A stretch of DNA of 64,000 nt from an uncultured Poribacteria bacterium (GTDB lineage: Bacteria; Poribacteria; WGA-4E; WGA-3G), in assembly GCA_958296135.2 (NCBI GenBank), contig CATQHZ020000001.1, forward strand, positions 4,640,001 through 4,704,000. Direction: 5' to 3'. The position numbers were made by a program, and so were the translations under genes. The notes below the pieces were generated by a model, which had not been told where the DNA came from, did no database searches, and worked only from the letters and a program-made list of their open reading frames with translations. Of the stretch, positions 1-64,000 are shown piece after piece. Positions within the stretch are counted from its first letter, which is position 1, and each line of letters opens with the position of its first letter.

Positions 1-2
1 TT

Positions 3-320
3 GTTGAGAATTGGCGAATCCATGAAACGAGTCTAATTGACGCGGGTGCCACCCTAGACGGTTCTGCGCCAAGCACCGTGATGACGGTAGAAAAGCCGCG
101 ACGCAGCCATTTCAATGGGCACCTGACGGTGAAACCCGTTGTGCTCGTTGAACACCTCATCCGTCTTTTTTCTGTTCCTGGCCAGATTGTGCTTGACCCC
201 TTCCTCGGAAGCGGGACAACGGCGGTGGCCGCAATGCGATTGGGTAGAGCCTGCATCGGGATTGAAATAAACAGTGAGTCTATTAGCATCGCAAATCGGC
301 GCGTCGCAGCTGATGAATAA
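3..320 (+). CDS. DNA methyltransferase (N4-C/N6-A, beta-class-like), C-terminal part; runs off the left edge
   Basis: Frame is open from nt 3. Motifs H.TVKPV.L, VLDPFLGSGTT (SAM-binding motif I) and IGIEIN. Confidence 0.85.
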   Translation, partial: VENWRIHETSLIDAGATLDGSAPSTVMTVEKPRRSHFNGHLTVKPVVLVEHLIRLFSVPGQIVLDPFLGSGTTAVAAMRLGRACIGIEINSESISIANRRVAADE

Positions 321-628
321 CGCTACGTTTTTTCTCAGGAGGTTTATGCCCACATATTACACCTGATATACAAGAATTTCAAGTAGGGCTATACCCTCAA
401 CCACCGGGGCCGGGGAAACCTTGCGACGCGCATCTCACGCCACAGTTACAGGCACTCGTGAACGCGATACGGGATGCAGAAATTCTTGCCTGCAGGCACA
501 TCCCTCCTGGTTGTGTCAAGCGTCGTTTTGAGGTATTCCGTGAATCAGATTTGTCTCACTCAGAGAAGGAAAAACAATGAGCAGGTTTGAGATGCAAATC
601 GTTGACCTGAAAGGAGTGAAAGAAAGGA

Positions 629-1309
629 ATGCAATTCAGGTCCTTCGGCTGGAAAAACTTTATATGCGGGAGTACGGCCCCACTTTCTTTGCTACGGTTC
701 GATACGCCCGCGAGGGAGTCGAACAACGAAAGCGGCTCGGAACCGCCAAATTTTTTAAGATGCCGGGTGCATGCGCCGCAATTCCCACAGGATGCTCAAC
801 TTTTCTTCCAGATATCTCGCCGGTTCAGCACCCTGACACAGGAACCCTATCGCGTGGCATCCTGCGGTGCAACCTACCCAAACGGGGATAATTCTGATGA
901 GGTCTGGCGCGAATTCTCTTTACGGCACTGCAACGGGACACTTGATGACGCGGATACCACAGAACTGCCGCCAAAATTGCTGGCAGAAGCCTCCCAAAAA
1001 GCCGTGGCAACCCTCATCCGCAGACGCAAGGAAACGCCGCAACTGCTTCAAACGATTTTGGCGGACTCCGGAAACCATCTCGCGTATGACGCACGCAAAT
1101 CGCATCCACCTAACTTTCTCAAGTGTCGCGTCACTGAGCCGGAACGCCCGCGGCACGAACGCGAGATGTTTGAGATAGCGCGGAAATTAAGCGCGGCGAC
1201 CGGCAAAGACTACAGCATCGCGGCATACGGCGGCTCCTATCACGGCGACAAAGGATTTGATGAGGTGTGGACACACTTCTCCCTCAGAATCTTCAACTTT
1301 GACAAATGA
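629..1309 (+). CDS. Hypothetical protein with two tandem copies of an ~60-aa domain
   Basis: PPNFL(R/K)CRV...DEVW..FSLR occurs twice. SD-like AAGGAG upstream. ATGA overlap with the next gene. Confidence 0.7.
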   Translation: MQFRSFGWKNFICGSTAPLSLLRFDTPARESNNESGSEPPNFLRCRVHAPQFPQDAQLFFQISRRFSTLTQEPYRVASCGATYPNGDNSDEVWREFSLRHCNGTLDDADTTELPPKLLAEASQKAVATLIRRRKETPQLLQTILADSGNHLAYDARKSHPPNFLKCRVTEPERPRHEREMFEIARKLSAATGKDYSIAAYGGSYHGDKGFDEVWTHFSLRIFNFDK

Positions 1310-2187
1310 AAACCTTCTATTTTGCCTGCTTCATTTTCAGCGTGTGGAGTCACACTGTTGTCGCAGCACTCACTGAAACTGCGCAACAAGTCCTCGCTAC
1401 TATAGAATGGGTGGATATCCCGGAAGGCACATTCCTCATGGGCTCAACGCGCGAAGAGGCAGAAGCCGCTTACGAAGACGCAAGACTGCGGAGCTCCCTG
1501 CTGGAACAACACACCTTTGACGCGGAGGTACCGCAACATCGCGTCTACCTCGCCGCCTATCAGATGTCACGGTATGAAATCACGAACGCGCAATACCGAG
1601 CCTTCGTTGAGGCAACCAGCCGCCCTACGCCGCGCGGACATAACGGCGAAGACACCTGGGCAGACGAGACGCTCAACGCCGATGAACAACCCATCGTTGG
1701 CGTGACATGGTTTGACGCGCAGGCGTTCGCAGAATGGCTCGGCGGCAGTCTCCCTACCGAAGCGCAGTGGGAACGCGCCGCACGCGGCACAGAAGCACAA
1801 ATGTACCCCTGGGGAAACGAACCGCCAAAGGCACGCCACCACGCCAACTTCGCCCGCCGATACAATCGGCCAATGCCGGTGGGGACGTTTCCCAAAGGCG
1901 CATCACCAGACAGCATCGCAGACCTGGCGGGAAACGTTTGGGAGTGGTGCCTCGATGAATACAGTCCAACGTTTTATCAAAACGGACACCAGACGAAAAA
2001 TCCGATTAACCTGCGCTACCGCGATGTGTTGCGCGCCCGCGTCATCCGAGGCGGCGCATGGGACGTCGGCAGCGCGTTCCTCCGCTCCGCCTTGCGGTTC
2101 AAATTCTACCCGTTGGATGCAACGCATACGATCGGATTCCGGGTCATCCGTCCACACCCGCAAGTCCAAACAGGATTAAAGGATTAG
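1306..2187 (+). CDS. FGE-sulfatase (SUMF1/EgtB/PvdO) domain protein, secreted
   Basis: Motifs F.MGS, YEITNAQY, LPTEAQWE.AARG, YPWG, GNVWEW, RVIRGG.W, IGFR. Signal peptide. Confidence 0.92.
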   Translation: MKTFYFACFIFSVWSHTVVAALTETAQQVLATIEWVDIPEGTFLMGSTREEAEAAYEDARLRSSLLEQHTFDAEVPQHRVYLAAYQMSRYEITNAQYRAFVEATSRPTPRGHNGEDTWADETLNADEQPIVGVTWFDAQAFAEWLGGSLPTEAQWERAARGTEAQMYPWGNEPPKARHHANFARRYNRPMPVGTFPKGASPDSIADLAGNVWEWCLDEYSPTFYQNGHQTKNPINLRYRDVLRARVIRGGAWDVGSAFLRSALRFKFYPLDATHTIGFRVIRPHPQVQTGLKD

Positions 2188-2262
2188 GAGGATTCACAGG
2201 ACCGCGTAGCGGCCCCCGCCAACGAATGATGGAACGTTATCTGCTCATCCTTCTCATCCTCA
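2168..2262. repeat. 9-mer-periodic AGGAT.../...ATCCT inverted element overlapping two gene ends
   Basis: caggattaaaggattaggaggattcacagga followed by ctcatccttctcatcct; resembles 44063-44250 and 52395-52570. Confidence 0.5.
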
Positions 2263-3884
2263 TTTGCCCACGCTTCGGCATCGCCGAACCCTATTTTCGG
2301 GACATCACCGAAGAGATGGGACTTGATTTCCGGCACGTCAACGGATTTTCTGCCGAACGCCGCCTCGTCGAAACAATGGGCAGCGGCGGTGCACTCTTTG
2401 ATTACGATAACGACGGTGACTTGGATCTCTATCTGGTTCAAGGCAAGGCCCTTGAGAATGTAAGCGCGGATTCCCATGGGCTCCGCCCATCATCTGGCGC
2501 AACGGAACCCCTTCCCCAAAATCGCCTCTATCGCAACGACAGCGGCATCTTCATCGATGTGACAGAAACTGCCAACGTCGGCGATACAGGATATGGCCTC
2601 GGTGCCATCGCCGCAGATTACGATGGCGATGGCCATCGCGACCTTTACGTGACGAACTTAGGCACAAACGTGCTTTATCGCAATAACGGCGACGGAACGT
2701 TCACCGATGTGACAGCACCGGCAAACGTCGGTTGTCCACTGTTAAGCGCGAGTGCCGCCTTCGCCGACATTGACAGAGACGGTGACTTAGATCTTTACGT
2801 TTGTAACTACGTTGAATACGCACTTGAAACCGACATCCCGTGCTATTACCAAAAAACACTCCGTATCTACTGCGGCCCAAACGAATATCACGGCATCGCC
2901 GATGTGCTGTATCGCAACAATGGCGATGGAACGTTCACGGACATTACCGGAGCCGCGGGTGTCTATGAACCTACCACGCGTGGGCTCGGAGTCGTCTTTA
3001 CCGATGTCAACAGCGACGGATGGATGGACATTTACGTTGCAAACGACATGAGCCCGAATACCCTCTTTATGAATCAGGGAGATGGCACGTTCCGGGAGGA
3101 AGGCGTGCTGCGCGGTGTCGCCTATAACGGCGATGGACTCGCAAACGGCTCCATGGGCATTGACGCTGGCGATTACGATAACGATGGCGACATCGACTTG
3201 TGGGTGACGAACTTCTCGTTGGAGGCGAACTGCCTCATGCAAAACGATGGCAACGGCTATTTTGACGACGTGACGTTTGACACCCGTCTCGCCGATGCTT
3301 CTTTTTATGCCCTCGGCTTCGGCACCCGGTTTAACGATTTTAATAACGACGGATGGCTCGATCTGCTCGTCGGAAACGGCCATATTTGGGACAACGTCAA
3401 GCAGATTGACGCAAAAATGAGTTATGCACAACCGGTGCAGCTGTTCCGCAATCAGCAAGGAAACTTCACCGAAATTACCACAGAAGCAGGGTTAAATGAG
3501 ACTCACTACGTCGTGCGTGGAATGCTCTTCGGCGATATAGATAACGATGGCGATACGGACGTTGTCCTCTGCCAATCCAACCGTCCAGCGGTTATCCTCC
3601 GCAACGAAGTGGGCAATAAAAACGCGTGGCTGACGGTGAAGTTGGTAGGCCCTGCTGGCAACATGGATGCTATCGGTGCACAAGTGAAATTGGAAGCAAA
3701 CGGATTGACGCTACGCCGCGAGGTTATCTGTGGTGCCAGTTATCTGTCCAGCAACGACACGCGCCTTTTCTTCGGATTAGGGGATGCTTCGCTCGTGAAG
3801 AAACTTCAAATCCGCTGGCCTGATGGAACCGTCCAAGAATTCAGTGACATGCCGGTTCGGCAAGCCATCACGCTGACGCAGTGA
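2226..3884 (+). CDS. CRTAC1/ASPIC-UnbV family FG-GAP repeat protein
   Basis: Repeated DYDNDGDLDL and YRNNGDGTFTD motifs. C-terminal ASPIC/UnbV region (IGA.V...SYLS...FGLG...IRWP.G). Signal peptide starts at ATG 2226. Confidence 0.93.
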   Translation: MMERYLLILLILICPRFGIAEPYFRDITEEMGLDFRHVNGFSAERRLVETMGSGGALFDYDNDGDLDLYLVQGKALENVSADSHGLRPSSGATEPLPQNRLYRNDSGIFIDVTETANVGDTGYGLGAIAADYDGDGHRDLYVTNLGTNVLYRNNGDGTFTDVTAPANVGCPLLSASAAFADIDRDGDLDLYVCNYVEYALETDIPCYYQKTLRIYCGPNEYHGIADVLYRNNGDGTFTDITGAAGVYEPTTRGLGVVFTDVNSDGWMDIYVANDMSPNTLFMNQGDGTFREEGVLRGVAYNGDGLANGSMGIDAGDYDNDGDIDLWVTNFSLEANCLMQNDGNGYFDDVTFDTRLADASFYALGFGTRFNDFNNDGWLDLLVGNGHIWDNVKQIDAKMSYAQPVQLFRNQQGNFTEITTEAGLNETHYVVRGMLFGDIDNDGDTDVVLCQSNRPAVILRNEVGNKNAWLTVKLVGPAGNMDAIGAQVKLEANGLTLRREVICGASYLSSNDTRLFFGLGDASLVKKLQIRWPDGTVQEFSDMPVRQAITLTQ

Positions 3885-3956
3885 CGACCGGCAGGCAGGA
3901 TTTCTATCTCCTCCCTGACAACCTGGGAATAGAAAATTAAAAACCGAATAGAATTG

Positions 3957-3985
3957 TTGCCCTCATTTATTGTTCGTGCTATACT
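3957..3985 (+). promoter_or_regulatory. sigma70-type promoter, probably leaderless
   Basis: TTGCCC-N17-TATACT with extended TG; ATG lies 7 nt after the -10 box and there is no SD. Confidence 0.55.
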
Positions 3986-3992
3986 ACAAACT

Positions 3993-4337
3993 ATGAAAAT
4001 CGTTGAAGAGAGAGAAACATGGCTCTACACGCACTTTATTGTGGATAGTTTTTACATCACGGAACCGGAACGCAGGCAGATTTCTACCCGCGTTGAACCG
4101 GCGTTAATGCAATTGGGCATCCAATATGGCATGACGTACGTCATCGCGCCATCTAAACACCGCGCCATCATCGTCTTGGAGTGCATTCCGTTCGATTCGG
4201 TGAAAGTCGTCGTGAAGCAGCTAATTAACGATGTCATCGCGGATTTTCCGGTTCGGCATCCGGAACAGCGAAACGTTGTCACCAACATCACCGTCGCCGC
4301 GCCAGAACCTGTCAATGCCCAAGCCCGGGGGCAGTAA
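3993..4337 (+). CDS. Hypothetical protein
   Basis: Protein-like 114-aa ORF directly behind a promoter. Confidence 0.7.
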   Translation: MKIVEERETWLYTHFIVDSFYITEPERRQISTRVEPALMQLGIQYGMTYVIAPSKHRAIIVLECIPFDSVKVVVKQLINDVIADFPVRHPEQRNVVTNITVAAPEPVNAQARGQ

Positions 4338-5664
4338 GCACGTGCGTGCCGACGGTGCCATCGGTAATGTTGAAAATCGAGGGGAATCTGTCGCGCCAGC
4401 CATCGTTTGCACTTGGGCAGAATTGACGAGCGTTGCCTTCAATCGCGGTGACACCGGGGATGCGAGCAGCCAGTCCAGCGGAGTGTAAGAATGACGCGCC
4501 AGGGCACGTCAAATCCTGAACGGCGAGGAACATGCCGTACTCCGCCGCCGCTGCACCCATTAGCAACGCTTGGGATTGCCCCTTACACGCCTTAAGTGCA
4601 ACGCCTGAATAGCCCTGCTCGCGTGCCAAGAGAAATGTCTCAAAATCGGTGAGCGATTCGTCAATCACAACCGGTTTTAACTCGGCGGCTTTATGCATCC
4701 GATTTTCAGGGTGTGCTTTCAAATCCCTGTCGGTGGGTTGTTCAATGTAGGCAAGGCGGTGGAAGGCTTGCTCTTCCGTCTCCCGGATGCGGTTGAGAAA
4801 CTCAAGGAGGTATGCGACATCTTTGCACGTTTCATTGAAATCAGCGGAGTAGTGCCACGTGTGAACGCCGCGTTTCGCCTGTGTCTCCGCGACGATTTTG
4901 TCAATCGCCAAGACACGCGCTACGTCCCATCCCAGGTCATCGCCGTTCAATTTAATCTTGAGATGCGTTAGGCCATCTGCTATAATCCATTCAGGGAGTG
5001 TTTCCGGTAATCTGTCGTTGAGCCGGTCTGGAATATCGGCATCGGTTAACGCATCCAGCGCACCAACGAGATGGTAGAGCGGCATGGTGGGCTTCGGCAC
5101 ACGCGACGTATACCGGTCTAGATATTTGCCGGTGAACCTGTCGTTCAAGAAATGTGACAAATCTGCGCTGACGAACGCCTCGCTCAGCCCATTGTAACTG
5201 TTGATACCGTTCGCCTTTCCGAAGGCATCGTGAATCGCGGCATCAATAGGGCTCGTGGTGACAACGGTGCAGAGTTTCGGCATCGGCGAATCCAATTGCA
5301 TGTCGCGGGAGAGTTCATCGGCGATGCGCAGAAATTCCGGTTCAAGCACCTCGGAGAATTCAAGCGGATGCGCGCAGAGCGTGCAGCCTCGCGTCGCGGA
5401 CACCGCCAAGTCAGAGAGGCGTTTCATCGCCGCGAGACTCTGTTCAAACGGCGCGTAGCGCGGCGGAAATGCCCAAACATTGCCGAGCGGCATAGAGCCG
5501 GTGCCTTCAGCCACTTTCCCATCGCGCGTCTGCACTCGCAGTCGGACGTTAAAAAGGATACAGTGGTCTGTCGGTACACCACCAAATTTCAGGGGCGTGC
5601 GGTAGTGGTGCACTTCAAAGTCGTAGTCGGCATCAAGGATGCGGATATCAGTAGATTTTGACAT
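4312..5664 (-). CDS. Mandelate racemase/muconate-lactonizing (enolase superfamily) enzyme
   Basis: Motifs PIDAAIHDA.GK, LKIKL, ADFNE, IEQP, IDES, ALK.CK. Confidence 0.85.
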   Translation of the reverse strand: MSKSTDIRILDADYDFEVHHYRTPLKFGGVPTDHCILFNVRLRVQTRDGKVAEGTGSMPLGNVWAFPPRYAPFEQSLAAMKRLSDLAVSATRGCTLCAHPLEFSEVLEPEFLRIADELSRDMQLDSPMPKLCTVVTTSPIDAAIHDAFGKANGINSYNGLSEAFVSADLSHFLNDRFTGKYLDRYTSRVPKPTMPLYHLVGALDALTDADIPDRLNDRLPETLPEWIIADGLTHLKIKLNGDDLGWDVARVLAIDKIVAETQAKRGVHTWHYSADFNETCKDVAYLLEFLNRIRETEEQAFHRLAYIEQPTDRDLKAHPENRMHKAAELKPVVIDESLTDFETFLLAREQGYSGVALKACKGQSQALLMGAAAAEYGMFLAVQDLTCPGASFLHSAGLAARIPGVTAIEGNARQFCPSANDGWRDRFPSIFNITDGTVGTHVLTAPGLGH

Positions 5665-5757
5665 ATTTTCCTCGTTCGCAAGGCGTTCGGATGTGCCGAT
5701 TGGGGCAATTCCCTCTTCCTGCGTATCGCCGCCATCGACGTTGTCGATGACTACGTT
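5665..5757 (-). repeat. AAC-loop hairpin element (type-2 tail)
   Basis: Minus strand GTA-GTCATCGAC-AAC-GTCGATGGC ... AACGCCTTGCGAACGAGGAAAAT-ATG. Confidence 0.75.
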
Positions 5758-5861
5758 CTTGGTGCTAATTGGGTGGAGGTTAGCTCAGATGTGACAGGTT
5801 TTTCGTCACGTTGCCTTTCCTTTAACAGTGCGGTTAAGCACGGCCTGTTTATAGGAATTGT

Positions 5862-5890
5862 ATCATACATGAATTTCTTTGAAATGTCAA
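5862..5890 (-). promoter_or_regulatory. sigma70 promoter for the enolase-family gene
   Basis: TTGACA-N17-TATGAT on the minus strand. Confidence 0.7.
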
Positions 5891-5908
5891 GTCGGCGAGG
5901 AGACAAAA

Positions 5909-7153
5909 TTGGCTATGAATTGCGATGCGAAACTTCAACAATTGAACGGGCTTCTCAATACACATCATCAGTATCGGCAAACCTGCCTCAACCTTATCGC
6001 TTCGGAGAATACGCCTTCGCCGATGGTAGAGGCACTGCTTGACGAACGGCTCGCGCGGCGATACGGGAACTATATCGGCATCGATGTTTATCGGCGGCAC
6101 TACAAAGGCAACCGCCACATCGCCGAGATAGAGGCGTTCACGCACGAGTTAGCGAAAGAGCTCTTCGGCGCGGCTTACGTCGATTTTCGGCCGCTTTCCG
6201 GCAACATCGCGGGACTCGCAGCGACGTTCGCGCTATGCGAACCGGGCGATACACTGCTGGAGGTCAACGATGGACACCGATACGCCTATAAACTGGCATC
6301 ATCTCCGCTGAGGGTAAACCTCAACTCAATTCCGATTCCGTGGGACGGCCCACGTTCAAATATCGCGCTGCCCGAAACGCTTGCGCTCATTGAGAAACAT
6401 CGTCCGAGGGTGGTGAACGTCGGTTCTGGGGTATTTCTCTTTCCGCAGCCGGTTCGGGAATTGAAAACTGCGATGCGGCGCGCCAATCCGGATTCATATC
6501 TCATCTACGATGCGGCGCATGTCATGGGACTTATCGCCGGGGGCAGGTTTCAGTCACCTTTTGATGAAGGCGCGGACATCATCATTTCCAGCACACATAA
6601 AACCCTTGCCGGCCCACAAGGCGGCATGATACTAACCAACGATAACTCCATCGCGGAACGGATAGCGCAGACGCTCTATCCGTTGCTGATGAGCAATCAC
6701 CACCTGAGTCGGCTACCCGCGTTAGCCGGAACGTTCTTAGAGTGGATGGCCTACGGACAAGAACATGCCGATGCCATCGTTGCAAACGCGAAGGCTCTGG
6801 CACAGGCATTGGCACACCGCGGCGTGCCACTTCTCGCCGCCGAACTCGGCTTCACAGCGTCGCATACGTTGATACCGATTGTAGATAGTTATGGCGAAGG
6901 CGGCGAACTCGCCGCGCAACTGGAAACGTGCCATATTATCGCCGGCGCTGCCGGCTTGCCACCGGACGTGGGTACCTCTGGACTCCGACTCGGCGTGCAA
7001 GAGGTAACCCGATGGGGGATGACACCGGCGGATGCACCGGACATTGCAGATTGCATTCTCGCGGCACTCACCGGTGAGAATCCTGACATTGTCAAACCGA
7101 AAGTTGCACAGGTGGCGCGCCGCTTTGATACAGTGCGCTGGACGCTTTTTTAG
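5909..7153 (+). CDS. Serine hydroxymethyltransferase-like PLP enzyme (divergent)
   Basis: Motifs LIASEN, RPLSG, DAAH..GLIAGG, STHKTL.GPQGG (PLP lysine), SGLRLG. SD GAGGAG. Confidence 0.85.
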   Translation: MAMNCDAKLQQLNGLLNTHHQYRQTCLNLIASENTPSPMVEALLDERLARRYGNYIGIDVYRRHYKGNRHIAEIEAFTHELAKELFGAAYVDFRPLSGNIAGLAATFALCEPGDTLLEVNDGHRYAYKLASSPLRVNLNSIPIPWDGPRSNIALPETLALIEKHRPRVVNVGSGVFLFPQPVRELKTAMRRANPDSYLIYDAAHVMGLIAGGRFQSPFDEGADIIISSTHKTLAGPQGGMILTNDNSIAERIAQTLYPLLMSNHHLSRLPALAGTFLEWMAYGQEHADAIVANAKALAQALAHRGVPLLAAELGFTASHTLIPIVDSYGEGGELAAQLETCHIIAGAAGLPPDVGTSGLRLGVQEVTRWGMTPADAPDIADCILAALTGENPDIVKPKVAQVARRFDTVRWTLF

Positions 7154-7187
7154 TGCCGTTAGGCACGACATGTTTATAGGAGGAAAT

Positions 7188-8501
7188 ATGCTAGAAAAGC
7201 TCTTTAAACTTAACGAATTAGGCACAACGGCGAAGCGCGAGATTATCGCAGGCTGCACAACCTTCATGACGTTGTCCTATATCATTTTCGTCTGCCCCGC
7301 CCTTATGAAACTGACCGGCATGAATGAAGGGGCCGCTATGGTGGCTACCTGCCTCGCGGCCGCGGGCTCTATGTTTCTGATGGCGTTCCTTGCGAACTAC
7401 CCCATCGCATTGGCACCCGGGATGGGCATTATCCCCGTTTTTGTCTTTGGGCTCTGCCAAGGCTTGGGGTTACCGTGGCAAGAGGCACTCGGCATCGTTT
7501 TCATCTCCGGTGTCTTATTCATTGTGCTTGCTGTCGCCGGGGTGCGCGAGGCGGTGATGAACGCGATTCCACGCTCCCTTCAACAGGCCATTGCAGTCGG
7601 CATCGGGTTGTTCATTGCCTTCATCGGTTTGAAGATGGGCGGCATCGTCGTCTCGCACCCTGCGACGTTCGTAACGCACGGCAAATTTGTCTCCCCGCCG
7701 GTGCTCCTCGCACTGTTCGGTATTGTGCTGACGATGGTGCTCATGGCACGCAAGGTGCCAGGCGCGATTCTCATCGCCATGCTCGGCACAGCCGTGCTCA
7801 GCCTCCTGTTCGGGCTGGTGAAATTTGAGGGAATCGTTGCAGCGCCGCCTTCCATCGCGCCAACAGCGTTCAAGTTGCAATTTCCAAACGTCTTCGCCAG
7901 GCCAGAACTATTCGCCATGATTTTCGTCTTCTTCTTCGTAGACATGTTCGATAGCATCGGCACCTTCACGGCCATTGGACATCAGGGGGGGCTGCTCACC
8001 GATGGCAAACTCCCGAAAGCGCGACAGGCACTGCTCACAGACGCAATCGGTTCCGCTGGCGGCGCACTCCTCGGCACCTCCACGGTGACGAGTTACATTG
8101 AGAGCGCATCCGGTATCGCCGCTGGAGGACGCACTGGGCTTACCGCTATTGTCACAGGGCTGCTCATGTTGGTGGCACTGTTTTTCAGCCCCCTCGTCCA
8201 AATCGTTGGGGCCCCTATTGGCGAAGCAAATTTGAATCCCGCGATTGCCCCCGCTTTAATTATTGTCGGCAGTCTCATGATTAAAGGCATCGTCACCATT
8301 GAATGGGATGATCTGACGGAAGCGGTTCCAGCATTTCTGACGCTCATCATGATGCCGCTCGCTTTCAGTGTTACGGATGGCATCGCCTACGGATTTATCG
8401 CGTATGCCTTCATGAAACTCGTAACCGGACGCGCGAAAGAGGCGCATTGGCTCATCTACCTGTTCGCCGTCCTCTTTATCGTGCTGTATTTCGTCCGATA
8501 G
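7188..8501 (+). CDS. NCS2/AzgA-family purine permease
   Basis: Motifs EIIAGCTTFMT, LAPGMG, DMFDSIGT, GTSTVTSYIESASG..GGRTG. Strong SD. Confidence 0.93.
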   Translation: MLEKLFKLNELGTTAKREIIAGCTTFMTLSYIIFVCPALMKLTGMNEGAAMVATCLAAAGSMFLMAFLANYPIALAPGMGIIPVFVFGLCQGLGLPWQEALGIVFISGVLFIVLAVAGVREAVMNAIPRSLQQAIAVGIGLFIAFIGLKMGGIVVSHPATFVTHGKFVSPPVLLALFGIVLTMVLMARKVPGAILIAMLGTAVLSLLFGLVKFEGIVAAPPSIAPTAFKLQFPNVFARPELFAMIFVFFFVDMFDSIGTFTAIGHQGGLLTDGKLPKARQALLTDAIGSAGGALLGTSTVTSYIESASGIAAGGRTGLTAIVTGLLMLVALFFSPLVQIVGAPIGEANLNPAIAPALIIVGSLMIKGIVTIEWDDLTEAVPAFLTLIMMPLAFSVTDGIAYGFIAYAFMKLVTGRAKEAHWLIYLFAVLFIVLYFVR

Positions 8502-8519
8502 CACGCAGCACACACCTTG

Positions 8520-8587
8520 TCGGCGCGGTTCTCAACCGCACCGGGAACCCAACTGTCCGGTAGGCGCACTTCCAAAGCGCGCCTACC
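8520..8587. repeat. GTAG-type REP palindromes
   Basis: cggcgcggtt..aaccgcaccg and ggtaggcgc..gcgcctacc. Confidence 0.65.
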
Positions 8588-8604
8588 AGAGGTAGCATCA
8601 AAAA

Positions 8605-8692
8605 CGTAGTCATTGACAACGTCAATGACGGCCCTAGCAAACAGCCGTGATTGCACGACAAACGCATTGCGACATACAAAAAGGCGGAAAAT
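8605..8692 (+). repeat. AAC-loop hairpin element (type-2 tail)
   Basis: CGTA-GTCATTGAC-AAC-GTCAATGAC-GGCC ... AAACGCATTGCGACATACAAAAAGG, ending at ATG 8693. Confidence 0.8.
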
Positions 8693-10015
8693 ATGCTAGA
8701 AAAACTATTTCGCTTGAAAGAACTTGAGACATCAGTCAGACGCGAGATTGTGGCAGGCTGCACAACCTTCATGACGCTGTCCTATATTATCTTCGTTAAC
8801 CCTGCCCTTCTTTCACAAACCGGCATGAATAGCGGTTCCATCATGGTGGCCACCTGCGTCTCTAGCGCACTGGCGATGTTCCTGATGGGATTTCTGACCA
8901 ACTATCCCATCGCATTAGCACCGGGAATGGGCATTAACGCCTACTTTGTCTTCAACCTTTGCTTAGGTTTAGGGCTACCGTGGCAAGAAGCACTCGGCAT
9001 CGTTTTCATCTCCGGTGCCTTATTCGTGCTGCTCTCCTGCGTCGGCGTGCGGGAAACGCTGATGAACTCTCTGCCCTCTTCACTGCAAAATGCGATGGCC
9101 GGCGGCATCGGGTTGTTCATCGCTTTCATCGGTTTGCAGATGAGCGGCATCGTCACCTCGCACCCAGCCACGTTTGTCACACTCGGCAAGCTGGGCTCTA
9201 CGCCAGTGCTCCTCTCGCTGCTCGGTATTATGATAACGCTGCTCCTCATGGCGCGCAATGTACCGGGCGCAATTCTCATCGGCATCCTGACATCGGCCGT
9301 GCTCAGCTTGGCGTTTGGCCTGGTGAAATTTGAGGGAATCGTCGCCGCACCGCCCTCCATCGCGCCGACATTCTTCGCACTCAAATTCCCAGATTTCAGC
9401 AGAATGGAACTCATCCCTGTCATCTTTGTCTTCTTTTCTGTTGACATGTTTGATAGCGTCGGCACCTTCACCGCGACGAGTCAACAGGCAGGGCTGCTTA
9501 AATACGGGAGACTCCCAAAGGCACGAAACGCGCTTTTGGCAGACGCAATCGGTTCCACGGGCGGCGCACTCTTGGGAACCTCCACAGTGACAAGTTATAT
9601 TGAAAGCGCGTCCGGCATCGCTAATGGCGGACGCACCGGGCTGACAACTATTGTCACCGGACTGCTGATGTTGGTGGCACTCTTCTTTAGTCCGCTCATT
9701 AAAATTGTTGGCGGCGGATATGTCGTCGATGGCGGAGGAGTCCTTTATCCAGTAATCGCACCCGCCTTAATCATCGTCGGATGTTTAATGCTTAAACCCA
9801 TCGTCAACATCAAGTGGGACGACATCACCGAAGCCATACCGGCGTTCCTCTGCTTGGTGATGATGCCGCTCAGTTTCAGCATTACGGACGGAATCGCGTT
9901 AGGGTTCATCTCTACCGCTATCCTGAAACTCGTCACCAACCGCAGAAAAGAGGTACACGAATTCATCTATTACTTCGCTGTCTTCTTCATCGCGCGGTAC
10001 ATTGGATTCGCATAG
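8693..10015 (+). CDS. NCS2/AzgA-family purine permease (tandem paralogue)
   Basis: Same motifs as 7188-8501. Confidence 0.93.
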   Translation: MLEKLFRLKELETSVRREIVAGCTTFMTLSYIIFVNPALLSQTGMNSGSIMVATCVSSALAMFLMGFLTNYPIALAPGMGINAYFVFNLCLGLGLPWQEALGIVFISGALFVLLSCVGVRETLMNSLPSSLQNAMAGGIGLFIAFIGLQMSGIVTSHPATFVTLGKLGSTPVLLSLLGIMITLLLMARNVPGAILIGILTSAVLSLAFGLVKFEGIVAAPPSIAPTFFALKFPDFSRMELIPVIFVFFSVDMFDSVGTFTATSQQAGLLKYGRLPKARNALLADAIGSTGGALLGTSTVTSYIESASGIANGGRTGLTTIVTGLLMLVALFFSPLIKIVGGGYVVDGGGVLYPVIAPALIIVGCLMLKPIVNIKWDDITEAIPAFLCLVMMPLSFSITDGIALGFISTAILKLVTNRRKEVHEFIYYFAVFFIARYIGFA

Positions 10016-10084
10016 AGGCGCAACCTGACTCTCGCCAGGCACCAATCTCATCGGAAGACGTTCTCCCGCGCTGCTATCCAAGAC

Positions 10085-10217
10085 CGGGGGGACAGCGAGG
10101 GGAACCCTCGGCGATTAGCTATCGCTGGGTTTTCCCTCGCACTACGGCGAAAATCCTCCTTTACCGTGGGACAGCAAGGGCCCGGCAGTCACTAACTGCC
10201 GGGCCCTCGCACTACGG
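10085..10217. repeat. REP/REPIN-like palindromes
   Basis: Two hairpins each ending in ccctcgcactacgg. 10095-10146 is the near reverse complement of 19024-19075. Confidence 0.7.
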
Positions 10218-10240
10218 TGAAAACTTTGAGCTCATTTTTC

Positions 10241-10270
10241 TTGACACTTAACATATTTTTATGATATAAT
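10241..10270 (+). promoter_or_regulatory. sigma70 promoter
   Basis: TTGACA-N18-TATAAT with extended TG. Confidence 0.75.
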
Positions 10271-10296
10271 AATTCAAAACCCATTAAGGAAAAATC

Positions 10297-11565
10297 GTGG
10301 CAATGAACAAGACCGGATTTATTGAAGCAGTCCGCAACGAAGACGTGAAAACCGTCAAAAACCTGTTGGAAAATGATACCGTCCTCGCTGCGCATATTAA
10401 CGAACCGTGGTTTGATTTTGATGCGCCCGCGATTGTCTTCGCGGCCTCAACCGGAAACAGCGAACTCATCGATGTCCTCCTCGATGCCGGTGCCGACATT
10501 GATGTCAAGAGCTCGTGGTGGGCAGGCGGCACATCGGCGTTGCAGCACGTCGCGGGTTCCATGCTCGCCTATAACAAGGAATTGGCAGCGCATCTCATCT
10601 CCCGTGGCGCGACAATCGATGCACACGCCGCCGCGGGTTTGGACATGCCGGCGAAACTTGAGGCACTCATCCGCGAAAACCCGGATGTCGTCAACGCGCC
10701 CGGTTGCGACGGGATGTCACCGCTCCATTTCGCCGCAACACCGCGGGTTGCTGAGTTGCTCCTCGCGCACGGCGCAGACAAAAACCTGCGAGACCGGGAC
10801 CACAACGGCACCGCCGCCCAATGGACAATGTGGAACCGCCCCGAGGTCTGCCGCTACCTCCTCGAACAAGGCGCAGAAGGCGATATTGTGCTTTATTGCG
10901 CGATGGGCAACGTTGAACGCGCGAAGGCGACACTGCAGGAAAACCCCGCACTGCTCGATCTTCGGATAAAAGCAGAACTCTCCGAGGGCTACGCCATCGC
11001 GCCATTGAATTGGCCCTACAAGCACGGCAAACGCGGCGGCGAGGTACCCGGAGGCCACGTCTACGCCTACGAAGTCGGACGGAATACGCCGCTACTTGAA
11101 GTCGCACTGCGGTTCAAACAACCCGCGATAATTGACATGCTCTTGGAGTGCGGGTATCAGATCAAACTGCGGGAGTGGTATTCCCTCGTCGGACAGGGCC
11201 CGCGGCGGTTCGATGAACTCGTCAAGGGTTTCCTGAGCAGAGGATGGGACATCAACGCGCGTCAAAAACATCGGCACGGGATGTGGGCACCCTTGCATTG
11301 GCTGGCGCAACGCGGGTTAACCCCCGGCATCCGCATCTTACTCGAAAACGGTGCGGACCCGAACGTTGTCGATGACAAAGGGCGAACGCCTATGCATATC
11401 ATCGCGCAAAAAGGCGTAGGGAAAAACCAAGTACAACTGCTCACCAAACACGGCGGCGATGTCAACACGCGCGATGACGATGGACAAACACCGCTTAACT
11501 CTGCGCAGAAAGCGAAGAACAAATCAGTCGCGAATTTCCTTGCAGAATTCGCAACAGATGCCTGA
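10297..11565 (+). CDS. Ankyrin repeat protein
   Basis: Motifs G.SPLHFAA, LLAHGAD.N, PLHW.A, G.TPMH, GQTPL. Confidence 0.9.
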   Translation: MAMNKTGFIEAVRNEDVKTVKNLLENDTVLAAHINEPWFDFDAPAIVFAASTGNSELIDVLLDAGADIDVKSSWWAGGTSALQHVAGSMLAYNKELAAHLISRGATIDAHAAAGLDMPAKLEALIRENPDVVNAPGCDGMSPLHFAATPRVAELLLAHGADKNLRDRDHNGTAAQWTMWNRPEVCRYLLEQGAEGDIVLYCAMGNVERAKATLQENPALLDLRIKAELSEGYAIAPLNWPYKHGKRGGEVPGGHVYAYEVGRNTPLLEVALRFKQPAIIDMLLECGYQIKLREWYSLVGQGPRRFDELVKGFLSRGWDINARQKHRHGMWAPLHWLAQRGLTPGIRILLENGADPNVVDDKGRTPMHIIAQKGVGKNQVQLLTKHGGDVNTRDDDGQTPLNSAQKAKNKSVANFLAEFATDA

Positions 11566-11575
11566 AAAAAGATGC

Positions 11576-11660
11576 CAGACTTGACAACGTCACGTCTGCC
11601 TAACAAGATAACGTCAGTGACACAGAAACAACTGAACAACCACTAGGAACAACAAAAAAA
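11576..11660 (+). repeat. AAC-loop hairpin element (type-1 tail)
   Basis: CAGACTTGAC-AAC-GTCACGTCTG ... AACAACCACTAGGAACAACAAAAAAA-ATG. Confidence 0.8.
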
Positions 11661-12665
11661 ATGATGAAATCGTTTGCAACACTTGCGACGCTCCTATGGT
11701 GCGTGTCAGCGGAGGGGGCCGCGTTGACAGTAGTGTTTCAACTCGGCGAGCAACAGGAGCCGACACTCGACAGGCTCCTCCCCGATGTCGCGCGATTTAT
11801 GGCGTTTAATAAGGACAGCACCAAACTCATCGCGAAAGGGATGGGCGGCACCGTCGTCGAATGGGATATGGAGACGCGCCAAAAGCGAGAAGTGACGAAC
11901 ATCAACGCGAAGCGGTGGTTCGCCTATGCTACCGGCACAAATCAACTGCTCGTGAGAAAAGCGGATGACGACATCGTGCGCCTCAACCTTGAGAATGGTA
12001 AGGAAACGCACCTGACAAACGGGGAGTATGAAAGCGGCGATATGTCCCACGATGGAACGCTCGCTGTCCTAACGAAAGGCGACGAATTTGTCGAAGTCTG
12101 GCAGATTCAGCCCGCCCCGGCTCAACAACTGAAAACGTTGAAGACAGCCTTTCCCGCGCGGAACGGCATCGCCATCTCATCCACAGGAAACGCTATCGCC
12201 ACCGCGGAAGGCACCTATCACGAGGAACATCGGACGGTAATTGAACTGTGGGAGACATCGCAAGAAATGCCAGCGCGTCTCATCAACACCGGCACCACTC
12301 TGGGAGTGTGGAACCTGATATTCTCTCCCGATGGAACGATGCTGGCAGTTGACACACAGCAACACGCGAAATCCGGCATCCGCGTCTGGGAAGTAGAAAC
12401 GGGGAGACAACTGCTGAACCGAGACGGATTTGAGGCGTATTGGACCCGGGCACTCGCCTTCTCACCGGCACGCCCCGCCGACACGCTTGCCTCTGGCGAT
12501 GAGGGCGGCAATCTAGTCTTGTGGGACATCCGCACCGATGAGGCAGTGTGGCGAGAAACCTATGCCACCGGCATCCAAGCCATTGCCTTCTCACCGAACG
12601 GCAAATATGTGGCAGTCGCACTTTGGGATACTACCATTCAAATGCTACGATGGAGGAAACAATGA
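11661..12665 (+). CDS. WD40 repeat protein, probably secreted
   Basis: Motifs FSPDG, LAFSP..LASG...LWD, AFSPNG. Signal peptide. Confidence 0.88.
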   Translation: MMKSFATLATLLWCVSAEGAALTVVFQLGEQQEPTLDRLLPDVARFMAFNKDSTKLIAKGMGGTVVEWDMETRQKREVTNINAKRWFAYATGTNQLLVRKADDDIVRLNLENGKETHLTNGEYESGDMSHDGTLAVLTKGDEFVEVWQIQPAPAQQLKTLKTAFPARNGIAISSTGNAIATAEGTYHEEHRTVIELWETSQEMPARLINTGTTLGVWNLIFSPDGTMLAVDTQQHAKSGIRVWEVETGRQLLNRDGFEAYWTRALAFSPARPADTLASGDEGGNLVLWDIRTDEAVWRETYATGIQAIAFSPNGKYVAVALWDTTIQMLRWRKQ

Positions 12666-13174
12666 GCACCACAGGCAGCTACATCGATGAAAAGGGACGC
12701 ACCCGGTGGCACCGCAACGACGAACTCGCACTCAGACTTTTGGAGCTCCATACCTTCCTCATCATCACCGATTATCCGGAAGAACACGCAGCGCGATACC
12801 CGCGGCTGGCACATGCTATCTCCCGCTTCCCAGAATCGATCGAAGAAGTCTTCAAGCAAGGCCGGCTCCGCGAAGAAATTCCCGGAGTCGGTGCAACAAT
12901 TGAGACAATCATCGGTGAATTCCTGACGACCGGCACCAGCGCGAAGTTAGAGGAATGCATCTGCGACACCCCACGCACCATCGCCGAACTCGTCCCCATC
13001 CCCGGACTCGGTGCCAAAACGATTAAACGGCTCTATTTGGAGCGCGGCGTGGAGAGCCTCGTCTCGTTGCGAGCGGCAATCGATGAGGGACGACTCAAGG
13101 GGTTCCGCGGCATTGGCCCGAAGACGTTGGAGAAAATTGAGGTGTATCTGAATAACACGCTCCTTGGAACATAG
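12662..13174 (+). CDS. Stand-alone PolX N-terminal (8-kDa plus fingers) helix-hairpin-helix protein
   Basis: Three HhH motifs (IPGVG, IPGLGAK, GFRGIGPK); no palm or PHP domain. ATGA coupling to the WD40 gene. Confidence 0.8.
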   Translation: MSTTGSYIDEKGRTRWHRNDELALRLLELHTFLIITDYPEEHAARYPRLAHAISRFPESIEEVFKQGRLREEIPGVGATIETIIGEFLTTGTSAKLEECICDTPRTIAELVPIPGLGAKTIKRLYLERGVESLVSLRAAIDEGRLKGFRGIGPKTLEKIEVYLNNTLLGT

Positions 13175-13497
13175 GGCGAGCACTTGGGGCGGCCTCCATG
13201 CCCCAAGCCTCCCTCATACCGCAGCAAGGGACAGGCCCCCGCCGTGCTAGAATCCAAACAAAAAGATTCGAGCATCGGCCGGTTTTTAGCAATAAACCTG
13301 ATGCCCCGCTTGATTTGCGCGTAGAACGAATGCGGCTTTCCAAAAACGAGACGCAACTGAAATATAACGAGTTTCTCACGCTGGCGCGGCGCGGCCGCCG
13401 CTTGGCACGTAGGACGGTTTTAATTGATTTTTTCCTTGAAACGTGGTAGACTTTAAGAAGAAAAACGCAGCGCGAAATCAGAAAAGGAGGCACCCCT

Positions 13498-14301
13498 ATG
13501 ATTTCCGCAAAAGAGATTCAAGCCACTTGTGATGACATCGTGCGCGAATTCGCACCGCAACAAGTTATCCTCTTCGGTTCCTACGCGTCTGGCACGCCGA
13601 CAGAAAAATCGGATGTCGATCTGCTCATCGTGATGACAGCACTAAAATCGGATACGCGCCAGCAAGCGTGGGAAATGAAAAAACGCATCCCAAATAGGTG
13701 CCGCCTTGACTTGCACGTTCGTTCACCGGAGGAACTGGCGTATCGCGTCTCGCACAACGACTGGTTTCTGCGCGAGATTCTCGAAAAAGGCCACGTGCTT
13801 TATAACACCGAGAATGCAGTGCCCGAATTCGATATCTCAGAAAACGCCCGGGTGCCGATTTGGACGGAGACAGGTGCTATGAACCCGTTGACACTAGAGT
13901 GGGTAGAATTGGCTGAAACCGATTATGATTCGGCAAAGTTGCATCTTCAACATTCATTCAGACGCGCGTCCCATAACAAAATTTGTTTCAACGCACAGCA
14001 GTGTATCGAAAAATACCTGAAAGCGTGGCTACAAGAAGCGAACCTCCCTATTCCGAGGACGCACGATTTGAACGAATTGCTGGATTTGGTTGTGTCGTCG
14101 CAACCCGCGTGGGAGACGTGGAGAACCGACTTTTCCGCGTTTGACAAATATGCGGTGGATGCTCGTTACCCCGGCTATTTCGCGACAGAAGCGGATGCTG
14201 AGCAGGCGGTGCGCATCTGCGACGAGGTGCGCCGAACCGTTCGCGCCCTGCTGGAATTGAGCCAAGAAGTAAGAAATCACAACGTGAATTCGGCCGGATA
14301 G
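13498..14301 (+). CDS. MNT (minimal nucleotidyltransferase)-HEPN fusion
   Basis: LFGSYA...SDVDL in the N-half; AQQCIEKYLKA..RTHDL..ARYPG in the C-half. Strong SD. Confidence 0.88.
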   Translation: MISAKEIQATCDDIVREFAPQQVILFGSYASGTPTEKSDVDLLIVMTALKSDTRQQAWEMKKRIPNRCRLDLHVRSPEELAYRVSHNDWFLREILEKGHVLYNTENAVPEFDISENARVPIWTETGAMNPLTLEWVELAETDYDSAKLHLQHSFRRASHNKICFNAQQCIEKYLKAWLQEANLPIPRTHDLNELLDLVVSSQPAWETWRTDFSAFDKYAVDARYPGYFATEADAEQAVRICDEVRRTVRALLELSQEVRNHNVNSAG

Positions 14302-14319
14302 ATGGACAGTTGTCCCGCC

Positions 14320-14353
14320 AGACGCGTTGAAACACCGCTAGGAAATACAAAAC
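14320..14353 (+). repeat. AAC-loop element, 3' tail only
   Basis: GAAACACCGCTAGGAAATACAAAAC-ATG. Confidence 0.65.
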
Positions 14354-14827
14354 ATGGCAAAATCACTAACCGATGGCGAAATGCGCAACGGCAAAAAACA
14401 CGGTTATTGGACGACGTACTACGCCAACGGATTCAAGCGGAGCGAAGGCCGCTATATCGATGGCAAGAAAGAGGGACTGTGGCTCCAATATCATAAAAAC
14501 GGGAACAAGGCTAGTGAAGCCACCTTCCGCGATGGAAAAAACGACGGCGACTATCTATGCTATTATGAAAACGGAAACCGCAAATGGGGCGGCCCCTACC
14601 ACAAACACGATGGCACATCGGCCGATGGCAGGAAAGAGGGAGTCTGGCTCTGCTACGAGGAAGATGGTGAGACGGTGTGGCGCATCATTACCTATAAAAA
14701 AGGGGGAAGTCGCGCGAAGCCCGATGAATACCCCCTCGGCACCTGCCACGTCTGCAGCGAAGGCAGACGTTCAACGTGGGGCGATACTTGTCCCAAATGC
14801 GGCGCAGAGCTCAGCGAATCGCCTTGA
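14354..14827 (+). CDS. MORN-variant (YwqK-like) repeat protein with C-terminal Zn ribbon
   Basis: G.K.G.W..YY.NG repeats; CHVC...CPKC. Confidence 0.85.
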   Translation: MAKSLTDGEMRNGKKHGYWTTYYANGFKRSEGRYIDGKKEGLWLQYHKNGNKASEATFRDGKNDGDYLCYYENGNRKWGGPYHKHDGTSADGRKEGVWLCYEEDGETVWRIITYKKGGSRAKPDEYPLGTCHVCSEGRRSTWGDTCPKCGAELSESP

Positions 14828-14899
14828 AAAATTCCGAATTCTTTGTCGAAATCAGGGTTTCAGGAAACAAATAATCCTGAAAAGACAGAGGATAAATCT

Positions 14900-17392
14900 G
14901 TGAAAATTGCATGGGATACTCAAAACGTCCCCTTGGAGCGTAGCACGAGGGAAACCTGTCCCTCGCGAGGTTTCCCTTGGATGCTAGTGATATTGCTGCT
15001 TGCGGCACAGCTCCCAGGCGACGTGTTCGCTGAAACGGAAACAGATGCCGCACACCGTAGCGCAACCGCTGTCAGAATTGACAGCGCGCCGCCCCAACTT
15101 GACGGCGTTTTAGACGACGACATCTGGAAAACCGCACCGCTGCACGAGGGCTTCCATCAACGCGACCCGGACGAAGGCAACCCCGCAACAGAACGCACGA
15201 CGTTCCAAATCGCCTACGATGACGAGGCAATATACTTCGCTGTCATGTGCTACGATAAGGAACCGGATAAAATTTTCTCCCGGCTTGTCAGGCGTGACGA
15301 TTACGTCACATCGGATAGACTTGATGTAATTCTGGATCCGCACTACAGCCGACAAAATGCGTTCTGGTTTACCGTCTATCCTTCCGGCTCCGTGACAGAT
15401 GGAGTTATTTCCAGCAGCGGTTGGTGGGATAATACCTGGAACGGCGTGTGGGATGTCAAAACGAAAATTCACACAAATGGATGGGCAGCAGAATATAAGA
15501 TTCCATATCATGTGCTACGGTTTGCACCAAAAGAGAAATACGTCTGGGGACTCCAGGTAACCCGAAATATCAGCCGAAAAAAAGAATACATCCTGTGGCG
15601 TTTCATTAAAAAAGATGAACCCGGCTGGGTGTCACGCTTCGGCGACTTGACCGGCATTGAGGACATTCATCCACCGCACCATTTGGAATTCATTCCCTAC
15701 GCGATGGGCCGGACAACGCGCAATAGCAACACCGACTTGTGGGGAAACGCTGGCACCGATGTCCAATACGGCATCACCTCCGGCATCACCCTCAACGCCA
15801 CCGTCAACCCCGATTTTGGACAGGTGGAGGCAGACCCGGCCCGCCTCAATCTCTCCGCTTATGAGGAGTATTTTGAAGAACGCCGCCCCTTCTTTGTGCA
15901 AGGGGCATCCATTTTTGGCATCAACGATTATAGCTTCTTCTATTCCCGGCGCATCGGACGGCAGCCCGGACATTTTGACATCCCCGACAGCGCAGAGGAA
16001 CTGAGCCGGCCCGAAGCGACAACCATCCTCGGTGCCGCCAAGATTGTCGGCAGAACGCACGGTAAAACCTCTTTCGGCATCATGGAGGCAGTAACTTCCC
16101 CCGAATACGCACAAATTCGGGAAGGCGGCAGCACCCGCGAGCATCTGATTGAGCCGTTGACGAACTATTTCGTCGGCAGACTCACGCAAGATGTGCTGGA
16201 AGGCAATTCCCGCATCGGCGTTATCACGACGGCTGTCAATCGGCAAGCCTCGCATCCCGCTTACGCCGGTGGGGCCGACTGGGATCTGAAGTTCGCCAAA
16301 GAACGCTACCAGATAAGCGGAATTGTCGCCGCAAGTCACGCAGGTGAAGAGGATAACCGCAAATCCGGCTACCTCGCGCACCTTGAATTTGACAAGCGCG
16401 GCGGATGGCTCAGACTGGATACCAATTTTAGAGCCTTCTCGCCCGACTTAGAGATAAATGACCTCGGCTACCGGCGGCGCGCGGATATGCTCGAGTGGAA
16501 TTACGACTTCACCGCCCGGAAAGAGAAACCCTTTAGCATCTTCCGGCGCGTCATCTTCGGGCTCTACGGGTGGCGCACATGGAATTATGACGGCGTGAAC
16601 ATCAGCAGTTACTCGGAGATCTGGACAGATGGCCGCCTGAAAAATTATTGGGACTATGAGCTCTGGGTAGGCAGAAACCTCACATCGTTCAGCGATGATG
16701 ATGTCCGACGCGGCGGAACGCTCATTAAAAATCCGCCGGGTTGGTGGATATTCACGCGCCTCGCTACCGATAGCCGTAAAATGGTTCGGCTCGATGTGAA
16801 TCCGGTTTTCTCATGGGATGACGATGGACGTTCGTATGACTACGATATACGACTCAGGCTGCGCATTCGCATCGCATCCAACATTGAGGTGAGCCTGGGC
16901 CCAGCCTACAATTATGCAATGAAGGACGCGCAATGGATAGACATGGTTGAAGAAACGAATCACGGGCAAACAACGAAACACTATGTCTACGGCGAGTTGG
17001 AAAGTCGCACGCTTGACTTCACAACGCGCGCGAATATTAGTTTCACGCCAACGCTCAGCCTGCAGTTTTACGTGCAACCCTTCGTCACTATCGGCGGCTA
17101 TATGAAATTCAAGGAGTTAGTTGAACCGATGTCTTACGCCTTCAAGCCTTATGAATTGAAGGAGAACCGAGATTTCCATCGGCGTTCGCTGCGCGGCAAC
17201 ACCGTGCTACGGTGGGAATTCCAGCCGGGGAGCACGCTGTTTCTCGTCTGGACGCAATCGCGCGAGGCCACGTTAGAACAGTTGGACGCGGCAGACCTGG
17301 ATTTTCGCCCAATCCACCGACTGCGCAGCACCTTCACCGATGAGGGAAAAAATGTCTTCCTCATCAAATGCCGATATTGGTTTGGGATTTAG
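14900..17392 (+). CDS. DUF5916 / CBM9-like outer-membrane protein
   Basis: Motifs LDGVLDD..W, NPDFGQVEAD, EERRPFF, YSRRIG; C-terminal aromatic residue. Start is GTG 14900 or ATG 14981. Confidence 0.88.
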   Translation: MKIAWDTQNVPLERSTRETCPSRGFPWMLVILLLAAQLPGDVFAETETDAAHRSATAVRIDSAPPQLDGVLDDDIWKTAPLHEGFHQRDPDEGNPATERTTFQIAYDDEAIYFAVMCYDKEPDKIFSRLVRRDDYVTSDRLDVILDPHYSRQNAFWFTVYPSGSVTDGVISSSGWWDNTWNGVWDVKTKIHTNGWAAEYKIPYHVLRFAPKEKYVWGLQVTRNISRKKEYILWRFIKKDEPGWVSRFGDLTGIEDIHPPHHLEFIPYAMGRTTRNSNTDLWGNAGTDVQYGITSGITLNATVNPDFGQVEADPARLNLSAYEEYFEERRPFFVQGASIFGINDYSFFYSRRIGRQPGHFDIPDSAEELSRPEATTILGAAKIVGRTHGKTSFGIMEAVTSPEYAQIREGGSTREHLIEPLTNYFVGRLTQDVLEGNSRIGVITTAVNRQASHPAYAGGADWDLKFAKERYQISGIVAASHAGEEDNRKSGYLAHLEFDKRGGWLRLDTNFRAFSPDLEINDLGYRRRADMLEWNYDFTARKEKPFSIFRRVIFGLYGWRTWNYDGVNISSYSEIWTDGRLKNYWDYELWVGRNLTSFSDDDVRRGGTLIKNPPGWWIFTRLATDSRKMVRLDVNPVFSWDDDGRSYDYDIRLRLRIRIASNIEVSLGPAYNYAMKDAQWIDMVEETNHGQTTKHYVYGELESRTLDFTTRANISFTPTLSLQFYVQPFVTIGGYMKFKELVEPMSYAFKPYELKENRDFHRRSLRGNTVLRWEFQPGSTLFLVWTQSREATLEQLDAADLDFRPIHRLRSTFTDEGKNVFLIKCRYWFGI

Positions 17393-17465
17393 GGCTCGGT
17401 GCAGTGGCGAGAACTCTATGAGAATCTAGGATAACCTACCCTAATCTATCGATGTGCATTTTGAC

Positions 17466-17494
17466 TTGCATTCCGCTTGGATTTGTGGTATAAT
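17466..17494 (+). promoter_or_regulatory. tnpB promoter
   Basis: TTGCAT-N17-TATAAT with extended TG. Confidence 0.75.
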
Positions 17495-17501
17495 ATAGTT
17501 A

Positions 17502-17597
17502 CCGTTGGGAGGTGAGACCTACTAAGCGCGGCATCCCGCCGTGTCTCTCACCTCCACCTTACCTTAGTAGGAAGGAAAAACAACGGCGAACGGTGAC
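17502..17597 (+). ncRNA. Pseudoknotted structured 5' leader of tnpB
   Basis: Perfect 10-bp stem 17508-17/17546-55 crossed by a perfect 9-bp stem 17518-26/17563-71; inner hairpin 17527-43; closing stem CCGTTG/CAACGG. Confidence 0.65.
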
Positions 17598-17602
17598 GCT
17601 CT

Positions 17603-18817
17603 ATGACATTGAAAACGCATTTAATGGCGTTGGACCCGAATAATAAGCAGGCGACGCTGCTTGCAAAGCACTGCGGCTATGCCCGCGTTGCCCGTAACCA
17701 TGCGCTCTCGGAATTCAAGGCAGGACTCGACCGCGATGAATTCCTATCCGATATGGACTTGCGCAAAAGATTCAACGCCGTGAAAGACGAACGCTACCCG
17801 TGGTGCCGCGAGCTCAGTCAAAATGCATCGAAGAATGGGATTTGCACTCTCGGTGATGCAGTGAAACGCTGGGTCTCTAAACAGAACCGTTTCCCGCGCT
17901 ATAAGCACCGATCTGGTAGGATTTCCTACCAAGCTGACAATGGCGCAGGCACGGTGAAGGTAGAGAAAAAGCGTGTCAACCTCCCGAAGATTGGCTGGGT
18001 TCGGATGCGCGAGAAGTTACGATGGCGTGGCGAGATTCGTCGGTGTGTTGTCTCAAAGCGTGCGGGCAGGTGGTTTCTATCGGTTCTCGTGAAGGTGGTT
18101 TCCGACAGTGCGCCACGTGTGTGTTCTCAGCGCGGTCCTGTGCGTGTGGTTGGTGTCGATGTTGGCATCAAGACACTTGCTGTGACATCCGATGGTGTTG
18201 AGTTTGAAAACCCAAAGGCACTTTACCGATACCTGCGGAAGTTGCGGCGTGCGCAGCGTCAACTCTCTCGTTCGGTTTACCGAAGCAGGAATTGGTATCG
18301 GAAGCAGGTGCGCGTTCAGAAGAGTCACTATCGTATCTGCTGTCTCCGTGAGGATGCCCATCACAAGGCAAGCACGGCGATTGTAAAGGCGGCTGACGTT
18401 CTCGGCATCGAGCGTCTACGCGTGGCAGGCTTGTTGAAAAACCGCCGTCTTGCGAAGGCGTTGAGCGATGCGTCATTGAGCGGTTTCTTGACGATGCTTC
18501 GGTATAAAGCAGCGGTACACGGCGTTGAGATTATCGAAGCACCGTTGAACTTCCCGTCATCGAAGACGTGCAGTGCTTGCGGGAATAAGAAGACGAAGTT
18601 GTCCCTCTCGGAGCGGACATATCACTGCGAGGCATGTGGCGTGGGTATCGACCGCGACTTGAATGCCGCGCATAATTTAAGAACCCTGTCCGCGAGCTTG
18701 ACGGAGAGGGAAAACGGCTGCGGAGCGACTATAAGCCCTCAGAGTAGGCACACCTCGTGTGTCTCGGAGGCAAGCCGCATTGAAACAGCAACTACGACAG
18801 ATAAGAGGACAGGTTAG
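17603..18817 (+). CDS. tnpB: RNA-guided endonuclease TnpB
   Basis: N-terminal HTH; RuvC D (GVDVG), E (IERL) and D (DRDLNAA); Zn finger CSAC..CEAC. Confidence 0.95.
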   Translation: MTLKTHLMALDPNNKQATLLAKHCGYARVARNHALSEFKAGLDRDEFLSDMDLRKRFNAVKDERYPWCRELSQNASKNGICTLGDAVKRWVSKQNRFPRYKHRSGRISYQADNGAGTVKVEKKRVNLPKIGWVRMREKLRWRGEIRRCVVSKRAGRWFLSVLVKVVSDSAPRVCSQRGPVRVVGVDVGIKTLAVTSDGVEFENPKALYRYLRKLRRAQRQLSRSVYRSRNWYRKQVRVQKSHYRICCLREDAHHKASTAIVKAADVLGIERLRVAGLLKNRRLAKALSDASLSGFLTMLRYKAAVHGVEIIEAPLNFPSSKTCSACGNKKTKLSLSERTYHCEACGVGIDRDLNAAHNLRTLSASLTERENGCGATISPQSRHTSCVSEASRIETATTTDKRTG

Positions 18818-18975
18818 ATTAGAATAGATTTGTCCAGATTATCATAAGTTCTAGGGAGCGGTTTTTCTAGTTGAGCATAGAACAAAACAACTAATGCCTT
18901 TAAAACCCCCTTTAGGGGTGCAATATTTATAGTGTTTCAGAATGACACTTTGCGAACGTGGGCATAACAAAAATG

Positions 18976-19209
18976 CAGGACTTGACAATGTCAAGACGGC
19001 CTGGTAAGATTACGTCAGCATTACGTAGGGCGAGGGAAAACCCGGCGCGCGCGAATCGCCGAGGGTTCCCCTCGCCATGCCAAATAACTCCGTGATACCG
19101 TAGCGCGAGGGCCGTTACGCCGAAACTTTGTCATCTCTGCAGCCTCGCTGCAGAGATATCCACTGTCCCTCGCCAAGTTTCCAAACCACCGATAGGAAAT
19201 ACAAAAAAT
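18976..19209 (+). repeat. AAC-loop element split by two nested REP/REPIN inserts
   Basis: CTTGAC-AAT-GTCAAG-ACGGCCTGGTAAGAT, then inserts 19024-19077 and 19119-19173, then tail AAACCACCGATAGGAAATACAAAAAAT-ATG. Confidence 0.75.
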
Positions 19210-20211
19210 ATGAAAGCAATCATCAAAACAGGCGATGGCGGCCCCGAAGTCCTGCAACTCGGCGACGCGCCAACGCCGCAGCCAACAGCAAACCAACTCC
19301 TCGTTGATGTCCACGTCACCGCGCTGAACCGCGCTGACACGATTCAACGGCGTGGCGGCTACCCGCCGCCACCCGGTGAATCCGAGATACTCGGTTTAGA
19401 AATTGCCGGCACTGTGTCCGACATGGGCAGTGCAGTCACCGGATGGCAGGAAGGCGACAGGGTTTTCGGGCTCATCGGCGGTGGAGGATATGCCGAGCAA
19501 GCTGTCATCGATTATCGTATGGCGATGCGTATGCCAGACGGCTGGAGTTTTGAAAAAGCCGCCGCTGTCCCCGAAGTCTTTTTCACCGCCAACGAGAACA
19601 TCTTCACCCTCGGTAGGCTATCTGCTGGGGAGACGATACTTATCCATGCTGGGGGCAGTGGTGTCGGCAGTGCAGGCGTGCAAATCGCACATCGTGCGGG
19701 CGCGCAGGTCTTCGTCACCGCAGGCACGGCGGCAAAGACCGCGGGGTGCGAAAAACTCGGTGCCACGGCGGGCATCAATTACAAAAACGCCGATTTCGTC
19801 GCCGAAATCCAGCGGTTGACAGCTGGCGAAGGTGTTGATGTCGTGCTAGACTTTATCGGCGCGCCTTATCTCGCACGCAACCTCTCTATCCTCAAAACGT
19901 GGGGGAGACTCCTGCAGGTAGGACTCATCGGCGGTTCAACGACAGAAATCGACTTAGGCACGGTGATGCGCAATCGTCTCAAAATCATCGGTTCGGTGAT
20001 GCGCCCACAAACGCTGACGGAGAAAATCGGTATCACGCGTCGGTTTGTCGAACGGTGGTTACCGGAATTGGAGGCCGGCACGCTGCAACCCGTGATTGAC
20101 ACTGTGTTCCCGCTGGCACAAGCACGTGAGGCACATGCATATATGGAGGCAAATCGCAATTTTGGCAAAATTCTTTTGAAAGTCCGCTCCGAAACGAATG
20201 CACCCCGGTAG
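19210..20211 (+). CDS. NAD(P)H:quinone oxidoreductase (PIG3/zeta-crystallin MDR family)
   Basis: Motifs LNRAD..QRRG.YPPP, GGGYAE, IHAGGSGVG, FGKI.L. Confidence 0.93.
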   Translation: MKAIIKTGDGGPEVLQLGDAPTPQPTANQLLVDVHVTALNRADTIQRRGGYPPPPGESEILGLEIAGTVSDMGSAVTGWQEGDRVFGLIGGGGYAEQAVIDYRMAMRMPDGWSFEKAAAVPEVFFTANENIFTLGRLSAGETILIHAGGSGVGSAGVQIAHRAGAQVFVTAGTAAKTAGCEKLGATAGINYKNADFVAEIQRLTAGEGVDVVLDFIGAPYLARNLSILKTWGRLLQVGLIGGSTTEIDLGTVMRNRLKIIGSVMRPQTLTEKIGITRRFVERWLPELEAGTLQPVIDTVFPLAQAREAHAYMEANRNFGKILLKVRSETNAPR

Positions 20212-20259
20212 GCGCGGTTTCAAACAGCACCTACGGGAATGGCAAAATGGTTATTGAGA

Positions 20260-20562
20260 TAATACCAAATTCATCACTGGAATTCGGCATCGCATGAAGA
20301 TTCAGTAAATAATCGGTTAATTCCGGCCGACAGGCGGATAGAGAAATCCGCCCTTACAGGCAGGTGCGATGGGCGCGTAGACATTGCAGGCGGCCCGGGA
20401 AAATTGCCCGATTTCATTCTGAAACTTCATCTGAGCCCGAACAGGCCAGATCCGGCGAATCTCCACCGTTACGCCTACATCACGCTTGATGGCGTGGTTT
20501 CCCCGCCTCACGCTATCGCACCGATGCCAGAGACGAGAGCAATCAACTTCATTTGGTATAAG
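20260..20562. mobile_element. MITE-like element with ATACCAAAT/ATTTGGTAT termini
   Basis: 9-bp TIR 20262-70/20551-59; right end and the CCGGCGAATCTCCACC motif are shared with 34184-34386. Confidence 0.6.
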
Positions 20563-20616
20563 GGGATGTTGTCTTCACAGTCACAGTTGAACCACCGCTA
20601 GGAACATCAAAAAATA
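20563..20616 (+). repeat. AAC-loop element, 3' half
   Basis: TGTCTTCACAGTCACAGTTGAACCACCGCTAGGAACATCAAAAAA closely matches the 31086-31180 copy. Confidence 0.7.
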
Positions 20617-20656
20617 AAGATTGAAGAATCTTTGGAGAAAAAGAAACTTATTGGGT

Positions 20657-23600
20657 ATGAAAAACATTTTTGTCTCCCTCTGTCTCATCCTTTTGTCAAT
20701 AAGCATCCCGAGGTCTGGGCAGGCACGCGTCACGCAAGTCACGACAACCGAAGGCATCACCCTGAATTTCGCCTTGCCTGAACTCGCGCAGGAAGATGTG
20801 ACATTCGGCAGTATCACTTACCAACAAGCGCAGTACGCGGATTGCGGTTTCATGACAGAACCGGGCAATCCCAAGGTGCCAGTCACGCGCGTGATGCTCG
20901 GTGTGCCACTCGACGTTGCAATCGTGGTGGGTAACGTGTCCGCATCGCCCGCGCGCACGGTTACTGGGGTGCGGCTCCCTCCCGTGCCCGTTCGCGGCGT
21001 GTGGCAGGAGACCGGGGGTGCTTACAGACAGCGTGAACCCTATCCCGCGTCGCCGCTTGCCCGCATTGTGCAGGATGGCATGCTTCGCAGTCAGCGCGTC
21101 GTCATCGTGGAACTCACACCGGTGCAGTATCTCCCACAAGCCCGGCAGCTGCGGACATATTCACAACTCACGGTGCATCTCCGTTTTCAAAGCCAGCCAA
21201 AAACGCAGCAGACAACAACGGCGTATCCAGACCTGGGAAGCAACCGTCACATCCCCGGACAACCTTTACCGAACGCATTGCACCAGACGAAAGAATCTGA
21301 GGCGTATGAACGCGCGTTGGCTCGACAACTGCTGAATGCCCGCGCCGCCGTTCCGTTTCGCGCGCCGCGGATGCAGGGACGGGCGGCAGCACCAGCAGGC
21401 ACCTCGGCTCTTCCCACCCGGCTCCGCTATAAACTCTCCATTGCCGATACGGGTGTCTATGGGTTAACCGGTGAGACGCTGCTGAGCACCTTCGGCATTG
21501 AACTCATCGGAGCAGACCCGGGCACGTTTCAGCTGTGGCACGGTACTCGCGAGGTGCCGCTTTTCATCAGCGGCGCGAGCGACGGTAGGTTCGACGCAGG
21601 CGATGCGCTCTTTTTCCTGGGAAAGCAGACGAAAAATCCCTACACGCCTTGGAACGTTTATTGGCTCACCGTCGAGCCGCGTGGGAAGCAGGCGCGCGTG
21701 CCACTCCGCAACGCCAGCCCCGGCGATGCCACCGCCACGCAAGTCCCCACTTTTCGCTCCACCGTTACCTTTGAGGAAGACAAACTGACGAGCAACCTAG
21801 AGTTTCTCAAGCCAGATGCAGTGACAGACGGCGATAAGCACGCGTGGTTCGATTCCCTCGACTTCTGGTATTGGGACGGTATCAAAAACGGCAGCGATAC
21901 CGGCGAGATGCGCCTTGAATTCCCACTCTACGATGTGGCGAAGAGCTTCGAGCCGCCCCACATTCGCGTCGATTTACAAGGCGGCACACCTGTCAACCAC
22001 GAGATTCTCGTCGCGATTAACGGCGTGCGCATCGACTTCGCCAAATGGGAACAGCAAGACACCCTCACCGTCCAGCGCACGCTCCGCGCATGGGACACCT
22101 TCAAAGACCAGGGCACCGGCACCCACAACGTCCTCTCCCTCGCCCGTGTCGACGATACGTTTGAAGAAGACACGAGACGCTACCCTTATCACGTCTACGT
22201 CAATCGGTTTGTAGTAGAATACACCCGCCTTTTCCACGCCGTTTATGACGAACTCACCTTTTCATCTAAAGGCGTTTCCGAGGAGAACGATGCGCGCACC
22301 GGCAGGAAATTGCAGTATAAAATCCAAAATTTTCGCCACCCGAGCGTGCATATCTTTGAGACAGACGGAGTGCATCTCACGGCGAAGATGGGCGGCGTGG
22401 CCATAGAAGCCACACCCCTCCGCGGCCAGGCACGTCAACGATGGAACAACATTTATCAAGAGACGCACAACGAACGTCTCGCGCCAATACAGAAAACTTA
22501 CACCGCCACCTTTCAGGTGCCCGATACGCCGCAACGTCAGTTCATCGCCATCTCCGAAGACGCGTTACGTCTCCCCACGCGGATAGAAATAGTGCAACCG
22601 AGCAACTTACTGTCCACCGCACACGGTGCCGATTACATTGTCGTCGCGCATGCTACCTTCCAACAGACTGCCCAAAGACTCGCAGACTGGCGCGCGCAAC
22701 CGGCAGGCGGCGGCTACCGAACCAAAGTCGTCACCACCGACGACATTTACAATACCTTCGGCGACGGCAGCGTGCATCCAAAGGCGATAAAAGCGTTCCT
22801 TACGCACGCCTATCACCACTGGACACCGCCCGCGCCAACCTACGTCGTCCTCCTTGGGGATGGAACGTTCGATTTCCGCGGCATCAATACCGAACTCTAT
22901 CCCGAACCGCCGGAACAGATGGGCTACATCCCGACGCACTACATCCACACGGATGCATTCGGGCGAACCGCGGCAGACCACTGGTATGCCACCCTCTCCG
23001 GCCACGATGAATTCACCGATGTTTACCTCGGCCGGATGACTGTGGAAAACACCCGTGAGGCAGATGCCGTTGTCGACAAAATCATCGCCTACGAGCAACG
23101 TCGGCCGAACGGGGCCTGGCGCCGGCGCATCATCTCTGTCGCCGACGATGAAGTCAGCAACTCCGGTGACTTTATCTTCAAAAAGAGCCTCAATGAAATC
23201 GCCAAAAACCACACGCTCCTCGGCTACCAAACCGTAGAGGTGTTTCTAGAAGATGTCATCGACGAGGTAGAGGCACGGCCGGCAGAATTCCCCAACCTGC
23301 TCCCGCAGCGCGTCGCCAAAAACCGCATCATTGACGCACTCAGCGAAGGGGCCATCATCGCACAATACGCCGGACACGGCGGACGCGTCGTCTGGGCACA
23401 CGAAGCGATTTTTGATAACGTCTCCATTGATAAACTTGACGAGACACCGCATACCCCCTTTATGCTCGTGCTGAGCTGCTATAACGGCTATTTTGATGAG
23501 CCGGGTGAGCCAAGCATGGCAGAGAAACTCCTGCGTAAAGAGCGGGGCGGCATCATCGGCATGCTGAGCGCGACGCGACTCACCTACGCCGGCGGAAACG

Positions 23601-26600
23601 ATGCACTCAACCGCATCATCTTCAACATGATTTTTAAACGGAACGTGCGGCAACTCGGGCCGCTCAGCTTCGATTCCAAAGTGGAACTGCTCCTGACAGA
23701 AGGCACAGGCCAAATCGATGTGATGATGGAATACACCCTCTTCGGCGACCCGGCCTTACAGATTGCGACACCCGCCTATGAAATTCGCCCGAAGATCGAG
23801 ACGAAAACGGTCGCGCCCGGCGACACCCTGCAGGTTGCCCCGGGGACTATCGAAAGCGTGCAGTATGACGCGGCCTCCCAGACGAAACGCTTCGCTCCGC
23901 ATACCGGGTTTGACGGCACGCTCACCGTCACCGCACTCTTCCCCGGCAAGACAGCAATTGGACAAGGAACCGCCGGTCCGGTGGAATACTACCCCGGCGA
24001 TGTGGTTGTCACACAAACGTTGCCGGTTAAAGCCGGTGCCTTCCCCGGCGTGAACATCGCTGTCCCCCGGAACATCGCCGCTGGCGACGCGCACGTGGAA
24101 TACTATGCCGAGAACGCCGAAGCACTCGCGGTTGGCGGCGATGGATTCACCGTCAACGTGCCAAAAATTCTCGACATCGCCCCCGAATTGGTAGATACCG
24201 AAACGTTCCGCGTCTCCGTTCAAGTATCTGATGACGAAACGCAACTCGCCGCTGTTGTTTTGGAATGGCGAAATCCGAAAACGCGGCTGTGGGAAGAGGT
24301 GGCACTCACACCACGGGAAAACGAAGAGGGATGGTGGACAGTGCCAGAGCCGCTCCCTGCGCCGACAGATGGCACGGCCATCCGCTACGAAATTCGGGTG
24401 ACAGATACCGACGACAACACCGTCACGACAGACATTTTGCGCTATTACCCGTATCGCACGCCGAACCTCTCGGTAGTACCCGCGTCCGGTAAAGATGTCG
24501 TGCGGTATGGATACGACAGCGTCACGCAGCAGTGGCACCTCTCCGCCGATGTGCAGTGCGAAGGCGATACGCCGTCCACCCCAATCACCGTCGTTTTCTT
24601 CCGCGGCACCCCGGATAAAGACGAAGATTCGCAAATTGATGCAGACGCAGTGCCACTCGGAACAGCCCGCATTGCCCCATCGGATTGGGTGCAGCGCTCT
24701 CCGCTGGGACGTGGGCTAACCCGCGGCGAAGTCTACTCGGAAGATGTGCTCAATATACATCCGATTGCAACCGCGACGCTTGCCCACGAACTTCCCTTCG
24801 GCACACACGACATCTTTGTCGGTGTTGATAGCACCGCGACAGTTCAAGAGAACGACGAGGAAGACAATATCGGCTATCGCCGGATTCCCGCGGATACAGG
24901 ACTCATCGGGCCGCAGTCGGTGCAGATTCGGAGCCTTGATGGGAACGGCCGCCTCACCGCGCCACCCAACGCCCTTGAAACACCCACAGTCGTCGCATTG
25001 AGGCCCATAAACGATGACAGTGCCGTTAAGCAAGGGCTGTTTATAGGGAGGTTACCGCTCCCCGGCGGTGCCATTGCCTACGATATCGTGACAGAACCAG
25101 CAAATAACACAAAGAACGGAGGCATCGACAACATCGATGACAGCTCTACAGGCAGGGACATGACTGCACGAACAACCGTTATCGAACGCCTTGCGCCAGG
25201 ACAAAAAATGACAATTGACCTGGGGTTAGACATGGCGGCACTCCAGCAACAATTAACCAGAGAACTGTTAGGCGGCGAAGAAGCACCACAGGACGGACAG
25301 GAACTTATGCTCGCGACACATTCTGTAGCGGAAGCCGTCGTCACGCGCGCACGCGAAACGGGTGTCTATCTGTGGCACACAGAACTCGGAAAACACTGGA
25401 CGCGACTTGAATCGGTGCCCCTAACCGATGCATCCGGAAATCTCATCGAACGGATGCAGGTGACAGATGTGTCTGAAACGAATACCGGTGAAGGCGGTGT
25501 GCGCGATGTCCGCATCCACCCCGATGGCGCTCGCGTAGGGAAATGGGTGCTCTTTTTTACCGGACCGCGCACTTATCGCGTGCTGCTAGCACCGACAGAC
25601 AGCAAAGTCCCTGCAGACGAGAGTCCCAGTTCCCTGCAGTTGCCGCCAGTAGAAACAGTTGCGACATCGCGTCCCCTCACCCCCTTTAATCCCGCGTATC
25701 TCAACTTCACAGACGGACTCTCGCTGCACATTGAATCCGATGCCGCAAAGCCGTTCGCCTTCGGCGATACCTTGACGTTCCGCATCACGCAACTAGACGA
25801 CTCAGACGCGGGCGGCCGCGATGCAACGAATCCTACCTCCCGGTGGTACGCCTCCTCCTTCCGGCATAGCAATGAAGGGAGCGGCACGGTGAGCTACATT
25901 CATCTTGAACCCAACGCAACGATAGGAGCAGAACGGTGGGTGCTCTTTTTCGTCTCAGCAAGCAAGTTCCAGATTGAAGGCGAACAACACGGGCTGTTGC
26001 GCGGTGAAGACGGCGCGCCACTCCGAGGCACGAGCGGTGTGCCGTTTGAATCCCCCAATGGGCTCAGCCTCTTACTGACAGAGGGGCAACGTCCCTTTAC
26101 CGCTGGCGATACGTTCCGTTTTGAAACCCGCAGCGTCGCAACGATTCGCGCAACAACAGCGTTCCTCGGTCCCGTGACGCTTTTGCACAGCGACGACACC
26201 GTGCCACCGGATATCCAACTAACTCTCACGTCGCAGCAGCACTTCGTAACAGGCGATGCGACAGATGCAGCACCACTCATCGGCGCGACGTTGACAGACG
26301 CAAGCGGCGTGGATTTCGTGACACGCCCAGTGACGCTGGCACTCGGCGATGCCGCCGGCACATATCAACCGATTGCTACCGATGCATATCAACTGACGCA
26401 TGCACAGGGCTCAAACCAACTCATTTTGACATATCCATCGCCAGCACTGCAGCCGGGCGAATACGCCATTCGGCTGACAGCGAGCGATGTGCATGGAAAC
26501 ACTGCGGATGCGCGCATCGATTTTCATGTCTACGGCACGGTGCAGCTGGTCTCCTTTCTGAACTACCCCAACCCGTTCGCGCGAGAGACAACCCTGTGTT

Positions 26601-26833
26601 GTGAACTGACAGCACCGGCGGATGAACTCGAAGTAAAAATCTATACGTTGAGCGGAAGGCTTATCCGCACCCTGGAGACGTTGCCGACAGCCGGATTTAT
26701 CATGCTTGACTGGGATGGCAGGGATGCTGAGGGTGTCGAAGTCGCCAACGGTGTCTACTTCGCGAAGATTCGGATTGCGCGCGAAGGCGAAAAAGAGATT
26801 ACCGACATTTTGAAGATGATGAAACTAAAATAA
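20657..26833 (+). CDS. Peptidase C25 (gingipain/PorU-like) with propeptide and C-terminal FlgD-Ig/T9SS-CTD-like domain
   Basis: Propeptide (G.P.VP), YVVLLGDG, catalytic GHGG and SCYNG, YTLFGDPAL; C-terminal NYPNPF..IYTLSGRLI..WDGRD..NGVYF. Confidence 0.9.
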   Translation: MKNIFVSLCLILLSISIPRSGQARVTQVTTTEGITLNFALPELAQEDVTFGSITYQQAQYADCGFMTEPGNPKVPVTRVMLGVPLDVAIVVGNVSASPARTVTGVRLPPVPVRGVWQETGGAYRQREPYPASPLARIVQDGMLRSQRVVIVELTPVQYLPQARQLRTYSQLTVHLRFQSQPKTQQTTTAYPDLGSNRHIPGQPLPNALHQTKESEAYERALARQLLNARAAVPFRAPRMQGRAAAPAGTSALPTRLRYKLSIADTGVYGLTGETLLSTFGIELIGADPGTFQLWHGTREVPLFISGASDGRFDAGDALFFLGKQTKNPYTPWNVYWLTVEPRGKQARVPLRNASPGDATATQVPTFRSTVTFEEDKLTSNLEFLKPDAVTDGDKHAWFDSLDFWYWDGIKNGSDTGEMRLEFPLYDVAKSFEPPHIRVDLQGGTPVNHEILVAINGVRIDFAKWEQQDTLTVQRTLRAWDTFKDQGTGTHNVLSLARVDDTFEEDTRRYPYHVYVNRFVVEYTRLFHAVYDELTFSSKGVSEENDARTGRKLQYKIQNFRHPSVHIFETDGVHLTAKMGGVAIEATPLRGQARQRWNNIYQETHNERLAPIQKTYTATFQVPDTPQRQFIAISEDALRLPTRIEIVQPSNLLSTAHGADYIVVAHATFQQTAQRLADWRAQPAGGGYRTKVVTTDDIYNTFGDGSVHPKAIKAFLTHAYHHWTPPAPTYVVLLGDGTFDFRGINTELYPEPPEQMGYIPTHYIHTDAFGRTAADHWYATLSGHDEFTDVYLGRMTVENTREADAVVDKIIAYEQRRPNGAWRRRIISVADDEVSNSGDFIFKKSLNEIAKNHTLLGYQTVEVFLEDVIDEVEARPAEFPNLLPQRVAKNRIIDALSEGAIIAQYAGHGGRVVWAHEAIFDNVSIDKLDETPHTPFMLVLSCYNGYFDEPGEPSMAEKLLRKERGGIIGMLSATRLTYAGGNDALNRIIFNMIFKRNVRQLGPLSFDSKVELLLTEGTGQIDVMMEYTLFGDPALQIATPAYEIRPKIETKTVAPGDTLQVAPGTIESVQYDAASQTKRFAPHTGFDGTLTVTALFPGKTAIGQGTAGPVEYYPGDVVVTQTLPVKAGAFPGVNIAVPRNIAAGDAHVEYYAENAEALAVGGDGFTVNVPKILDIAPELVDTETFRVSVQVSDDETQLAAVVLEWRNPKTRLWEEVALTPRENEEGWWTVPEPLPAPTDGTAIRYEIRVTDTDDNTVTTDILRYYPYRTPNLSVVPASGKDVVRYGYDSVTQQWHLSADVQCEGDTPSTPITVVFFRGTPDKDEDSQIDADAVPLGTARIAPSDWVQRSPLGRGLTRGEVYSEDVLNIHPIATATLAHELPFGTHDIFVGVDSTATVQENDEEDNIGYRRIPADTGLIGPQSVQIRSLDGNGRLTAPPNALETPTVVALRPINDDSAVKQGLFIGRLPLPGGAIAYDIVTEPANNTKNGGIDNIDDSSTGRDMTARTTVIERLAPGQKMTIDLGLDMAALQQQLTRELLGGEEAPQDGQELMLATHSVAEAVVTRARETGVYLWHTELGKHWTRLESVPLTDASGNLIERMQVTDVSETNTGEGGVRDVRIHPDGARVGKWVLFFTGPRTYRVLLAPTDSKVPADESPSSLQLPPVETVATSRPLTPFNPAYLNFTDGLSLHIESDAAKPFAFGDTLTFRITQLDDSDAGGRDATNPTSRWYASSFRHSNEGSGTVSYIHLEPNATIGAERWVLFFVSASKFQIEGEQHGLLRGEDGAPLRGTSGVPFESPNGLSLLLTEGQRPFTAGDTFRFETRSVATIRATTAFLGPVTLLHSDDTVPPDIQLTLTSQQHFVTGDATDAAPLIGATLTDASGVDFVTRPVTLALGDAAGTYQPIATDAYQLTHAQGSNQLILTYPSPALQPGEYAIRLTASDVHGNTADARIDFHVYGTVQLVSFLNYPNPFARETTLCCELTAPADELEVKIYTLSGRLIRTLETLPTAGFIMLDWDGRDAEGVEVANGVYFAKIRIAREGEKEITDILKMMKLK

Positions 26834-26925
26834 TTTCGTACTGGCGCAAAGCGTTCGGATACGGCGGTTGGTGCAATAACATGCCTTGACGTAACCCGTC
26901 ATCGACGTTGGCCATGACTACGTCC
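26834..26925 (-). repeat. AAC-loop element, decayed and not upstream of a co-oriented gene
   Basis: GTA-GTCATGGCC-AAC-GTCGATGAC (2 mismatches) ... CCGAACGCTTTGCG. Confidence 0.6.
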
Positions 26926-27010
26926 TTCATGCTATTTAAATATAGGTTGGGCCCGCCTGAGCCCAACTGCAATGTTTATAGCACTGAAAACGCACGGAGA
27001 AGTAGTATTT

Positions 27011-28030
27011 ATGCAGAAAACGTTCATTTCCCAGGGCGCATTGACGTTGTCAAGTTTTGTATTCTTGTTGATAACGCTTGTGTGCGCGGGCACAGTGCAG
27101 GCGAAATACACCGCGGATTTCTTGAGTCTCGGTGTGGGCGCGCGTGCGTTAGGCATGGGCGGCACCGGCACAGCGACAACAAACAACGCAGCCGCTATCT
27201 ATTGGAATCCGGCAGGCATGGGACATCAGTATGCCCTCCATGAAGTCAGCATGATGCGTTCAACGCTGAGCGGCTTGGCGGCGTATACGTTCGTGAGTTA
27301 CAACCATCCGGTCAGCGATACAAGCGCGCTCGGCATCAGTTGGCTTCGTGTCGGCGTAGACGCTATCCCGATTACGGGGCTTTCAGTAGCAAGCAAACCC
27401 GTCGGGCCGACGAACCGGCCGAAGGTTATCGGCACGTTCAGCACCACGCAGAACGCGGTGTTGCTTGCCGGTGGGTGGAAACTTCCATCGCTATCGCGAT
27501 TCTCCTTCCGGCTCGGTGGCACGCTGAAACTGCTCTATATCGACAGTTATCGGAATACAAACGCTATCGGGGGCGGCGGGGATATCGGTTTCCTGATGAC
27601 GTATCGGCAGCGGGTTACCCTCGGTATTCGAGCGTCTGACATTTTCACGACGAAGTTGTATTGGAACACGCCGCCGGCGACAGCAGGTGAAACGCCGCAC
27701 ACGGAGACGCTTTTGCCGCACGTCACCTTCGGCATTGCGGCAACGCAGCCACTCCCGTTTCTGGACAGCAGATTGACGCTGGCGTGCGATGTCTACACAC
27801 AGCACGGCCCTGAACTTCACGCGGGTGCTGAACTGACGCTCTTTGAACTGCTTGCATTGCGCATCGGGATGGACGGACGTAACGGCATTGAGCGATGGAT
27901 GCAAGTCACAGCGGGTGTCGGTTTGCAGCTGCGGTTTGTGACAGGTGCCGCCGCCGCGGTGGATTATGCGTGGACGAACCACGCCGCACTCGGTGGCAGC
28001 CATCGCATGGGATTTCGGATGGGATTTTAA
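27011..28030 (+). CDS. PorV/PorQ-family (FadL-like) outer-membrane beta-barrel
   Basis: Motif FL.LGVGARALGMG...A.YWNPAG; C-terminal DYA..H..LG.SH and terminal Phe. Confidence 0.88.
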   Translation: MQKTFISQGALTLSSFVFLLITLVCAGTVQAKYTADFLSLGVGARALGMGGTGTATTNNAAAIYWNPAGMGHQYALHEVSMMRSTLSGLAAYTFVSYNHPVSDTSALGISWLRVGVDAIPITGLSVASKPVGPTNRPKVIGTFSTTQNAVLLAGGWKLPSLSRFSFRLGGTLKLLYIDSYRNTNAIGGGGDIGFLMTYRQRVTLGIRASDIFTTKLYWNTPPATAGETPHTETLLPHVTFGIAATQPLPFLDSRLTLACDVYTQHGPELHAGAELTLFELLALRIGMDGRNGIERWMQVTAGVGLQLRFVTGAAAAVDYAWTNHAALGGSHRMGFRMGF

Positions 28031-28055
28031 TATGTCGCGAGGCGTGACTTGCACA

Positions 28056-28295
28056 ATGACACTTCATGACGCAATGGCCGCGGGGCACATCTCTCTCAAA
28101 ATCGGAACAGACTGGCTCGCGGCGCAGAGGATGGCACGGCTAGCGGTGCATTGTGCCGATTGTGCAGGGCCCGTTGTCCTCTCGTTACCGTGGATGCTGA
28201 TTTCGGTGAGTTTTTCGGGGGGAGTGTTTTCGGGGTTTACCCAGCGATGCGCCCGGCACGACTCTCGCCGATAGAGGCACTCCAAACCGAGACAC
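28056..28295 (+). pseudogene. Internally deleted, frameshifted FtsX/MacB permease remnant
   Basis: N-terminal-like MTLHDAMAAG joined to C-terminal GVYPAMRPARLSPIEAL in another frame. Confidence 0.65.
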
Positions 28296-28508
28296 TTCGA
28301 TTTTTGCGCAGTGTCAGTTGCAAAGCCAACTGACACATCTTCGGCGAGTTTGGAAACCTTCGCAAACTCGCCTACGCAAAAATCGGCAAAGGAGAACCTA
28401 TTGAAACTTTACACCACCTGTTTTCACGTTTTTCTCAGGCTCATCTCTCTCACCGTAGGGCGGGGGCCTGTCCCCCGCCTTACAGGGACGCGGGAGGTGT
28501 GCTGCGTC

Positions 28509-28589
28509 CGTAGCACGAGGGACAGTGGACATCTCTGCAGCGGGACTGCAGAGATGACAAAGTTTCGGCGTGACGGCCCTCGCGCTACG
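28509..28589 (-). repeat. 81-bp REPIN-like element
   Basis: Terminal IR CGTAGC(A/G)CGAGGG; internal TCTCTGCAG..CTGCAGAGA hairpin; homologues at 19119, 41113, 49523 and 63470. Confidence 0.8.
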
Positions 28590-28640
28590 TTCCAAAGGAT
28601 GGTTCTCCCGGTGACGTAGATGCGCGCTCACAACGCGCGC

Positions 28641-31085
28641 CTACTCGCCTTTGCGAATGGTAAGGCGGTAATGCTGGCCAACCTTCTGGGTGTCGACAAT
28701 CTCGTGTCCATCGTTGGTGAGACTCTTCGGCACATTCTCAATCGGTTCGCCATCGTCAAGAGTCACCTCCAAGAGCTGCCCGAGCTGCAGCGTCTCCAAC
28801 CGAATCTTCGCTTGGACGTAGTTAAACGGGCAGGCGACTCCCTTCAGATCGAGGCTATCGACGATGTCCTCGACCGGCTTCGTCTTCTTGACAACCCTCG
28901 GCTTCCGCGCCGGGCGCGTTCTGCGCGGCTTGCGGCGGCGCTGCTCCTCTTCCTCCTGCTTGATGCGCATGCGCCCGTAAACGTTATGCGATTCTTCCAC
29001 AAAGAGCGTCGCTTCCTCCACGCGGCGGTGCACCAATTCGTGGGTGAAGGTAGAAGCATCCTCTGCTGTCGCTTTGAAGAGATGCGCGCCGTATCCAGCG
29101 AAGAAGTTGCCGGGCTCAAAGAAGCGAGCACGGAAATCGGCGACGGTGGCGGCATCGTCAATATACTGCAAACCTTCCGTCGTCAAGAGGCCGTCTGCTG
29201 CACGAATCATCGCGTCAAAAGCGAGTTCAGCGGAGTCCTGATAGCTCCCCTTTTCCAAATTCAAGCCGGATTCATAGATGAGCCGGTCTGCCTCTTCCAA
29301 CTTGAAGGAGACAAGTGCCACCAGCTGCCCCGCACACTCGCCGACACCCGTCTTGAGTTGGAACTCCTTCGTGTCACCGGTGTCCACGTAATACTCCGGT
29401 GCCTCTTCATAAGAGGGAATCTTATCATACTTGGACAGGATAGACTTAATCGCCGCCTTGCCCAGTCTACCGACGTAATCGGTGAAGGATTCCTCGTCGT
29501 GCCGTTCGGCAGTAAACTTCCCAGTCAGTTCTTCGATGAACGCCGGGATGTACTTGCCGTGGATTTTCCCGGTGGCGAGCCCGTAGGAACTAGCGTTTTC
29601 TATCATGTGCCCGCCGAGTATCACCTGATAATAGGGCGCAATATGCCCACCCATCCGACGCGAAGAACCGAAGAAGCCGATATTCGCGATGTGGTGCTGC
29701 CCACACGAGTTCGGGCACCCACTAATCTTAATCCGCAGCCCCTTGATTTCATCCGGCACACCGGTGTCAGTGAAGTAGTCGCGCAGGTACGCCGCTAATC
29801 CACGTGAAGAGGACACGCCGAGCTTGCAAGAATCGGTGCCAGGGCAGGCGGTAATGTCTACCGTCGATTCTGCGCCCGGGTCACCCAAGCCGTTTGCCTG
29901 CAGGTCGCGATAGAGCGCAGGCAGGTCTGTCATCGTCACCCAGCGGAGGACGATATTCTGCTCCACTGTGGCGCGGATGGTGTCCTTAACATATTTCCGC
30001 GAGATATCTGCCAAAGTGCGCGTCTGGTCTGCCGTAATGTCACCCAGTGGCAACGTAATCGTGACAAACGCGTAGCCGGGCTGCTTCTGCAACCTGACAT
30101 TAGACTGATACCACTCCTCAAACCCTTCTGGCTTAGAGGTCCCGTTGAGCTGCGTCGGTGCTTTGAGCGGGCTTTCGGTATAAGCGTCCAGATTGCCCAG
30201 ATACGCTGTCCAGGCCGGGTCATGCCGTAATTGCGCGCGTTCTTCTAGCACCTGCCGGCGGAATTCATCAATGCCGTATTTAGCGATGACGAACTTGAGG
30301 CGCGCCTTATTCCGATTCCGACGCTCGCCCAAGCGGGTGAAAACCTTGGAGATTGCCTGCGAGACCGGGAGGAGTTCCTCCGCGGGGACAAAATCGTCGA
30401 AGATTTTCGCCTGATGCGGCACGGCACCGAGCCCACCGCCGACATAGAGTTTAAAACCACGCTTGACTTCGCCATCAACTTCTTTGACAGCGGCGACAGC
30501 ACCGATGTCGTGCATGTTCGCCAAGCCGCAGGCGTGTTCTTCGCACCCCGAAAACGCAATCTTGAACTTCCGGCCGAAATCCTGCGCGTCCGGATGCCCC
30601 AAGAGAAAGGCGGATAAAGCCTGGGAATAAGGTGTCACGTCAAACGTCTCGTCTTGGCAGACACCGGTGATGGGACATGCGGTGACGTTCCGGACGACGT
30701 TGCCGCACGCCTCCTTCGTGGTAATACCAACGCTAGCGAGACGGCGCATCAACTCCGGCGTGTTGTTGATGTCGACATAGTGATACTGCACATCTTGGCG
30801 GGTGGTGATGTGAATGATATTGTCCGAGAACTCTTCCGCCACATCCGCCAGCATTTCGAGTTGCATCGCGGTGAGCCCGCCAAACGGGATTTTAACGCGA
30901 ATCATCTGTGAGCCGTCATCGCGCTGTCCGTAAACACCGTGCCGTAGCCGAAACTCGGTGAAGAGCGTCTCCTCCACTTGGCCGGCTTGCACACGACCCA
31001 GTTGGATCTCGTAAATTTCAATGGCGCGGGCATCATCGGGCGGAATAGCCGCCGCGTTAAATGGGCCCGCATGTTCGATAGCCAT
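28641..31085 (-). CDS. Siroheme nitrite/sulfite reductase fused to a helical (HEPN-like) domain and a TusA/SirA domain
   Basis: Motifs ITTRQD.Q, RKFKIA.SGC, ACPGT..C, ISGCPNSC; C-terminal LDLKGVACPFNY. Confidence 0.92.
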   Translation of the reverse strand: MAIEHAGPFNAAAIPPDDARAIEIYEIQLGRVQAGQVEETLFTEFRLRHGVYGQRDDGSQMIRVKIPFGGLTAMQLEMLADVAEEFSDNIIHITTRQDVQYHYVDINNTPELMRRLASVGITTKEACGNVVRNVTACPITGVCQDETFDVTPYSQALSAFLLGHPDAQDFGRKFKIAFSGCEEHACGLANMHDIGAVAAVKEVDGEVKRGFKLYVGGGLGAVPHQAKIFDDFVPAEELLPVSQAISKVFTRLGERRNRNKARLKFVIAKYGIDEFRRQVLEERAQLRHDPAWTAYLGNLDAYTESPLKAPTQLNGTSKPEGFEEWYQSNVRLQKQPGYAFVTITLPLGDITADQTRTLADISRKYVKDTIRATVEQNIVLRWVTMTDLPALYRDLQANGLGDPGAESTVDITACPGTDSCKLGVSSSRGLAAYLRDYFTDTGVPDEIKGLRIKISGCPNSCGQHHIANIGFFGSSRRMGGHIAPYYQVILGGHMIENASSYGLATGKIHGKYIPAFIEELTGKFTAERHDEESFTDYVGRLGKAAIKSILSKYDKIPSYEEAPEYYVDTGDTKEFQLKTGVGECAGQLVALVSFKLEEADRLIYESGLNLEKGSYQDSAELAFDAMIRAADGLLTTEGLQYIDDAATVADFRARFFEPGNFFAGYGAHLFKATAEDASTFTHELVHRRVEEATLFVEESHNVYGRMRIKQEEEEQRRRKPRRTRPARKPRVVKKTKPVEDIVDSLDLKGVACPFNYVQAKIRLETLQLGQLLEVTLDDGEPIENVPKSLTNDGHEIVDTQKVGQHYRLTIRKGE

Positions 31086-31180
31086 AAATGCTCCTTTTTT
31101 GTTGTTCCTCGCGGTGGTTCAGCAGTGTCTGTGAAGACAGTGTCCACTTACCAGGCCGTCTTGACGTTGTCAAGACTTGC
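31086..31180 (-). repeat. AAC-loop hairpin element (type-1 tail; best-conserved copy)
   Basis: GTCTTGAC-AAC-GTCAAGAC-GGCCTGGTAAG ... AACCACCGCGAGGAACAACAAAAAAGGAG..ATG. Confidence 0.85.
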
Positions 31181-31298
31181 AGACCTGTTGGGGCTTGCCT
31201 GAGCCGGACGGTTCAAGATCAGGCGAGTGCTACCTACAATAGCAAAGGAAATGAACCTAACTGAGTATTATCCGGTCCGCGTCTATCTTAAGATATAT

Positions 31299-31327
31299 AG
31301 TATACCCCCAGTTCGTTTTAAAATCAA
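31299..31327 (-). promoter_or_regulatory. sigma70 promoter upstream of the reductase leader
   Basis: TTGATT-N17-TATACT. Confidence 0.6.
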
Positions 31328-31382
31328 GGGCAAATTTTATGAACCCTCCGAGATTAGCGACCTCGGGGTTACCCCTCGGCAG

Positions 31383-32480
31383 TTAGTGACTGCCGGGTGC
31401 ATCGCCCCAATCAGGAATGGAGAGCAATTCTCCATCACGAAGTGCCGATTGATGCGCGACGAGCCCCGGCGCGCAATACCGAACCGCCTCCCAGACGTTA
31501 ACGCGCGGCAATCGCTGTTGGTTGACAGCATCCACAAATTCATGCACCAGATAAGCGTGCGAACCGCCATGTCCACCCAGGTCTGCCGCCAGTGTCTCCG
31601 GCAAATCGCTATGCAGTTTCGGCAGGGTGACCGGCTGTTGCCCGTGCTTATCTGCCCACACACGTCCTGCCAAGTTTTGCTCAAAACTAGCTCCCGTGCC
31701 ATAGATGCCGCTGACGCGCTCGCTGCCGGGGTGCCCAATCCGCCGGAATTCACAGATTTGCATCGTCGCGCCGTTGCTCATCGTAAAAAGCCCAACTTCA
31801 TTAGAGAAAGGGTTCTCGTGGACGGTGTCGCGCCGGAACCAATCGTCGTTGGGGTAGATATATCCCTGCGCAGATACGGTAGTGGCGTGAGCCTTCATCA
31901 CAGAAATCGGAAAGCAGGTGGAATGCGTCGGATAATGCATCGGGATACCACCGCTTTTGTCTCTGCCCCACTGCGCGCCCCACCGATTTCTCGCCACATC
32001 GTAGAGGCCGTGACTCATGTCGTGGAAGTATTCGGCGCGGCAGTGGACAAACTCACCGAACGCGCCTTCAGCCGCTTTCCGCCGACAAAAAACTGCCTCC
32101 GGCCGGAAATAACTCGTCTCGCCGTTCATATAAATCATCCCGGTGCGTTCAACGGTGCGGACTAGCCGTTCACATTCGTCCAGGGAAACAGCGGCTGGGA
32201 CAGCCGTATAGACGTGTTTCCCGGCTTCCATTGCTTGAATCGCCTGTGGCGCGTGCATCCAGTGCTGCGTGATAATCACGAGCGCATCTAAATCCGAGCC
32301 GCAAATCTCATCGAGACTCCGATACGTCTCGGAGATTTGGAACTGGTTTGCCCATTTCGACAGCCGGTCTGCGCGTAAATCGCACAAGGCGAGGCGATGC
32401 ACGTCCGGATGCGCTTTAAACGAACCGATAAACGCCGGGCCGAACATCCCTAGGCCTACCATGCCGATGCTGATACTCAT
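31383..32480 (-). CDS. Gfo/Idh/MocA oxidoreductase
   Basis: Motifs GMVGLG.FG, AGKHVY.AVP, GGHGGSH. Confidence 0.9.
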   Translation of the reverse strand: MSISIGMVGLGMFGPAFIGSFKAHPDVHRLALCDLRADRLSKWANQFQISETYRSLDEICGSDLDALVIITQHWMHAPQAIQAMEAGKHVYTAVPAAVSLDECERLVRTVERTGMIYMNGETSYFRPEAVFCRRKAAEGAFGEFVHCRAEYFHDMSHGLYDVARNRWGAQWGRDKSGGIPMHYPTHSTCFPISVMKAHATTVSAQGYIYPNDDWFRRDTVHENPFSNEVGLFTMSNGATMQICEFRRIGHPGSERVSGIYGTGASFEQNLAGRVWADKHGQQPVTLPKLHSDLPETLAADLGGHGGSHAYLVHEFVDAVNQQRLPRVNVWEAVRYCAPGLVAHQSALRDGELLSIPDWGDAPGSH

Positions 32481-32677
32481 TCGTTCTCCTTAAACGGATC
32501 TTCTCTCGTCAGTTCCCCGTTGGGCAGTTCGTAGTAGATGTACCCATTAAAAGAATAGACGTTGGGAATGCCCTTCTTGCGGTTCTCTGCCTGAGCTCTT
32601 TTGACCGCCCGATTGCCGATTCGCAAGAACTCACGCGCCTGTTTGTAGGTTTCCAGGCTTAATTCGTCTTGACACAT
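32477..32677 (-). CDS. Small protein of the type found beside zeta-like P-loop ATPases
   Basis: SD GGAGG; motif AV..A..ENRKKGIP.VY. Coupled to both neighbours. Confidence 0.75.
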   Translation of the reverse strand: MCQDELSLETYKQAREFLRIGNRAVKRAQAENRKKGIPNVYSFNGYIYYELPNGELTREDPFKENE

Positions 32678-32679
32678 TG

Positions 32680-32858
32680 TTATCCTCCGTTGCGAACATC
32701 GTGCATAAACAATTCAAAGAAATCTCCGTTGGTGACTGTCAATTGATTCCGTTCACCAGAGGCGACTTCCTGAAAATGTTCCCCAGAGTTGTAGAACAAA
32801 TTCCACCTATCTACCAGGTTCCTGTTGGACCGGCGATGATTATCACATTTTTCAACAC
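32680..32858 (-). pseudogene. Internally deleted zeta-toxin-like/COG4185 P-loop ATPase
   Basis: MLKNVIIIAGPTG (Walker A start) spliced out of frame to ..VDRWNLFYNSGE..VASG.. C-terminus. Confidence 0.7.
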
Positions 32859-32939
32859 GGGTTTGCCTTCCTATCTTCCGATTTCCTCGTCCAGGGTCTC
32901 GGCGCGCAAAAAATTAAAATTGACGCTGGACACACTGAC

Positions 32940-32968
32940 ATTATACCACATTCACTTTATTGTGTCAA
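32940..32968 (-). promoter_or_regulatory. Consensus sigma70 promoter
   Basis: TTGACA-N17-TATAAT with extended TG. Confidence 0.8.
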
Positions 32969-33027
32969 ATTAATTTTTAGGTTGGTTCAGAACGATTCAG
33001 TTCACTACATGTGCCACATTAAATTTC

Positions 33028-33056
33028 TTGACAAAATCGCGAACAACCCCTATAAT
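33028..33056 (+). promoter_or_regulatory. Consensus sigma70 promoter
   Basis: TTGACA-N17-TATAAT. Confidence 0.8.
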
Positions 33057-33094
33057 TGGAAACAGATTCTTGACTTATCAGAAGGAATGAGAAT

Positions 33095-34174
33095 ATGGCA
33101 TTAAAAGTCGGCGTTGTGGGCATGAGCGGCATCGGCAACAATCATGCAAACTGCCACGCCCAAGATGAATTAGCCGAACTCGTCGCGGTGTGCGATATTG
33201 TGAAGGAACGCGCAGACACCGCCGCCGAACGCCTCGGCGTTAAGGCATACTACCGCCTAGCCGATATGATTGATGGCGAACCAGACCTGGACATCGTCGA
33301 TGTCGGCACCGGCGGAAACGAAAACGGCAGCTGGCACTATGAACCGACGATGGAAGCACTGGAGAACGGGAAGCACGTGCTGGTAGAAAAACCTATCTCC
33401 AATGATATCGGGCAAGCGCGCGATATGGTGGCGAAAGCCACCGAGAAAGAACTCTACCTCGGATGCAACCTCAACCACTACTTCACGCCGCCCGCCGAGC
33501 AGGCGAAGAAATACATCGACAACGGCCAAATCGGCGAGCAGGTTTACTGCTTGCACAAGATGGGGTTTGCCGGCGGCGAATTCAACTACCAACCGTCAAA
33601 GGCACCGCGTTCTGACGGATTTCCGTATTTCCACGTGAAGGCATTTTTGTCACACCCGCTCAGCGTGATGCGCCATTTCTGCGGCGATGTAACACACGTG
33701 CAAGCCTTCATGGAACGGCCGCACTTCCGCAGACGCGAGAATGATCTGATGCTCTCCATTAACAGCATCCACCTCCGTTTTCAGAACGGATGCATCGGCT
33801 ACCTGCTGAGCCAGCGCGGGGACGCAACGTTCGGGCTCGGCGGCTGGTGGAGCGTCGAAGTGGCCGGCACGCGCGGCACGTTCTGTATTGAGAACTGCAT
33901 CGAGAAGATCACGTTTTGGCCCTCCCCCGGTGCACCAGAGAGTTCCAGCGAACCGATTGTCACCGAATCCGGCATCAGCGATTTCGGACAGACATTTCCG
34001 CTACGCATCCATGCATTTTTAGAGGATGTCACGAACGAGGTACCGAAGGAGAAGTTGCGCGCCTCCGGCAGAGATGCACTCGCCGCGCTGGAATATACGT
34101 GGGCGGCCATCGAGTCTTATGAACAGGGCGGCATTCTGGTGCGCCCGCATCCGCTGCCTACATTGCATGGGTAA
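33095..34174 (+). CDS. Gfo/Idh/MocA oxidoreductase
   Basis: Motifs VGVVG..GIG and GKHVLVEKP. Confidence 0.9.
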   Translation: MALKVGVVGMSGIGNNHANCHAQDELAELVAVCDIVKERADTAAERLGVKAYYRLADMIDGEPDLDIVDVGTGGNENGSWHYEPTMEALENGKHVLVEKPISNDIGQARDMVAKATEKELYLGCNLNHYFTPPAEQAKKYIDNGQIGEQVYCLHKMGFAGGEFNYQPSKAPRSDGFPYFHVKAFLSHPLSVMRHFCGDVTHVQAFMERPHFRRRENDLMLSINSIHLRFQNGCIGYLLSQRGDATFGLGGWWSVEVAGTRGTFCIENCIEKITFWPSPGAPESSSEPIVTESGISDFGQTFPLRIHAFLEDVTNEVPKEKLRASGRDALAALEYTWAAIESYEQGGILVRPHPLPTLHG

Positions 34175-34183
34175 TAATCTAGA

Positions 34184-34386
34184 ACTTATACCCAATTCAC
34201 ACCTGTAGTTCTGGCTCGCCCTGCTTCGCAGGAAACCCGAACAGTGGACATTGCTACAGGAAGATGGACGATTAGGAAAACCTGGCTTTACCTACAGAAA
34301 TGACAAAGTTCTGGCGTGATGGGCAAGAGCCGGCGAATCTCCACCTACAGCGGAAACCAGACGAATCAACGTCATTGGGTATAAGT
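34184..34386. mobile_element. MITE-like element with 13-bp TIR
   Basis: ACTTATACCCAAT (34184-96) and ATTGGGTATAAGT (34374-86). Confidence 0.7.
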
Positions 34387-34437
34387 CCTATTGATTCTAC
34401 AGAACAAGGCGATCTGGTATCTGAAAGGAGAATTTGA

Positions 34438-35235
34438 TTGAAACTTGGAGCAAATTCGGTGCTGTTCGGCGGTTATGATATGGAGACCGCGTTCAAGCAC
34501 ATCGCTATGGCTGGCTACGATGGCATTGAACTCTCGGCGATTGACGGGATGAGCCAGCACCTCGTCCTCGCAAACTGGCAGGAACTCGCAAGCAACATTA
34601 AACGCCTCGCCAAGAAATACGAACTAGAGTTGTTGGCGATGGAGCAACCCTCCCGCGCCCCGGAGAAAATGGAACTCGCGTTCCAAGCGGCGATTGAGAT
34701 CGGCATTCCGATTATTAACTGCGGCCCCGGCGGCGCGTCAGACGATGAGAACGCGTGGGGAGAGGTCATCGATTCGTTGGGCAGTCTCTCAGCGCGGGCG
34801 GAACACTACGGCGTAACGCTGTGCGTCAAGGCGCATGTCGGCGCGAGCATCTATAATACGCCGACAACGCTACGCGCAATGGAGGCGATTTCATCGCCAG
34901 CGTTCGGGATTGACATGGATCCGTCGCATATCCATCGCGCCGATGAAAACCCGGTGGCGGCCATCGCCGCGGTTATCTCGCGCGTGAAACATGTGCATAT
35001 CCGCGATTGCAAGGGCAAACAGCGCGGCCCCGGTGATGCCGAACTTCAAGCAAATGGGCGCGGTGACATCGATCTGGTGGGGTATATCCGCGTGTTGCAT
35101 GAGAACCGGTATACGGGCCCGTTGAACCTAGAGGTTATCGGTGCGCGGGAATATAGCCTTGCGCAGTGTTGCACGATTGCCGCCGAATCGCGCGGGCACA
35201 TGCAGGCGTGTTTGCAGGCGTGTGGTGCCCGTTAA
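34438..35235 (+). CDS. Sugar phosphate isomerase/epimerase (AP-endonuclease-2 TIM barrel)
   Basis: Motifs GYDGIEL, D.SH, HVHIRD, G.GDID, Y.G...LE. SD AAGGAG with TTG start. Confidence 0.88.
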   Translation: MKLGANSVLFGGYDMETAFKHIAMAGYDGIELSAIDGMSQHLVLANWQELASNIKRLAKKYELELLAMEQPSRAPEKMELAFQAAIEIGIPIINCGPGGASDDENAWGEVIDSLGSLSARAEHYGVTLCVKAHVGASIYNTPTTLRAMEAISSPAFGIDMDPSHIHRADENPVAAIAAVISRVKHVHIRDCKGKQRGPGDAELQANGRGDIDLVGYIRVLHENRYTGPLNLEVIGAREYSLAQCCTIAAESRGHMQACLQACGAR

Positions 35236-35338
35236 CAGAAACGGACAAAGATTGTAAGGGCGGATGTCTCTATCCGCCCTAATGGAAATCCGCCTTACAG
35301 TCTACGGTTCAGCGGGTGTCGCACTCAGGAAAGCACGC

Positions 35339-36133
35339 CTACCGGAGAAGGATTTCTGATAACGGGATGCCACTGTTAAACATCTGCACCGGCGGGAGTG
35401 GTTCTTCCACTTCCGCTAATCCGCACAGCCACCGCCAGGTGAGTTCACCTCTGCGCCGGTCGCGGTAAGATTCTACTTCCGTTACATACGCATGCCGCCC
35501 GGCGTGCTGATAAGGCGGCATTTCATCGGAATCGCGCGCCCAATCCCGCTGGGGCATCGCCGTGCGGAAATAGGAAAACTTAATCATCCCGCGTCTGTCG
35601 GCGTTGAGCTTCGGGCCAGCCTTATGCCAGATGCCGTAGCGCGTCATCGCAACGGTGCCTGCAGGCACGGTGAGGGAGAGTTGGCCCAGAATATCGCCGT
35701 AATGCGCGATTGCCTCCCGGTCAACGAGCCGGTGGTGTGAACCGGGCAGAATCATCGTCGGGCCGTCCTCAATTTTCACCGCTTTCGGGTAGTAATAGCA
35801 TTGAAGGTGCGTGATGCCGTAGCCGCGTTCGGTGAGCCCATCGGAGTGCCACGTTTGGCCGAGGTGCGCCGCTTCAAAGAGGTGATGGTGCGCGCTCGTC
35901 GGGACAAGGAAATCCTCGCCTAAGAGCGAACGCGCGACACCTGCAACCCCCGGGTGTAGCAACACGTTGCGGCGGAATTCATCGGTGCAAACAAAATCGC
36001 TCAGATGTCCGCCCGGCACCGATTGGCAGTCACAGTTGAAATCTGCATCGACGATGCGCTCTAGCATGATATATCCGTTGTGGATAAACTGCATGACTTG
36101 CGTGTCATTCAGCGTTGGTTCAATGTGAATCAT
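35339..36133 (-). CDS. Phytanoyl-CoA dioxygenase (PhyH) family
   Basis: Motifs WHSD, GPT..LPGSH, WH facial triad, RR. Confidence 0.88.
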   Translation of the reverse strand: MIHIEPTLNDTQVMQFIHNGYIMLERIVDADFNCDCQSVPGGHLSDFVCTDEFRRNVLLHPGVAGVARSLLGEDFLVPTSAHHHLFEAAHLGQTWHSDGLTERGYGITHLQCYYYPKAVKIEDGPTMILPGSHHRLVDREAIAHYGDILGQLSLTVPAGTVAMTRYGIWHKAGPKLNADRRGMIKFSYFRTAMPQRDWARDSDEMPPYQHAGRHAYVTEVESYRDRRRGELTWRWLCGLAEVEEPLPPVQMFNSGIPLSEILLR

Positions 36134-36142
36134 GTCGGTCCC

Positions 36143-36502
36143 TCAAACAAATTTCTCTAAAATAAATTCAAAACCGAGGTAGGCGTTGTCCACATCCGAA
36201 AAATTGTGGAGTTCGGGGCGCGGGAATTGCACAATCCGCCAGCCATCGCGAACCGCTTCCAACACGGAGGTGTATGGCGCGTCTTGCGAGGGGAGCCTCG
36301 GTTCTTCCGGCGCGGTCGCGTCGTACAACGCCCATCCGCCGATGGCTGAACGCAAGTTCGTCGATTTGGAATAGAGATAGAGGATGAACTGTTTCTCTCC
36401 GGCCGGCACTGTGGGCATGCCGCCCAGGTCTGCCGCTGTCAACTCGCCCGCGTTCAGTTTTTCGATGCAGTCGTCAAGCCACTGTTTTATCGCTGGTTTC
36501 AC
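36143..36502 (-). CDS. Hypothetical protein
   Basis: GTG start with AGGGAG SD; motif Y.SVLEA..DGWRIVQFP. Confidence 0.7.
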   Translation of the reverse strand: MKPAIKQWLDDCIEKLNAGELTAADLGGMPTVPAGEKQFILYLYSKSTNLRSAIGGWALYDATAPEEPRLPSQDAPYTSVLEAVRDGWRIVQFPRPELHNFSDVDNAYLGFEFILEKFV

Positions 36503-36602
36503 GTAAAGGTTCTCCCTTGTTGATGAGTGCCTGCATGCTAGCATAAAAATGGAAAATATGGTATCATAAAAGGGTGTCCAGTTATCTCGTGCAAGGAGAA
36601 TT

Positions 36603-36833
36603 ATGGATAGGAAACCGCGCAAAAAGCGGAAGAAGGCCCCCAGTAGACGCACACAGCGCGAAAGCATGCGCCCCAAATGTCACAACACACAAGGACTGAA
36701 AAAGTCCGGAAAAGGCAGATATGAGGCATCCATTGCCGATTTCAACAGGGCCATCCAACTCAAACAGGATTACGCCGAGGCATACTACAACCGGGGGAGC
36801 TCACTCGCACAAGATGAGTGCGTCCATACCTAA
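36603..36833 (+). pseudogene. Truncated TPR protein
   Basis: SD AAGGAG; IADFNRAIQL..DYAEAYYNRG then an abrupt end. Confidence 0.6.
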
Positions 36834-36934
36834 GGTTCCTCCGCACCGCCAGAAGCGGCGGACGCACTAGCCAAGATTGTGCGGCCAGAAAGGAACCCTG
36901 GGATTCTCTTGCTTCTTCGTTGAAATACCAAGAC

Positions 36935-37023
36935 TATAAGCATTGACAACGTCAATGCACCCCAACAAGACAACCCCTGATGAACAAACGCAGCCAAACA
37001 ACGCATTGCGAAAAACAAAAAAA
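36935..37023 (+). repeat. AAC-loop element (type-2 tail) overlapping a CDS start
   Basis: GCATTGAC-AAC-GTCAATGC ... AAACAACGCATTGCGAAAAACAAAAAA. Confidence 0.8.
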
Positions 37024-38635
37024 TCGGTTCTTGTCTGTAACTCTATTTGCAATTTTAAGTTTCGCGAACACCTTGCACTCGGTAGACATCCAATTTGTGG
37101 ACGTTACCGAACAAGCCGGCATCCACTTTAAACACGCAGGCGGCATCGATTTACGCGTCGTTCCCGCGCTCGTCGGTTCCGGCGCAGCGTGGCGAGACAT
37201 TGACAACGATGGCGACTTGGAGCTCTACATCGTCAATAGTGCCACAGTGAGGCCGGAACCGGGGACGATACTGCCGCAAAACGCGCTCTATCGCAATAAC
37301 GGCGATGGCACGTTCACCGATATCACCGAAATTGCCGGCGTTGGCGATACCGGGTGGGGCATGGGCTGCGCCTTCGCCGATTACGATAACGATGGCGACG
37401 CAGAGCTCTACGTTACCAACTACAAGGCGAATGTCTTTTATCGGAACGACGGTGAGGGACGGTTCAAGAAGTTTTCAGCGGGTGCAGGCGGCATCGGGCA
37501 CGCAGGCTTCGGTTCTGGTATCGCCTGGGGCGATTACGATGCCGACGGCTTTCTCGATCTCTACGTTGGCAACTATATCGAGTATACCAAAGTCCCGCAA
37601 GGGGAAGAGGTGTTTTTTCCTTACGACTTTTTCGGGCAAGCGAACGTGCTTTATCTCAACAAAGGCGATGGCGGATTTATCAATGTCACCGAGGCAGCCA
37701 AGGTTACCGGCGGGTTTCATCTGACGCTCGGAGTCGCCGCTGCAGACTACGATGCCGATGGCGATTTGGACATTTACCTCGCGAACGACACAGATCAGAA
37801 TATCCTCTATCGGAATGATGGCGAGGTGACGTTCACGAATACCAATCAACCGGATGCCAGAAGCCGGACAGGCGACATCCGCAGCGGGATGGGGATTGCC
37901 TGGGGCGATTACGATAACGATGCAGACTTGGATCTCTTCGTTACGAATTGGCTTGACGAAAATAACGTTCTGTATGAAAATAACGGCGATGGCACGTTCA
38001 CCGATGTTTCCGCGCGGAGCGGCATCTTTGCGTCTGGGCTCGGCAAAACGTGTTGGGGCACCGCGCTGTTTGATGCCGATAACGATGGGGACTTGGACCT
38101 CTTTTTCGCGTGCGGGCACATCGATCCTGCCTCGTGGGAAGCACACGGACAGCACGATGTCATGCTCCGTAACAACGGCGATGGCACTTTCACCGATATA
38201 TCCAAAGCCGCGGGGCTGCACCAATTTGATTCCCCTGGCGTTGGGCGCGGTGTCGCCGTCGGGGACTACGATGCCGATGGCGATTTGGACCTGGTTATTG
38301 TCAACAGCGGCGGCAAACCGATGCTGCTCCGCAACGAGGGTGCCCGCGCTGTCGAAAAACGGCAGAATTGGCTGCATCTCCGCACTATCGGCACGGTAAG
38401 CAACCGCGATGGCATTGGCGCGCTCGTGACGGTGCAATCGGGAAACCTCCGCCAAATATCGCAGGTTGCTGCGGGCGACAGTTATCTCTCGCAGAGTAGC
38501 CCGGCGTTGGAATTCGGACTTGGGCACCGCGAAAAGGTTGACAGTGTTGTTATCCAATGGCCGAGTGGGATTGTGCAAACGGTGAGAGATGTGCGCGCAA
38601 ATCAGCGGCTCACTATAGTTGAAAAGGCGGAGTAG
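36980..38635 (+). CDS. CRTAC1/ASPIC-UnbV family FG-GAP repeat protein
   Basis: DYD.DGD.DL repeats and an ASPIC/UnbV C-terminus. Confidence 0.93.
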   Translation: MNKRSQTTHCEKQKNRFLSVTLFAILSFANTLHSVDIQFVDVTEQAGIHFKHAGGIDLRVVPALVGSGAAWRDIDNDGDLELYIVNSATVRPEPGTILPQNALYRNNGDGTFTDITEIAGVGDTGWGMGCAFADYDNDGDAELYVTNYKANVFYRNDGEGRFKKFSAGAGGIGHAGFGSGIAWGDYDADGFLDLYVGNYIEYTKVPQGEEVFFPYDFFGQANVLYLNKGDGGFINVTEAAKVTGGFHLTLGVAAADYDADGDLDIYLANDTDQNILYRNDGEVTFTNTNQPDARSRTGDIRSGMGIAWGDYDNDADLDLFVTNWLDENNVLYENNGDGTFTDVSARSGIFASGLGKTCWGTALFDADNDGDLDLFFACGHIDPASWEAHGQHDVMLRNNGDGTFTDISKAAGLHQFDSPGVGRGVAVGDYDADGDLDLVIVNSGGKPMLLRNEGARAVEKRQNWLHLRTIGTVSNRDGIGALVTVQSGNLRQISQVAAGDSYLSQSSPALEFGLGHREKVDSVVIQWPSGIVQTVRDVRANQRLTIVEKAE

Positions 38636-38703
38636 TGCCGCCAAAAAAAGAGTTGAAATGAGAAACGGAATATGCTACGCTTAATCAAAAAAGGAGGATA
38701 CGC

Positions 38704-39354
38704 ATGCAACGAAGTCTATTATCCGTAATGCTGCTCACGCTTTTTGTAGCAGTAGCCATCGTTCATGATGCCGTGCCTGCCGAGGAAATTCGGGTGTGGG
38801 GCGGTAAAGTGGAAGATTTCAAAGATTCCGATGGGCGCATCTGGCACGGCGGACAGAACGAGAAGAAAGAGTGGGGCGGCTGGATAGAGAAACTGCCGCG
38901 CACGGCAGAAGTGGTGCAGCTCACCAAAGATGCAGAGAAACTCGCCAAACAGGAAGGATACGATAAAGAACTCTTCTATGCTGTCAGCTGGGCGCAATTC
39001 CCGGATACCGTCAAAATGGATTTGAAAACCGGGAAAGGCACCTTTAACGTAACGTATCTCGTCGGAGAACACTGGTCTCCCAACAACCGCGGCTTTGATA
39101 TTATCATCGAAGATGAAGTGGTGGAGGAGGAGTATGTCACCCCCGGCAATCACGAGATAGACATTAAACGCTATGAGGGCATTGAGGTGAAGGACAAGGT
39201 GATGAGCCTTGAATTTGCCGGGAATCCGAAGACCGGGGCCGGTGACCTCAACGCCATGTTCAGCGGGATAGAGGTGATTCCCGCGCTTGCCGTAGCGCCG
39301 CAGCAAAAACTCACGACGACGTGGGGCGCGCTCAAAGGCGAACGGCAAAACTAA
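38704..39354 (+). CDS. Secreted malectin-like beta-sandwich protein with C-terminal LTTTWGALK motif
   Basis: Signal peptide; F.DS.GR.W, R.FDI.IE, A..SGIEV. Confidence 0.75.
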   Translation: MQRSLLSVMLLTLFVAVAIVHDAVPAEEIRVWGGKVEDFKDSDGRIWHGGQNEKKEWGGWIEKLPRTAEVVQLTKDAEKLAKQEGYDKELFYAVSWAQFPDTVKMDLKTGKGTFNVTYLVGEHWSPNNRGFDIIIEDEVVEEEYVTPGNHEIDIKRYEGIEVKDKVMSLEFAGNPKTGAGDLNAMFSGIEVIPALAVAPQQKLTTTWGALKGERQN

Positions 39355-39465
39355 CAATATAGACGCAGGTGCCCCCCGTAGGCACGGTTTGAAACCCGCT
39401 TATTGATACTCATGGACTCTTGCGTCTATGTCAAAGCGCTCTCCTGAGCGCGAAGGAGACATGTT

Positions 39466-40116
39466 ATGAAATTGTTCACTGTTTTAACCTTAATGATTGT
39501 TCTCGCCGCCGCCGCTGCGGTGCCGGTTGTGCTAGCACAAGATGCCTTCCGGGTCAAAGGCGGCACGGCAGACGACTTCACCGATTCGCAGGGGCGCGTC
39601 TGGAACGGCGCGCAACAGGAAGATCAGGCGTGGGGCGGCTGGATCGAGAAAGCACCGCGCACCGCCGAAGTCACAAACTTGACCGCGGATGCGCAAGCAC
39701 AAGCGGAAGAAGCCGGCTACGATGTGGAACTCTTCTACGCTGTCAGTTGGGCGCAGTTCCCAGACACCGTGAAGTATCAGTTCAAAACCGGCGACGGCAC
39801 TTTCGACGTTACCTATCTCGTCGGAGAACACTGGTCTCCCAACAACCGCGGCTTTGATATTATCATCGAAGGCGAGGTTGTGGAGGCACTCTACGTGACA
39901 CCCGGCCAAGACGAGATAGACATCAAAATCTACGCGGGCATTGAAGTTAGCGATGGCACGCTAGATTTTGATTTCGCGGGAAACGCGGAAACCGGTGCCG
40001 GCGATCTCAACGCCATGTTCAGTGCATTAGAGGTGCTACCTGCCGTAAGCACTGCGGTTGACGCGAAGGCAAAACTCGCGACGACATGGGGCGCGCTGAA
40101 GAGCAATCGGCAGTAA
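39466..40116 (+). CDS. Secreted malectin-like protein, tandem paralogue with LATTWGALK motif
   Basis: Colinear 216-aa paralogue of the previous gene. Confidence 0.75.
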   Translation: MKLFTVLTLMIVLAAAAAVPVVLAQDAFRVKGGTADDFTDSQGRVWNGAQQEDQAWGGWIEKAPRTAEVTNLTADAQAQAEEAGYDVELFYAVSWAQFPDTVKYQFKTGDGTFDVTYLVGEHWSPNNRGFDIIIEGEVVEALYVTPGQDEIDIKIYAGIEVSDGTLDFDFAGNAETGAGDLNAMFSALEVLPAVSTAVDAKAKLATTWGALKSNRQ

Positions 40117-40126
40117 GCCACTTTAT

Positions 40127-40157
40127 CCGTAGGCGCGCTTTGAAAGCGCGCCTACGG
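40127..40157. repeat. Perfect GTAG REP palindrome between convergent genes (possible terminator)
   Basis: CCGTAGGCGCGCTTT-G-AAAGCGCGCCTACGG. Confidence 0.75.
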
Positions 40158-40934
40158 TTATTCGGCAATTGGCGGCGTTAAATCGCCGCTTAAAATTGTC
40201 GGACACCAGAATTTCTCAATATACTCAATGATCAGCTGCGTCCCCGCTTCGTGGCTCACATAAGGCGGCTTAAACGGGTTATACATCGCATCGGTGAGAT
40301 CGCGGGCCAGCACGGCGTTAAAGCCCCAGCGCACCATCTGCTTAATCGCGAAAGAACGTCCCAAAACACACATGTTCGTATGAACACCCATGAAGATGAT
40401 GTTCCGGATGCCTTTGTGATGGAGCAGGTTGTAAACCTCCTGTCCATCGTCGCTAATCGCGTCTGTGTCGCAGAGCTCAATCGCTGGATGCTGGCGATGC
40501 CACGCCTTGTAAGTGTCCATCTCGCCGGTGTCCGAACCGCCATCGGAGGCATCAACAGGCAGCGGCGGATCTGGGAGTTCGCGTTCCGCAGGCGGTTCCG
40601 CGTGCGGAAGTCCCAGCACCCATTGCCGCGCAGCATGTGCCCCGTAAAAATCCATCGTATCGGAAGGCGCGTGGATAATCTGCACACCGCGCGCGCGCGC
40701 GCGTCCAAGCACGATGTTCATCCGCGGAGCCATCACATTCACCCGTTCCGTTGCTCCCCAGGACCAGTGTCTGTCCCACATATCCACCACGATGATAGCG
40801 GTTTCGGCAACCTTCCACGCCACTTCTTCCTCAATGACGCGCCAGCCGTTGCGTCCGACGGTGCGTGCTTCCTGTCGGCGAACTGAGAGCGACAGCGCGT
40901 CCGAAAGTGTCTTGTTTTCATTGTCAAGTTGCAT
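40158..40934 (-). CDS. Isochorismatase/cysteine hydrolase family
   Basis: Motifs AIIVVDMW, IIHAP, GVHTNMCV. Confidence 0.88.
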   Translation of the reverse strand: MQLDNENKTLSDALSLSVRRQEARTVGRNGWRVIEEEVAWKVAETAIIVVDMWDRHWSWGATERVNVMAPRMNIVLGRARARGVQIIHAPSDTMDFYGAHAARQWVLGLPHAEPPAERELPDPPLPVDASDGGSDTGEMDTYKAWHRQHPAIELCDTDAISDDGQEVYNLLHHKGIRNIIFMGVHTNMCVLGRSFAIKQMVRWGFNAVLARDLTDAMYNPFKPPYVSHEAGTQLIIEYIEKFWCPTILSGDLTPPIAE

Positions 40935-41112
40935 CAGTCTCTCCTTTACAAAAAACTTGCCCGTATTTTATCATAATTCCACCGTTATCTCAATCTTAAT
41001 TCTCCCAGTCATAACGCCCCCCCCGGTCTGGATGCGTGCCACGATGTCTATCGCTGTTCAAAAAATGAACAGCATATCGCACATTCTATCCAAAAAACAA
41101 CGCCTGGGTAAC

Positions 41113-41335
41113 CGTAGCGCGAGGGCCGTCACGGTCACGCCTACAGAAAATGTGCGTGTGTCGCCCCGCGTAAACACGGTCACGCCTACAGAAAATGTGC
41201 GTGTGCCGCCCCGCGTCAGCACGGGCACGCCTACAGAAAATGTGCGTGTGCCGCCCCGCGTAAACACGCTACCTTACTTACTTTAACTTTGTCATCTCTG
41301 CCGCCTCGCTGCAGAGATGTCCACTGTCCCCCGCG
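41113..41335 (+). repeat. REPIN-like element containing 3 tandem 45-bp units
   Basis: Units at 41130, 41175 and 41220 (CACGGTCACGCCTACAGAAAATGTGCGTGTG.CGCCCCGCGT..); single-unit version at 63470-63566. Confidence 0.85.
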
Positions 41336-41409
41336 ATTGTAAGGAGAACTCACGCAACCGTTGTCTTGCTAAGACACACTCGGGTTCTGTACGACAAAAA
41401 ATCGGAACC

Positions 41410-41756
41410 CTAAGCATTGATAACGTGACAAGCCAACGTCACCTTGCCAGTGGCAGCCAAAACACCGCGAGGAAGAACAAAAGATGGCATACAATTTGCT
41501 TATATACTTTTATGAGATGCTCCTATGGCCCGCTCAGGAAAATGCAAAAAAGAAACTTAAGTCTTGACAACAGGCACGTCTATCAAGACGGGCGAACGAA
41601 GGTAGGTTTTCCTGCTGATGCGAGGAAACCTTCTTTGTGGCGGCGTGACCGGTGTCGGATTAACTGACTACTGTGAAGACAGCCTGATAAGGCAACGTCT
41701 TCTGCCAATCGGGAGTTAAACAATGCCTTGCGGACGACAGAAAAAGGAGAACTACC
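41410..41756 (+). repeat. Three consecutive AAC-loop-family elements upstream of the TonB receptor
   Basis: 41410-41484 (type-1 tail); 41559-41592 (GTCTTGA..TCAAGAC); 41660-41756 (GTGAAGACAGCCTGATAAG..type-2 tail, SD, ATG). Confidence 0.7.
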
Positions 41757-44057
41757 ATGAAAAAAAGACACTGCCTATTGCTATTTCTGAGTCTGGTAAC
41801 TGTTTGGGTTCCCCATCTTTGCGCGGAAACAGATACCGTTGTTAAGTTAGAGGAAGTCACCGTGACGGCCCTACGCGCGGAGAAGGACCTTTTTCATACG
41901 CATGCCGCTATCTCGGTTGTGAATTTAAAACAACTGGCGCGCGCCAACGCCGATATTACGCCGAACCTCCTCCGAGATGTCGTCGGTGTTATCGCGCAAC
42001 AGACGACTGTCGGACAAGGTTCGCCCATGCTACGGAGTCTAACCGGGTATCAGACGTTGATGCAGGTAGACTGGGTGCGGCTCAACAATTCGACATTCCG
42101 TTCGGGGCCAAATCAATACCTGTCAACGCTTGCGCCGGAGACGCTTAACCGGGCTGAGGTGCTCCGCGGCTCCAGCTCGGTGTTATACGGGAGCGGCGCG
42201 CTGGGCGGCGTTATCAGCCTCTTTACCAAAAACGTGCCGCTTGATGCCGCACGTCAAAGTTGGGATATTCAGCCGCGCGTGCTCACGCGCTATACCACGG
42301 CAACCCAAGAACGCCTCGGCAGGGCAGAAGTCCTCGGCACGCATGGACGCTTCGGGTTTCTGGTCGGCGGTAGCGCGCGAGTGTATGGCGATTTGAACGC
42401 CGGCAACGGCTATGATCTTCACTATAAAAATCGGAAGTTTGAGGTGGTAAGCGAACGAACGAACGGTGTTAAACTCTTCAAGACGCTTCCCAAGACACCA
42501 CCAGACCGGTGGCTCATTGACACCGAAACGCCGTTGGAATGGCGCGCCTACGATGCTGACGCGAAAATAGCGTACCAACTTACGGACACCAGCACCCTTA
42601 ACGTAGCATACCAAATGTGGCGGCAGCCGCAAACGCCGCGCTACGATAAAATCGCACCGCGTGAATTCGACGAATTTTACTTTGAACCGCAACATCGCGA
42701 CCTGCTCTACACCAATTATGAGGTGGATACCGTAGGAAGAGGTATTGACAAACTGCGGCTCACAGCCTCTTACCACCGGCAAAAAGAGGGGCGCAACGAG
42801 GTGAAACATGGCGCAACAACCCGCCGACAGCGGTTTGATACTGTTAACACGGTGGGATTCAGCACGCAGGCTGTCAGCACTGTTCTCCCTCGGCAACGCC
42901 TCGTCGTCGGCGGCGAATTCTATCTAGATACCGTGCAGAGCCGCACTATTAAGACAGATTTGAAGACGAACGTGGAGCAAATTGACGAAAACCTGGGACG
43001 CTTTATCAACGGTTCTCAGTTCTGGGATGCAAGTGTGTTCCTGCAAGATGAAATTGACATTCACGAACGCGTCGCGCTCATCCTCGGCGGCCGCGCAACG
43101 TTTTACCAGACAAACGCAGAACTCTCTCTCCGCGATGAGAGCTTTGATGAATTTGACGATGCGGACAGCAGCCTGACCGGCAGCGCAGGCATTGTGGTGG
43201 GATTAACAGATGCGCTGAACTTTGTGAGCAGTTTCGCCACAGCGTTTCGCGCGCCTTCGTTGAATGACACGACAGCCGTGGAGGTTACGAACGCGGGAGT
43301 CACCGCACCAAGCCCCGATTTGGAGGCAGAAACCTCATGGACAGTTGAAGGCGGACTCAAGGCGAAGCATGACTATTTCCGTGGCGCACTCACGCTATTT
43401 CACAGTCGTATCACAGGACTCGTCACGCGAGTCCCCGTAGAAGAGGCGTATGCAGGCGAAACCTTGCCGCAACTCTACCGCGACTTACTAACTACCTACG
43501 GCGATGTCGGCGTATTTGTGTTTGATAACGTTGATGCGGCGCAAATCCAAGGTGTTGAACTAGCAGGCGTAGTACCGCTGCCCGCCGCTTTGTCGCTCCA
43601 TGGGAATCTCACGTGGATGCGCGGGAAAGTACTGTTACTCAACGGCGCACCGCCAGACCCGGCGAAGCCCTGGGAGGAACATATCCGTCGAGAACCGCCG
43701 CTGAACGGCGTAATTGGCGTTGAATGGGAACCGTTACATACGCGGTTTTGGGCCGGGGTGTTTGTGCGCGGGGCCGCGGCACAGCGGCGGCTCAATCGGA
43801 GCGACATTCGCGACCCGAGGATTCAGGGAAAAACGCGGGACCCGGCGGAAGTCACCTTTGATGCAGATGGGAACGCGCTAGATGCCGGCACTCCCGGTTG
43901 GTGGACACTCAACCTACGCGGCGGAATCAAGGTGAGCCATTACAATAGCGTGACGATAGTCCTTGAGAATCTGTTGGACCGGCGGTATCGTGAGCACGGT
44001 TCCGGCATTAACGCGCCGGGGTTTAATGTCAGCATCAGTCTGGACAATCAGTTTTAG
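41757..44057 (+). CDS. TonB-dependent receptor
   Basis: TonB box (LEEVTVTA); plug (EVLRG..S.LYG.GA.GGVI); ENLLDR.Y; terminal Phe. Confidence 0.93.
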   Translation: MKKRHCLLLFLSLVTVWVPHLCAETDTVVKLEEVTVTALRAEKDLFHTHAAISVVNLKQLARANADITPNLLRDVVGVIAQQTTVGQGSPMLRSLTGYQTLMQVDWVRLNNSTFRSGPNQYLSTLAPETLNRAEVLRGSSSVLYGSGALGGVISLFTKNVPLDAARQSWDIQPRVLTRYTTATQERLGRAEVLGTHGRFGFLVGGSARVYGDLNAGNGYDLHYKNRKFEVVSERTNGVKLFKTLPKTPPDRWLIDTETPLEWRAYDADAKIAYQLTDTSTLNVAYQMWRQPQTPRYDKIAPREFDEFYFEPQHRDLLYTNYEVDTVGRGIDKLRLTASYHRQKEGRNEVKHGATTRRQRFDTVNTVGFSTQAVSTVLPRQRLVVGGEFYLDTVQSRTIKTDLKTNVEQIDENLGRFINGSQFWDASVFLQDEIDIHERVALILGGRATFYQTNAELSLRDESFDEFDDADSSLTGSAGIVVGLTDALNFVSSFATAFRAPSLNDTTAVEVTNAGVTAPSPDLEAETSWTVEGGLKAKHDYFRGALTLFHSRITGLVTRVPVEEAYAGETLPQLYRDLLTTYGDVGVFVFDNVDAAQIQGVELAGVVPLPAALSLHGNLTWMRGKVLLLNGAPPDPAKPWEEHIRREPPLNGVIGVEWEPLHTRFWAGVFVRGAAAQRRLNRSDIRDPRIQGKTRDPAEVTFDADGNALDAGTPGWWTLNLRGGIKVSHYNSVTIVLENLLDRRYREHGSGINAPGFNVSISLDNQF

Positions 44058-44062
44058 AACAG

Positions 44063-44250
44063 AATGGACAGGATGTTAAGGATTTATAGGACAACGTATC
44101 ACGTGCAATCAACGTTTCCTTGCAAGAGTGACAGTGTCTTGGACAAGCACTGCTGCGGTTTTATAGGAAGTCTTGACTGCAGAATCCCTCTCATCCTAGC
44201 CATTCTGCTCGAAAACGTTATCCAGAAAAATCCATCAATCCCGTCCATCT
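44063..44250. repeat. 9-mer-periodic inverted element with conserved core
   Basis: AGGAT and ATCC arms flank ACGTATCACGTG.AATCAACGTTTCCT..TCTTGGACAAG, shared with 52395-52570. Confidence 0.7.
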
Positions 44251-44750
44251 TGCTTCCGTTTGATAAATTCAACGACAATCGGCGGCACCATTTCCAGCAG
44301 CTTTTCCTCGCTGACCTTCCCGTGTCCCATCTGCACAACCTCCATCACGAGAGTGGAACTAATATGCGCATATTGCGTATTCGCCATCATAAAAAGGGTA
44401 TCAATATCCGGCGCGATGTGCTGATTCATCCGCGCCATCTTGAATTCCCACTCAAAATCGGAGACTTCGCGTAAACCGCGGATAATTGCACAGGCACCGC
44501 GCGTCTGTGCATAATGCGCGGTTAGCCCGGTATACTGATCGATTTCGGCGTGCGGGTAGGGCTGAATGACAGCTTCTAGCATCTGAATGCGTTCTGCCAA
44601 TGTGAAGCGGGCCGGCTTCGCCGGGTTGATACCGATAGCAACGATGAGCTGATCGAAGACTGCAAGGCTGCAAATCCGGGCGATGAGGTCTGCGTGCCCG
44701 TTTGTCACCGGATCGAAACTCGCTGGAAAAATGGCGATTTTTTTTGACAT
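44235..44750 (-). CDS. coaD: Phosphopantetheine adenylyltransferase
   Basis: Motifs P.SFDPVTNGH, IIRGLR..DFE.E, ISST.V. Confidence 0.95.
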   Translation of the reverse strand: MSKKIAIFPASFDPVTNGHADLIARICSLAVFDQLIVAIGINPAKPARFTLAERIQMLEAVIQPYPHAEIDQYTGLTAHYAQTRGACAIIRGLREVSDFEWEFKMARMNQHIAPDIDTLFMMANTQYAHISSTLVMEVVQMGHGKVSEEKLLEMVPPIVVEFIKRKQDGRD

Positions 44751-44839
44751 TTTTTGTTATTGCGCAAATCGTTCGTTCGTGGTTTCTGGTGTGAGAACGT
44801 TTCTTCGCGTAAGCCGTCATCGCCGTTAACGATGACAGC
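44751..44839 (-). repeat. AAC-loop element (type-2 tail) abutting the coaD ATG
   Basis: GCTGTCATCGTT-AAC-GGCGATGACGGC (3 G.T/U pairs) ... AACGATTTGCGCAATAACAAAAA-ATG. Confidence 0.75.
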
Positions 44840-44944
44840 ATTTTTTTGCAGAGAGAACTCGTAGGCGCGGTTTGACAATATCACGCAGGAAGCGAAAAAT
44901 GTCCAGCAGATGCGTTCATACCGATGTTGAACAGCCGCGCCTGC

Positions 44945-45183
44945 AATTCAACTGTGAAGACGGCCTGCTAAAGCAACGTCCGCTGCCAAGTGGCAACTAA
45001 ACCACCGCTAGTCACAACAAAAAAGCGATTTTGAAATAGGATACCACAAGATAAAACGTAATGCAAGTTCTTCTTGCTGTTTTACAGAAACGAAAGTCTT
45101 GACAACGGTCGCGTCTGTGAAGACGGCCTGCTAACCCCCCTGCACAGACGCAGCTGAACGACGCATTGCGAAATATAAAAAAC
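44945..45183 (+). repeat. Two tandem AAC-loop-family elements
   Basis: 44945-45024 (GTGAAGACGGCCTGCTAA..AACCACCGCTAG..CAAAAAA) and 45093-45183 (GTCTTGACAAC..GAAGACGGCC..CGCATTGCG). Confidence 0.75.
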
Positions 45184-45247
45184 TTGTATTTTAAATGCAC
45201 ATTATGCTAGAATGATGCTATCACATATCAGGGAGGAAAACTAGAGA

Positions 45248-45880
45248 ATGGGAAAAATTAATACCCTCGTCTTCGCAGGCGGGGCGATTCACGACTGGAA
45301 AGGGTGCAGTGACGCAATTGTGAACGCGCTCTCACAGCGGGACGAATTTGAGATTACCCGAGTTGAGGAAGACTTGGATGCATTAGTCTCACCGAACTTG
45401 GATGCCTACGAGCTCATCGTGTTTTATTACACCATCGGCGAGATTTCGGATGCACAGAAAAACGGCTTGCTCAACCACATTGCTTCAGGCAAGGGGTACG
45501 TCGGCGTGCATTCGGCGGCGGATTCGTTCCGTGGGTGTCCGGAGTATCGTTCAATGGTAGGCGGCTATTTCGTGACGCATCCGCGCTACCGTGACTACCA
45601 GGTTAGCATCGTGGATAGCGAACATGAAATCACGAAGGGACTGGACGAGTTCGTCGTGACAGATGAGCAGTATATCCTCGATTACGATGCCCGCAACCAT
45701 ATCCTCGCATCGGCCTTGTGGAAAGGCGACGCGGCACCGGTAGCATGGACGAAGAATTGGGGCGAAGGCCGCGTCTTCTATCTGGCACTAGGGCATGATG
45801 CAGCGGCGTGTCAGCACGAGATGTTCGGGACGCTCCTGCAGCGGGGTGCCCTCTGGGCAGGCCGTGGCGACGCAGCATAA
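45248..45880 (+). CDS. ThuA-like (class I glutamine amidotransferase-like) protein
   Basis: Motifs G.GYVGVHSA, GG.F..HP, DEQY, WG.GRVFY.ALGH. Confidence 0.88.
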   Translation: MGKINTLVFAGGAIHDWKGCSDAIVNALSQRDEFEITRVEEDLDALVSPNLDAYELIVFYYTIGEISDAQKNGLLNHIASGKGYVGVHSAADSFRGCPEYRSMVGGYFVTHPRYRDYQVSIVDSEHEITKGLDEFVVTDEQYILDYDARNHILASALWKGDAAPVAWTKNWGEGRVFYLALGHDAAACQHEMFGTLLQRGALWAGRGDAA

Positions 45881-45968
45881 GCTTTTGACATCGCGCCGAG
45901 TCGGTGTTTACCGCCGCCCGGTAAGCACAAACTTGGCGCACGACGCTCTGATACCTCGGAACGACACC

Positions 45969-46631
45969 ATGAAACCGACAATCACTAATATCCGGGTTCT
46001 GCAAGAACCGCACGCACATTGCGAACTCTTTCTGAACGGTGAACCGTTTGTCGTTATTCATGCCGAACTGATTGTCAAATTTGGGTTGCGCGTCGGCTTA
46101 GCAATCGAAACCCAGGTTATCGAGAAGTTAATCGCCGCTGACGAAGTGATGCGCGCCAAAAACCACGCGATAAATCTGATCCGCGAGGAAGAAGGCACCT
46201 CCCGGGTCAGAAGCAAACGTGACATTGCGCAACTTCTTGAACAAGAAGGGTTTGACACGGAAGCTGTTGAAACCGCCATCGCGGAATTGATACGTTCCCG
46301 GCATATCCGCGACCGGAAATTCGCGGAGAACTGGGTGCGCCGCCGGCAAAAATCAAATCCACGCGGGAAAACCGTGCTGAAGCGCGAACTTGTCGACAAG
46401 GGCGTTGACAAGGAAACCGCTGAAAAGGTTGTGGCAGAGGTAGAAACCGAAGACGAGATGGCACTCGCAGTTCAGTTGGCGCGAAAACGGGCGAAGCACT
46501 ATCAACGCCTACCGCTGCCTACAGCAAAGCGGCGTTTATACGGGTTTTTGGCGCGCCGCGGGTTTAACTCTGAAACCATCCGGCAGGTGCTTGAGCAGGT
46601 TTTTGAAAATGAAAAGGTTAAGACAGACTGA
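45969..46631 (+). CDS. recX: Regulatory protein RecX
   Basis: Motifs RS..DI, I.D..FA..W, G...LK.EL..KGV, L.GFL.RRGF. Lies upstream of alaS. Confidence 0.85.
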   Translation: MKPTITNIRVLQEPHAHCELFLNGEPFVVIHAELIVKFGLRVGLAIETQVIEKLIAADEVMRAKNHAINLIREEEGTSRVRSKRDIAQLLEQEGFDTEAVETAIAELIRSRHIRDRKFAENWVRRRQKSNPRGKTVLKRELVDKGVDKETAEKVVAEVETEDEMALAVQLARKRAKHYQRLPLPTAKRRLYGFLARRGFNSETIRQVLEQVFENEKVKTD

Positions 46632-46680
46632 TAAGTCAACGCCAGATGCGAAGTGGCAGTTGAATAACGCATTAAATTGA
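46617..46680 (+). repeat. AAC-loop-family element remnant supplying the recX stop codon
   Basis: GTTAAGACAGACTGATAAGTCAACG..GCGAAGTGGCAGTTGAATAACGCATT aligns with the 41670 and 61443 copies. Confidence 0.6.
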
Positions 46681-46709
46681 ACCATCGCCGAAAAAAAGTC
46701 CGTTTTGTC

Positions 46710-46738
46710 TTGACAAGTTTGTAAAAATAAGATATAAT
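46710..46738 (+). promoter_or_regulatory. Consensus sigma70 promoter of alaS
   Basis: TTGACA-N17-TATAAT. Confidence 0.85.
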
Positions 46739-46809
46739 GCATTAAACGCCAATCGCGGCACCGAAAATCACCGCCGAGAGCGCAGCATTGAGGGAGGCAC
46801 ACGGAAAAT

Positions 46810-49464
46810 ATGACATCAGATGAAATCAGAGCCAGTTTCTTAGAATACTTCCGCAAGCAGGAGCACACCGTCGTCCCGAGCGCATCGCTAATCCCCGCAG
46901 GCGACGAAACACTGCTGTTCACCAACGCCGGGATGAACCAATTCAAAGATGTTTTCCTCGGAATTGGGCAGCGGGAGTATACGCGCGCCGTCGATACGCA
47001 GAAATGCATGCGCGTCAGCGGAAAACACAATGACCTCGAGGAAGTGGGGCATTCGCCAAGCCACCACACCTTCTTTGAGATGCTCGGAAACTGGTCCTTC
47101 GGTGATTATTACAAGCAGGCGGCAATCGCCTTCGCCTGGGAATTGGTAACCGAACTCTGGCGAATTCCCAAGGAACGCCTCTGGGCAACGGTGTATGTTG
47201 ATGATGACGAAACGGAAAAACTCTGGGTCCAAGAGACAGACTTGCCCCTCGCGCGCATCCGCCGCTGTGATAAGGATAATTTCTGGGAAATGGGCGAGAC
47301 GGGGCCCTGCGGTCCGTGCAGCGAACTTTTTATCGACCTGGGTGTGGACGCATACCCTGAAACGGCGAACGACCCGAGCGCAGGCCCCAACACCAGCGAC
47401 CGGTTTCTCGAATTTTGGAACCTAGTCTTCATCCAATACAATCGGGATGAAAATGGAGTGCTGACACCGCTGCCCGCTACGCATGTCGACACGGGAATGG
47501 GTTTTGAACGGATAACCTCTATTTTGCAAGGAGTGGATTCCAACTACAAAACCGATCTGTTTACGCCGCTCTTAGAAACAATCTCGGATATGACAGAGGC
47601 AGCCTATTTTGACGATGAACGTGGGATACCCCATCGAGTCATCGCGGACCACGTCCGATGCCTAACGTTCGCTATCGGAGATGGCGTGATGCCTTCCAAT
47701 GAGGGCCGCGGCTACGTCATCCGTCGGATTTTGCGGCGCGCGGTGCTTTACGGCAAAAAACTGGCGATGGATGAGGCGTTCATCTATCGGCTTGTCGACA
47801 AAGTGATTGAGCTGCTCGGCAATGTGTTCCCCAATGTCAAGCCGCGGCGCGAGTTTATCATGCGCACGATTCAAGCGGAAGAAAGCCGCTTCCATCAAAC
47901 GCTAGAACGCGGCTTGGCGATGCTAGATAGTTCCTTTGACGTGCTCACTAAACAAGGCGGCACGCAACTTGATGGGAAACGGGCGTTTGAACTCCACGAT
48001 ACGTTTGGCTTCCCTCTGGATTTGACGCAGATGCTCGCACGCGAACGCGGTTTTGTCGTCGATGACACCGGCTTTGCGCGCCGCATGGAAGAGCAGCGGG
48101 AGCGCGGCCGCGCAGCTTGGCACGCGAAGGGCGGCGCGAAAGCCGAAGAGAGCTCCGTTTACGCCGAAGCCCTCCAAGAAAATGGCGAAACCGAGTTTGT
48201 CGGCTACACGCAGGACAACGCCGAAGCGGAAATCGTCGCCTTGATTGTCGGCACCGAATCGGTAGGCGGCGCGCAAGTGGGTGACGAGGTGTCCTTGCTG
48301 CTCAACCGCACGCCTTTCTACGGCGAATCCGGTGGACAAGTAGGGGATGTCGGAACCCTTGAGAGCCGGAACGCGAAGTTAGCCGTGTTGGATACCTTCA
48401 AACCTTCGGCAGAACTGGTTGTGCATAAGTGTCGCGTGCTTGAAGGTGAGATTACGCCGTTCACTGCCGTGCATGCACAGATTGATGTCGCGCGGCGAAA
48501 AGCCGTGGCGGTGAGTCACACTGCGACGCATATCCTGCACAGTGGGTTGCGCAGCGTGCTCGGCACGCACGTCGGGCAAGCCGGTTCACTCGTTGAAGCT
48601 GGCAGATTGCGGTTCGACTTTTCACACTACGAAGCAGTCTCCTCGGAACAACTGCGTGAAATTGAGGGCTTTGTCAACGAAAAAATTCGGGAGAATGACA
48701 CGCTCTCAATTGCAGAGATGCCCTTAGCTGAAGCGAAAGCGCGCGGCGCGCTCGCCTTCTTCGGTGATAAGTATGGCGACATTGTGCGCGTCGTGCAAGC
48801 CGGGGAGTATAGCGTCGAGTTGTGCGGCGGCACGCACGTTGATGCTACCGGGGAACTCGGATTCGTGAAATTGGTGAGCGAGAGCAGCATCGCCGCGGGC
48901 GTTCGGCGCGTTGAAGCATTCACAGGCGGCGCAGCAGCCGCAGCAGTTCAAGATGACGATACGCTGCTTGCAACCATCGCGAAGGTGCTGAAAACTCCCA
49001 AAACCGCCTTACCCGAACGGGTTGAACGGATGCTGCAGGAACAACGCGAGTTGGAACAGCAACTCCAGCAGTTACAAGGGCAGCTTGCGCGCGCTAACAT
49101 CGGGGCCTTAGTTGAAAGTGCTACACGTGTCGACGGGGTGCAGGTTGTCGCCTCGCGGGTGGAAGGCACCCACCGGAACGGCCTGCGTCAACTCGTCGAT
49201 GAACTTAAGACGCAACTTGAATCCGGCGTTGTCGCATTGGCATCAGTAGCAGATGGCGAAGTCGCGTTTGTCGTCGGCGTAACCGCAGATCTGGTGAAGC
49301 AGCGGAGTTTGCACGCGGGGAAAATCATCGGAGAATTAACCCGGCTTGCAGACGGGCGCGGCGGCGGCAGGCCCGAGTTGGCACAAGGGGGCGGAAAAGA
49401 CCCGAGTAAAGTGCAAGCAGCAATTGAAGCCGCTAGACGTATTGTTGCCGAGCAACTCTCGTAA
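46810..49464 (+). CDS. alaS: Alanine--tRNA ligase
   Basis: Motifs LLFTNAGMNQFK, FFEMLGN, GPCGPCSE, DTGMG.ER, HTATH, ELCGGTH, GGG.P..AQGG. Confidence 0.98.
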   Translation: MTSDEIRASFLEYFRKQEHTVVPSASLIPAGDETLLFTNAGMNQFKDVFLGIGQREYTRAVDTQKCMRVSGKHNDLEEVGHSPSHHTFFEMLGNWSFGDYYKQAAIAFAWELVTELWRIPKERLWATVYVDDDETEKLWVQETDLPLARIRRCDKDNFWEMGETGPCGPCSELFIDLGVDAYPETANDPSAGPNTSDRFLEFWNLVFIQYNRDENGVLTPLPATHVDTGMGFERITSILQGVDSNYKTDLFTPLLETISDMTEAAYFDDERGIPHRVIADHVRCLTFAIGDGVMPSNEGRGYVIRRILRRAVLYGKKLAMDEAFIYRLVDKVIELLGNVFPNVKPRREFIMRTIQAEESRFHQTLERGLAMLDSSFDVLTKQGGTQLDGKRAFELHDTFGFPLDLTQMLARERGFVVDDTGFARRMEEQRERGRAAWHAKGGAKAEESSVYAEALQENGETEFVGYTQDNAEAEIVALIVGTESVGGAQVGDEVSLLLNRTPFYGESGGQVGDVGTLESRNAKLAVLDTFKPSAELVVHKCRVLEGEITPFTAVHAQIDVARRKAVAVSHTATHILHSGLRSVLGTHVGQAGSLVEAGRLRFDFSHYEAVSSEQLREIEGFVNEKIRENDTLSIAEMPLAEAKARGALAFFGDKYGDIVRVVQAGEYSVELCGGTHVDATGELGFVKLVSESSIAAGVRRVEAFTGGAAAAAVQDDDTLLATIAKVLKTPKTALPERVERMLQEQRELEQQLQQLQGQLARANIGALVESATRVDGVQVVASRVEGTHRNGLRQLVDELKTQLESGVVALASVADGEVAFVVGVTADLVKQRSLHAGKIIGELTRLADGRGGGRPELAQGGGKDPSKVQAAIEAARRIVAEQLS

Positions 49465-49522
49465 AAATGCGGAAGCGCGATACCGAATACAGTGCCGTGA
49501 GGCACGAATTGTTGATTCGTTA

Positions 49523-49598
49523 CGTAGGGCGAGGGCCATCACACCGAAACGCTGACATCTCTGCAGCCTCGCTGCAGAGATGAACACTGTCCCTCGCC
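49523..49598 (+). repeat. REPIN-like element
   Basis: CGTAGGGCGAGGGCC..TCTCTGCAGCCTCGCTGCAGAGA..CCCTCGCC. Confidence 0.8.
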
Positions 49599-49624
49599 AT
49601 ACCAAACCAATGCTAGGAGAAGTT

Positions 49625-50182
49625 ATGGACTGGGCACTGATTGCCTCACTTTTTTGGAAATTCAGCCTAGGAACCTTGCTACTCGCCTTGACAGCCCTCG
49701 CCGGTTATATGTGCGCGACGCTCGGCAGCCTCCGAAACTCGCTCAACAGCATCCGGAACACGTTGAATTCCGCGGAAAATATTGTCACTCAAGAACTCGG
49801 TGAATTGCTGAGTGACGTGGATAAGACGGTGAAAGAGGTGAACAAGGAACTACCGGAACTGCTACAAAATCTCAACGGGTTGACGGCTTCCTTGCAAGGC
49901 ATTAGCGAAACTGAAATTCAACCCACCGTGCATAATATCCAAGAAATGAGTGCCGTCCTGAATCAAAGTATTCAGGAACTAGATTCGCTCGTGCAAAAAG
50001 CGAGTCAGTTTTCCGGCCAGACGCTCGAACAGGCGGAATTCTTCCGCAACCAACTGGCCATCTCATTAGCGGATATTGTGAGTTTGTGGCAGGGAATCAA
50101 AGCGGGGTGGGACAACTTCCGCACCGCGCAACCACAAGCGTCTGATGAAGACGCGCCGGAATCGGAGGCATCTGATGAATAA
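49625..50182 (+). CDS. DUF948/YtxG-like membrane-anchored coiled-coil protein
   Basis: N-terminal TM plus heptad helices; next to YtxH genes; SD AGGAG. Confidence 0.7.
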   Translation: MDWALIASLFWKFSLGTLLLALTALAGYMCATLGSLRNSLNSIRNTLNSAENIVTQELGELLSDVDKTVKEVNKELPELLQNLNGLTASLQGISETEIQPTVHNIQEMSAVLNQSIQELDSLVQKASQFSGQTLEQAEFFRNQLAISLADIVSLWQGIKAGWDNFRTAQPQASDEDAPESEASDE

Positions 50183-50408
50183 CCGGAAGTCCCCGTATAC
50201 GGGCGTTTTCGCAATTTTTATCGTAGGCGGCCTCATCGGTGCCGCGTTGATGCTGCTCCTTGCACCGCAATCGGGCAAGCGCACCCGGAGAAGCCTCCAC
50301 CGGGCATCAAACCGGCTCCAACGTCAAACCGGCAGAAACGTCTACCGAACCACCAAAAAGGTGAACAAGTTTGTCCACACGTTTTTGGAAAAATTAACGC
50401 TAAGCTAA
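50175..50408 (+). CDS. YtxH-domain protein
   Basis: Motif GGLIGAA..LLLAPQSGK.TR. Confidence 0.85.
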   Translation: MNNRKSPYTGVFAIFIVGGLIGAALMLLLAPQSGKRTRRSLHRASNRLQRQTGRNVYRTTKKVNKFVHTFLEKLTLS

Positions 50409-50429
50409 CTTCATAGAAAGGATAAGAAA

Positions 50430-50837
50430 ATGAGCAATAATGGACAGAACAACGGGCTCGCGATGATATTCGCTTTCTTTACCGGCTTCCTCGCCGGCGC
50501 CGTGATCAGCCTGATTTACGCACCAGGCTCCGGCAAGGAGACCCGGAAGAAAATCCGCGATACCTCCGTTGACGCGAAAAACCGAACCGTCGAACTCGCG
50601 CAACAGGCATCTGAAAGCGCGAAGGAAAACGTTCAGAACCTCGTTGAACAAGGCAAGGACAATGTCCAGGACCTTGTCACCCAGGGGAAAGAACGCTTCC
50701 ACGATGCCAGCGATCAGGTAAAAAGCGCGGTGGAAACCGGGCGCAGAGTCTCCTCTGAAGTCCGCACGAAAATCGCAAGTTCCATCCCCGGCATCAGCGA
50801 CACGCAGGAAACCAACGAAGAAGCCGAGGAAGCCTAA
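50430..50837 (+). CDS. YtxH-domain protein
   Basis: Motif G.LAGA...L.YAP.SGKETR. Confidence 0.88.
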   Translation: MSNNGQNNGLAMIFAFFTGFLAGAVISLIYAPGSGKETRKKIRDTSVDAKNRTVELAQQASESAKENVQNLVEQGKDNVQDLVTQGKERFHDASDQVKSAVETGRRVSSEVRTKIASSIPGISDTQETNEEAEEA

Positions 50838-50955
50838 GGGTGCAAACTTCCCAGGAGGCGCGATTGAAAAAATCGCGCCGTCTCAGTCAAGTAAAACCCG
50901 CTTTCAATACGTAGGGCGAGGGAAACCTATCCCTCGCCATGCAAATGGGTACGCG

Positions 50956-51711
50956 ATGGAAGTTGAAAAATTAAAATCCCTACTTGAACGGGTGAAACGC
51001 GGAGAAGTTGCGGTAGATGACGCGCTGCACGCTCTCCGCAAACTCCCGTTTGAAGACCTGGGTTTTTCCAAGATCGACCATCATCGGCAGCTCCGCACAG
51101 GATTTCCTGAAGTCATCTTCTGTCAGGGCAAAACGATTCCGCAGGTGAAGCAGATTAGCGAACGCATTCTCGCCGCCGGCCACCCACTACTTGCCACCCG
51201 TGCTACCTCGGACATGTATGAGGCAGTCAAGGAGGTTCACCCTGAAGCGTGCTATAACGCGCTTGGGCGAACCATCACCGTCTCGCAATCCGATGAGGAA
51301 GGGGCTCCGGGCATCTTGGTGGTTTCTGCCGGCACCTCTGATTTGCCGGTAGCTGAAGAAGCAGCGGAAACGGTGAAGATGATGGGCAATCGTCCGGAAC
51401 AGCTTTACGATGTCGGCGTGGCAGGGCTCCACCGTTTGATGGGCAATCATGAAAAACTGCTCGCCGCCCGCGTTATCATCGTCGTGGCGGGGATGGAAGG
51501 CGCGCTACCGAGTGTCATCGGCGGGTTGGTAGAGTGTCCCGTCATCGCCGTGCCGACGAGCGTTGGTTACGGTGCCAGTTTCGGCGGGCTCGCCGCGCTG
51601 TTAGGAATGCTCAACAGCTGCGCCTCCGGGGTTACTGTCGTTAACATTGACAACGGCTTCGGCGCGGGGTATAGTGCCTCCCTCATCAATCGATTGAGCG
51701 CGCTAGCCTGA
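50956..51711 (+). CDS. larB: Nickel-pincer cofactor biosynthesis protein LarB
   Basis: Motifs D.HR..RTG.PEVI, AGTSD.PVAEEA, DVGVAG.HR, AGMEGAL.S, PTSVGYG, VVNIDNG. Confidence 0.93.
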   Translation: MEVEKLKSLLERVKRGEVAVDDALHALRKLPFEDLGFSKIDHHRQLRTGFPEVIFCQGKTIPQVKQISERILAAGHPLLATRATSDMYEAVKEVHPEACYNALGRTITVSQSDEEGAPGILVVSAGTSDLPVAEEAAETVKMMGNRPEQLYDVGVAGLHRLMGNHEKLLAARVIIVVAGMEGALPSVIGGLVECPVIAVPTSVGYGASFGGLAALLGMLNSCASGVTVVNIDNGFGAGYSASLINRLSALA

Positions 51712-51807
51712 ACCGCTTTTCTGTCTAGCGCGAGGCGTAACCAGATGTCGACTTTGGCTGATAAAATCGTTGATACAGGGTTACGCCCCGCAAACGACCA
51801 AAAGCCT

Positions 51808-52347
51808 CTACTCCTCTTCTGAACGTTCAACCCTCAACGTAACAGTGGCACTCGTTCGCTCATGTGCCACTTTCAAACGAACGGACTGGGAATCAATGTT
51901 GAGGGTAACGACATCAGCTCCAATCTTGCACCGAATTGCGTTTCCTCGCACGCCGGAACGGGTTTTCCATATCCCGCCAGACGCTTGCGCATAAGCAGCG
52001 AGAGCTGCCTCCATCGCCGCTGAGACAGTACCGTTGGCGTTGAGAACGCGCTGCGCGGCCTTAGCCGCTTCGTTTGCTGAGGCCGTTAACCGCGCCCGGT
52101 GTGTCTGCTCTGGTTCATCGTCAACAGCTCTGCTTTTTCGCAAACCGAAGTATACCAGCGTTGCGAGAAGTCCAAGAAACCCAGCGGTTATCAGCAGGAC
52201 GGTGCCGCGCAATTCGTGGCGGCGCGTCAGACTGTCAAAATCCTCGCGATGGTGCGGATAGAAGGCATCGTGCGCGGAAAGCGGCGCAGCCGCGCAGAAC
52301 AGCCCGACAAAAATAACCATAACTGTTTTGGAGTTTGGAGTGAGCAT
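51808..52347 (-). CDS. Hypothetical membrane protein, probably leaderless
   Basis: Signal peptide plus TM; TATACT 6 nt before ATG 52347. Confidence 0.65.
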   Translation of the reverse strand: MLTPNSKTVMVIFVGLFCAAAPLSAHDAFYPHHREDFDSLTRRHELRGTVLLITAGFLGLLATLVYFGLRKSRAVDDEPEQTHRARLTASANEAAKAAQRVLNANGTVSAAMEAALAAYAQASGGIWKTRSGVRGNAIRCKIGADVVTLNIDSQSVRLKVAHERTSATVTLRVERSEEE

Positions 52348-52394
52348 GGTTTCAGTATAACGGGATGCGGGTAGAAAAATCAACGTCAAAAGGG

Positions 52395-52570
52395 AACAGG
52401 ATTTACAAGATTTCATAGATTACCAAGATTACGTATCACGTGTAATCAACGTTTCCTCGCAGGTTTGACATCCTCTTGGACAAGAACCTATTCGGAGGAA
52501 CAAGAAAACTTGACTACAGCAGCCACGTCATCCTGAAAATCCCTCTCATCCTGCAAATCCTGCTCCAAAA
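52395..52570. repeat. 9-mer-periodic inverted element with conserved core
   Basis: caggattta caagatttc atagattac caagatt ... atcctgaaa atccctctc atcctgcaa atcctg. Confidence 0.75.
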
Positions 52571-52632
52571 CTTGACTTTAAATTGCAAATTTGATACAAT
52601 ACGTCTTGAGTTTACACCCCTTGGCCAAGCCC

Positions 52633-52736
52633 TGCAAGAAAAGACAACGTCTTTTCGGCCTGCTAAGTTGCAGCCTTGCCGCCAAGACAACGTCAGACTA
52701 CCGCTAGGAACAACAAAAAAGGAAGGAGGCACCCCT
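52633..52736 (+). repeat. AAC-loop element (type-1 tail) with a fully compensated stem
   Basis: GAAAAGAC-AAC-GTCTTTTC-GGCCTGCTAAGTT ... ACCGCTAGGAACAACAAAAAAGGAAGGAGG..TTG. Confidence 0.8.
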
Positions 52737-53414
52737 TTGAATCAGAGAGCACCTATTGAAGAACAAATTGATCTCCCTTTCGTTGAATCGCTGCGGATTA
52801 GTTTTCAAAGCCTGAAAATTCGTTTTGGGCGTTCAATTATCACAACCGCGGGGATTACGCTCGGCATCGCATTCCTCGTCTCCGTCTGGACGAACAACGA
52901 GATTAATCTCGCGCTACAGGAGAGCGGCCGGCAATCGCAAATTAACACTTTTGAAGAGACAACCCAACAAGGCATTTCCACAAAGGACATCTGGCTCATC
53001 ATCATGTCGCTCATCGTCTGTGTCGTCGGGATTGCGAACTCAATGCTGATGGCAGTTACTGAGCGGTTCCGCGAGATTGGGACGATGAAATGCCTCGGCG
53101 CGTTAGACGGATTCGTCGTCCGGCTGTTCTTGCTTGAGTCGGGATTCCAAGGGTTTTCAGGCGCGCTCATCGGCGCGCTCCTCGGCACACTCGGCGCGAT
53201 TATCTTGGGACTGAAAGACTATGGGTTGGATCTGTTCTTCTATTTCCCCTTGTTACCCGCGCAGCCGGAAGAGGGCGCGATGCAGCTCGGCGTGATAGTT
53301 GTCATCTTGCTCGGGTGCGTGCTCGGCATGATTTTAGCAGTCATCGGCTCGTCGTTCCCAGCGTGGCGCGCGGCAAAACTCCCGCCAGCAGAGGCGATGC
53401 GAACCGAGGTCTAG
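52737..53414 (+). CDS. Short FtsX/MacB-type ABC permease
   Basis: Motifs GIANSML.AV.ERFREIG..K.LGA and PA..AA.L.P.EA.R. Confidence 0.9.
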   Translation: MNQRAPIEEQIDLPFVESLRISFQSLKIRFGRSIITTAGITLGIAFLVSVWTNNEINLALQESGRQSQINTFEETTQQGISTKDIWLIIMSLIVCVVGIANSMLMAVTERFREIGTMKCLGALDGFVVRLFLLESGFQGFSGALIGALLGTLGAIILGLKDYGLDLFFYFPLLPAQPEEGAMQLGVIVVILLGCVLGMILAVIGSSFPAWRAAKLPPAEAMRTEV

Positions 53415-53436
53415 GCGAACCTAAGAGGAGAAGACT

Positions 53437-54165
53437 ATGGCTGATATCGTTGTGAAAACAGAGGATGTCGTCAAAGAATATCGCATGGGCTCGAATGTGC
53501 TGCGTGCTTTAGACGGCATCAACATTGAGATTAACCGGGGGGAATACATTTCGCTGATGGGGCCCTCCGGCTCCGGCAAATCTACCCTCTTTAACATGAT
53601 CGGCGCGTTGGACCGGCCCACGGAGGGGCGTGTCTACATTGACGGACAGAACATGTCGCAACTCTCGCAACGGCAGATTGCGGCGTTTCGGTGCCACCGC
53701 GTCGGCTACATTTTTCAGAGTTATAACCTGTTACACGTGCGGAGCGCGCACGGGAACGTAACACTGCCGATGATTTTCGCCGGCATCCCCGAAAAAGAGC
53801 GCGACGAAAAGGCAGAAAAACTGCTGGACATGGTAGGGTTAGGCGACAGAATTTATCACCTGCCCGATGAACTCTCCGGTGGACAGCGGCAACGCGTCGC
53901 AATTGCGAGGGCCCTTGCCAATGACCCGAGCATTATCCTCGCCGATGAACCGACAGCAAACTTGGATACCATCACCGGCCGTGAAATCATCGATTTGATT
54001 AAACGGTTGAATAAGGAACAGGGGGTCACCGTCATTTCAGCAACGCACGATTTGAAGATGCTTGATGTCTCGGATCGGATTGTAGATATCCGCGATGGGT
54101 TGGTGGAGCGCATCCGTAACCGCGATGAGATTGAAATTGAGGTTGGTGAGGTGGGCGGAGAGTAG
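53437..54165 (+). CDS. ABC transporter ATP-binding protein (LolD/MacB-like)
   Basis: Motifs GPSGSGKST, LSGGQRQR, ILADEPT. Confidence 0.95.
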   Translation: MADIVVKTEDVVKEYRMGSNVLRALDGINIEINRGEYISLMGPSGSGKSTLFNMIGALDRPTEGRVYIDGQNMSQLSQRQIAAFRCHRVGYIFQSYNLLHVRSAHGNVTLPMIFAGIPEKERDEKAEKLLDMVGLGDRIYHLPDELSGGQRQRVAIARALANDPSIILADEPTANLDTITGREIIDLIKRLNKEQGVTVISATHDLKMLDVSDRIVDIRDGLVERIRNRDEIEIEVGEVGGE

Positions 54166-54170
54166 TCTAA

Positions 54171-55766
54171 ATGGCGCGAAAAGCATCACGCAGGGTTAAG
54201 ACGTTACGTGGGTTTGTGGAATGGGCTGAACAGTTCACCGATGGAAAATATCTGTTTCGCGGTGTTTCCAAGCAGTTGTATAAACTGGAAGCGTCTGCCT
54301 ATCGCCGTCTCCCGGAAGGCGACAAACAGAAACCGCACGAGCTCTGCAAAGTCAATCGGGAATTGTTAGAAAGAGCGCGTCTTTTGGGACACGCTTTTCG
54401 GGATGGCCAGCAACGTTCCGACTTGGAGTTGCTGGCCGAACTACAGCACTTCGGCGCGGCGACATGCCTCATCGACTTCACACGGAATGCCTTCATCGCG
54501 CTCTGGTTTGCCTGCCAGCAGAGCACTAGTGGGGAGGCGGCAAACGGGAAAGTGTTTGCTGTTCGTGTTGACGAGCCGGTCCGCTTTAAGACGGTTACAC
54601 ACGAACTGCTAGCGGCCGAGGATATTGACTCCTTTTTCGCGGAGGATGACGAGGGTAGGTATCCACTCTATCAGTGGCAGCCCAAGCATCAGAACAACCG
54701 CATCATCGCGCAGCAATCTGTGTTCATCTTCGGGGGTGCCCAAATTGACATTGCGGCAGAATGCATCATTCTCAAAAGTAGCAAGCGCGAGCTCCTAGCG
54801 TCTCTGGAGAAATTATCGGGGATTAGCGAAGCGAGTTTGTTCCCCGATTTTGATGGATTTGCTCGCCTTAATGCTCAGAATAGGCAGTCGATTCAATCCG
54901 ATCCGGAATTCTATCTGCAGCGCGCCATTCAGGCGCACCAAGCGGAAAATCTGGATGATGCCCTTGGCTATTATACCTCAGTCATCTTGTTGGATTCGGA
55001 TAGTCTCACTCTTGCAAAGGCATACACTGGCCGAGGTCTGATTTACAGAAGCAAAGAAGAATTCGATCTCGCTATCACAAACTTCACCAAGGCAATTGAG
55101 CAAAACGCCAATGATGCTTACGCTTATAACAACCGTGGGCTTGCTTACGGTAGGAGAGCCGAAGTCTATGGTGACGCAGAAGATCGGGATCGCGCCGAAA
55201 AAGACATGGATTCCGCCATAAAAGACTACGACGAAGCAATAACCCTGAACGCCGATTTTCACGATGCCTATAACAATCGTGGGGCCGCTTACCTCTTCAA
55301 AGACGAGTTTGACCGGGCCATTGAAGACTGTAACAAGGCAGTAACCCTGAACGCCGATTTTCACGATGTCTACTACAATCGCGGTACTGCTTACCTCTTT
55401 AAAGACGAGTTTAACCGGGCCATTGAAGACTACGACGAAGCAATAACCCTGAACGCTGATTTTCACGATGCCTACTACAATCGAGCCACCGTCTATTCTT
55501 ATACCGGCGAATTTGAGTTGGCTATTGAGGACTACACGAAGGTAGTAGACTTGGATCCAGATGATGCCAACGCCTATTACAGCCGCGGCATCGTCCGGTT
55601 GCAACTGCAAAATTGGCAAGAGGCCAAAGCAGACCTAACCGCTGCGAAGCAAAGGGATATGGATATCATCGATGCATTTCTGACCGATCATGACAGTGTA
55701 GTCCACTTTGAGCAGGAACATGGTATTCAGTTACCGGTAGACATCGCTAAGTTGCTGATGGAGTAA
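54171..55766 (+). CDS. FRG-domain plus TPR repeat protein
   Basis: Motifs LFRG, LQHFG..T.LIDFT, ALWFA, RI.AQ.SVF, L..LFPD; about 6-7 TPRs. Confidence 0.9.
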   Translation: MARKASRRVKTLRGFVEWAEQFTDGKYLFRGVSKQLYKLEASAYRRLPEGDKQKPHELCKVNRELLERARLLGHAFRDGQQRSDLELLAELQHFGAATCLIDFTRNAFIALWFACQQSTSGEAANGKVFAVRVDEPVRFKTVTHELLAAEDIDSFFAEDDEGRYPLYQWQPKHQNNRIIAQQSVFIFGGAQIDIAAECIILKSSKRELLASLEKLSGISEASLFPDFDGFARLNAQNRQSIQSDPEFYLQRAIQAHQAENLDDALGYYTSVILLDSDSLTLAKAYTGRGLIYRSKEEFDLAITNFTKAIEQNANDAYAYNNRGLAYGRRAEVYGDAEDRDRAEKDMDSAIKDYDEAITLNADFHDAYNNRGAAYLFKDEFDRAIEDCNKAVTLNADFHDVYYNRGTAYLFKDEFNRAIEDYDEAITLNADFHDAYYNRATVYSYTGEFELAIEDYTKVVDLDPDDANAYYSRGIVRLQLQNWQEAKADLTAAKQRDMDIIDAFLTDHDSVVHFEQEHGIQLPVDIAKLLME

Positions 55767-55826
55767 TAAGCGTGCCATAATCACATGAAAGCAGAAATTT
55801 GACACTTCCGCGGTGCGAAAACCAGG

Positions 55827-55855
55827 TTGACATTTTGGTGGAAACTTGTTATCAT
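55827..55855 (+). promoter_or_regulatory. sigma70 promoter
   Basis: TTGACA-N17-TATCAT with extended TG. Confidence 0.7.
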
Positions 55856-55900
55856 ATCATCATAATACAACGTAACTTCTCTACAAGGAGATGCATCTAA

Positions 55901-56053
55901 ATGGCAAGCAAAAAGACCTTGACTTCCAAAGGCAACGCGGCTGCGAAAACCGGTAAATTCATGATTGTGAGGGAACCGAAGCGGAACAAAAACCCCTCGC
56001 GAGCTTCAACTGTCAGGGTAGTGACGAGCCCTAAGCCCGCGCGAAGTTCCTGA
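55901..56053 (+). CDS. 50-aa basic small protein (absent from the ORF track)
   Basis: MASKKTLTSKGNAAAKTGKFMIVREPKRNKNPSRASTVRVVTSPKPARSS; promoter and AAGGAG SD upstream. Confidence 0.55.
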   Translation: MASKKTLTSKGNAAAKTGKFMIVREPKRNKNPSRASTVRVVTSPKPARSS

Positions 56054-56125
56054 TATTCTGAACCGAAGTTGTTCCCTCAACACGCGATTCCCCCTGGCAT
56101 CGAAAACGCAACAGGGAGATAAACG

Positions 56126-56240
56126 ATGATCCGCATTATCGCGAACCCGGAGATTCTTGGCGGAAAACCGGTGATTGAAGGCACGCGCCTGAGCGGGGAG
56201 CACGTGTTGGGCTTGCTCGCCAACGGCATGTCACATCAAG
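56126..56240 (+). pseudogene. Truncated DUF433 antitoxin-like gene
   Basis: RI..NPEILGGKPVIEGTRL..L..G.S, then collides with the iolG stop. Confidence 0.75.
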
Positions 56241-57255
56241 TATCAGACAATCGAACCGGACGATTTTCTCGCAGCGATTGCATCGCAGCGAAGCCCATCA
56301 CAACCGGCACGCGCCCATCTTCACCTGTCACTAACGGCGGAGTATCCTCCCGAATGCAAGTCAAAAACGCTTGCAATTCGGCGAGGAATGCCGGTTTGTA
56401 GCGTTCTACAAAAAAGTAGGGCGGCGATGCTGCACGCGTGCCTTTGCTCCCACTGAAAATGACGGTATCTGTCAACGGATTTGCCGCTGTCACCATGCCT
56501 TTTGAGCCGAAGACTTCCACACGCTGGTCATAGCCGTAAACAGCCTCTCGGCTATTGTCGATTGTCCCGATGATACCATTGCGGAACTTCAAGGTGATAA
56601 CAGCGGTGTCAATATCGCCTGCCTCTCCGATGCTCGGGTCAACGCGCACGCCACCGGTAGCATAGACTTCAGTTACCTCATCCCCGATGAGGTAGCGCGC
56701 CATATCAAAATCGTGGATAGTCATGTCCAAAAAGATGCCACCGGATACCTTGACATATTCAATCGGCGGTGGAGCCGGGTCGCGGCTGGTAATGCGCAGG
56801 ATGTGCGGCTCCCCAATTTCGCCAGAGGCGACAGCCTCCCGCACTCGCCGAAAACTCGTGTCAAACCTGCGATTAAAGCCTACCTGAAACTTAACGCCGC
56901 TCCTCTCCACGATAGCCAACGTCTCGTCAATCCGCGCCAAGTTGAAGGCAATAGGTTTCTCGCAAAAGATATGTTTCCCTGCTTCGGCGGCTTCTTGGCT
57001 AATTTGGACGTGCGTATCGGTAGAGGTGCAGACTAGCACTGCGTCAATCTGTGCATCGGTTAACAGGGTCGTGTAGTCGTTTGTCACTTTCGGCACATTG
57101 AACTGCGCGGCGAGGGTATCAATGCGTCCCCGTTCTAAACTGCAAATAGTGACAAGTTCCGCGTCCGGTATATCTTGAGCGAGGTGCTCAATGTGCAGTG
57201 TGCCGATGCGCCCTGCACCGATAACGCCGACGTTGATTTTAGAGGTGTTGTTCAT
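56236..57255 (-). CDS. iolG: Inositol 2-dehydrogenase
   Basis: Motifs GAGRIG, CEKP, GFNRRFD, SRDP, DMTIHDFD, YGYDQR.EV.G; iol gene context. Confidence 0.9.
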   Translation of the reverse strand: MNNTSKINVGVIGAGRIGTLHIEHLAQDIPDAELVTICSLERGRIDTLAAQFNVPKVTNDYTTLLTDAQIDAVLVCTSTDTHVQISQEAAEAGKHIFCEKPIAFNLARIDETLAIVERSGVKFQVGFNRRFDTSFRRVREAVASGEIGEPHILRITSRDPAPPPIEYVKVSGGIFLDMTIHDFDMARYLIGDEVTEVYATGGVRVDPSIGEAGDIDTAVITLKFRNGIIGTIDNSREAVYGYDQRVEVFGSKGMVTAANPLTDTVIFSGSKGTRAASPPYFFVERYKPAFLAELQAFLTCIREDTPPLVTGEDGRVPVVMGFAAMQSLRENRPVRLSDT

Positions 57256-57267
57256 CCGGCCCATCTC

Positions 57268-59292
57268 CTAATTCGCGCGCAGCACGTCGGTTTCAATGCT
57301 TTGGATGAGCCGATAGACGCGCCCTGCTTCTCGGTTTTTGTCCAGAAACGCCTGATAACTCCGATAGGCATCCTCAATGAGTTCATCGTAAAGGACAACG
57401 CGGACGTTTTGGACAGCCATCATCCGCTTGGATTGCTCTGCCTGTTCGGCATCTGTCCACTGCACGAGGGGTTTCCCGACGATGCAGACAACCTCCACCG
57501 GTTCGTTCTTTCCGGTCGCGCGAACCAGTTTTCGCAACGCATTGCTGTATTTATCGACCTGGGAGAGGAGTCCATACACATCCAGTACCCGATCGGCGCG
57601 CTTGAGTTCAATGATAACGTGCTTCCCCGAGGTCATTTTGTATTTGATGTCAAAGCGTCCCCGTTTCTCTTCGTCGGTGAGGTTCGCGTCAATCTTCGCA
57701 AATGCGGTTGTGACGTTTTGCTCCATCAACGGGGTTTCAGTAGCGCGATCCCACGAAGGATCAAGCAACCAGAGGTGCTCATAGAGATACTCCTGAATGA
57801 CTTTTTCCTTCTCGTTGTCTGCCACGTGTGTGTGCAGTACCTTGATAACCCGGAGCCGTTCTTGAACGATGCGATAATACAGCGATGCCTCAATATCGTC
57901 CAATGCAGCGAAAATCTGGGTAACCGCGTCCAGATTTTCGGGCGTTATCCGATCCAACGCCTCAAGTTCCCCTTTGTACCTGATATTCTCAAACGCTAAA
58001 ACGCACTGTTGATAGAGCCCAACTTTATCCTTTTTGTCTAAGGTGAGTTGGCCAATCTTCCCAAACAGCGATTCTGCTTGTCGTCTCTCGCCGCGGTCCA
58101 GCCCGCGCAACCATTCAGCAATGGCATGAATCTTCTTGGCTTCCTGGCCTCCTTGCTCCTTACGCAAAGCTGTCCATTGACTCTGGATGCGTTTGAGTTC
58201 ACTTCTAACCCACTTTTGAAGAGCGCGGTACCTCGGGTCATCTTTGATAATCTCTTGTCGGTTGCTGGTAGCGATGTCAGCTTCGCCATCCCGATCCAAA
58301 AAATCGGCATGGATTTCACCCATGAGGTATTTTGTGTAAAGCCCACCTTCGGAAAAATCCTCAAGGATGTCTTCCTGCGCGAGTTTACCGCGAACCATGA
58401 CAACAATCTTGTTGAGGTTGTCGCCACCGTCTTCCGCATTGAGGTCTCCGGATTTCCGGACAGTGCCAATCCAACCTGTTACGTTGTAGTTGTTAACTGA
58501 GTCAGCGTCGCCTTCGCCCGGTTCCTTGACGGTTCCATCTCTTTTTTCTGCGTGCTCAGGCTTCTCTAATCTGCAAAATTCCCGATATTTCTCACTACCA
58601 TCGCCGTAATGCCACAAATATTGGAGCTTGTGGAAGTAGTCTCGATCTTCAACGGTTACGCGCGTTCCATCAATCGCGACGTTAAAATTGTGTTCAGTTC
58701 CGATGATACTGAACCGCCGCGCTAAGCGTTTTCTCAGAGCTGTGGATGTCGTCTGGGAAACCCGCTTTTTTAAATCCGTCAGGACGATCTGCGTTCCGGC
58801 TTTATCAAGAGTTATCTCAGATTCATCCAGAGGCTCCGGGTGGTACGTATTCCCCTCTTGTTCAATTGCGGCTTTGATTTTCTCCACTGACATCACAAAA
58901 CCACTCTTTTCTCTCTCCTTCTCTCTGTCCTTAACTGTCTGAACTTCAACAGTTTCGGCAATTGAAAAGAGCGAAAGTTTGCCGATACCCTTGCGTCCCA
59001 TAACGGGGCGGTCATGCTCGCGAGTTCGGACCTGTTCGTTTTTGCGGCGTTCGTAGCCGACTTTGAGATATTTGTCGTTAATATCGGCTTCGCTCATGCC
59101 GTGCCCATCGTCGGTGATGAGGATCTTATCTTCCTCAATGACAATGTTGACGTTGACATTTGAGGCATCTGCATCCCAGGAATTCGCAACGACTTCCGAC
59201 AGCACAGCGGGGACATTGCTATAGAGATTGAGCCCGAGATGGTTGAGGACGTTGAGACTCATGCGCATCTCATACTTGTTGGGTTTACCCAT
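57268..59292 (-). CDS. GHKL/MutL-like ATPase fused to a C-terminal PD-(D/E)xK nuclease (restriction endonuclease candidate)
   Basis: Motifs EVVANSWDA, D.GHGM, GRKGIGK; C-terminal RFDI..IIELKR. Start overlaps the MTase stop. Confidence 0.85.
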   Translation of the reverse strand: MGKPNKYEMRMSLNVLNHLGLNLYSNVPAVLSEVVANSWDADASNVNVNIVIEEDKILITDDGHGMSEADINDKYLKVGYERRKNEQVRTREHDRPVMGRKGIGKLSLFSIAETVEVQTVKDREKEREKSGFVMSVEKIKAAIEQEGNTYHPEPLDESEITLDKAGTQIVLTDLKKRVSQTTSTALRKRLARRFSIIGTEHNFNVAIDGTRVTVEDRDYFHKLQYLWHYGDGSEKYREFCRLEKPEHAEKRDGTVKEPGEGDADSVNNYNVTGWIGTVRKSGDLNAEDGGDNLNKIVVMVRGKLAQEDILEDFSEGGLYTKYLMGEIHADFLDRDGEADIATSNRQEIIKDDPRYRALQKWVRSELKRIQSQWTALRKEQGGQEAKKIHAIAEWLRGLDRGERRQAESLFGKIGQLTLDKKDKVGLYQQCVLAFENIRYKGELEALDRITPENLDAVTQIFAALDDIEASLYYRIVQERLRVIKVLHTHVADNEKEKVIQEYLYEHLWLLDPSWDRATETPLMEQNVTTAFAKIDANLTDEEKRGRFDIKYKMTSGKHVIIELKRADRVLDVYGLLSQVDKYSNALRKLVRATGKNEPVEVVCIVGKPLVQWTDAEQAEQSKRMMAVQNVRVVLYDELIEDAYRSYQAFLDKNREAGRVYRLIQSIETDVLRAN

Positions 59293-60439
59293 GGGTGTTC
59301 TCCTCCACATGTTTTTGAATGCTTTGCCCGATAACGGTTGCAAGTCTGACAGGTACCGCGTTCCCGATGTGAATACCTAATTGCGTGATTCTCACCGGAA
59401 CCCTCGGCTCAAGAAAGTCGTAATCTTCTGGGAATGTTTGCAGCAGCGCGCCTTCTCGGATTGAAAGTGCGCGGTCTTGCTCAGGATGCCCGAATCGTCC
59501 ACTACCGAAGTTATGAAACTGCGTTGTTATCGTCGGGCCGGGTTTATCCCATTCCATACGTCCATAAACCGAAGTGTAAGTTTCTCCCGACGGCTTTTGG
59601 TGGCATGGCGCGCGTAGCTGCACATCCCAATCTTTCCATGTGCCACCCGGTTTTGACTGCTTAATTCGTGCCTGATTCTTAGCCTTAAACCTTCTTGCGC
59701 GATGGAGCGAGTCGGTTTCAGACACTTCCCCGGCGGCGATTGGGGGCAAGTCATCTATGGTTTCCCGGACCGTCGGACAGGGGGGCAACCTTTCATAATC
59801 TTCTGTTTGTAGAAGCGATGTCTCGCCTGCGCAGCCCAATGTGGCGCGCAAATGCGTTTTCGGGATAAGCGAAATCTCTCCCAAAGTGGAAGCAAGCAGC
59901 ACGAGACGACGACGCTTTTGCGGAACGCCATAGTCGGGACAGTAGACCAGCACTTGATAAACGGAATACTTGAGAAATTTAAGTTTACCAATGAAATCGG
60001 CAAAAATGTCTTCCTTTCTGATAGGCGTGACATTCTCAAAGGCGACAATTTCGGGCCGGACTTCCTCAATTAAACGTCCGAAGTCGTTGAGTAAGCCCCA
60101 CTTATCATCTTGACGTTGGTCTTTGTGTTTCCGGTATTTCCGCGTATGCACTGAAAACGGCTGGCATGGCGCGCATCCAACGAGCAGTTTGACATCACCC
60201 GATGGGTATAGGGAAGAAAGTTCAGGTCCCTCAAATTTGCGAATATCTTTTTCAATAAACGTCGCCGCATTGTTTTTCTCAAAGGCATAACGGCACGTCG
60301 GGTCGACATCAAGGCCCGCGAGCACTTTTATGCCCGATTGCTGAAGTCCATGTGTCAGGCCACCAACGCCGCAAAACAGATCCACGGCGGATATGGAGAC
60401 GGATGTGTTCCGTTTTTGCAATGCGCTCATAGCGGTCAC
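59285..60439 (-). CDS. dcm: C5-cytosine DNA methyltransferase
   Basis: Motifs DLFCGVGG, APCQPFS, ENV, Q.RRR, R.LS.RE..LQ.F, IGNAVP. Confidence 0.93.
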   Translation of the reverse strand: MTAMSALQKRNTSVSISAVDLFCGVGGLTHGLQQSGIKVLAGLDVDPTCRYAFEKNNAATFIEKDIRKFEGPELSSLYPSGDVKLLVGCAPCQPFSVHTRKYRKHKDQRQDDKWGLLNDFGRLIEEVRPEIVAFENVTPIRKEDIFADFIGKLKFLKYSVYQVLVYCPDYGVPQKRRRLVLLASTLGEISLIPKTHLRATLGCAGETSLLQTEDYERLPPCPTVRETIDDLPPIAAGEVSETDSLHRARRFKAKNQARIKQSKPGGTWKDWDVQLRAPCHQKPSGETYTSVYGRMEWDKPGPTITTQFHNFGSGRFGHPEQDRALSIREGALLQTFPEDYDFLEPRVPVRITQLGIHIGNAVPVRLATVIGQSIQKHVEENTHG

Positions 60440-60483
60440 CGTTGACAGAATGTGCTAATTCAGGAGTCAATCCATAATCATTA

Positions 60484-60512
60484 ATTATAGCACAAAAAGC
60501 AAAAATTGTCAA
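60484..60512 (-). promoter_or_regulatory. Consensus extended sigma70 promoter of the MTase
   Basis: TTGACA-N17-TATAAT with TG. Confidence 0.85.
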
Positions 60513-60539
60513 AAATTGTTTTTCAATCAACACAGCGCG

Positions 60540-61442
60540 CTAGAGGATAGAACGCAGATACGCCAAATTCCGCGCAGCACTCTCCCGAGGGCTACCCATC
60601 CCCGGCAACACATCCTGCTCCACAACGATCCAACCGTCGTAATTTTGCGCTCGCAACGCAGCGATGACAGCCGGAAAATCTACATCGCCTTGCCCAAGCT
60701 CGCAGAAAACCCCGGTGCCGACAGACGCAAAGTAATCCCACTCCTCTGCACGAGAACACGCCGCAATACCTGGATGGCAGTCTTTGAAATGGACATGCCA
60801 GATGCGTTCCGCATAACGAGCGTAGAGGTCCAGCGGATCTCCGCCGCCGAACCGATAATGTCCAGTATCAAAACATAAGCCGACTAGGTCCGGATCGGTG
60901 CTTTGCATCAGCCGGTCCACCTCCGCCGGTGTCTCTATGTAACCTGCGCAGTGTGGATGAAAAACGGTGCTGAGTCCGGTCTTCTCTTGCACTATCTCTG
61001 CGATATAATGCACGCCATGCACGAAAATCGCCCACTCCTCCGAGGTTAATCCGTGTTCAGGCCGGATCCGCCCGGCGTTGTGGGTGCGCAAGGCAGAGGT
61101 GCCGTTATCATCTGAAAGCACGATGAAGGGACCCCGCGGGTGATAGCCCTCAACTTGGGCTAACAGCCTCGCATACCGCAGGGCCTCCGCCGCGCCGTTG
61201 TCATGAAAACGTGGATCGGCGAGGGAAACCCCCACGAAGGCACCTAACAGTGACAACTCGCGCGCTTGGAGCTCGTCGTGCAAGCGCGCCGAATTCGTCG
61301 GCATAAACCCCCAGTCGCCTAATTCGGTGCCTGCGTAACCGATAGCTTGCATCTCGTCTAATACCTGCATGTAGCCGGGGGATTCACCGGCCAAATCAAA
61401 CTCAAGGACTCCCCATGAACAGGGAGCGTTCGCGATTTTCAT
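60540..61442 (-). CDS. iolE: IolE-like myo-inosose-2 dehydratase (TIM barrel)
   Basis: Motifs AP.SWG, GY.GTELG, FHPH, DTGH, HVHFKD, LG.GDVDF, W.VVEQD. Confidence 0.75.
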   Translation of the reverse strand: MKIANAPCSWGVLEFDLAGESPGYMQVLDEMQAIGYAGTELGDWGFMPTNSARLHDELQARELSLLGAFVGVSLADPRFHDNGAAEALRYARLLAQVEGYHPRGPFIVLSDDNGTSALRTHNAGRIRPEHGLTSEEWAIFVHGVHYIAEIVQEKTGLSTVFHPHCAGYIETPAEVDRLMQSTDPDLVGLCFDTGHYRFGGGDPLDLYARYAERIWHVHFKDCHPGIAACSRAEEWDYFASVGTGVFCELGQGDVDFPAVIAALRAQNYDGWIVVEQDVLPGMGSPRESAARNLAYLRSIL

Positions 61443-61527
61443 TTTTTGTTGTTCCTAGCGGTGGTTTGGCAGCCACTTGGCAGCGGACGTTGTCTTGTCA
61501 GGCCGTCTTCACAGGAGTCAGTCAAGC
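61443..61527 (-). repeat. AAC-loop-family element (type-1 tail) abutting the ATG
   Basis: GTGAAGACGGCCTGACAAGACAACGTCC..AAACCACCGCTAGGAACAACAAAAA-ATG. Confidence 0.8.
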
Positions 61528-61533
61528 TGCCAG

Positions 61534-61870
61534 GCACGCCTATGGAAAACGGCGGGTGTCGCCCCGCGTCAGCACGGGCACGCCTACGGAAAACTGCATA
61601 CGGTAGGGAAACCGTCGAGCTGACAGTCACGCCTAGGACGAGCCCGAACTACAGAGGTGAATGGCGTAATAATTAGTTTACCTTAATCATCTAACGTCTG
61701 TCAAGAGAAAAAACAGAACCCCCGAACGATTCAGTTTTCAAATGTTCGCCATCGTGCGTAGGTGGAACTCGCCGGATCTTGCCCCAGTGAGAGGGCCAGT
61801 ACCCGATGAGCTCCGACAGTTCGGGCTCCCGATGTCACTAACATCGGAGGGTTGCAAGCCCGAACTACGC
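61534..61870. repeat. Cluster of REP modules (45-bp unit variants and AGTTCGGGCT/AGCCCGAACTAC palindromes)
   Basis: GCACGCCTA.GGAAAA..GTGTCGCCCCGCGTCAGCACGGGCACGCCTAC; hairpin at about 61819-61869. Confidence 0.6.
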
Positions 61871-61986
61871 GGGAGGAGGAGAGCACGAAATGAAAAACTG
61901 AATGTCTCTGATAGGAACCGCGGAAAGAGAGGCACGGGCGGATACAGCACTCCGCCCTTACAAGAAGAAAAACAAGCACGCTGCCG

Positions 61987-63444
61987 CTACGCCCACCGCT
62001 CAACGACAACCTTTTTCTGCGTGAAGAAGTCAACAGCATCCCAGCTCTGTCCATGCAAATCGCCGAAGAAGCTGTCTTTCCAACCGCTAAAGGGGAAGAA
62101 TGCCATCGGCGCGGCGACACCGATGTTGATGCCGATGTTGCCAATCTGCGCTTCATAGCGGAACTTGCGGGCAGCGGCACCGCTGTTCGTAAAGAGGCAC
62201 GCCATGTTACCATACCGGCCGCTGTTGATGAGCGCGATGGCATCGTCAATGGTGTCAACGTGAATGAGCCCGAGCACCGGTCCGAAGATTTCGGTTTGGG
62301 CGAGTGTGCCGTGCGGATTGAGGCCGTTGAGCACCGTCGGCCGGATGAAGTTACCGTTTTCACCGCCAGAGATGCTCGGATGTCTGCCATCAACGAGGAT
62401 GTGCGCGCCTTCTTCCGCGCCGGTCTGGATGAGTCCCTCGATGCGGGTGCGGCTTTCCGGTGTGATGACGGGCCCCATCTCCACCCCTTCGTCCAGTCCA
62501 TTTCCGACGACGCGCGCGGTGGCGGTATCGGCGATAGCCTCGGTGAACCAGCTGCGTGCTTCGCCGACAGTGAACGCGAGGGAGGCCGCGAGGCAGCGTT
62601 GCCCCGCACAGCCAAAGGCACTCTCCGCGGTGGCAGTGGCAGTGAACTGCGGCTCGGCATCGGGGAGGACGATGAGCGGGTTTTTGGCACCGCCTTGGCA
62701 CTGGACACGTTTTCCGTTTGCGGCGGCTTTGGCGTAGATTGCCTTCGCCGTCGCGGTCGCGCCGACAAAACTGACAGCTCGGATATCGGGATGCGTTAAG
62801 ATAGCATCGACAGTCTCTCTACCGCCGTTGACGAGGCTCACAACGCCTTCGGGGAGTCCAGTCTGCGCAAGCAGCTGAAACACCTTTTGCATCGTGAGCG
62901 GCACCTTCTCGGAAGGTTTGACAATCATCGTGTTGCCGCAGGCGATAGCATAAGGGAGAAACCAGAAGGTTATCATCCCAGGAAAGTTGAAGGGCGCGAT
63001 GACAGCGCACACGCCGACAGGTTGCCGAATCATGAATTCGTCGATGCCGGTGGCGATATCCTCAAGATTCGTGCCTTGCATGAGGGTAGGAATGCCGCAG
63101 GCGACTTCAACGTTCTCGATAGCGCGCCGCATTTCACCTTTTGCCTCGTCAAGCGTCTTTCCGCACTCCAGCGTAATCGTCTTGGCGATGTCGTCCAAAT
63201 TCTCCTCAAGCAGATTTTTCAACTTGAAAAGGTATTGGATACGCTGGACAGGCGGCGTTCTGCGCCAGTCGTCCAACGCAGCAGTGGCGGCGGTGACAGC
63301 GTGATGCACCTCGTCTGTTGGCGAGAGTGGGACTTGGGTGAGCACTTCGCCGGTGGCGGGGTTCGTCACGTCAAGCAGTTCGGTGGCGGCGGAGAAATGC
63401 CACGTGTTGTTGATGTAGTTTGGCAGTGGGGTTTGGATAGCCAT
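61987..63444 (-). CDS. mmsA: CoA-acylating (methyl)malonate-semialdehyde dehydrogenase
   Basis: Motifs [46 protein letters not shown]. Confidence 0.93.
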
Positions 63445-63469
63445 GTCTGTTTCCTTGTCGTCAGAGCCC

Positions 63470-63566
63470 GGCGAGGGACAGATGACAGCGTTAAAGGTAG
63501 CGTGCTTTCGCAGGGCGACACACGCACGTTTGCTGTCGGCGTAACCGCAACGGCCCTCGCCTTACC
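63470..63566 (-). repeat. REPIN-like element with one 45-bp unit
   Basis: Minus strand GGCGAGGGCCGTTGCGGTTACGCCGACAGCAAACGTGCGTGTGTCGCCC..TGTCCCTCGCC. Confidence 0.7.
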
Positions 63567-63619
63567 GGCTCAGAAGTTTTTCCAGAAGATAACGTAGCGC
63601 GGGGCTTGCCCCCACGCGG

Positions 63620-64000
63620 TTAAGGGGCTTTCCGGAAGAGTTCTAGCACCTTGAGTTGTTCGATTGCGGCGACGATTTGCGGGTCAGACTCCAATTCGTC
63701 GCGAGGATTTTCGGTGATACGCGCGATAGCATATTTAATGCCGAGATCGCTGAGGACAATCTGCTCTTCGGTGAGTTCATCCGTCAAGCGTTGGTATTGC
63801 CGCAAGAGTTTGGCTGCCGGTCTGTCATCGCGCGGGGCGCGCTCGGCGGATGCAAGCTGCACAAGCACGTCGTCCCCGCTCTCCTCAATGAACGCGTTGA
63901 GTTTCTCGTGGGCGCGGAGCTTCAGTTGCATCAACTGCTCCGAACGGCTGAACCACGCGGATTTGACATCCGGCATGATGCCGATTTTGTCGATATCGGT
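63620..64000 (-). CDS. S41 carboxy-terminal processing protease, C-terminal part; runs off the right edge
   Basis: Frame is open to the edge; motif I.KIGIMPDV ... DPQI.AAIE.L. Confidence 0.7.
   Translation of the reverse strand, partial: TDIDKIGIMPDVKSAWFSRSEQLMQLKLRAHEKLNAFIEESGDDVLVQLASAERAPRDDRPAAKLLRQYQRLTDELTEEQIVLSDLGIKYAIARITENPRDELESDPQIVAAIEQLKVLELFRKAP

Follow-up and report, generated by a model that had tools for sequence, protein, structure and literature searches.

The AAC-loop element of this uncultured Poribacteria bacterium is a dispersed repeat of about 95-105 nt, with a covarying hairpin at its head and an A-rich 3' end, that lies preferentially in sense orientation ahead of unrelated genes. 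We consider it an evenly balanced question whether this lineage-specific, non-autonomous repeat residing in transcribed DNA acts, in its sense orientation, as a portable leader; this is the explanation that we favour. The window, i.e. the whole stretch of DNA analysed, covers 64,000 nt (assembly GCA_958296135.2, contig CATQHZ020000001.1, positions 4,640,001 to 4,704,000). An HMM was built from the window copies and then iterated over the genome, and a covariance model (CM) including the hairpin was applied separately. A previous sequence-only reading had described about 18 copies in the window. Seventeen of these are significant model matches, and the eighteenth (about 41559+) is a head fragment with an interrupted loop, recognised by eye without a model match. 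The models yielded additional copies at 21204-21293 (+) and 25110-25207 (+) and a partial one at 26975-27061 (-). Genome-wide, the first-round HMM gave 197 matches at E<0.01, and the iterated HMM gave 277 at E<=0.01, 242 at E<=1e-3 and 170 at E<=1e-6, with every copy located on contig C1. The window copies and their neighbouring genes are the following.

5666..5762, minus strand: full copy with head B (GTAG foot) and tail 2 (CM 81.1 bits), 3' end 1 nt from the ATG of an enolase-superfamily gene (4312-5664; Pfam)
8598..8682, plus strand: full type B copy, tail 2 (CM 78.2 bits), about 10 nt ahead of the start of an NCS2-type permease gene, with a REP immediately upstream
11566..11658, plus strand: full type A copy, tail 1 (CM 80.3 bits), occupying the gap from a stop at 11565 to the ATG of a WD40 gene at 11661
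14262..14353, plus strand: degenerate type A copy, tail 1 (CM 37.3 bits), stopping at ATG 14354 of a MORN-repeat gene
18970..19028, plus strand: head half only, hairpin and GGCCTGGTAAG box (nhmmer, model positions 2-60, E 2.5e-9)
19180..19209, plus strand: tail-1 piece (repeat family D11), ending at ATG 19210 of a zinc-type dehydrogenase (QOR-like) gene (Pfam)
20559..20618, plus strand: tail half (nhmmer, model positions 37-97, E 8.9e-9), just ahead of the start of a 2070-aa C25 peptidase ORF
21204..21293, plus strand: degenerate copy (nhmmer, E 1.6e-5), in frame within the C25 peptidase ORF
25110..25207, plus strand: type B copy (CM 49.2 bits), in frame within the same C25 peptidase ORF, with an in-frame ATG after the A-tract
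26833..26929, minus strand: full type B copy in antisense position (CM 75.8 bits), its A-rich end touching the stop codon of the plus-strand C25 gene
26975..27061, minus strand: partial copy, model positions 5-56 (nhmmer, E 7.8e-5)
31096..31188, minus strand: full type A copy, tail 1 (CM 77.8 bits), 10 nt ahead of the ATG of a sulfite/nitrite reductase gene
36928..37021, plus strand: full type A copy, tail 2 (CM 77.5 bits), upstream of an FG-GAP/ASPIC gene (Pfam)
41409..41489, plus strand: copy with a broken 3' arm, tail 1, then an ATG (nhmmer, E 3.3e-10)
41559..41600, plus strand: head fragment, 5' arm and loop start (seen in the sequence only), separated from the 41657 copy by inserted DNA
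41657..41743, plus strand: copy with interrupted head, tail 2 (nhmmer, E 3.7e-8), 13 nt ahead of the ATG of a TonB-dependent receptor gene (Pfam)
44751..44847, minus strand: full type B-like copy (CM 85.1 bits; RNA fold z -4.77), 3' end at the ATG of a CoaD-like cytidylyltransferase gene (Pfam)
44938..45023, plus strand: copy without 5' arm, tail 1 (nhmmer, E 2.4e-5)
45084..45181, plus strand: copy with extra loop bases, tail 2 (CM 39.1 bits), 66 nt ahead of a ThuA-like gene (Pfam)
46608..46674, plus strand: degenerate copy (nhmmer, E 2.5e-9), upstream of the alaS consensus promoter (46710-46738, 12/12)
52626..52719, plus strand: full type A copy, tail 1 (CM 68 bits), upstream of an FtsX-like permease gene
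61443..61543, minus strand: copy with interrupted head, tail 1 (CM 33.4 bits), ending at the ATG of a xylose-isomerase-like TIM-barrel gene (Pfam)

The layout given by the earlier reading needs correction in that the build is modular, with two head types (A, B) and two tail types (1, 2). The GTAG noticed at the foot of the stem holds for most type B heads, and type A heads carry G[CT]AAG instead. The GGCCTGNTAAG box, with at most one mismatch, occurs 7 times versus 2.12 expected, and none of 100 shuffles reaches 7. The variable middle part of about 25 nt has no general second hairpin (mean z -0.39). The tail motif reads either A-A-C-G-C-N-T-T-G-C-G-A-A or C-C-G-C-T-A-G-G-A-A, and the A-rich tract that follows extends to the start codon, similarity ending at or just short of the ATG. 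The QOR-like gene, formerly assigned to the copy at 18976, is actually docked by the separated tail at 19180-19209, which belongs to the head at 18970..19028, REPs having been inserted between the two. Nested repeats of other kinds are also found in the loop and middle of some copies, and tandem arrays of 2-4 copies exist. Identity between distant copies never exceeds 89%; the copies are thus old and a recent burst is not visible. As had been suspected, the element matches no described RNA family in Rfam 15, neither in the window at gathering score nor in the element-bearing stretches at E<=1.

The proposed leader position on unrelated genes is borne out genome-wide. We counted a copy as docked when an ORF of at least 100 aa has its start codon between -12 and +15 nt of the copy's 3' end. 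By this definition only about 40% of the copies dock (91/232, with ATG as start codon in 79), versus 24/232 in the reverse direction from the 5' end and 355/2000 for random positions. Genes downstream of docked copies are functionally unrelated according to Pfam. In the window, ten copies lie 0-13 nt from a co-oriented start, as the earlier count of about ten implied. Orientation and position are non-random: of the copies found between co-directional genes, 162 are in sense and 37 in antisense orientation. The whole gap is filled in 26 of 138 co-oriented cases (stop at most 30 nt upstream, start at most 15 nt downstream). About 34 copies lie within long ORFs, as judged from a crude, home-made map based on ORFs and codon scores rather than on curated annotation. 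The A-rich end adjoins stop codons in 25 of the 37 antisense copies, for which a role in translation cannot account. The anti-Shine-Dalgarno sequence of the organism is canonical, and on the same crude map GGAG or GAGG is found at most 20 nt from the start in about half of the genes. The start region supplied by the element is A-rich and mostly devoid of a Shine-Dalgarno site. Docked copies show a fixed spacing instead, which from AGG of tail 1 to the start is 9-13 nt in 20/37 and from GCG of tail 2 to the start is 10-13 nt in 32/163. Copies consisting of the tail alone dock too, one of them in a 5' UTR after a TTGACA-N17-TACAAT promoter.

The hairpin comprises an 8-9 bp stem and an AAC loop, present in 134 of 173 copies. 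Among 108 copies of this genome, 86.3% of the cells are paired versus 61.2% in shuffles, with 186 cells showing two-sided changes versus 60.3. The covariation score is 0.460 versus 0.130, a value reached by none of 500 shuffles, and slid controls stay at or below 0.12, in agreement with the covariation around the loop claimed from the window. In 80 copies from two sister genomes, 96.9% of the cells are paired versus 72.1%, with a score of 0.516 versus 0.120; both alignments were fitted with a model that rewards pairing. Two compensatory base-pair swaps distinguish orthologous copies across three species, and in a further orthologous pair two G-U wobbles on the sense strand make up the difference. 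Mismatches in the five inner pairs (37 GT/TG versus 33 AC/CA) give no clear RNA signature. Since 41 of 173 copies have no clean stem of at least 5 bp, many copies may be decaying neutrally. Conservation extends beyond structure to the sequence itself, both in the loop with its closing pairs (GAC-AAC-GTC) and in the tail motif. The CGC/GCG mini-stem of the tail is invariant in all copies and hence brings no structural support. Of eight predicted folds, seven leave the final 15-25 nt unpaired.

The element is probably transcribed, judging from promoter positions and the absence of terminator features. Of 27 sites whose upstream gene is divergent, 21 have their best sigma-70-like match upstream of the element (a strong one in 16), 4 have it within the element and 2 downstream. 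Strong matches upstream are about ten times denser (11 in 6,318 nt versus a background of 0.177 per kb), the transcription start sites being placed by consensus matches only. In the window, sigma-70-type sites were found upstream of four copies. That of the 5666..5762 copy is at 5890-5862 (11/12), that of the 44938..45023 copy immediately upstream at 44872-44900, and that of the 52626..52719 copy about 25 nt upstream at 52572-52600 (10/12 with TG). The 31096..31188 copy sits between a promoter at 31327-31299 and the Shine-Dalgarno site of the sulfite/nitrite reductase gene; this promoter is conserved in the sister species G002, and the element is there in this genome only. No T-run follows the stem on the sense strand in any of 132 copies. 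With promoters upstream and no such T-run, the element would be a transcribed 5'-UTR or intercistronic leader, and the cis-RNA option raised by the sequence-only reading fits best.

The element is abundant, with a few hundred copies, in only one genus of sponge-associated Poribacteria. The sister genus has 1-6 weak copies, and the further genera that were searched yielded none. Which orthologous sites are occupied varies widely from species to species within the genus, as expected of a mobile element such as the earlier reading had postulated. Of 28 G002 sites, 16 lack a counterpart in this genome, and at 4 the copy here is oppositely oriented. At sites orthologous to window copies, G002 has the tail motif alone without head (8598..8682), REP arrays in place of the element (14262..14353), a full copy (20559..20618), a copy kept at the same place (21204..21293) or no element (11566..11658 and 26833..26929). 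One orthologous site is occupied by different subfamilies, and at another the loop reads GTT, an inversion of AAC. Comparisons of filled and empty sites revealed no clean target duplication, TA or other.

Such turnover is also what a purely selfish repeat of the REP, MITE or PATE kind would show, its hairpin serving its own copying as ssDNA or cruciform. Docking would then result from the choice of target or from the loss of surplus spacer, and the element would play no part in expressing the neighbour. We regard this as possible, albeit rather unlikely. The single-genus expansion, the exchange of subfamilies and the loop inversion at orthologous sites, the tandem arrays, the nested repeats, the near-equal mismatch classes and the antisense copies at stop codons all speak for it. 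On the other hand, no cognate transposase was found, both Y1 genes belonging to other REP families, the two ends as aligned are not mutual inverted repeats, the filled and empty sites compared show no clean target duplication and no distant pair is more than 89% identical. The compensatory stem changes between orthologous copies also argue against it, and the 162:37 bias with sharp ATG spacing is hard to obtain without selection on expression. The more specific proposal of a RAYT/HUH Y1 nuclease, cutting and copying the GTAG foot and hairpin as ssDNA like REPs, had been the other option of the earlier reading, and we give it hardly any credit. The genome does carry two Y1_Tnp loci, and GTAG directly precedes the stem in most type B heads. 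However, each Y1_Tnp gene lies amid arrays of a classical GTAG REP family of its own, with stems whose sequence is not that of the AAC-loop hairpin; the 15 kb around each of the two genes are free of AAC-loop elements, and type A heads are without GTAG. The unit of about 95 nt, with its conserved non-palindromic tail and single orientation 5' of genes, is also unlike REP/BIME. Overall, the earlier interpretation is partly supported.

Two further explanations give the element a role in expression. It could be a portable promoter cassette, in which TTGACA in the 5' arm and loop is the -35 box, an extended -10 follows 17 nt downstream as the TGnTAAGnn of the GGCCTGNTAAG box, and transcription starts within the element. 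The TTGACA-N14-TGn-TAAGnn spacing of type A suits sigma-70 geometry, 13 promoter-like matches fall at element positions +30..+39 versus about 3.5 expected per bin, and one copy is near consensus (TTGACA..TAAATT). We nevertheless judge this very improbable: only 13 of 242 copies pass, the sixth -10 base is in most cases C or G instead of T, TCGACA replaces TTGACA in type B heads, whose spacer is about 2 nt longer, and stems such as AAAAGAC, TCGCC and TTCAC abolish the -35 box with pairing retained. In addition, strong canonical promoters lie upstream at 21 of the 27 test sites, and many copies are at most 30 nt after an upstream stop, in apparent operons. Alternatively, the element could be a shared RNA or DNA operator of one lineage-specific binding protein, making at least 100 docked genes a single regulon, controlled at the post-transcriptional or the transcriptional level. 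Its conserved loop, closing pairs and tail motif, and the link of Neisseria REP2 repeats to co-regulation, as described in PMC3184786, agree with this. It appears improbable, as the docked genes are functionally unrelated, the occupied gene sets are strongly different between sister species and no candidate protein was identified.

Among known systems, REP/BIME share the short hairpin whose pairing is kept while sequence varies, the high copy number, the GTAG 5' foot (head type B) and the nesting of other repeats. In contrast to REP/BIME with RAYT (TnpA-REP), the Poribacteria element has no cognate RAYT, the two RAYT genes being in other REP families; its unit has three times their length and a conserved, non-palindromic tail, and its location is 5' of genes with one preferred orientation rather than 3' of genes or in inverted clusters. 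Pneumococcal BOX elements have a boxA-B-C build. The Poribacteria element resembles them in its modular head, middle and tail, its partial and tandem forms and its intergenic location near gene starts. Its sequence is unrelated to BOX, and a fixed spacing separates its docked 3' module from the start codon. BOX elements are also named in PMC3184786. Rickettsia palindromic elements (RPE) are inserted in frame within genes. A few Poribacteria copies likewise lie in frame within a long ORF and are kept in two species, but these are exceptional (2-3 in the one gene examined) and the bulk is intergenic. RPE appear in Table 1 of PMC3184786. According to the same description, Correia elements and other bacterial MITEs are also non-coding repeats of about 100 bp, often 5' of genes and variable in location between close relatives, and they are co-transcribed with genes and can alter expression; unlike in them, the two ends of the Poribacteria element as aligned are not inverted repeats of one another, and neither a clean target duplication nor a related IS was found.

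The closest known kind is that of the Neisseria REP2 and Borrelia plasmid IR-A/IR-B repeats, compared by their description (Delihas 2011, PMC3184786). REP2, the contact-regulated upstream repeats of Morelle et al. 2003, are there given as 120-150 bp in 23-26 copies with their own promoter, ribosome binding site and ATG, fourteen copies marking one co-regulated gene set. As described for both, the Poribacteria element is dispersed, without terminal inverted repeats, directly upstream of unrelated ORFs, has internal stem-loops near its 5' end and includes 5'-UTR sequence and the translation start region. Unlike REP2, it has about 240 copies of about 95 nt, most without a consistent internal promoter and mostly without a Shine-Dalgarno site; its similarity ends at or just before the ATG, and it is modular, with antisense and in-ORF copies and strong turnover between species.

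In the portable-leader explanation, the element would reside in 5' UTRs downstream of ordinary sigma-70-type promoters, or in gaps between co-directional genes. A sense-oriented copy would bring the stable AAC-loop hairpin, the conserved tail motif and the A-rich tract as one leader. The hairpin would then act at the RNA level, in stability, processing or protein binding. The A-rich tract, up to the start codon, would substitute for the normal Shine-Dalgarno site, so that the A-rich end may drive Shine-Dalgarno-poor initiation. Overall, the element appears to be a mobile leader module for genes, of a kind that is rare but already known.

The 18 places listed in the sequence-only reading belong to one family of modular build, as seen by reading and aligning them. 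In order, the parts are a short flank conserved on the 5' side, then the hairpin, a variable middle, either of two tails and an A-rich run. From the alignment, the following heads and tails were distinguished:

Head type A: 8-bp hairpin, e.g. GTCTTGAC-AAC-GTCAAGAC, followed by GGCCTGNTAAG
Head type B: 9-bp hairpin, e.g. GTAG-TCATCGAC-AAC-GTCGATGA-CGG
Tails: ..CCGCTAGGAAC.. or ..GAACGCNTTGCGAA..

In a clean subset of 77 copies, head A is joined to tail 2 (19 copies) or tail 1 (16), and head B to tail 2 (40) or tail 1 (2). The similarity between distant copies starts about 5–15 nt before the stem flank and does not extend past the A-run, which gives a unit length of about 95–105 nt. No distant pair of copies is more than 89% identical over about 100 nt, and no sign of recent transposition was seen. 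The hairpin of the head was the sole structure predicted by RNAalifold on the element alignments. The variable middle does not form a second hairpin as a rule: the mean z-score is −0.39, and just 13% of copies fall below −2. The tail mini-hairpin CGC-NTT-GCG does not vary (paired cells: 368 of 387, versus 366 in shuffles) and was treated as a sequence motif; a CAC/GTG swap in the tail was found in one orthologous case.

The genome that holds the window comprises 5.19 Mb in four contigs. A first HMM, built from 17 window copies, gave 197 matches at E<0.01; three rounds of iteration raised the count to 277 (E≤0.01), of which 242 reach E≤1e-3 and 170 reach E≤1e-6. Every match of the iterated model sits on contig C1. 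No copy was found on contigs C2–C4 (176 kb), where about nine would be expected at the density of C1; these contigs may be plasmids, phage or foreign DNA. Within the window the box motif alone is enriched (7 occurrences versus 2.12 expected), 17 of the 18 places were recovered by model matches, and three extra copies were added. The family is thus real, and the place at 41559 stands as a head fragment only, not as a full copy. The element also appears undescribed, as had been proposed. Rfam 15 gave no match over the whole window at the gathering score, and none on the elements at E≤1 (window 44700–45250 and four loci taken from sister genomes), where the single match (12 bits) lay off the element and is ascribed to chance. 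A search of the Poribacteria literature on repetitive, intergenic and palindromic elements found nothing on such repeats.

The hairpin with an AAC loop, announced as covarying, was examined with a covariance model made from eight window copies with nine pairs specified by hand. Run on the window and on twenty 20-kb stretches of the same genome, it aligned 108 copies. Standard pairs fill 86.3% of the cells versus 61.2% after shuffling, changes on both sides occur in 186 cells versus 60.3, and the covariation score is 0.460 versus 0.130, a value reached by none of 500 shuffles. When the pairing partner was slid by 1–3 columns the score was at most 0.12. In two sister genomes (80 copies), 96.9% of cells are paired versus 72.1%, with a score of 0.516 versus 0.120. 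These figures overstate independence, since both alignments were made by fitting related sequences to the model. Even so, a pairing constraint on the stem is clear because many stem types occur: TTGAC/GTCAA, TCGAC/GTCGA, TCGCC/GGCGA, TCAAC/GTTGA, TTCAC/GTGAA and AAAAGAC/GTCTTTT. The AAC loop is present in 134 of 173 copies, and 41 of the 173 have no clean stem of at least 5 bp. About seven sets of orthologous copies were also compared. In set c, compensatory changes of base pairs occurred twice in the stem and once in the tail; set d has two G-U wobbles, and sets b and g show decay. In set f, the copy at position 541848 of contig C1 has the loop GTT where its sister-species counterpart (locus L049) has AAC; the arms are identical, the centre of the palindrome being flipped. 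An asymmetry between G-U and A-C mismatches was considered as a discriminator between RNA and DNA. In the five inner pairs GT/TG (37) and AC/CA (33) are about equally frequent, which is uninformative and speaks against an RNA-specific reading.

The position of the element relative to genes is not random. Independently of any gene map, 91 of 232 copies have, between −12 and +15 nt of their 3' end, a start codon (ATG in 79) that opens an ORF of 100 aa or more; looking backwards from the 5' end this holds for 24 of 232, and among 2000 random positions for 355. Further counts rely on a home-made map of ORFs and codon scores, which is not a curated annotation. On this map, 163 of 242 downstream neighbours are co-oriented and 43 convergent, and between co-directional genes there are 162 sense versus 37 antisense copies. 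The element fills the whole stop-to-start gap in 26 of 138 cases on the same map. It also lies within an apparently co-oriented long ORF in 29 of 242 copies, some through spurious ORF extension, and inside or overlapping an antisense ORF in five and two of 242, respectively. In the window, the genes downstream of copies are mutually unrelated: enolase-superfamily, NCS2 permease, WD40, MORN, zinc dehydrogenase, C25 peptidase, sulfite reductase, FG-GAP/ASPIC, TonB receptor, CoaD-like, ThuA, FtsX and TIM-barrel isomerase. The docking on start codons of unrelated genes reported in the sequence-only reading is therefore borne out. Two pairs of adjacent paralogous genes were noted in the window (7032–8501 with 8651–10015, and 38704–39354 with 39466–40116), 72–76% identical over 300-nt stretches; in the former pair the second gene has a leader element and the first has none.

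The start regions provided by docked copies are unusual. Tail 1 offers AGGA only; in 20 of 37 copies the distance from its AGG to the start is 9–13 nt. Tail 2 is devoid of a core resembling a Shine-Dalgarno site, and its GCG lies 10–13 nt before the start in 32 of 163 copies. Since the anti-Shine-Dalgarno sequence of the organism is normal and, on a crude home-made map, about half of the genes have GGAG or GAGG within 20 nt of the start, docked A-rich leaders are atypical for this organism.

The A-rich end also meets stop codons. On the home-made map, this end abuts the stop of the facing gene within a few nucleotides in about 25 of the 37 antisense copies. Without the map, 25 of 232 copies have the end of an antisense ORF (100 aa or longer) between −8 and +10 nt of their A-rich end, versus 14 of 165 for the hairpin end and 61 of 3000 random positions; sense copies have a start codon in the same interval in 77 of 232. 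The hairpin end shows no comparable preference for coding borders. Either the A-rich end is placed at coding borders, or spare spacer there is lost over time. If the joining to borders reflected target choice rather than later trimming, a boundary-reading copying mechanism would follow, by which the element would home to exact borders of coding sequences, swap in leaders free of Shine-Dalgarno sites and rewire starts across the genus; we regard this as improbable.

Copies inside coding sequence are illustrated by the C25 ORF at window 20621–26833 (+), which encodes 2070 aa with Propeptide_C25, Peptidase_C25 and a C-terminal FlgD_ig domain. It holds the following in-frame copies or pieces:

21204–21293, + strand, in-frame copy
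about 22447–22500, + strand, in-frame piece, tail only
25110–25207, + strand, in-frame copy

The copy at 21204 is kept in the sister species, where the counterpart is an open frame of 2169 codons with a full copy at the second of these places. Three tandem 102-nt repeats (window 55215–55588), 84% and 72% identical to the first, were seen inside another ORF, 54171–55766.

Would such a unit bring its own promoter? The arrangement TTGACA-N14-TGn-TAAGnn of head type A resembles a sigma-70 promoter, and promoter-like matches at this place of the head number 13 in 242 copies versus about 3.5 expected per bin. However, by consensus scans these 13 are the only internal matches, T is rare as the final base of the would-be −10, and type B heads and non-TTGAC stems do not fit the layout; all three points speak against the element as its own promoter. 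At 27 copies with a divergent upstream gene the spacer must hold a promoter. At 21 of these sites the best sigma-70-like match precedes the element (16 strong), while four have it within the element and two downstream; strong matches are about 10 times denser there (11 in 6,318 nt) than genome-wide (0.177 per kb). In the window, an independent scan gave these sites:

5890–5862, − strand, promoter-like site, 11/12
31327–31299, − strand, promoter-like site, 9/12
52572–52600, + strand, promoter-like site, 10/12 with TG
44872–44900, + strand, promoter-like site, 10/12
46710–46738, + strand, perfect TTGACA-N17-TATAAT site, upstream of alaS and downstream of the degenerate copy 46608

From the perfect site it is evident that canonical sigma-70-type promoters are in use in this organism. 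Upstream of the sulfite reductase gene, the element lies between the promoter and the Shine-Dalgarno site; the sister species has the same promoter and Shine-Dalgarno site, and the element is absent. A sigma-54 or ECF-type promoter in the middle or tail gave no consistent fit by eye to the consensus spacings of such promoters. The element should not terminate transcription, because none of 132 copies shows a sense-strand T-run behind the stem. An antisense terminator was also rejected: one window copy is terminator-like (reverse head with an upstream A-run), and genome-wide there is no enrichment where it would be relevant, the stem being followed by a reverse-strand T-run in 31 of the 105 sense copies and in 5 of the 19 antisense ones. 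In eight predicted RNA folds, the last 15–25 nt are unpaired in seven and the hairpin forms in six, with z-scores from −4.77 to +1.24.

The proposed link with an HUH nuclease of the RAYT type found no support. Two Y1_Tnp (RAYT-like) loci were found by Pfam on contig C1, at 3734478–3734807 (−) (L001) and 4791155–4791397 (−) (L002). Each gene is flanked on both sides by arrays of its own, different GTAG REP family, whose 12-mers GTAGCGCGAGGG and GTAGGGCGAGGG occur 548 and 352 times on this contig, and both loci with their arrays are classical REPtrons. No AAC-loop element lies within 15 kb of either gene. The GTAG foot is found in head type B only (CGTAG-TCATCGAC...), type A having G[CT]AAG instead. 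GTAG REPs do insert into AAC-loop elements, e.g. between a head at 18974 and its tail at 19180. Mobilisation of the element by a RAYT thus has no support, though a RAYT might act on it in trans. Of the undescribed mobile leader that had been proposed, the leader character, the undescribed status and the mobile-like behaviour remain. REPs with a GTAG foot (GTAGCGCGAGGG... / GTAGGGCGAGGG...) were seen in the window at 19021–19175, 41260–41336 and 49523–49599 and genome-wide, some with a 27-nt inner hairpin (CATCTCTGCAG..CTGCAGAGATG) in the loop. What looks like another REP family is a 45-nt tandem repeat (three units, 41130–41285) containing a GC-rich palindrome plus CCTAC, with a single copy at 61552–61593 beside the interrupted element at 61443.

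By the features tested, the element is neither a REPtron member nor a MITE. The palindromic unit of REP/RAYT systems is short (about 20–40 nt) and typically lies 3' of genes or in inverted clusters, whereas the present unit of 95–105 nt is mainly sense-oriented, has its 3' end on start codons and lacks a cognate Y1 gene flanked by its own copies. In contrast to Correia-like MITEs, its 5' end (..AGAAACGTAG / ..ACATGCAAG) in the aligned copies is not complementary to its 3' end (..AACAACAAAAA), so that terminal inverted repeats are absent. IS200/IS605-derived PATEs have a subterminal hairpin at either end and go with an IS200/IS605-type Y1 TnpA in the genome; here only the two REP-flanked Y1 genes were found, and the invariant CGC/GCG mini-stem at the 3' end has no structural support. 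Among the elements described in the part of Delihas 2011 (PMC3184786) consulted, the closest kind, likened by description only, is Neisseria REP2 and Borrelia IR-A/IR-B. According to that part, these have no terminal inverted repeats, lie directly upstream of ORFs, have 5' stem-loops and carry promoter, ribosome binding site and ATG. Position upstream of ORFs, a 5' stem-loop and leader character are shared on this description. Compared with it, the present element has about 10 times more copies and mostly no Shine-Dalgarno site, is modular, shows strong turnover and includes antisense and in-ORF copies. It also has no consistent promoter, the own-promoter feature described there being absent by consensus scans (internal matches in 13 of 242 copies, best match upstream at 21 of 27 sites).

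The family was scored with the model in related genomes, up to a limit of 102 per genome. All three genomes of the genus have at least about 90–102 matches each, and three of nine genomes of the sister genus at least 1–2 each; among the candidates scored, 29 other relatives gave no match. In a phylum-wide sample of 150 genomes, with 27 candidates per genome scored, at least 22 of 57 sister-genus genomes have 1–6 weak matches each among the matches listed, and these weak copies share the build of the element. At the same depth, none was found in 38 genomes of another genus of the family or in 54 genomes of 19 further genera.

Occupancy of orthologous sites differs between species. The window is syntenic with the sister species over 1306–35235, where it holds about 12 copies or pieces (by models) versus four in the sister (by HMM). 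The common places are 5666 (−), 20559 (+) and 21204 (+), and at 5666 the two species hold different subfamilies (set a). For 28 high-scoring sister-species sites, a choice biased towards the best-preserved copies, the genome under study has a match in the same orientation at eight, in the opposite one at four, and none at E≤0.01 at 16. At locus L067, a tight operon joint TAA-AA-ATG corresponds in the sister species to about 550 nt of REPs and three tandem elements that end at the ATG; at L072, an insert of about 235 nt holds two tandem copies. At several sites (L052, L040 and 8605 (+)) the "empty" genome retains only 13–20 tail-like nucleotides before the ATG. Nine filled/empty comparisons revealed no clean target duplication, the flanks being about 15–20% diverged and other repeats or tail remnants often being present at the "empty" site. 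In another compared genome (G001), the window-syntenic region is denser, with 8 copies in 11 kb (L057, contig C142) and 15 in 16 kb (L058, contig C100), including back-to-back pairs with touching hairpin ends. Both GC skew and gene-strand bias give a weak, noisy signal in the assembly under study.

The observation is confirmed, and its interpretation as a mobile leader is partly supported, as read from consensus promoters and a home-made gene map. The family marks one Poribacteria genus and is unannotated, and gene calls suffer start-codon and ORF-extension errors from it. If our reading holds, a movable module would supply the leader and the translation start region of about 5% of the genes in these uncultured sponge-associated bacteria, in place of private Shine-Dalgarno sites, and sister species would have plugged it into different genes. 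The genus would then offer a natural experiment on the exchange of gene-start signals, on Shine-Dalgarno-poor initiation in a genome that otherwise uses Shine-Dalgarno sites, and on the domestication of intergenic repeats.
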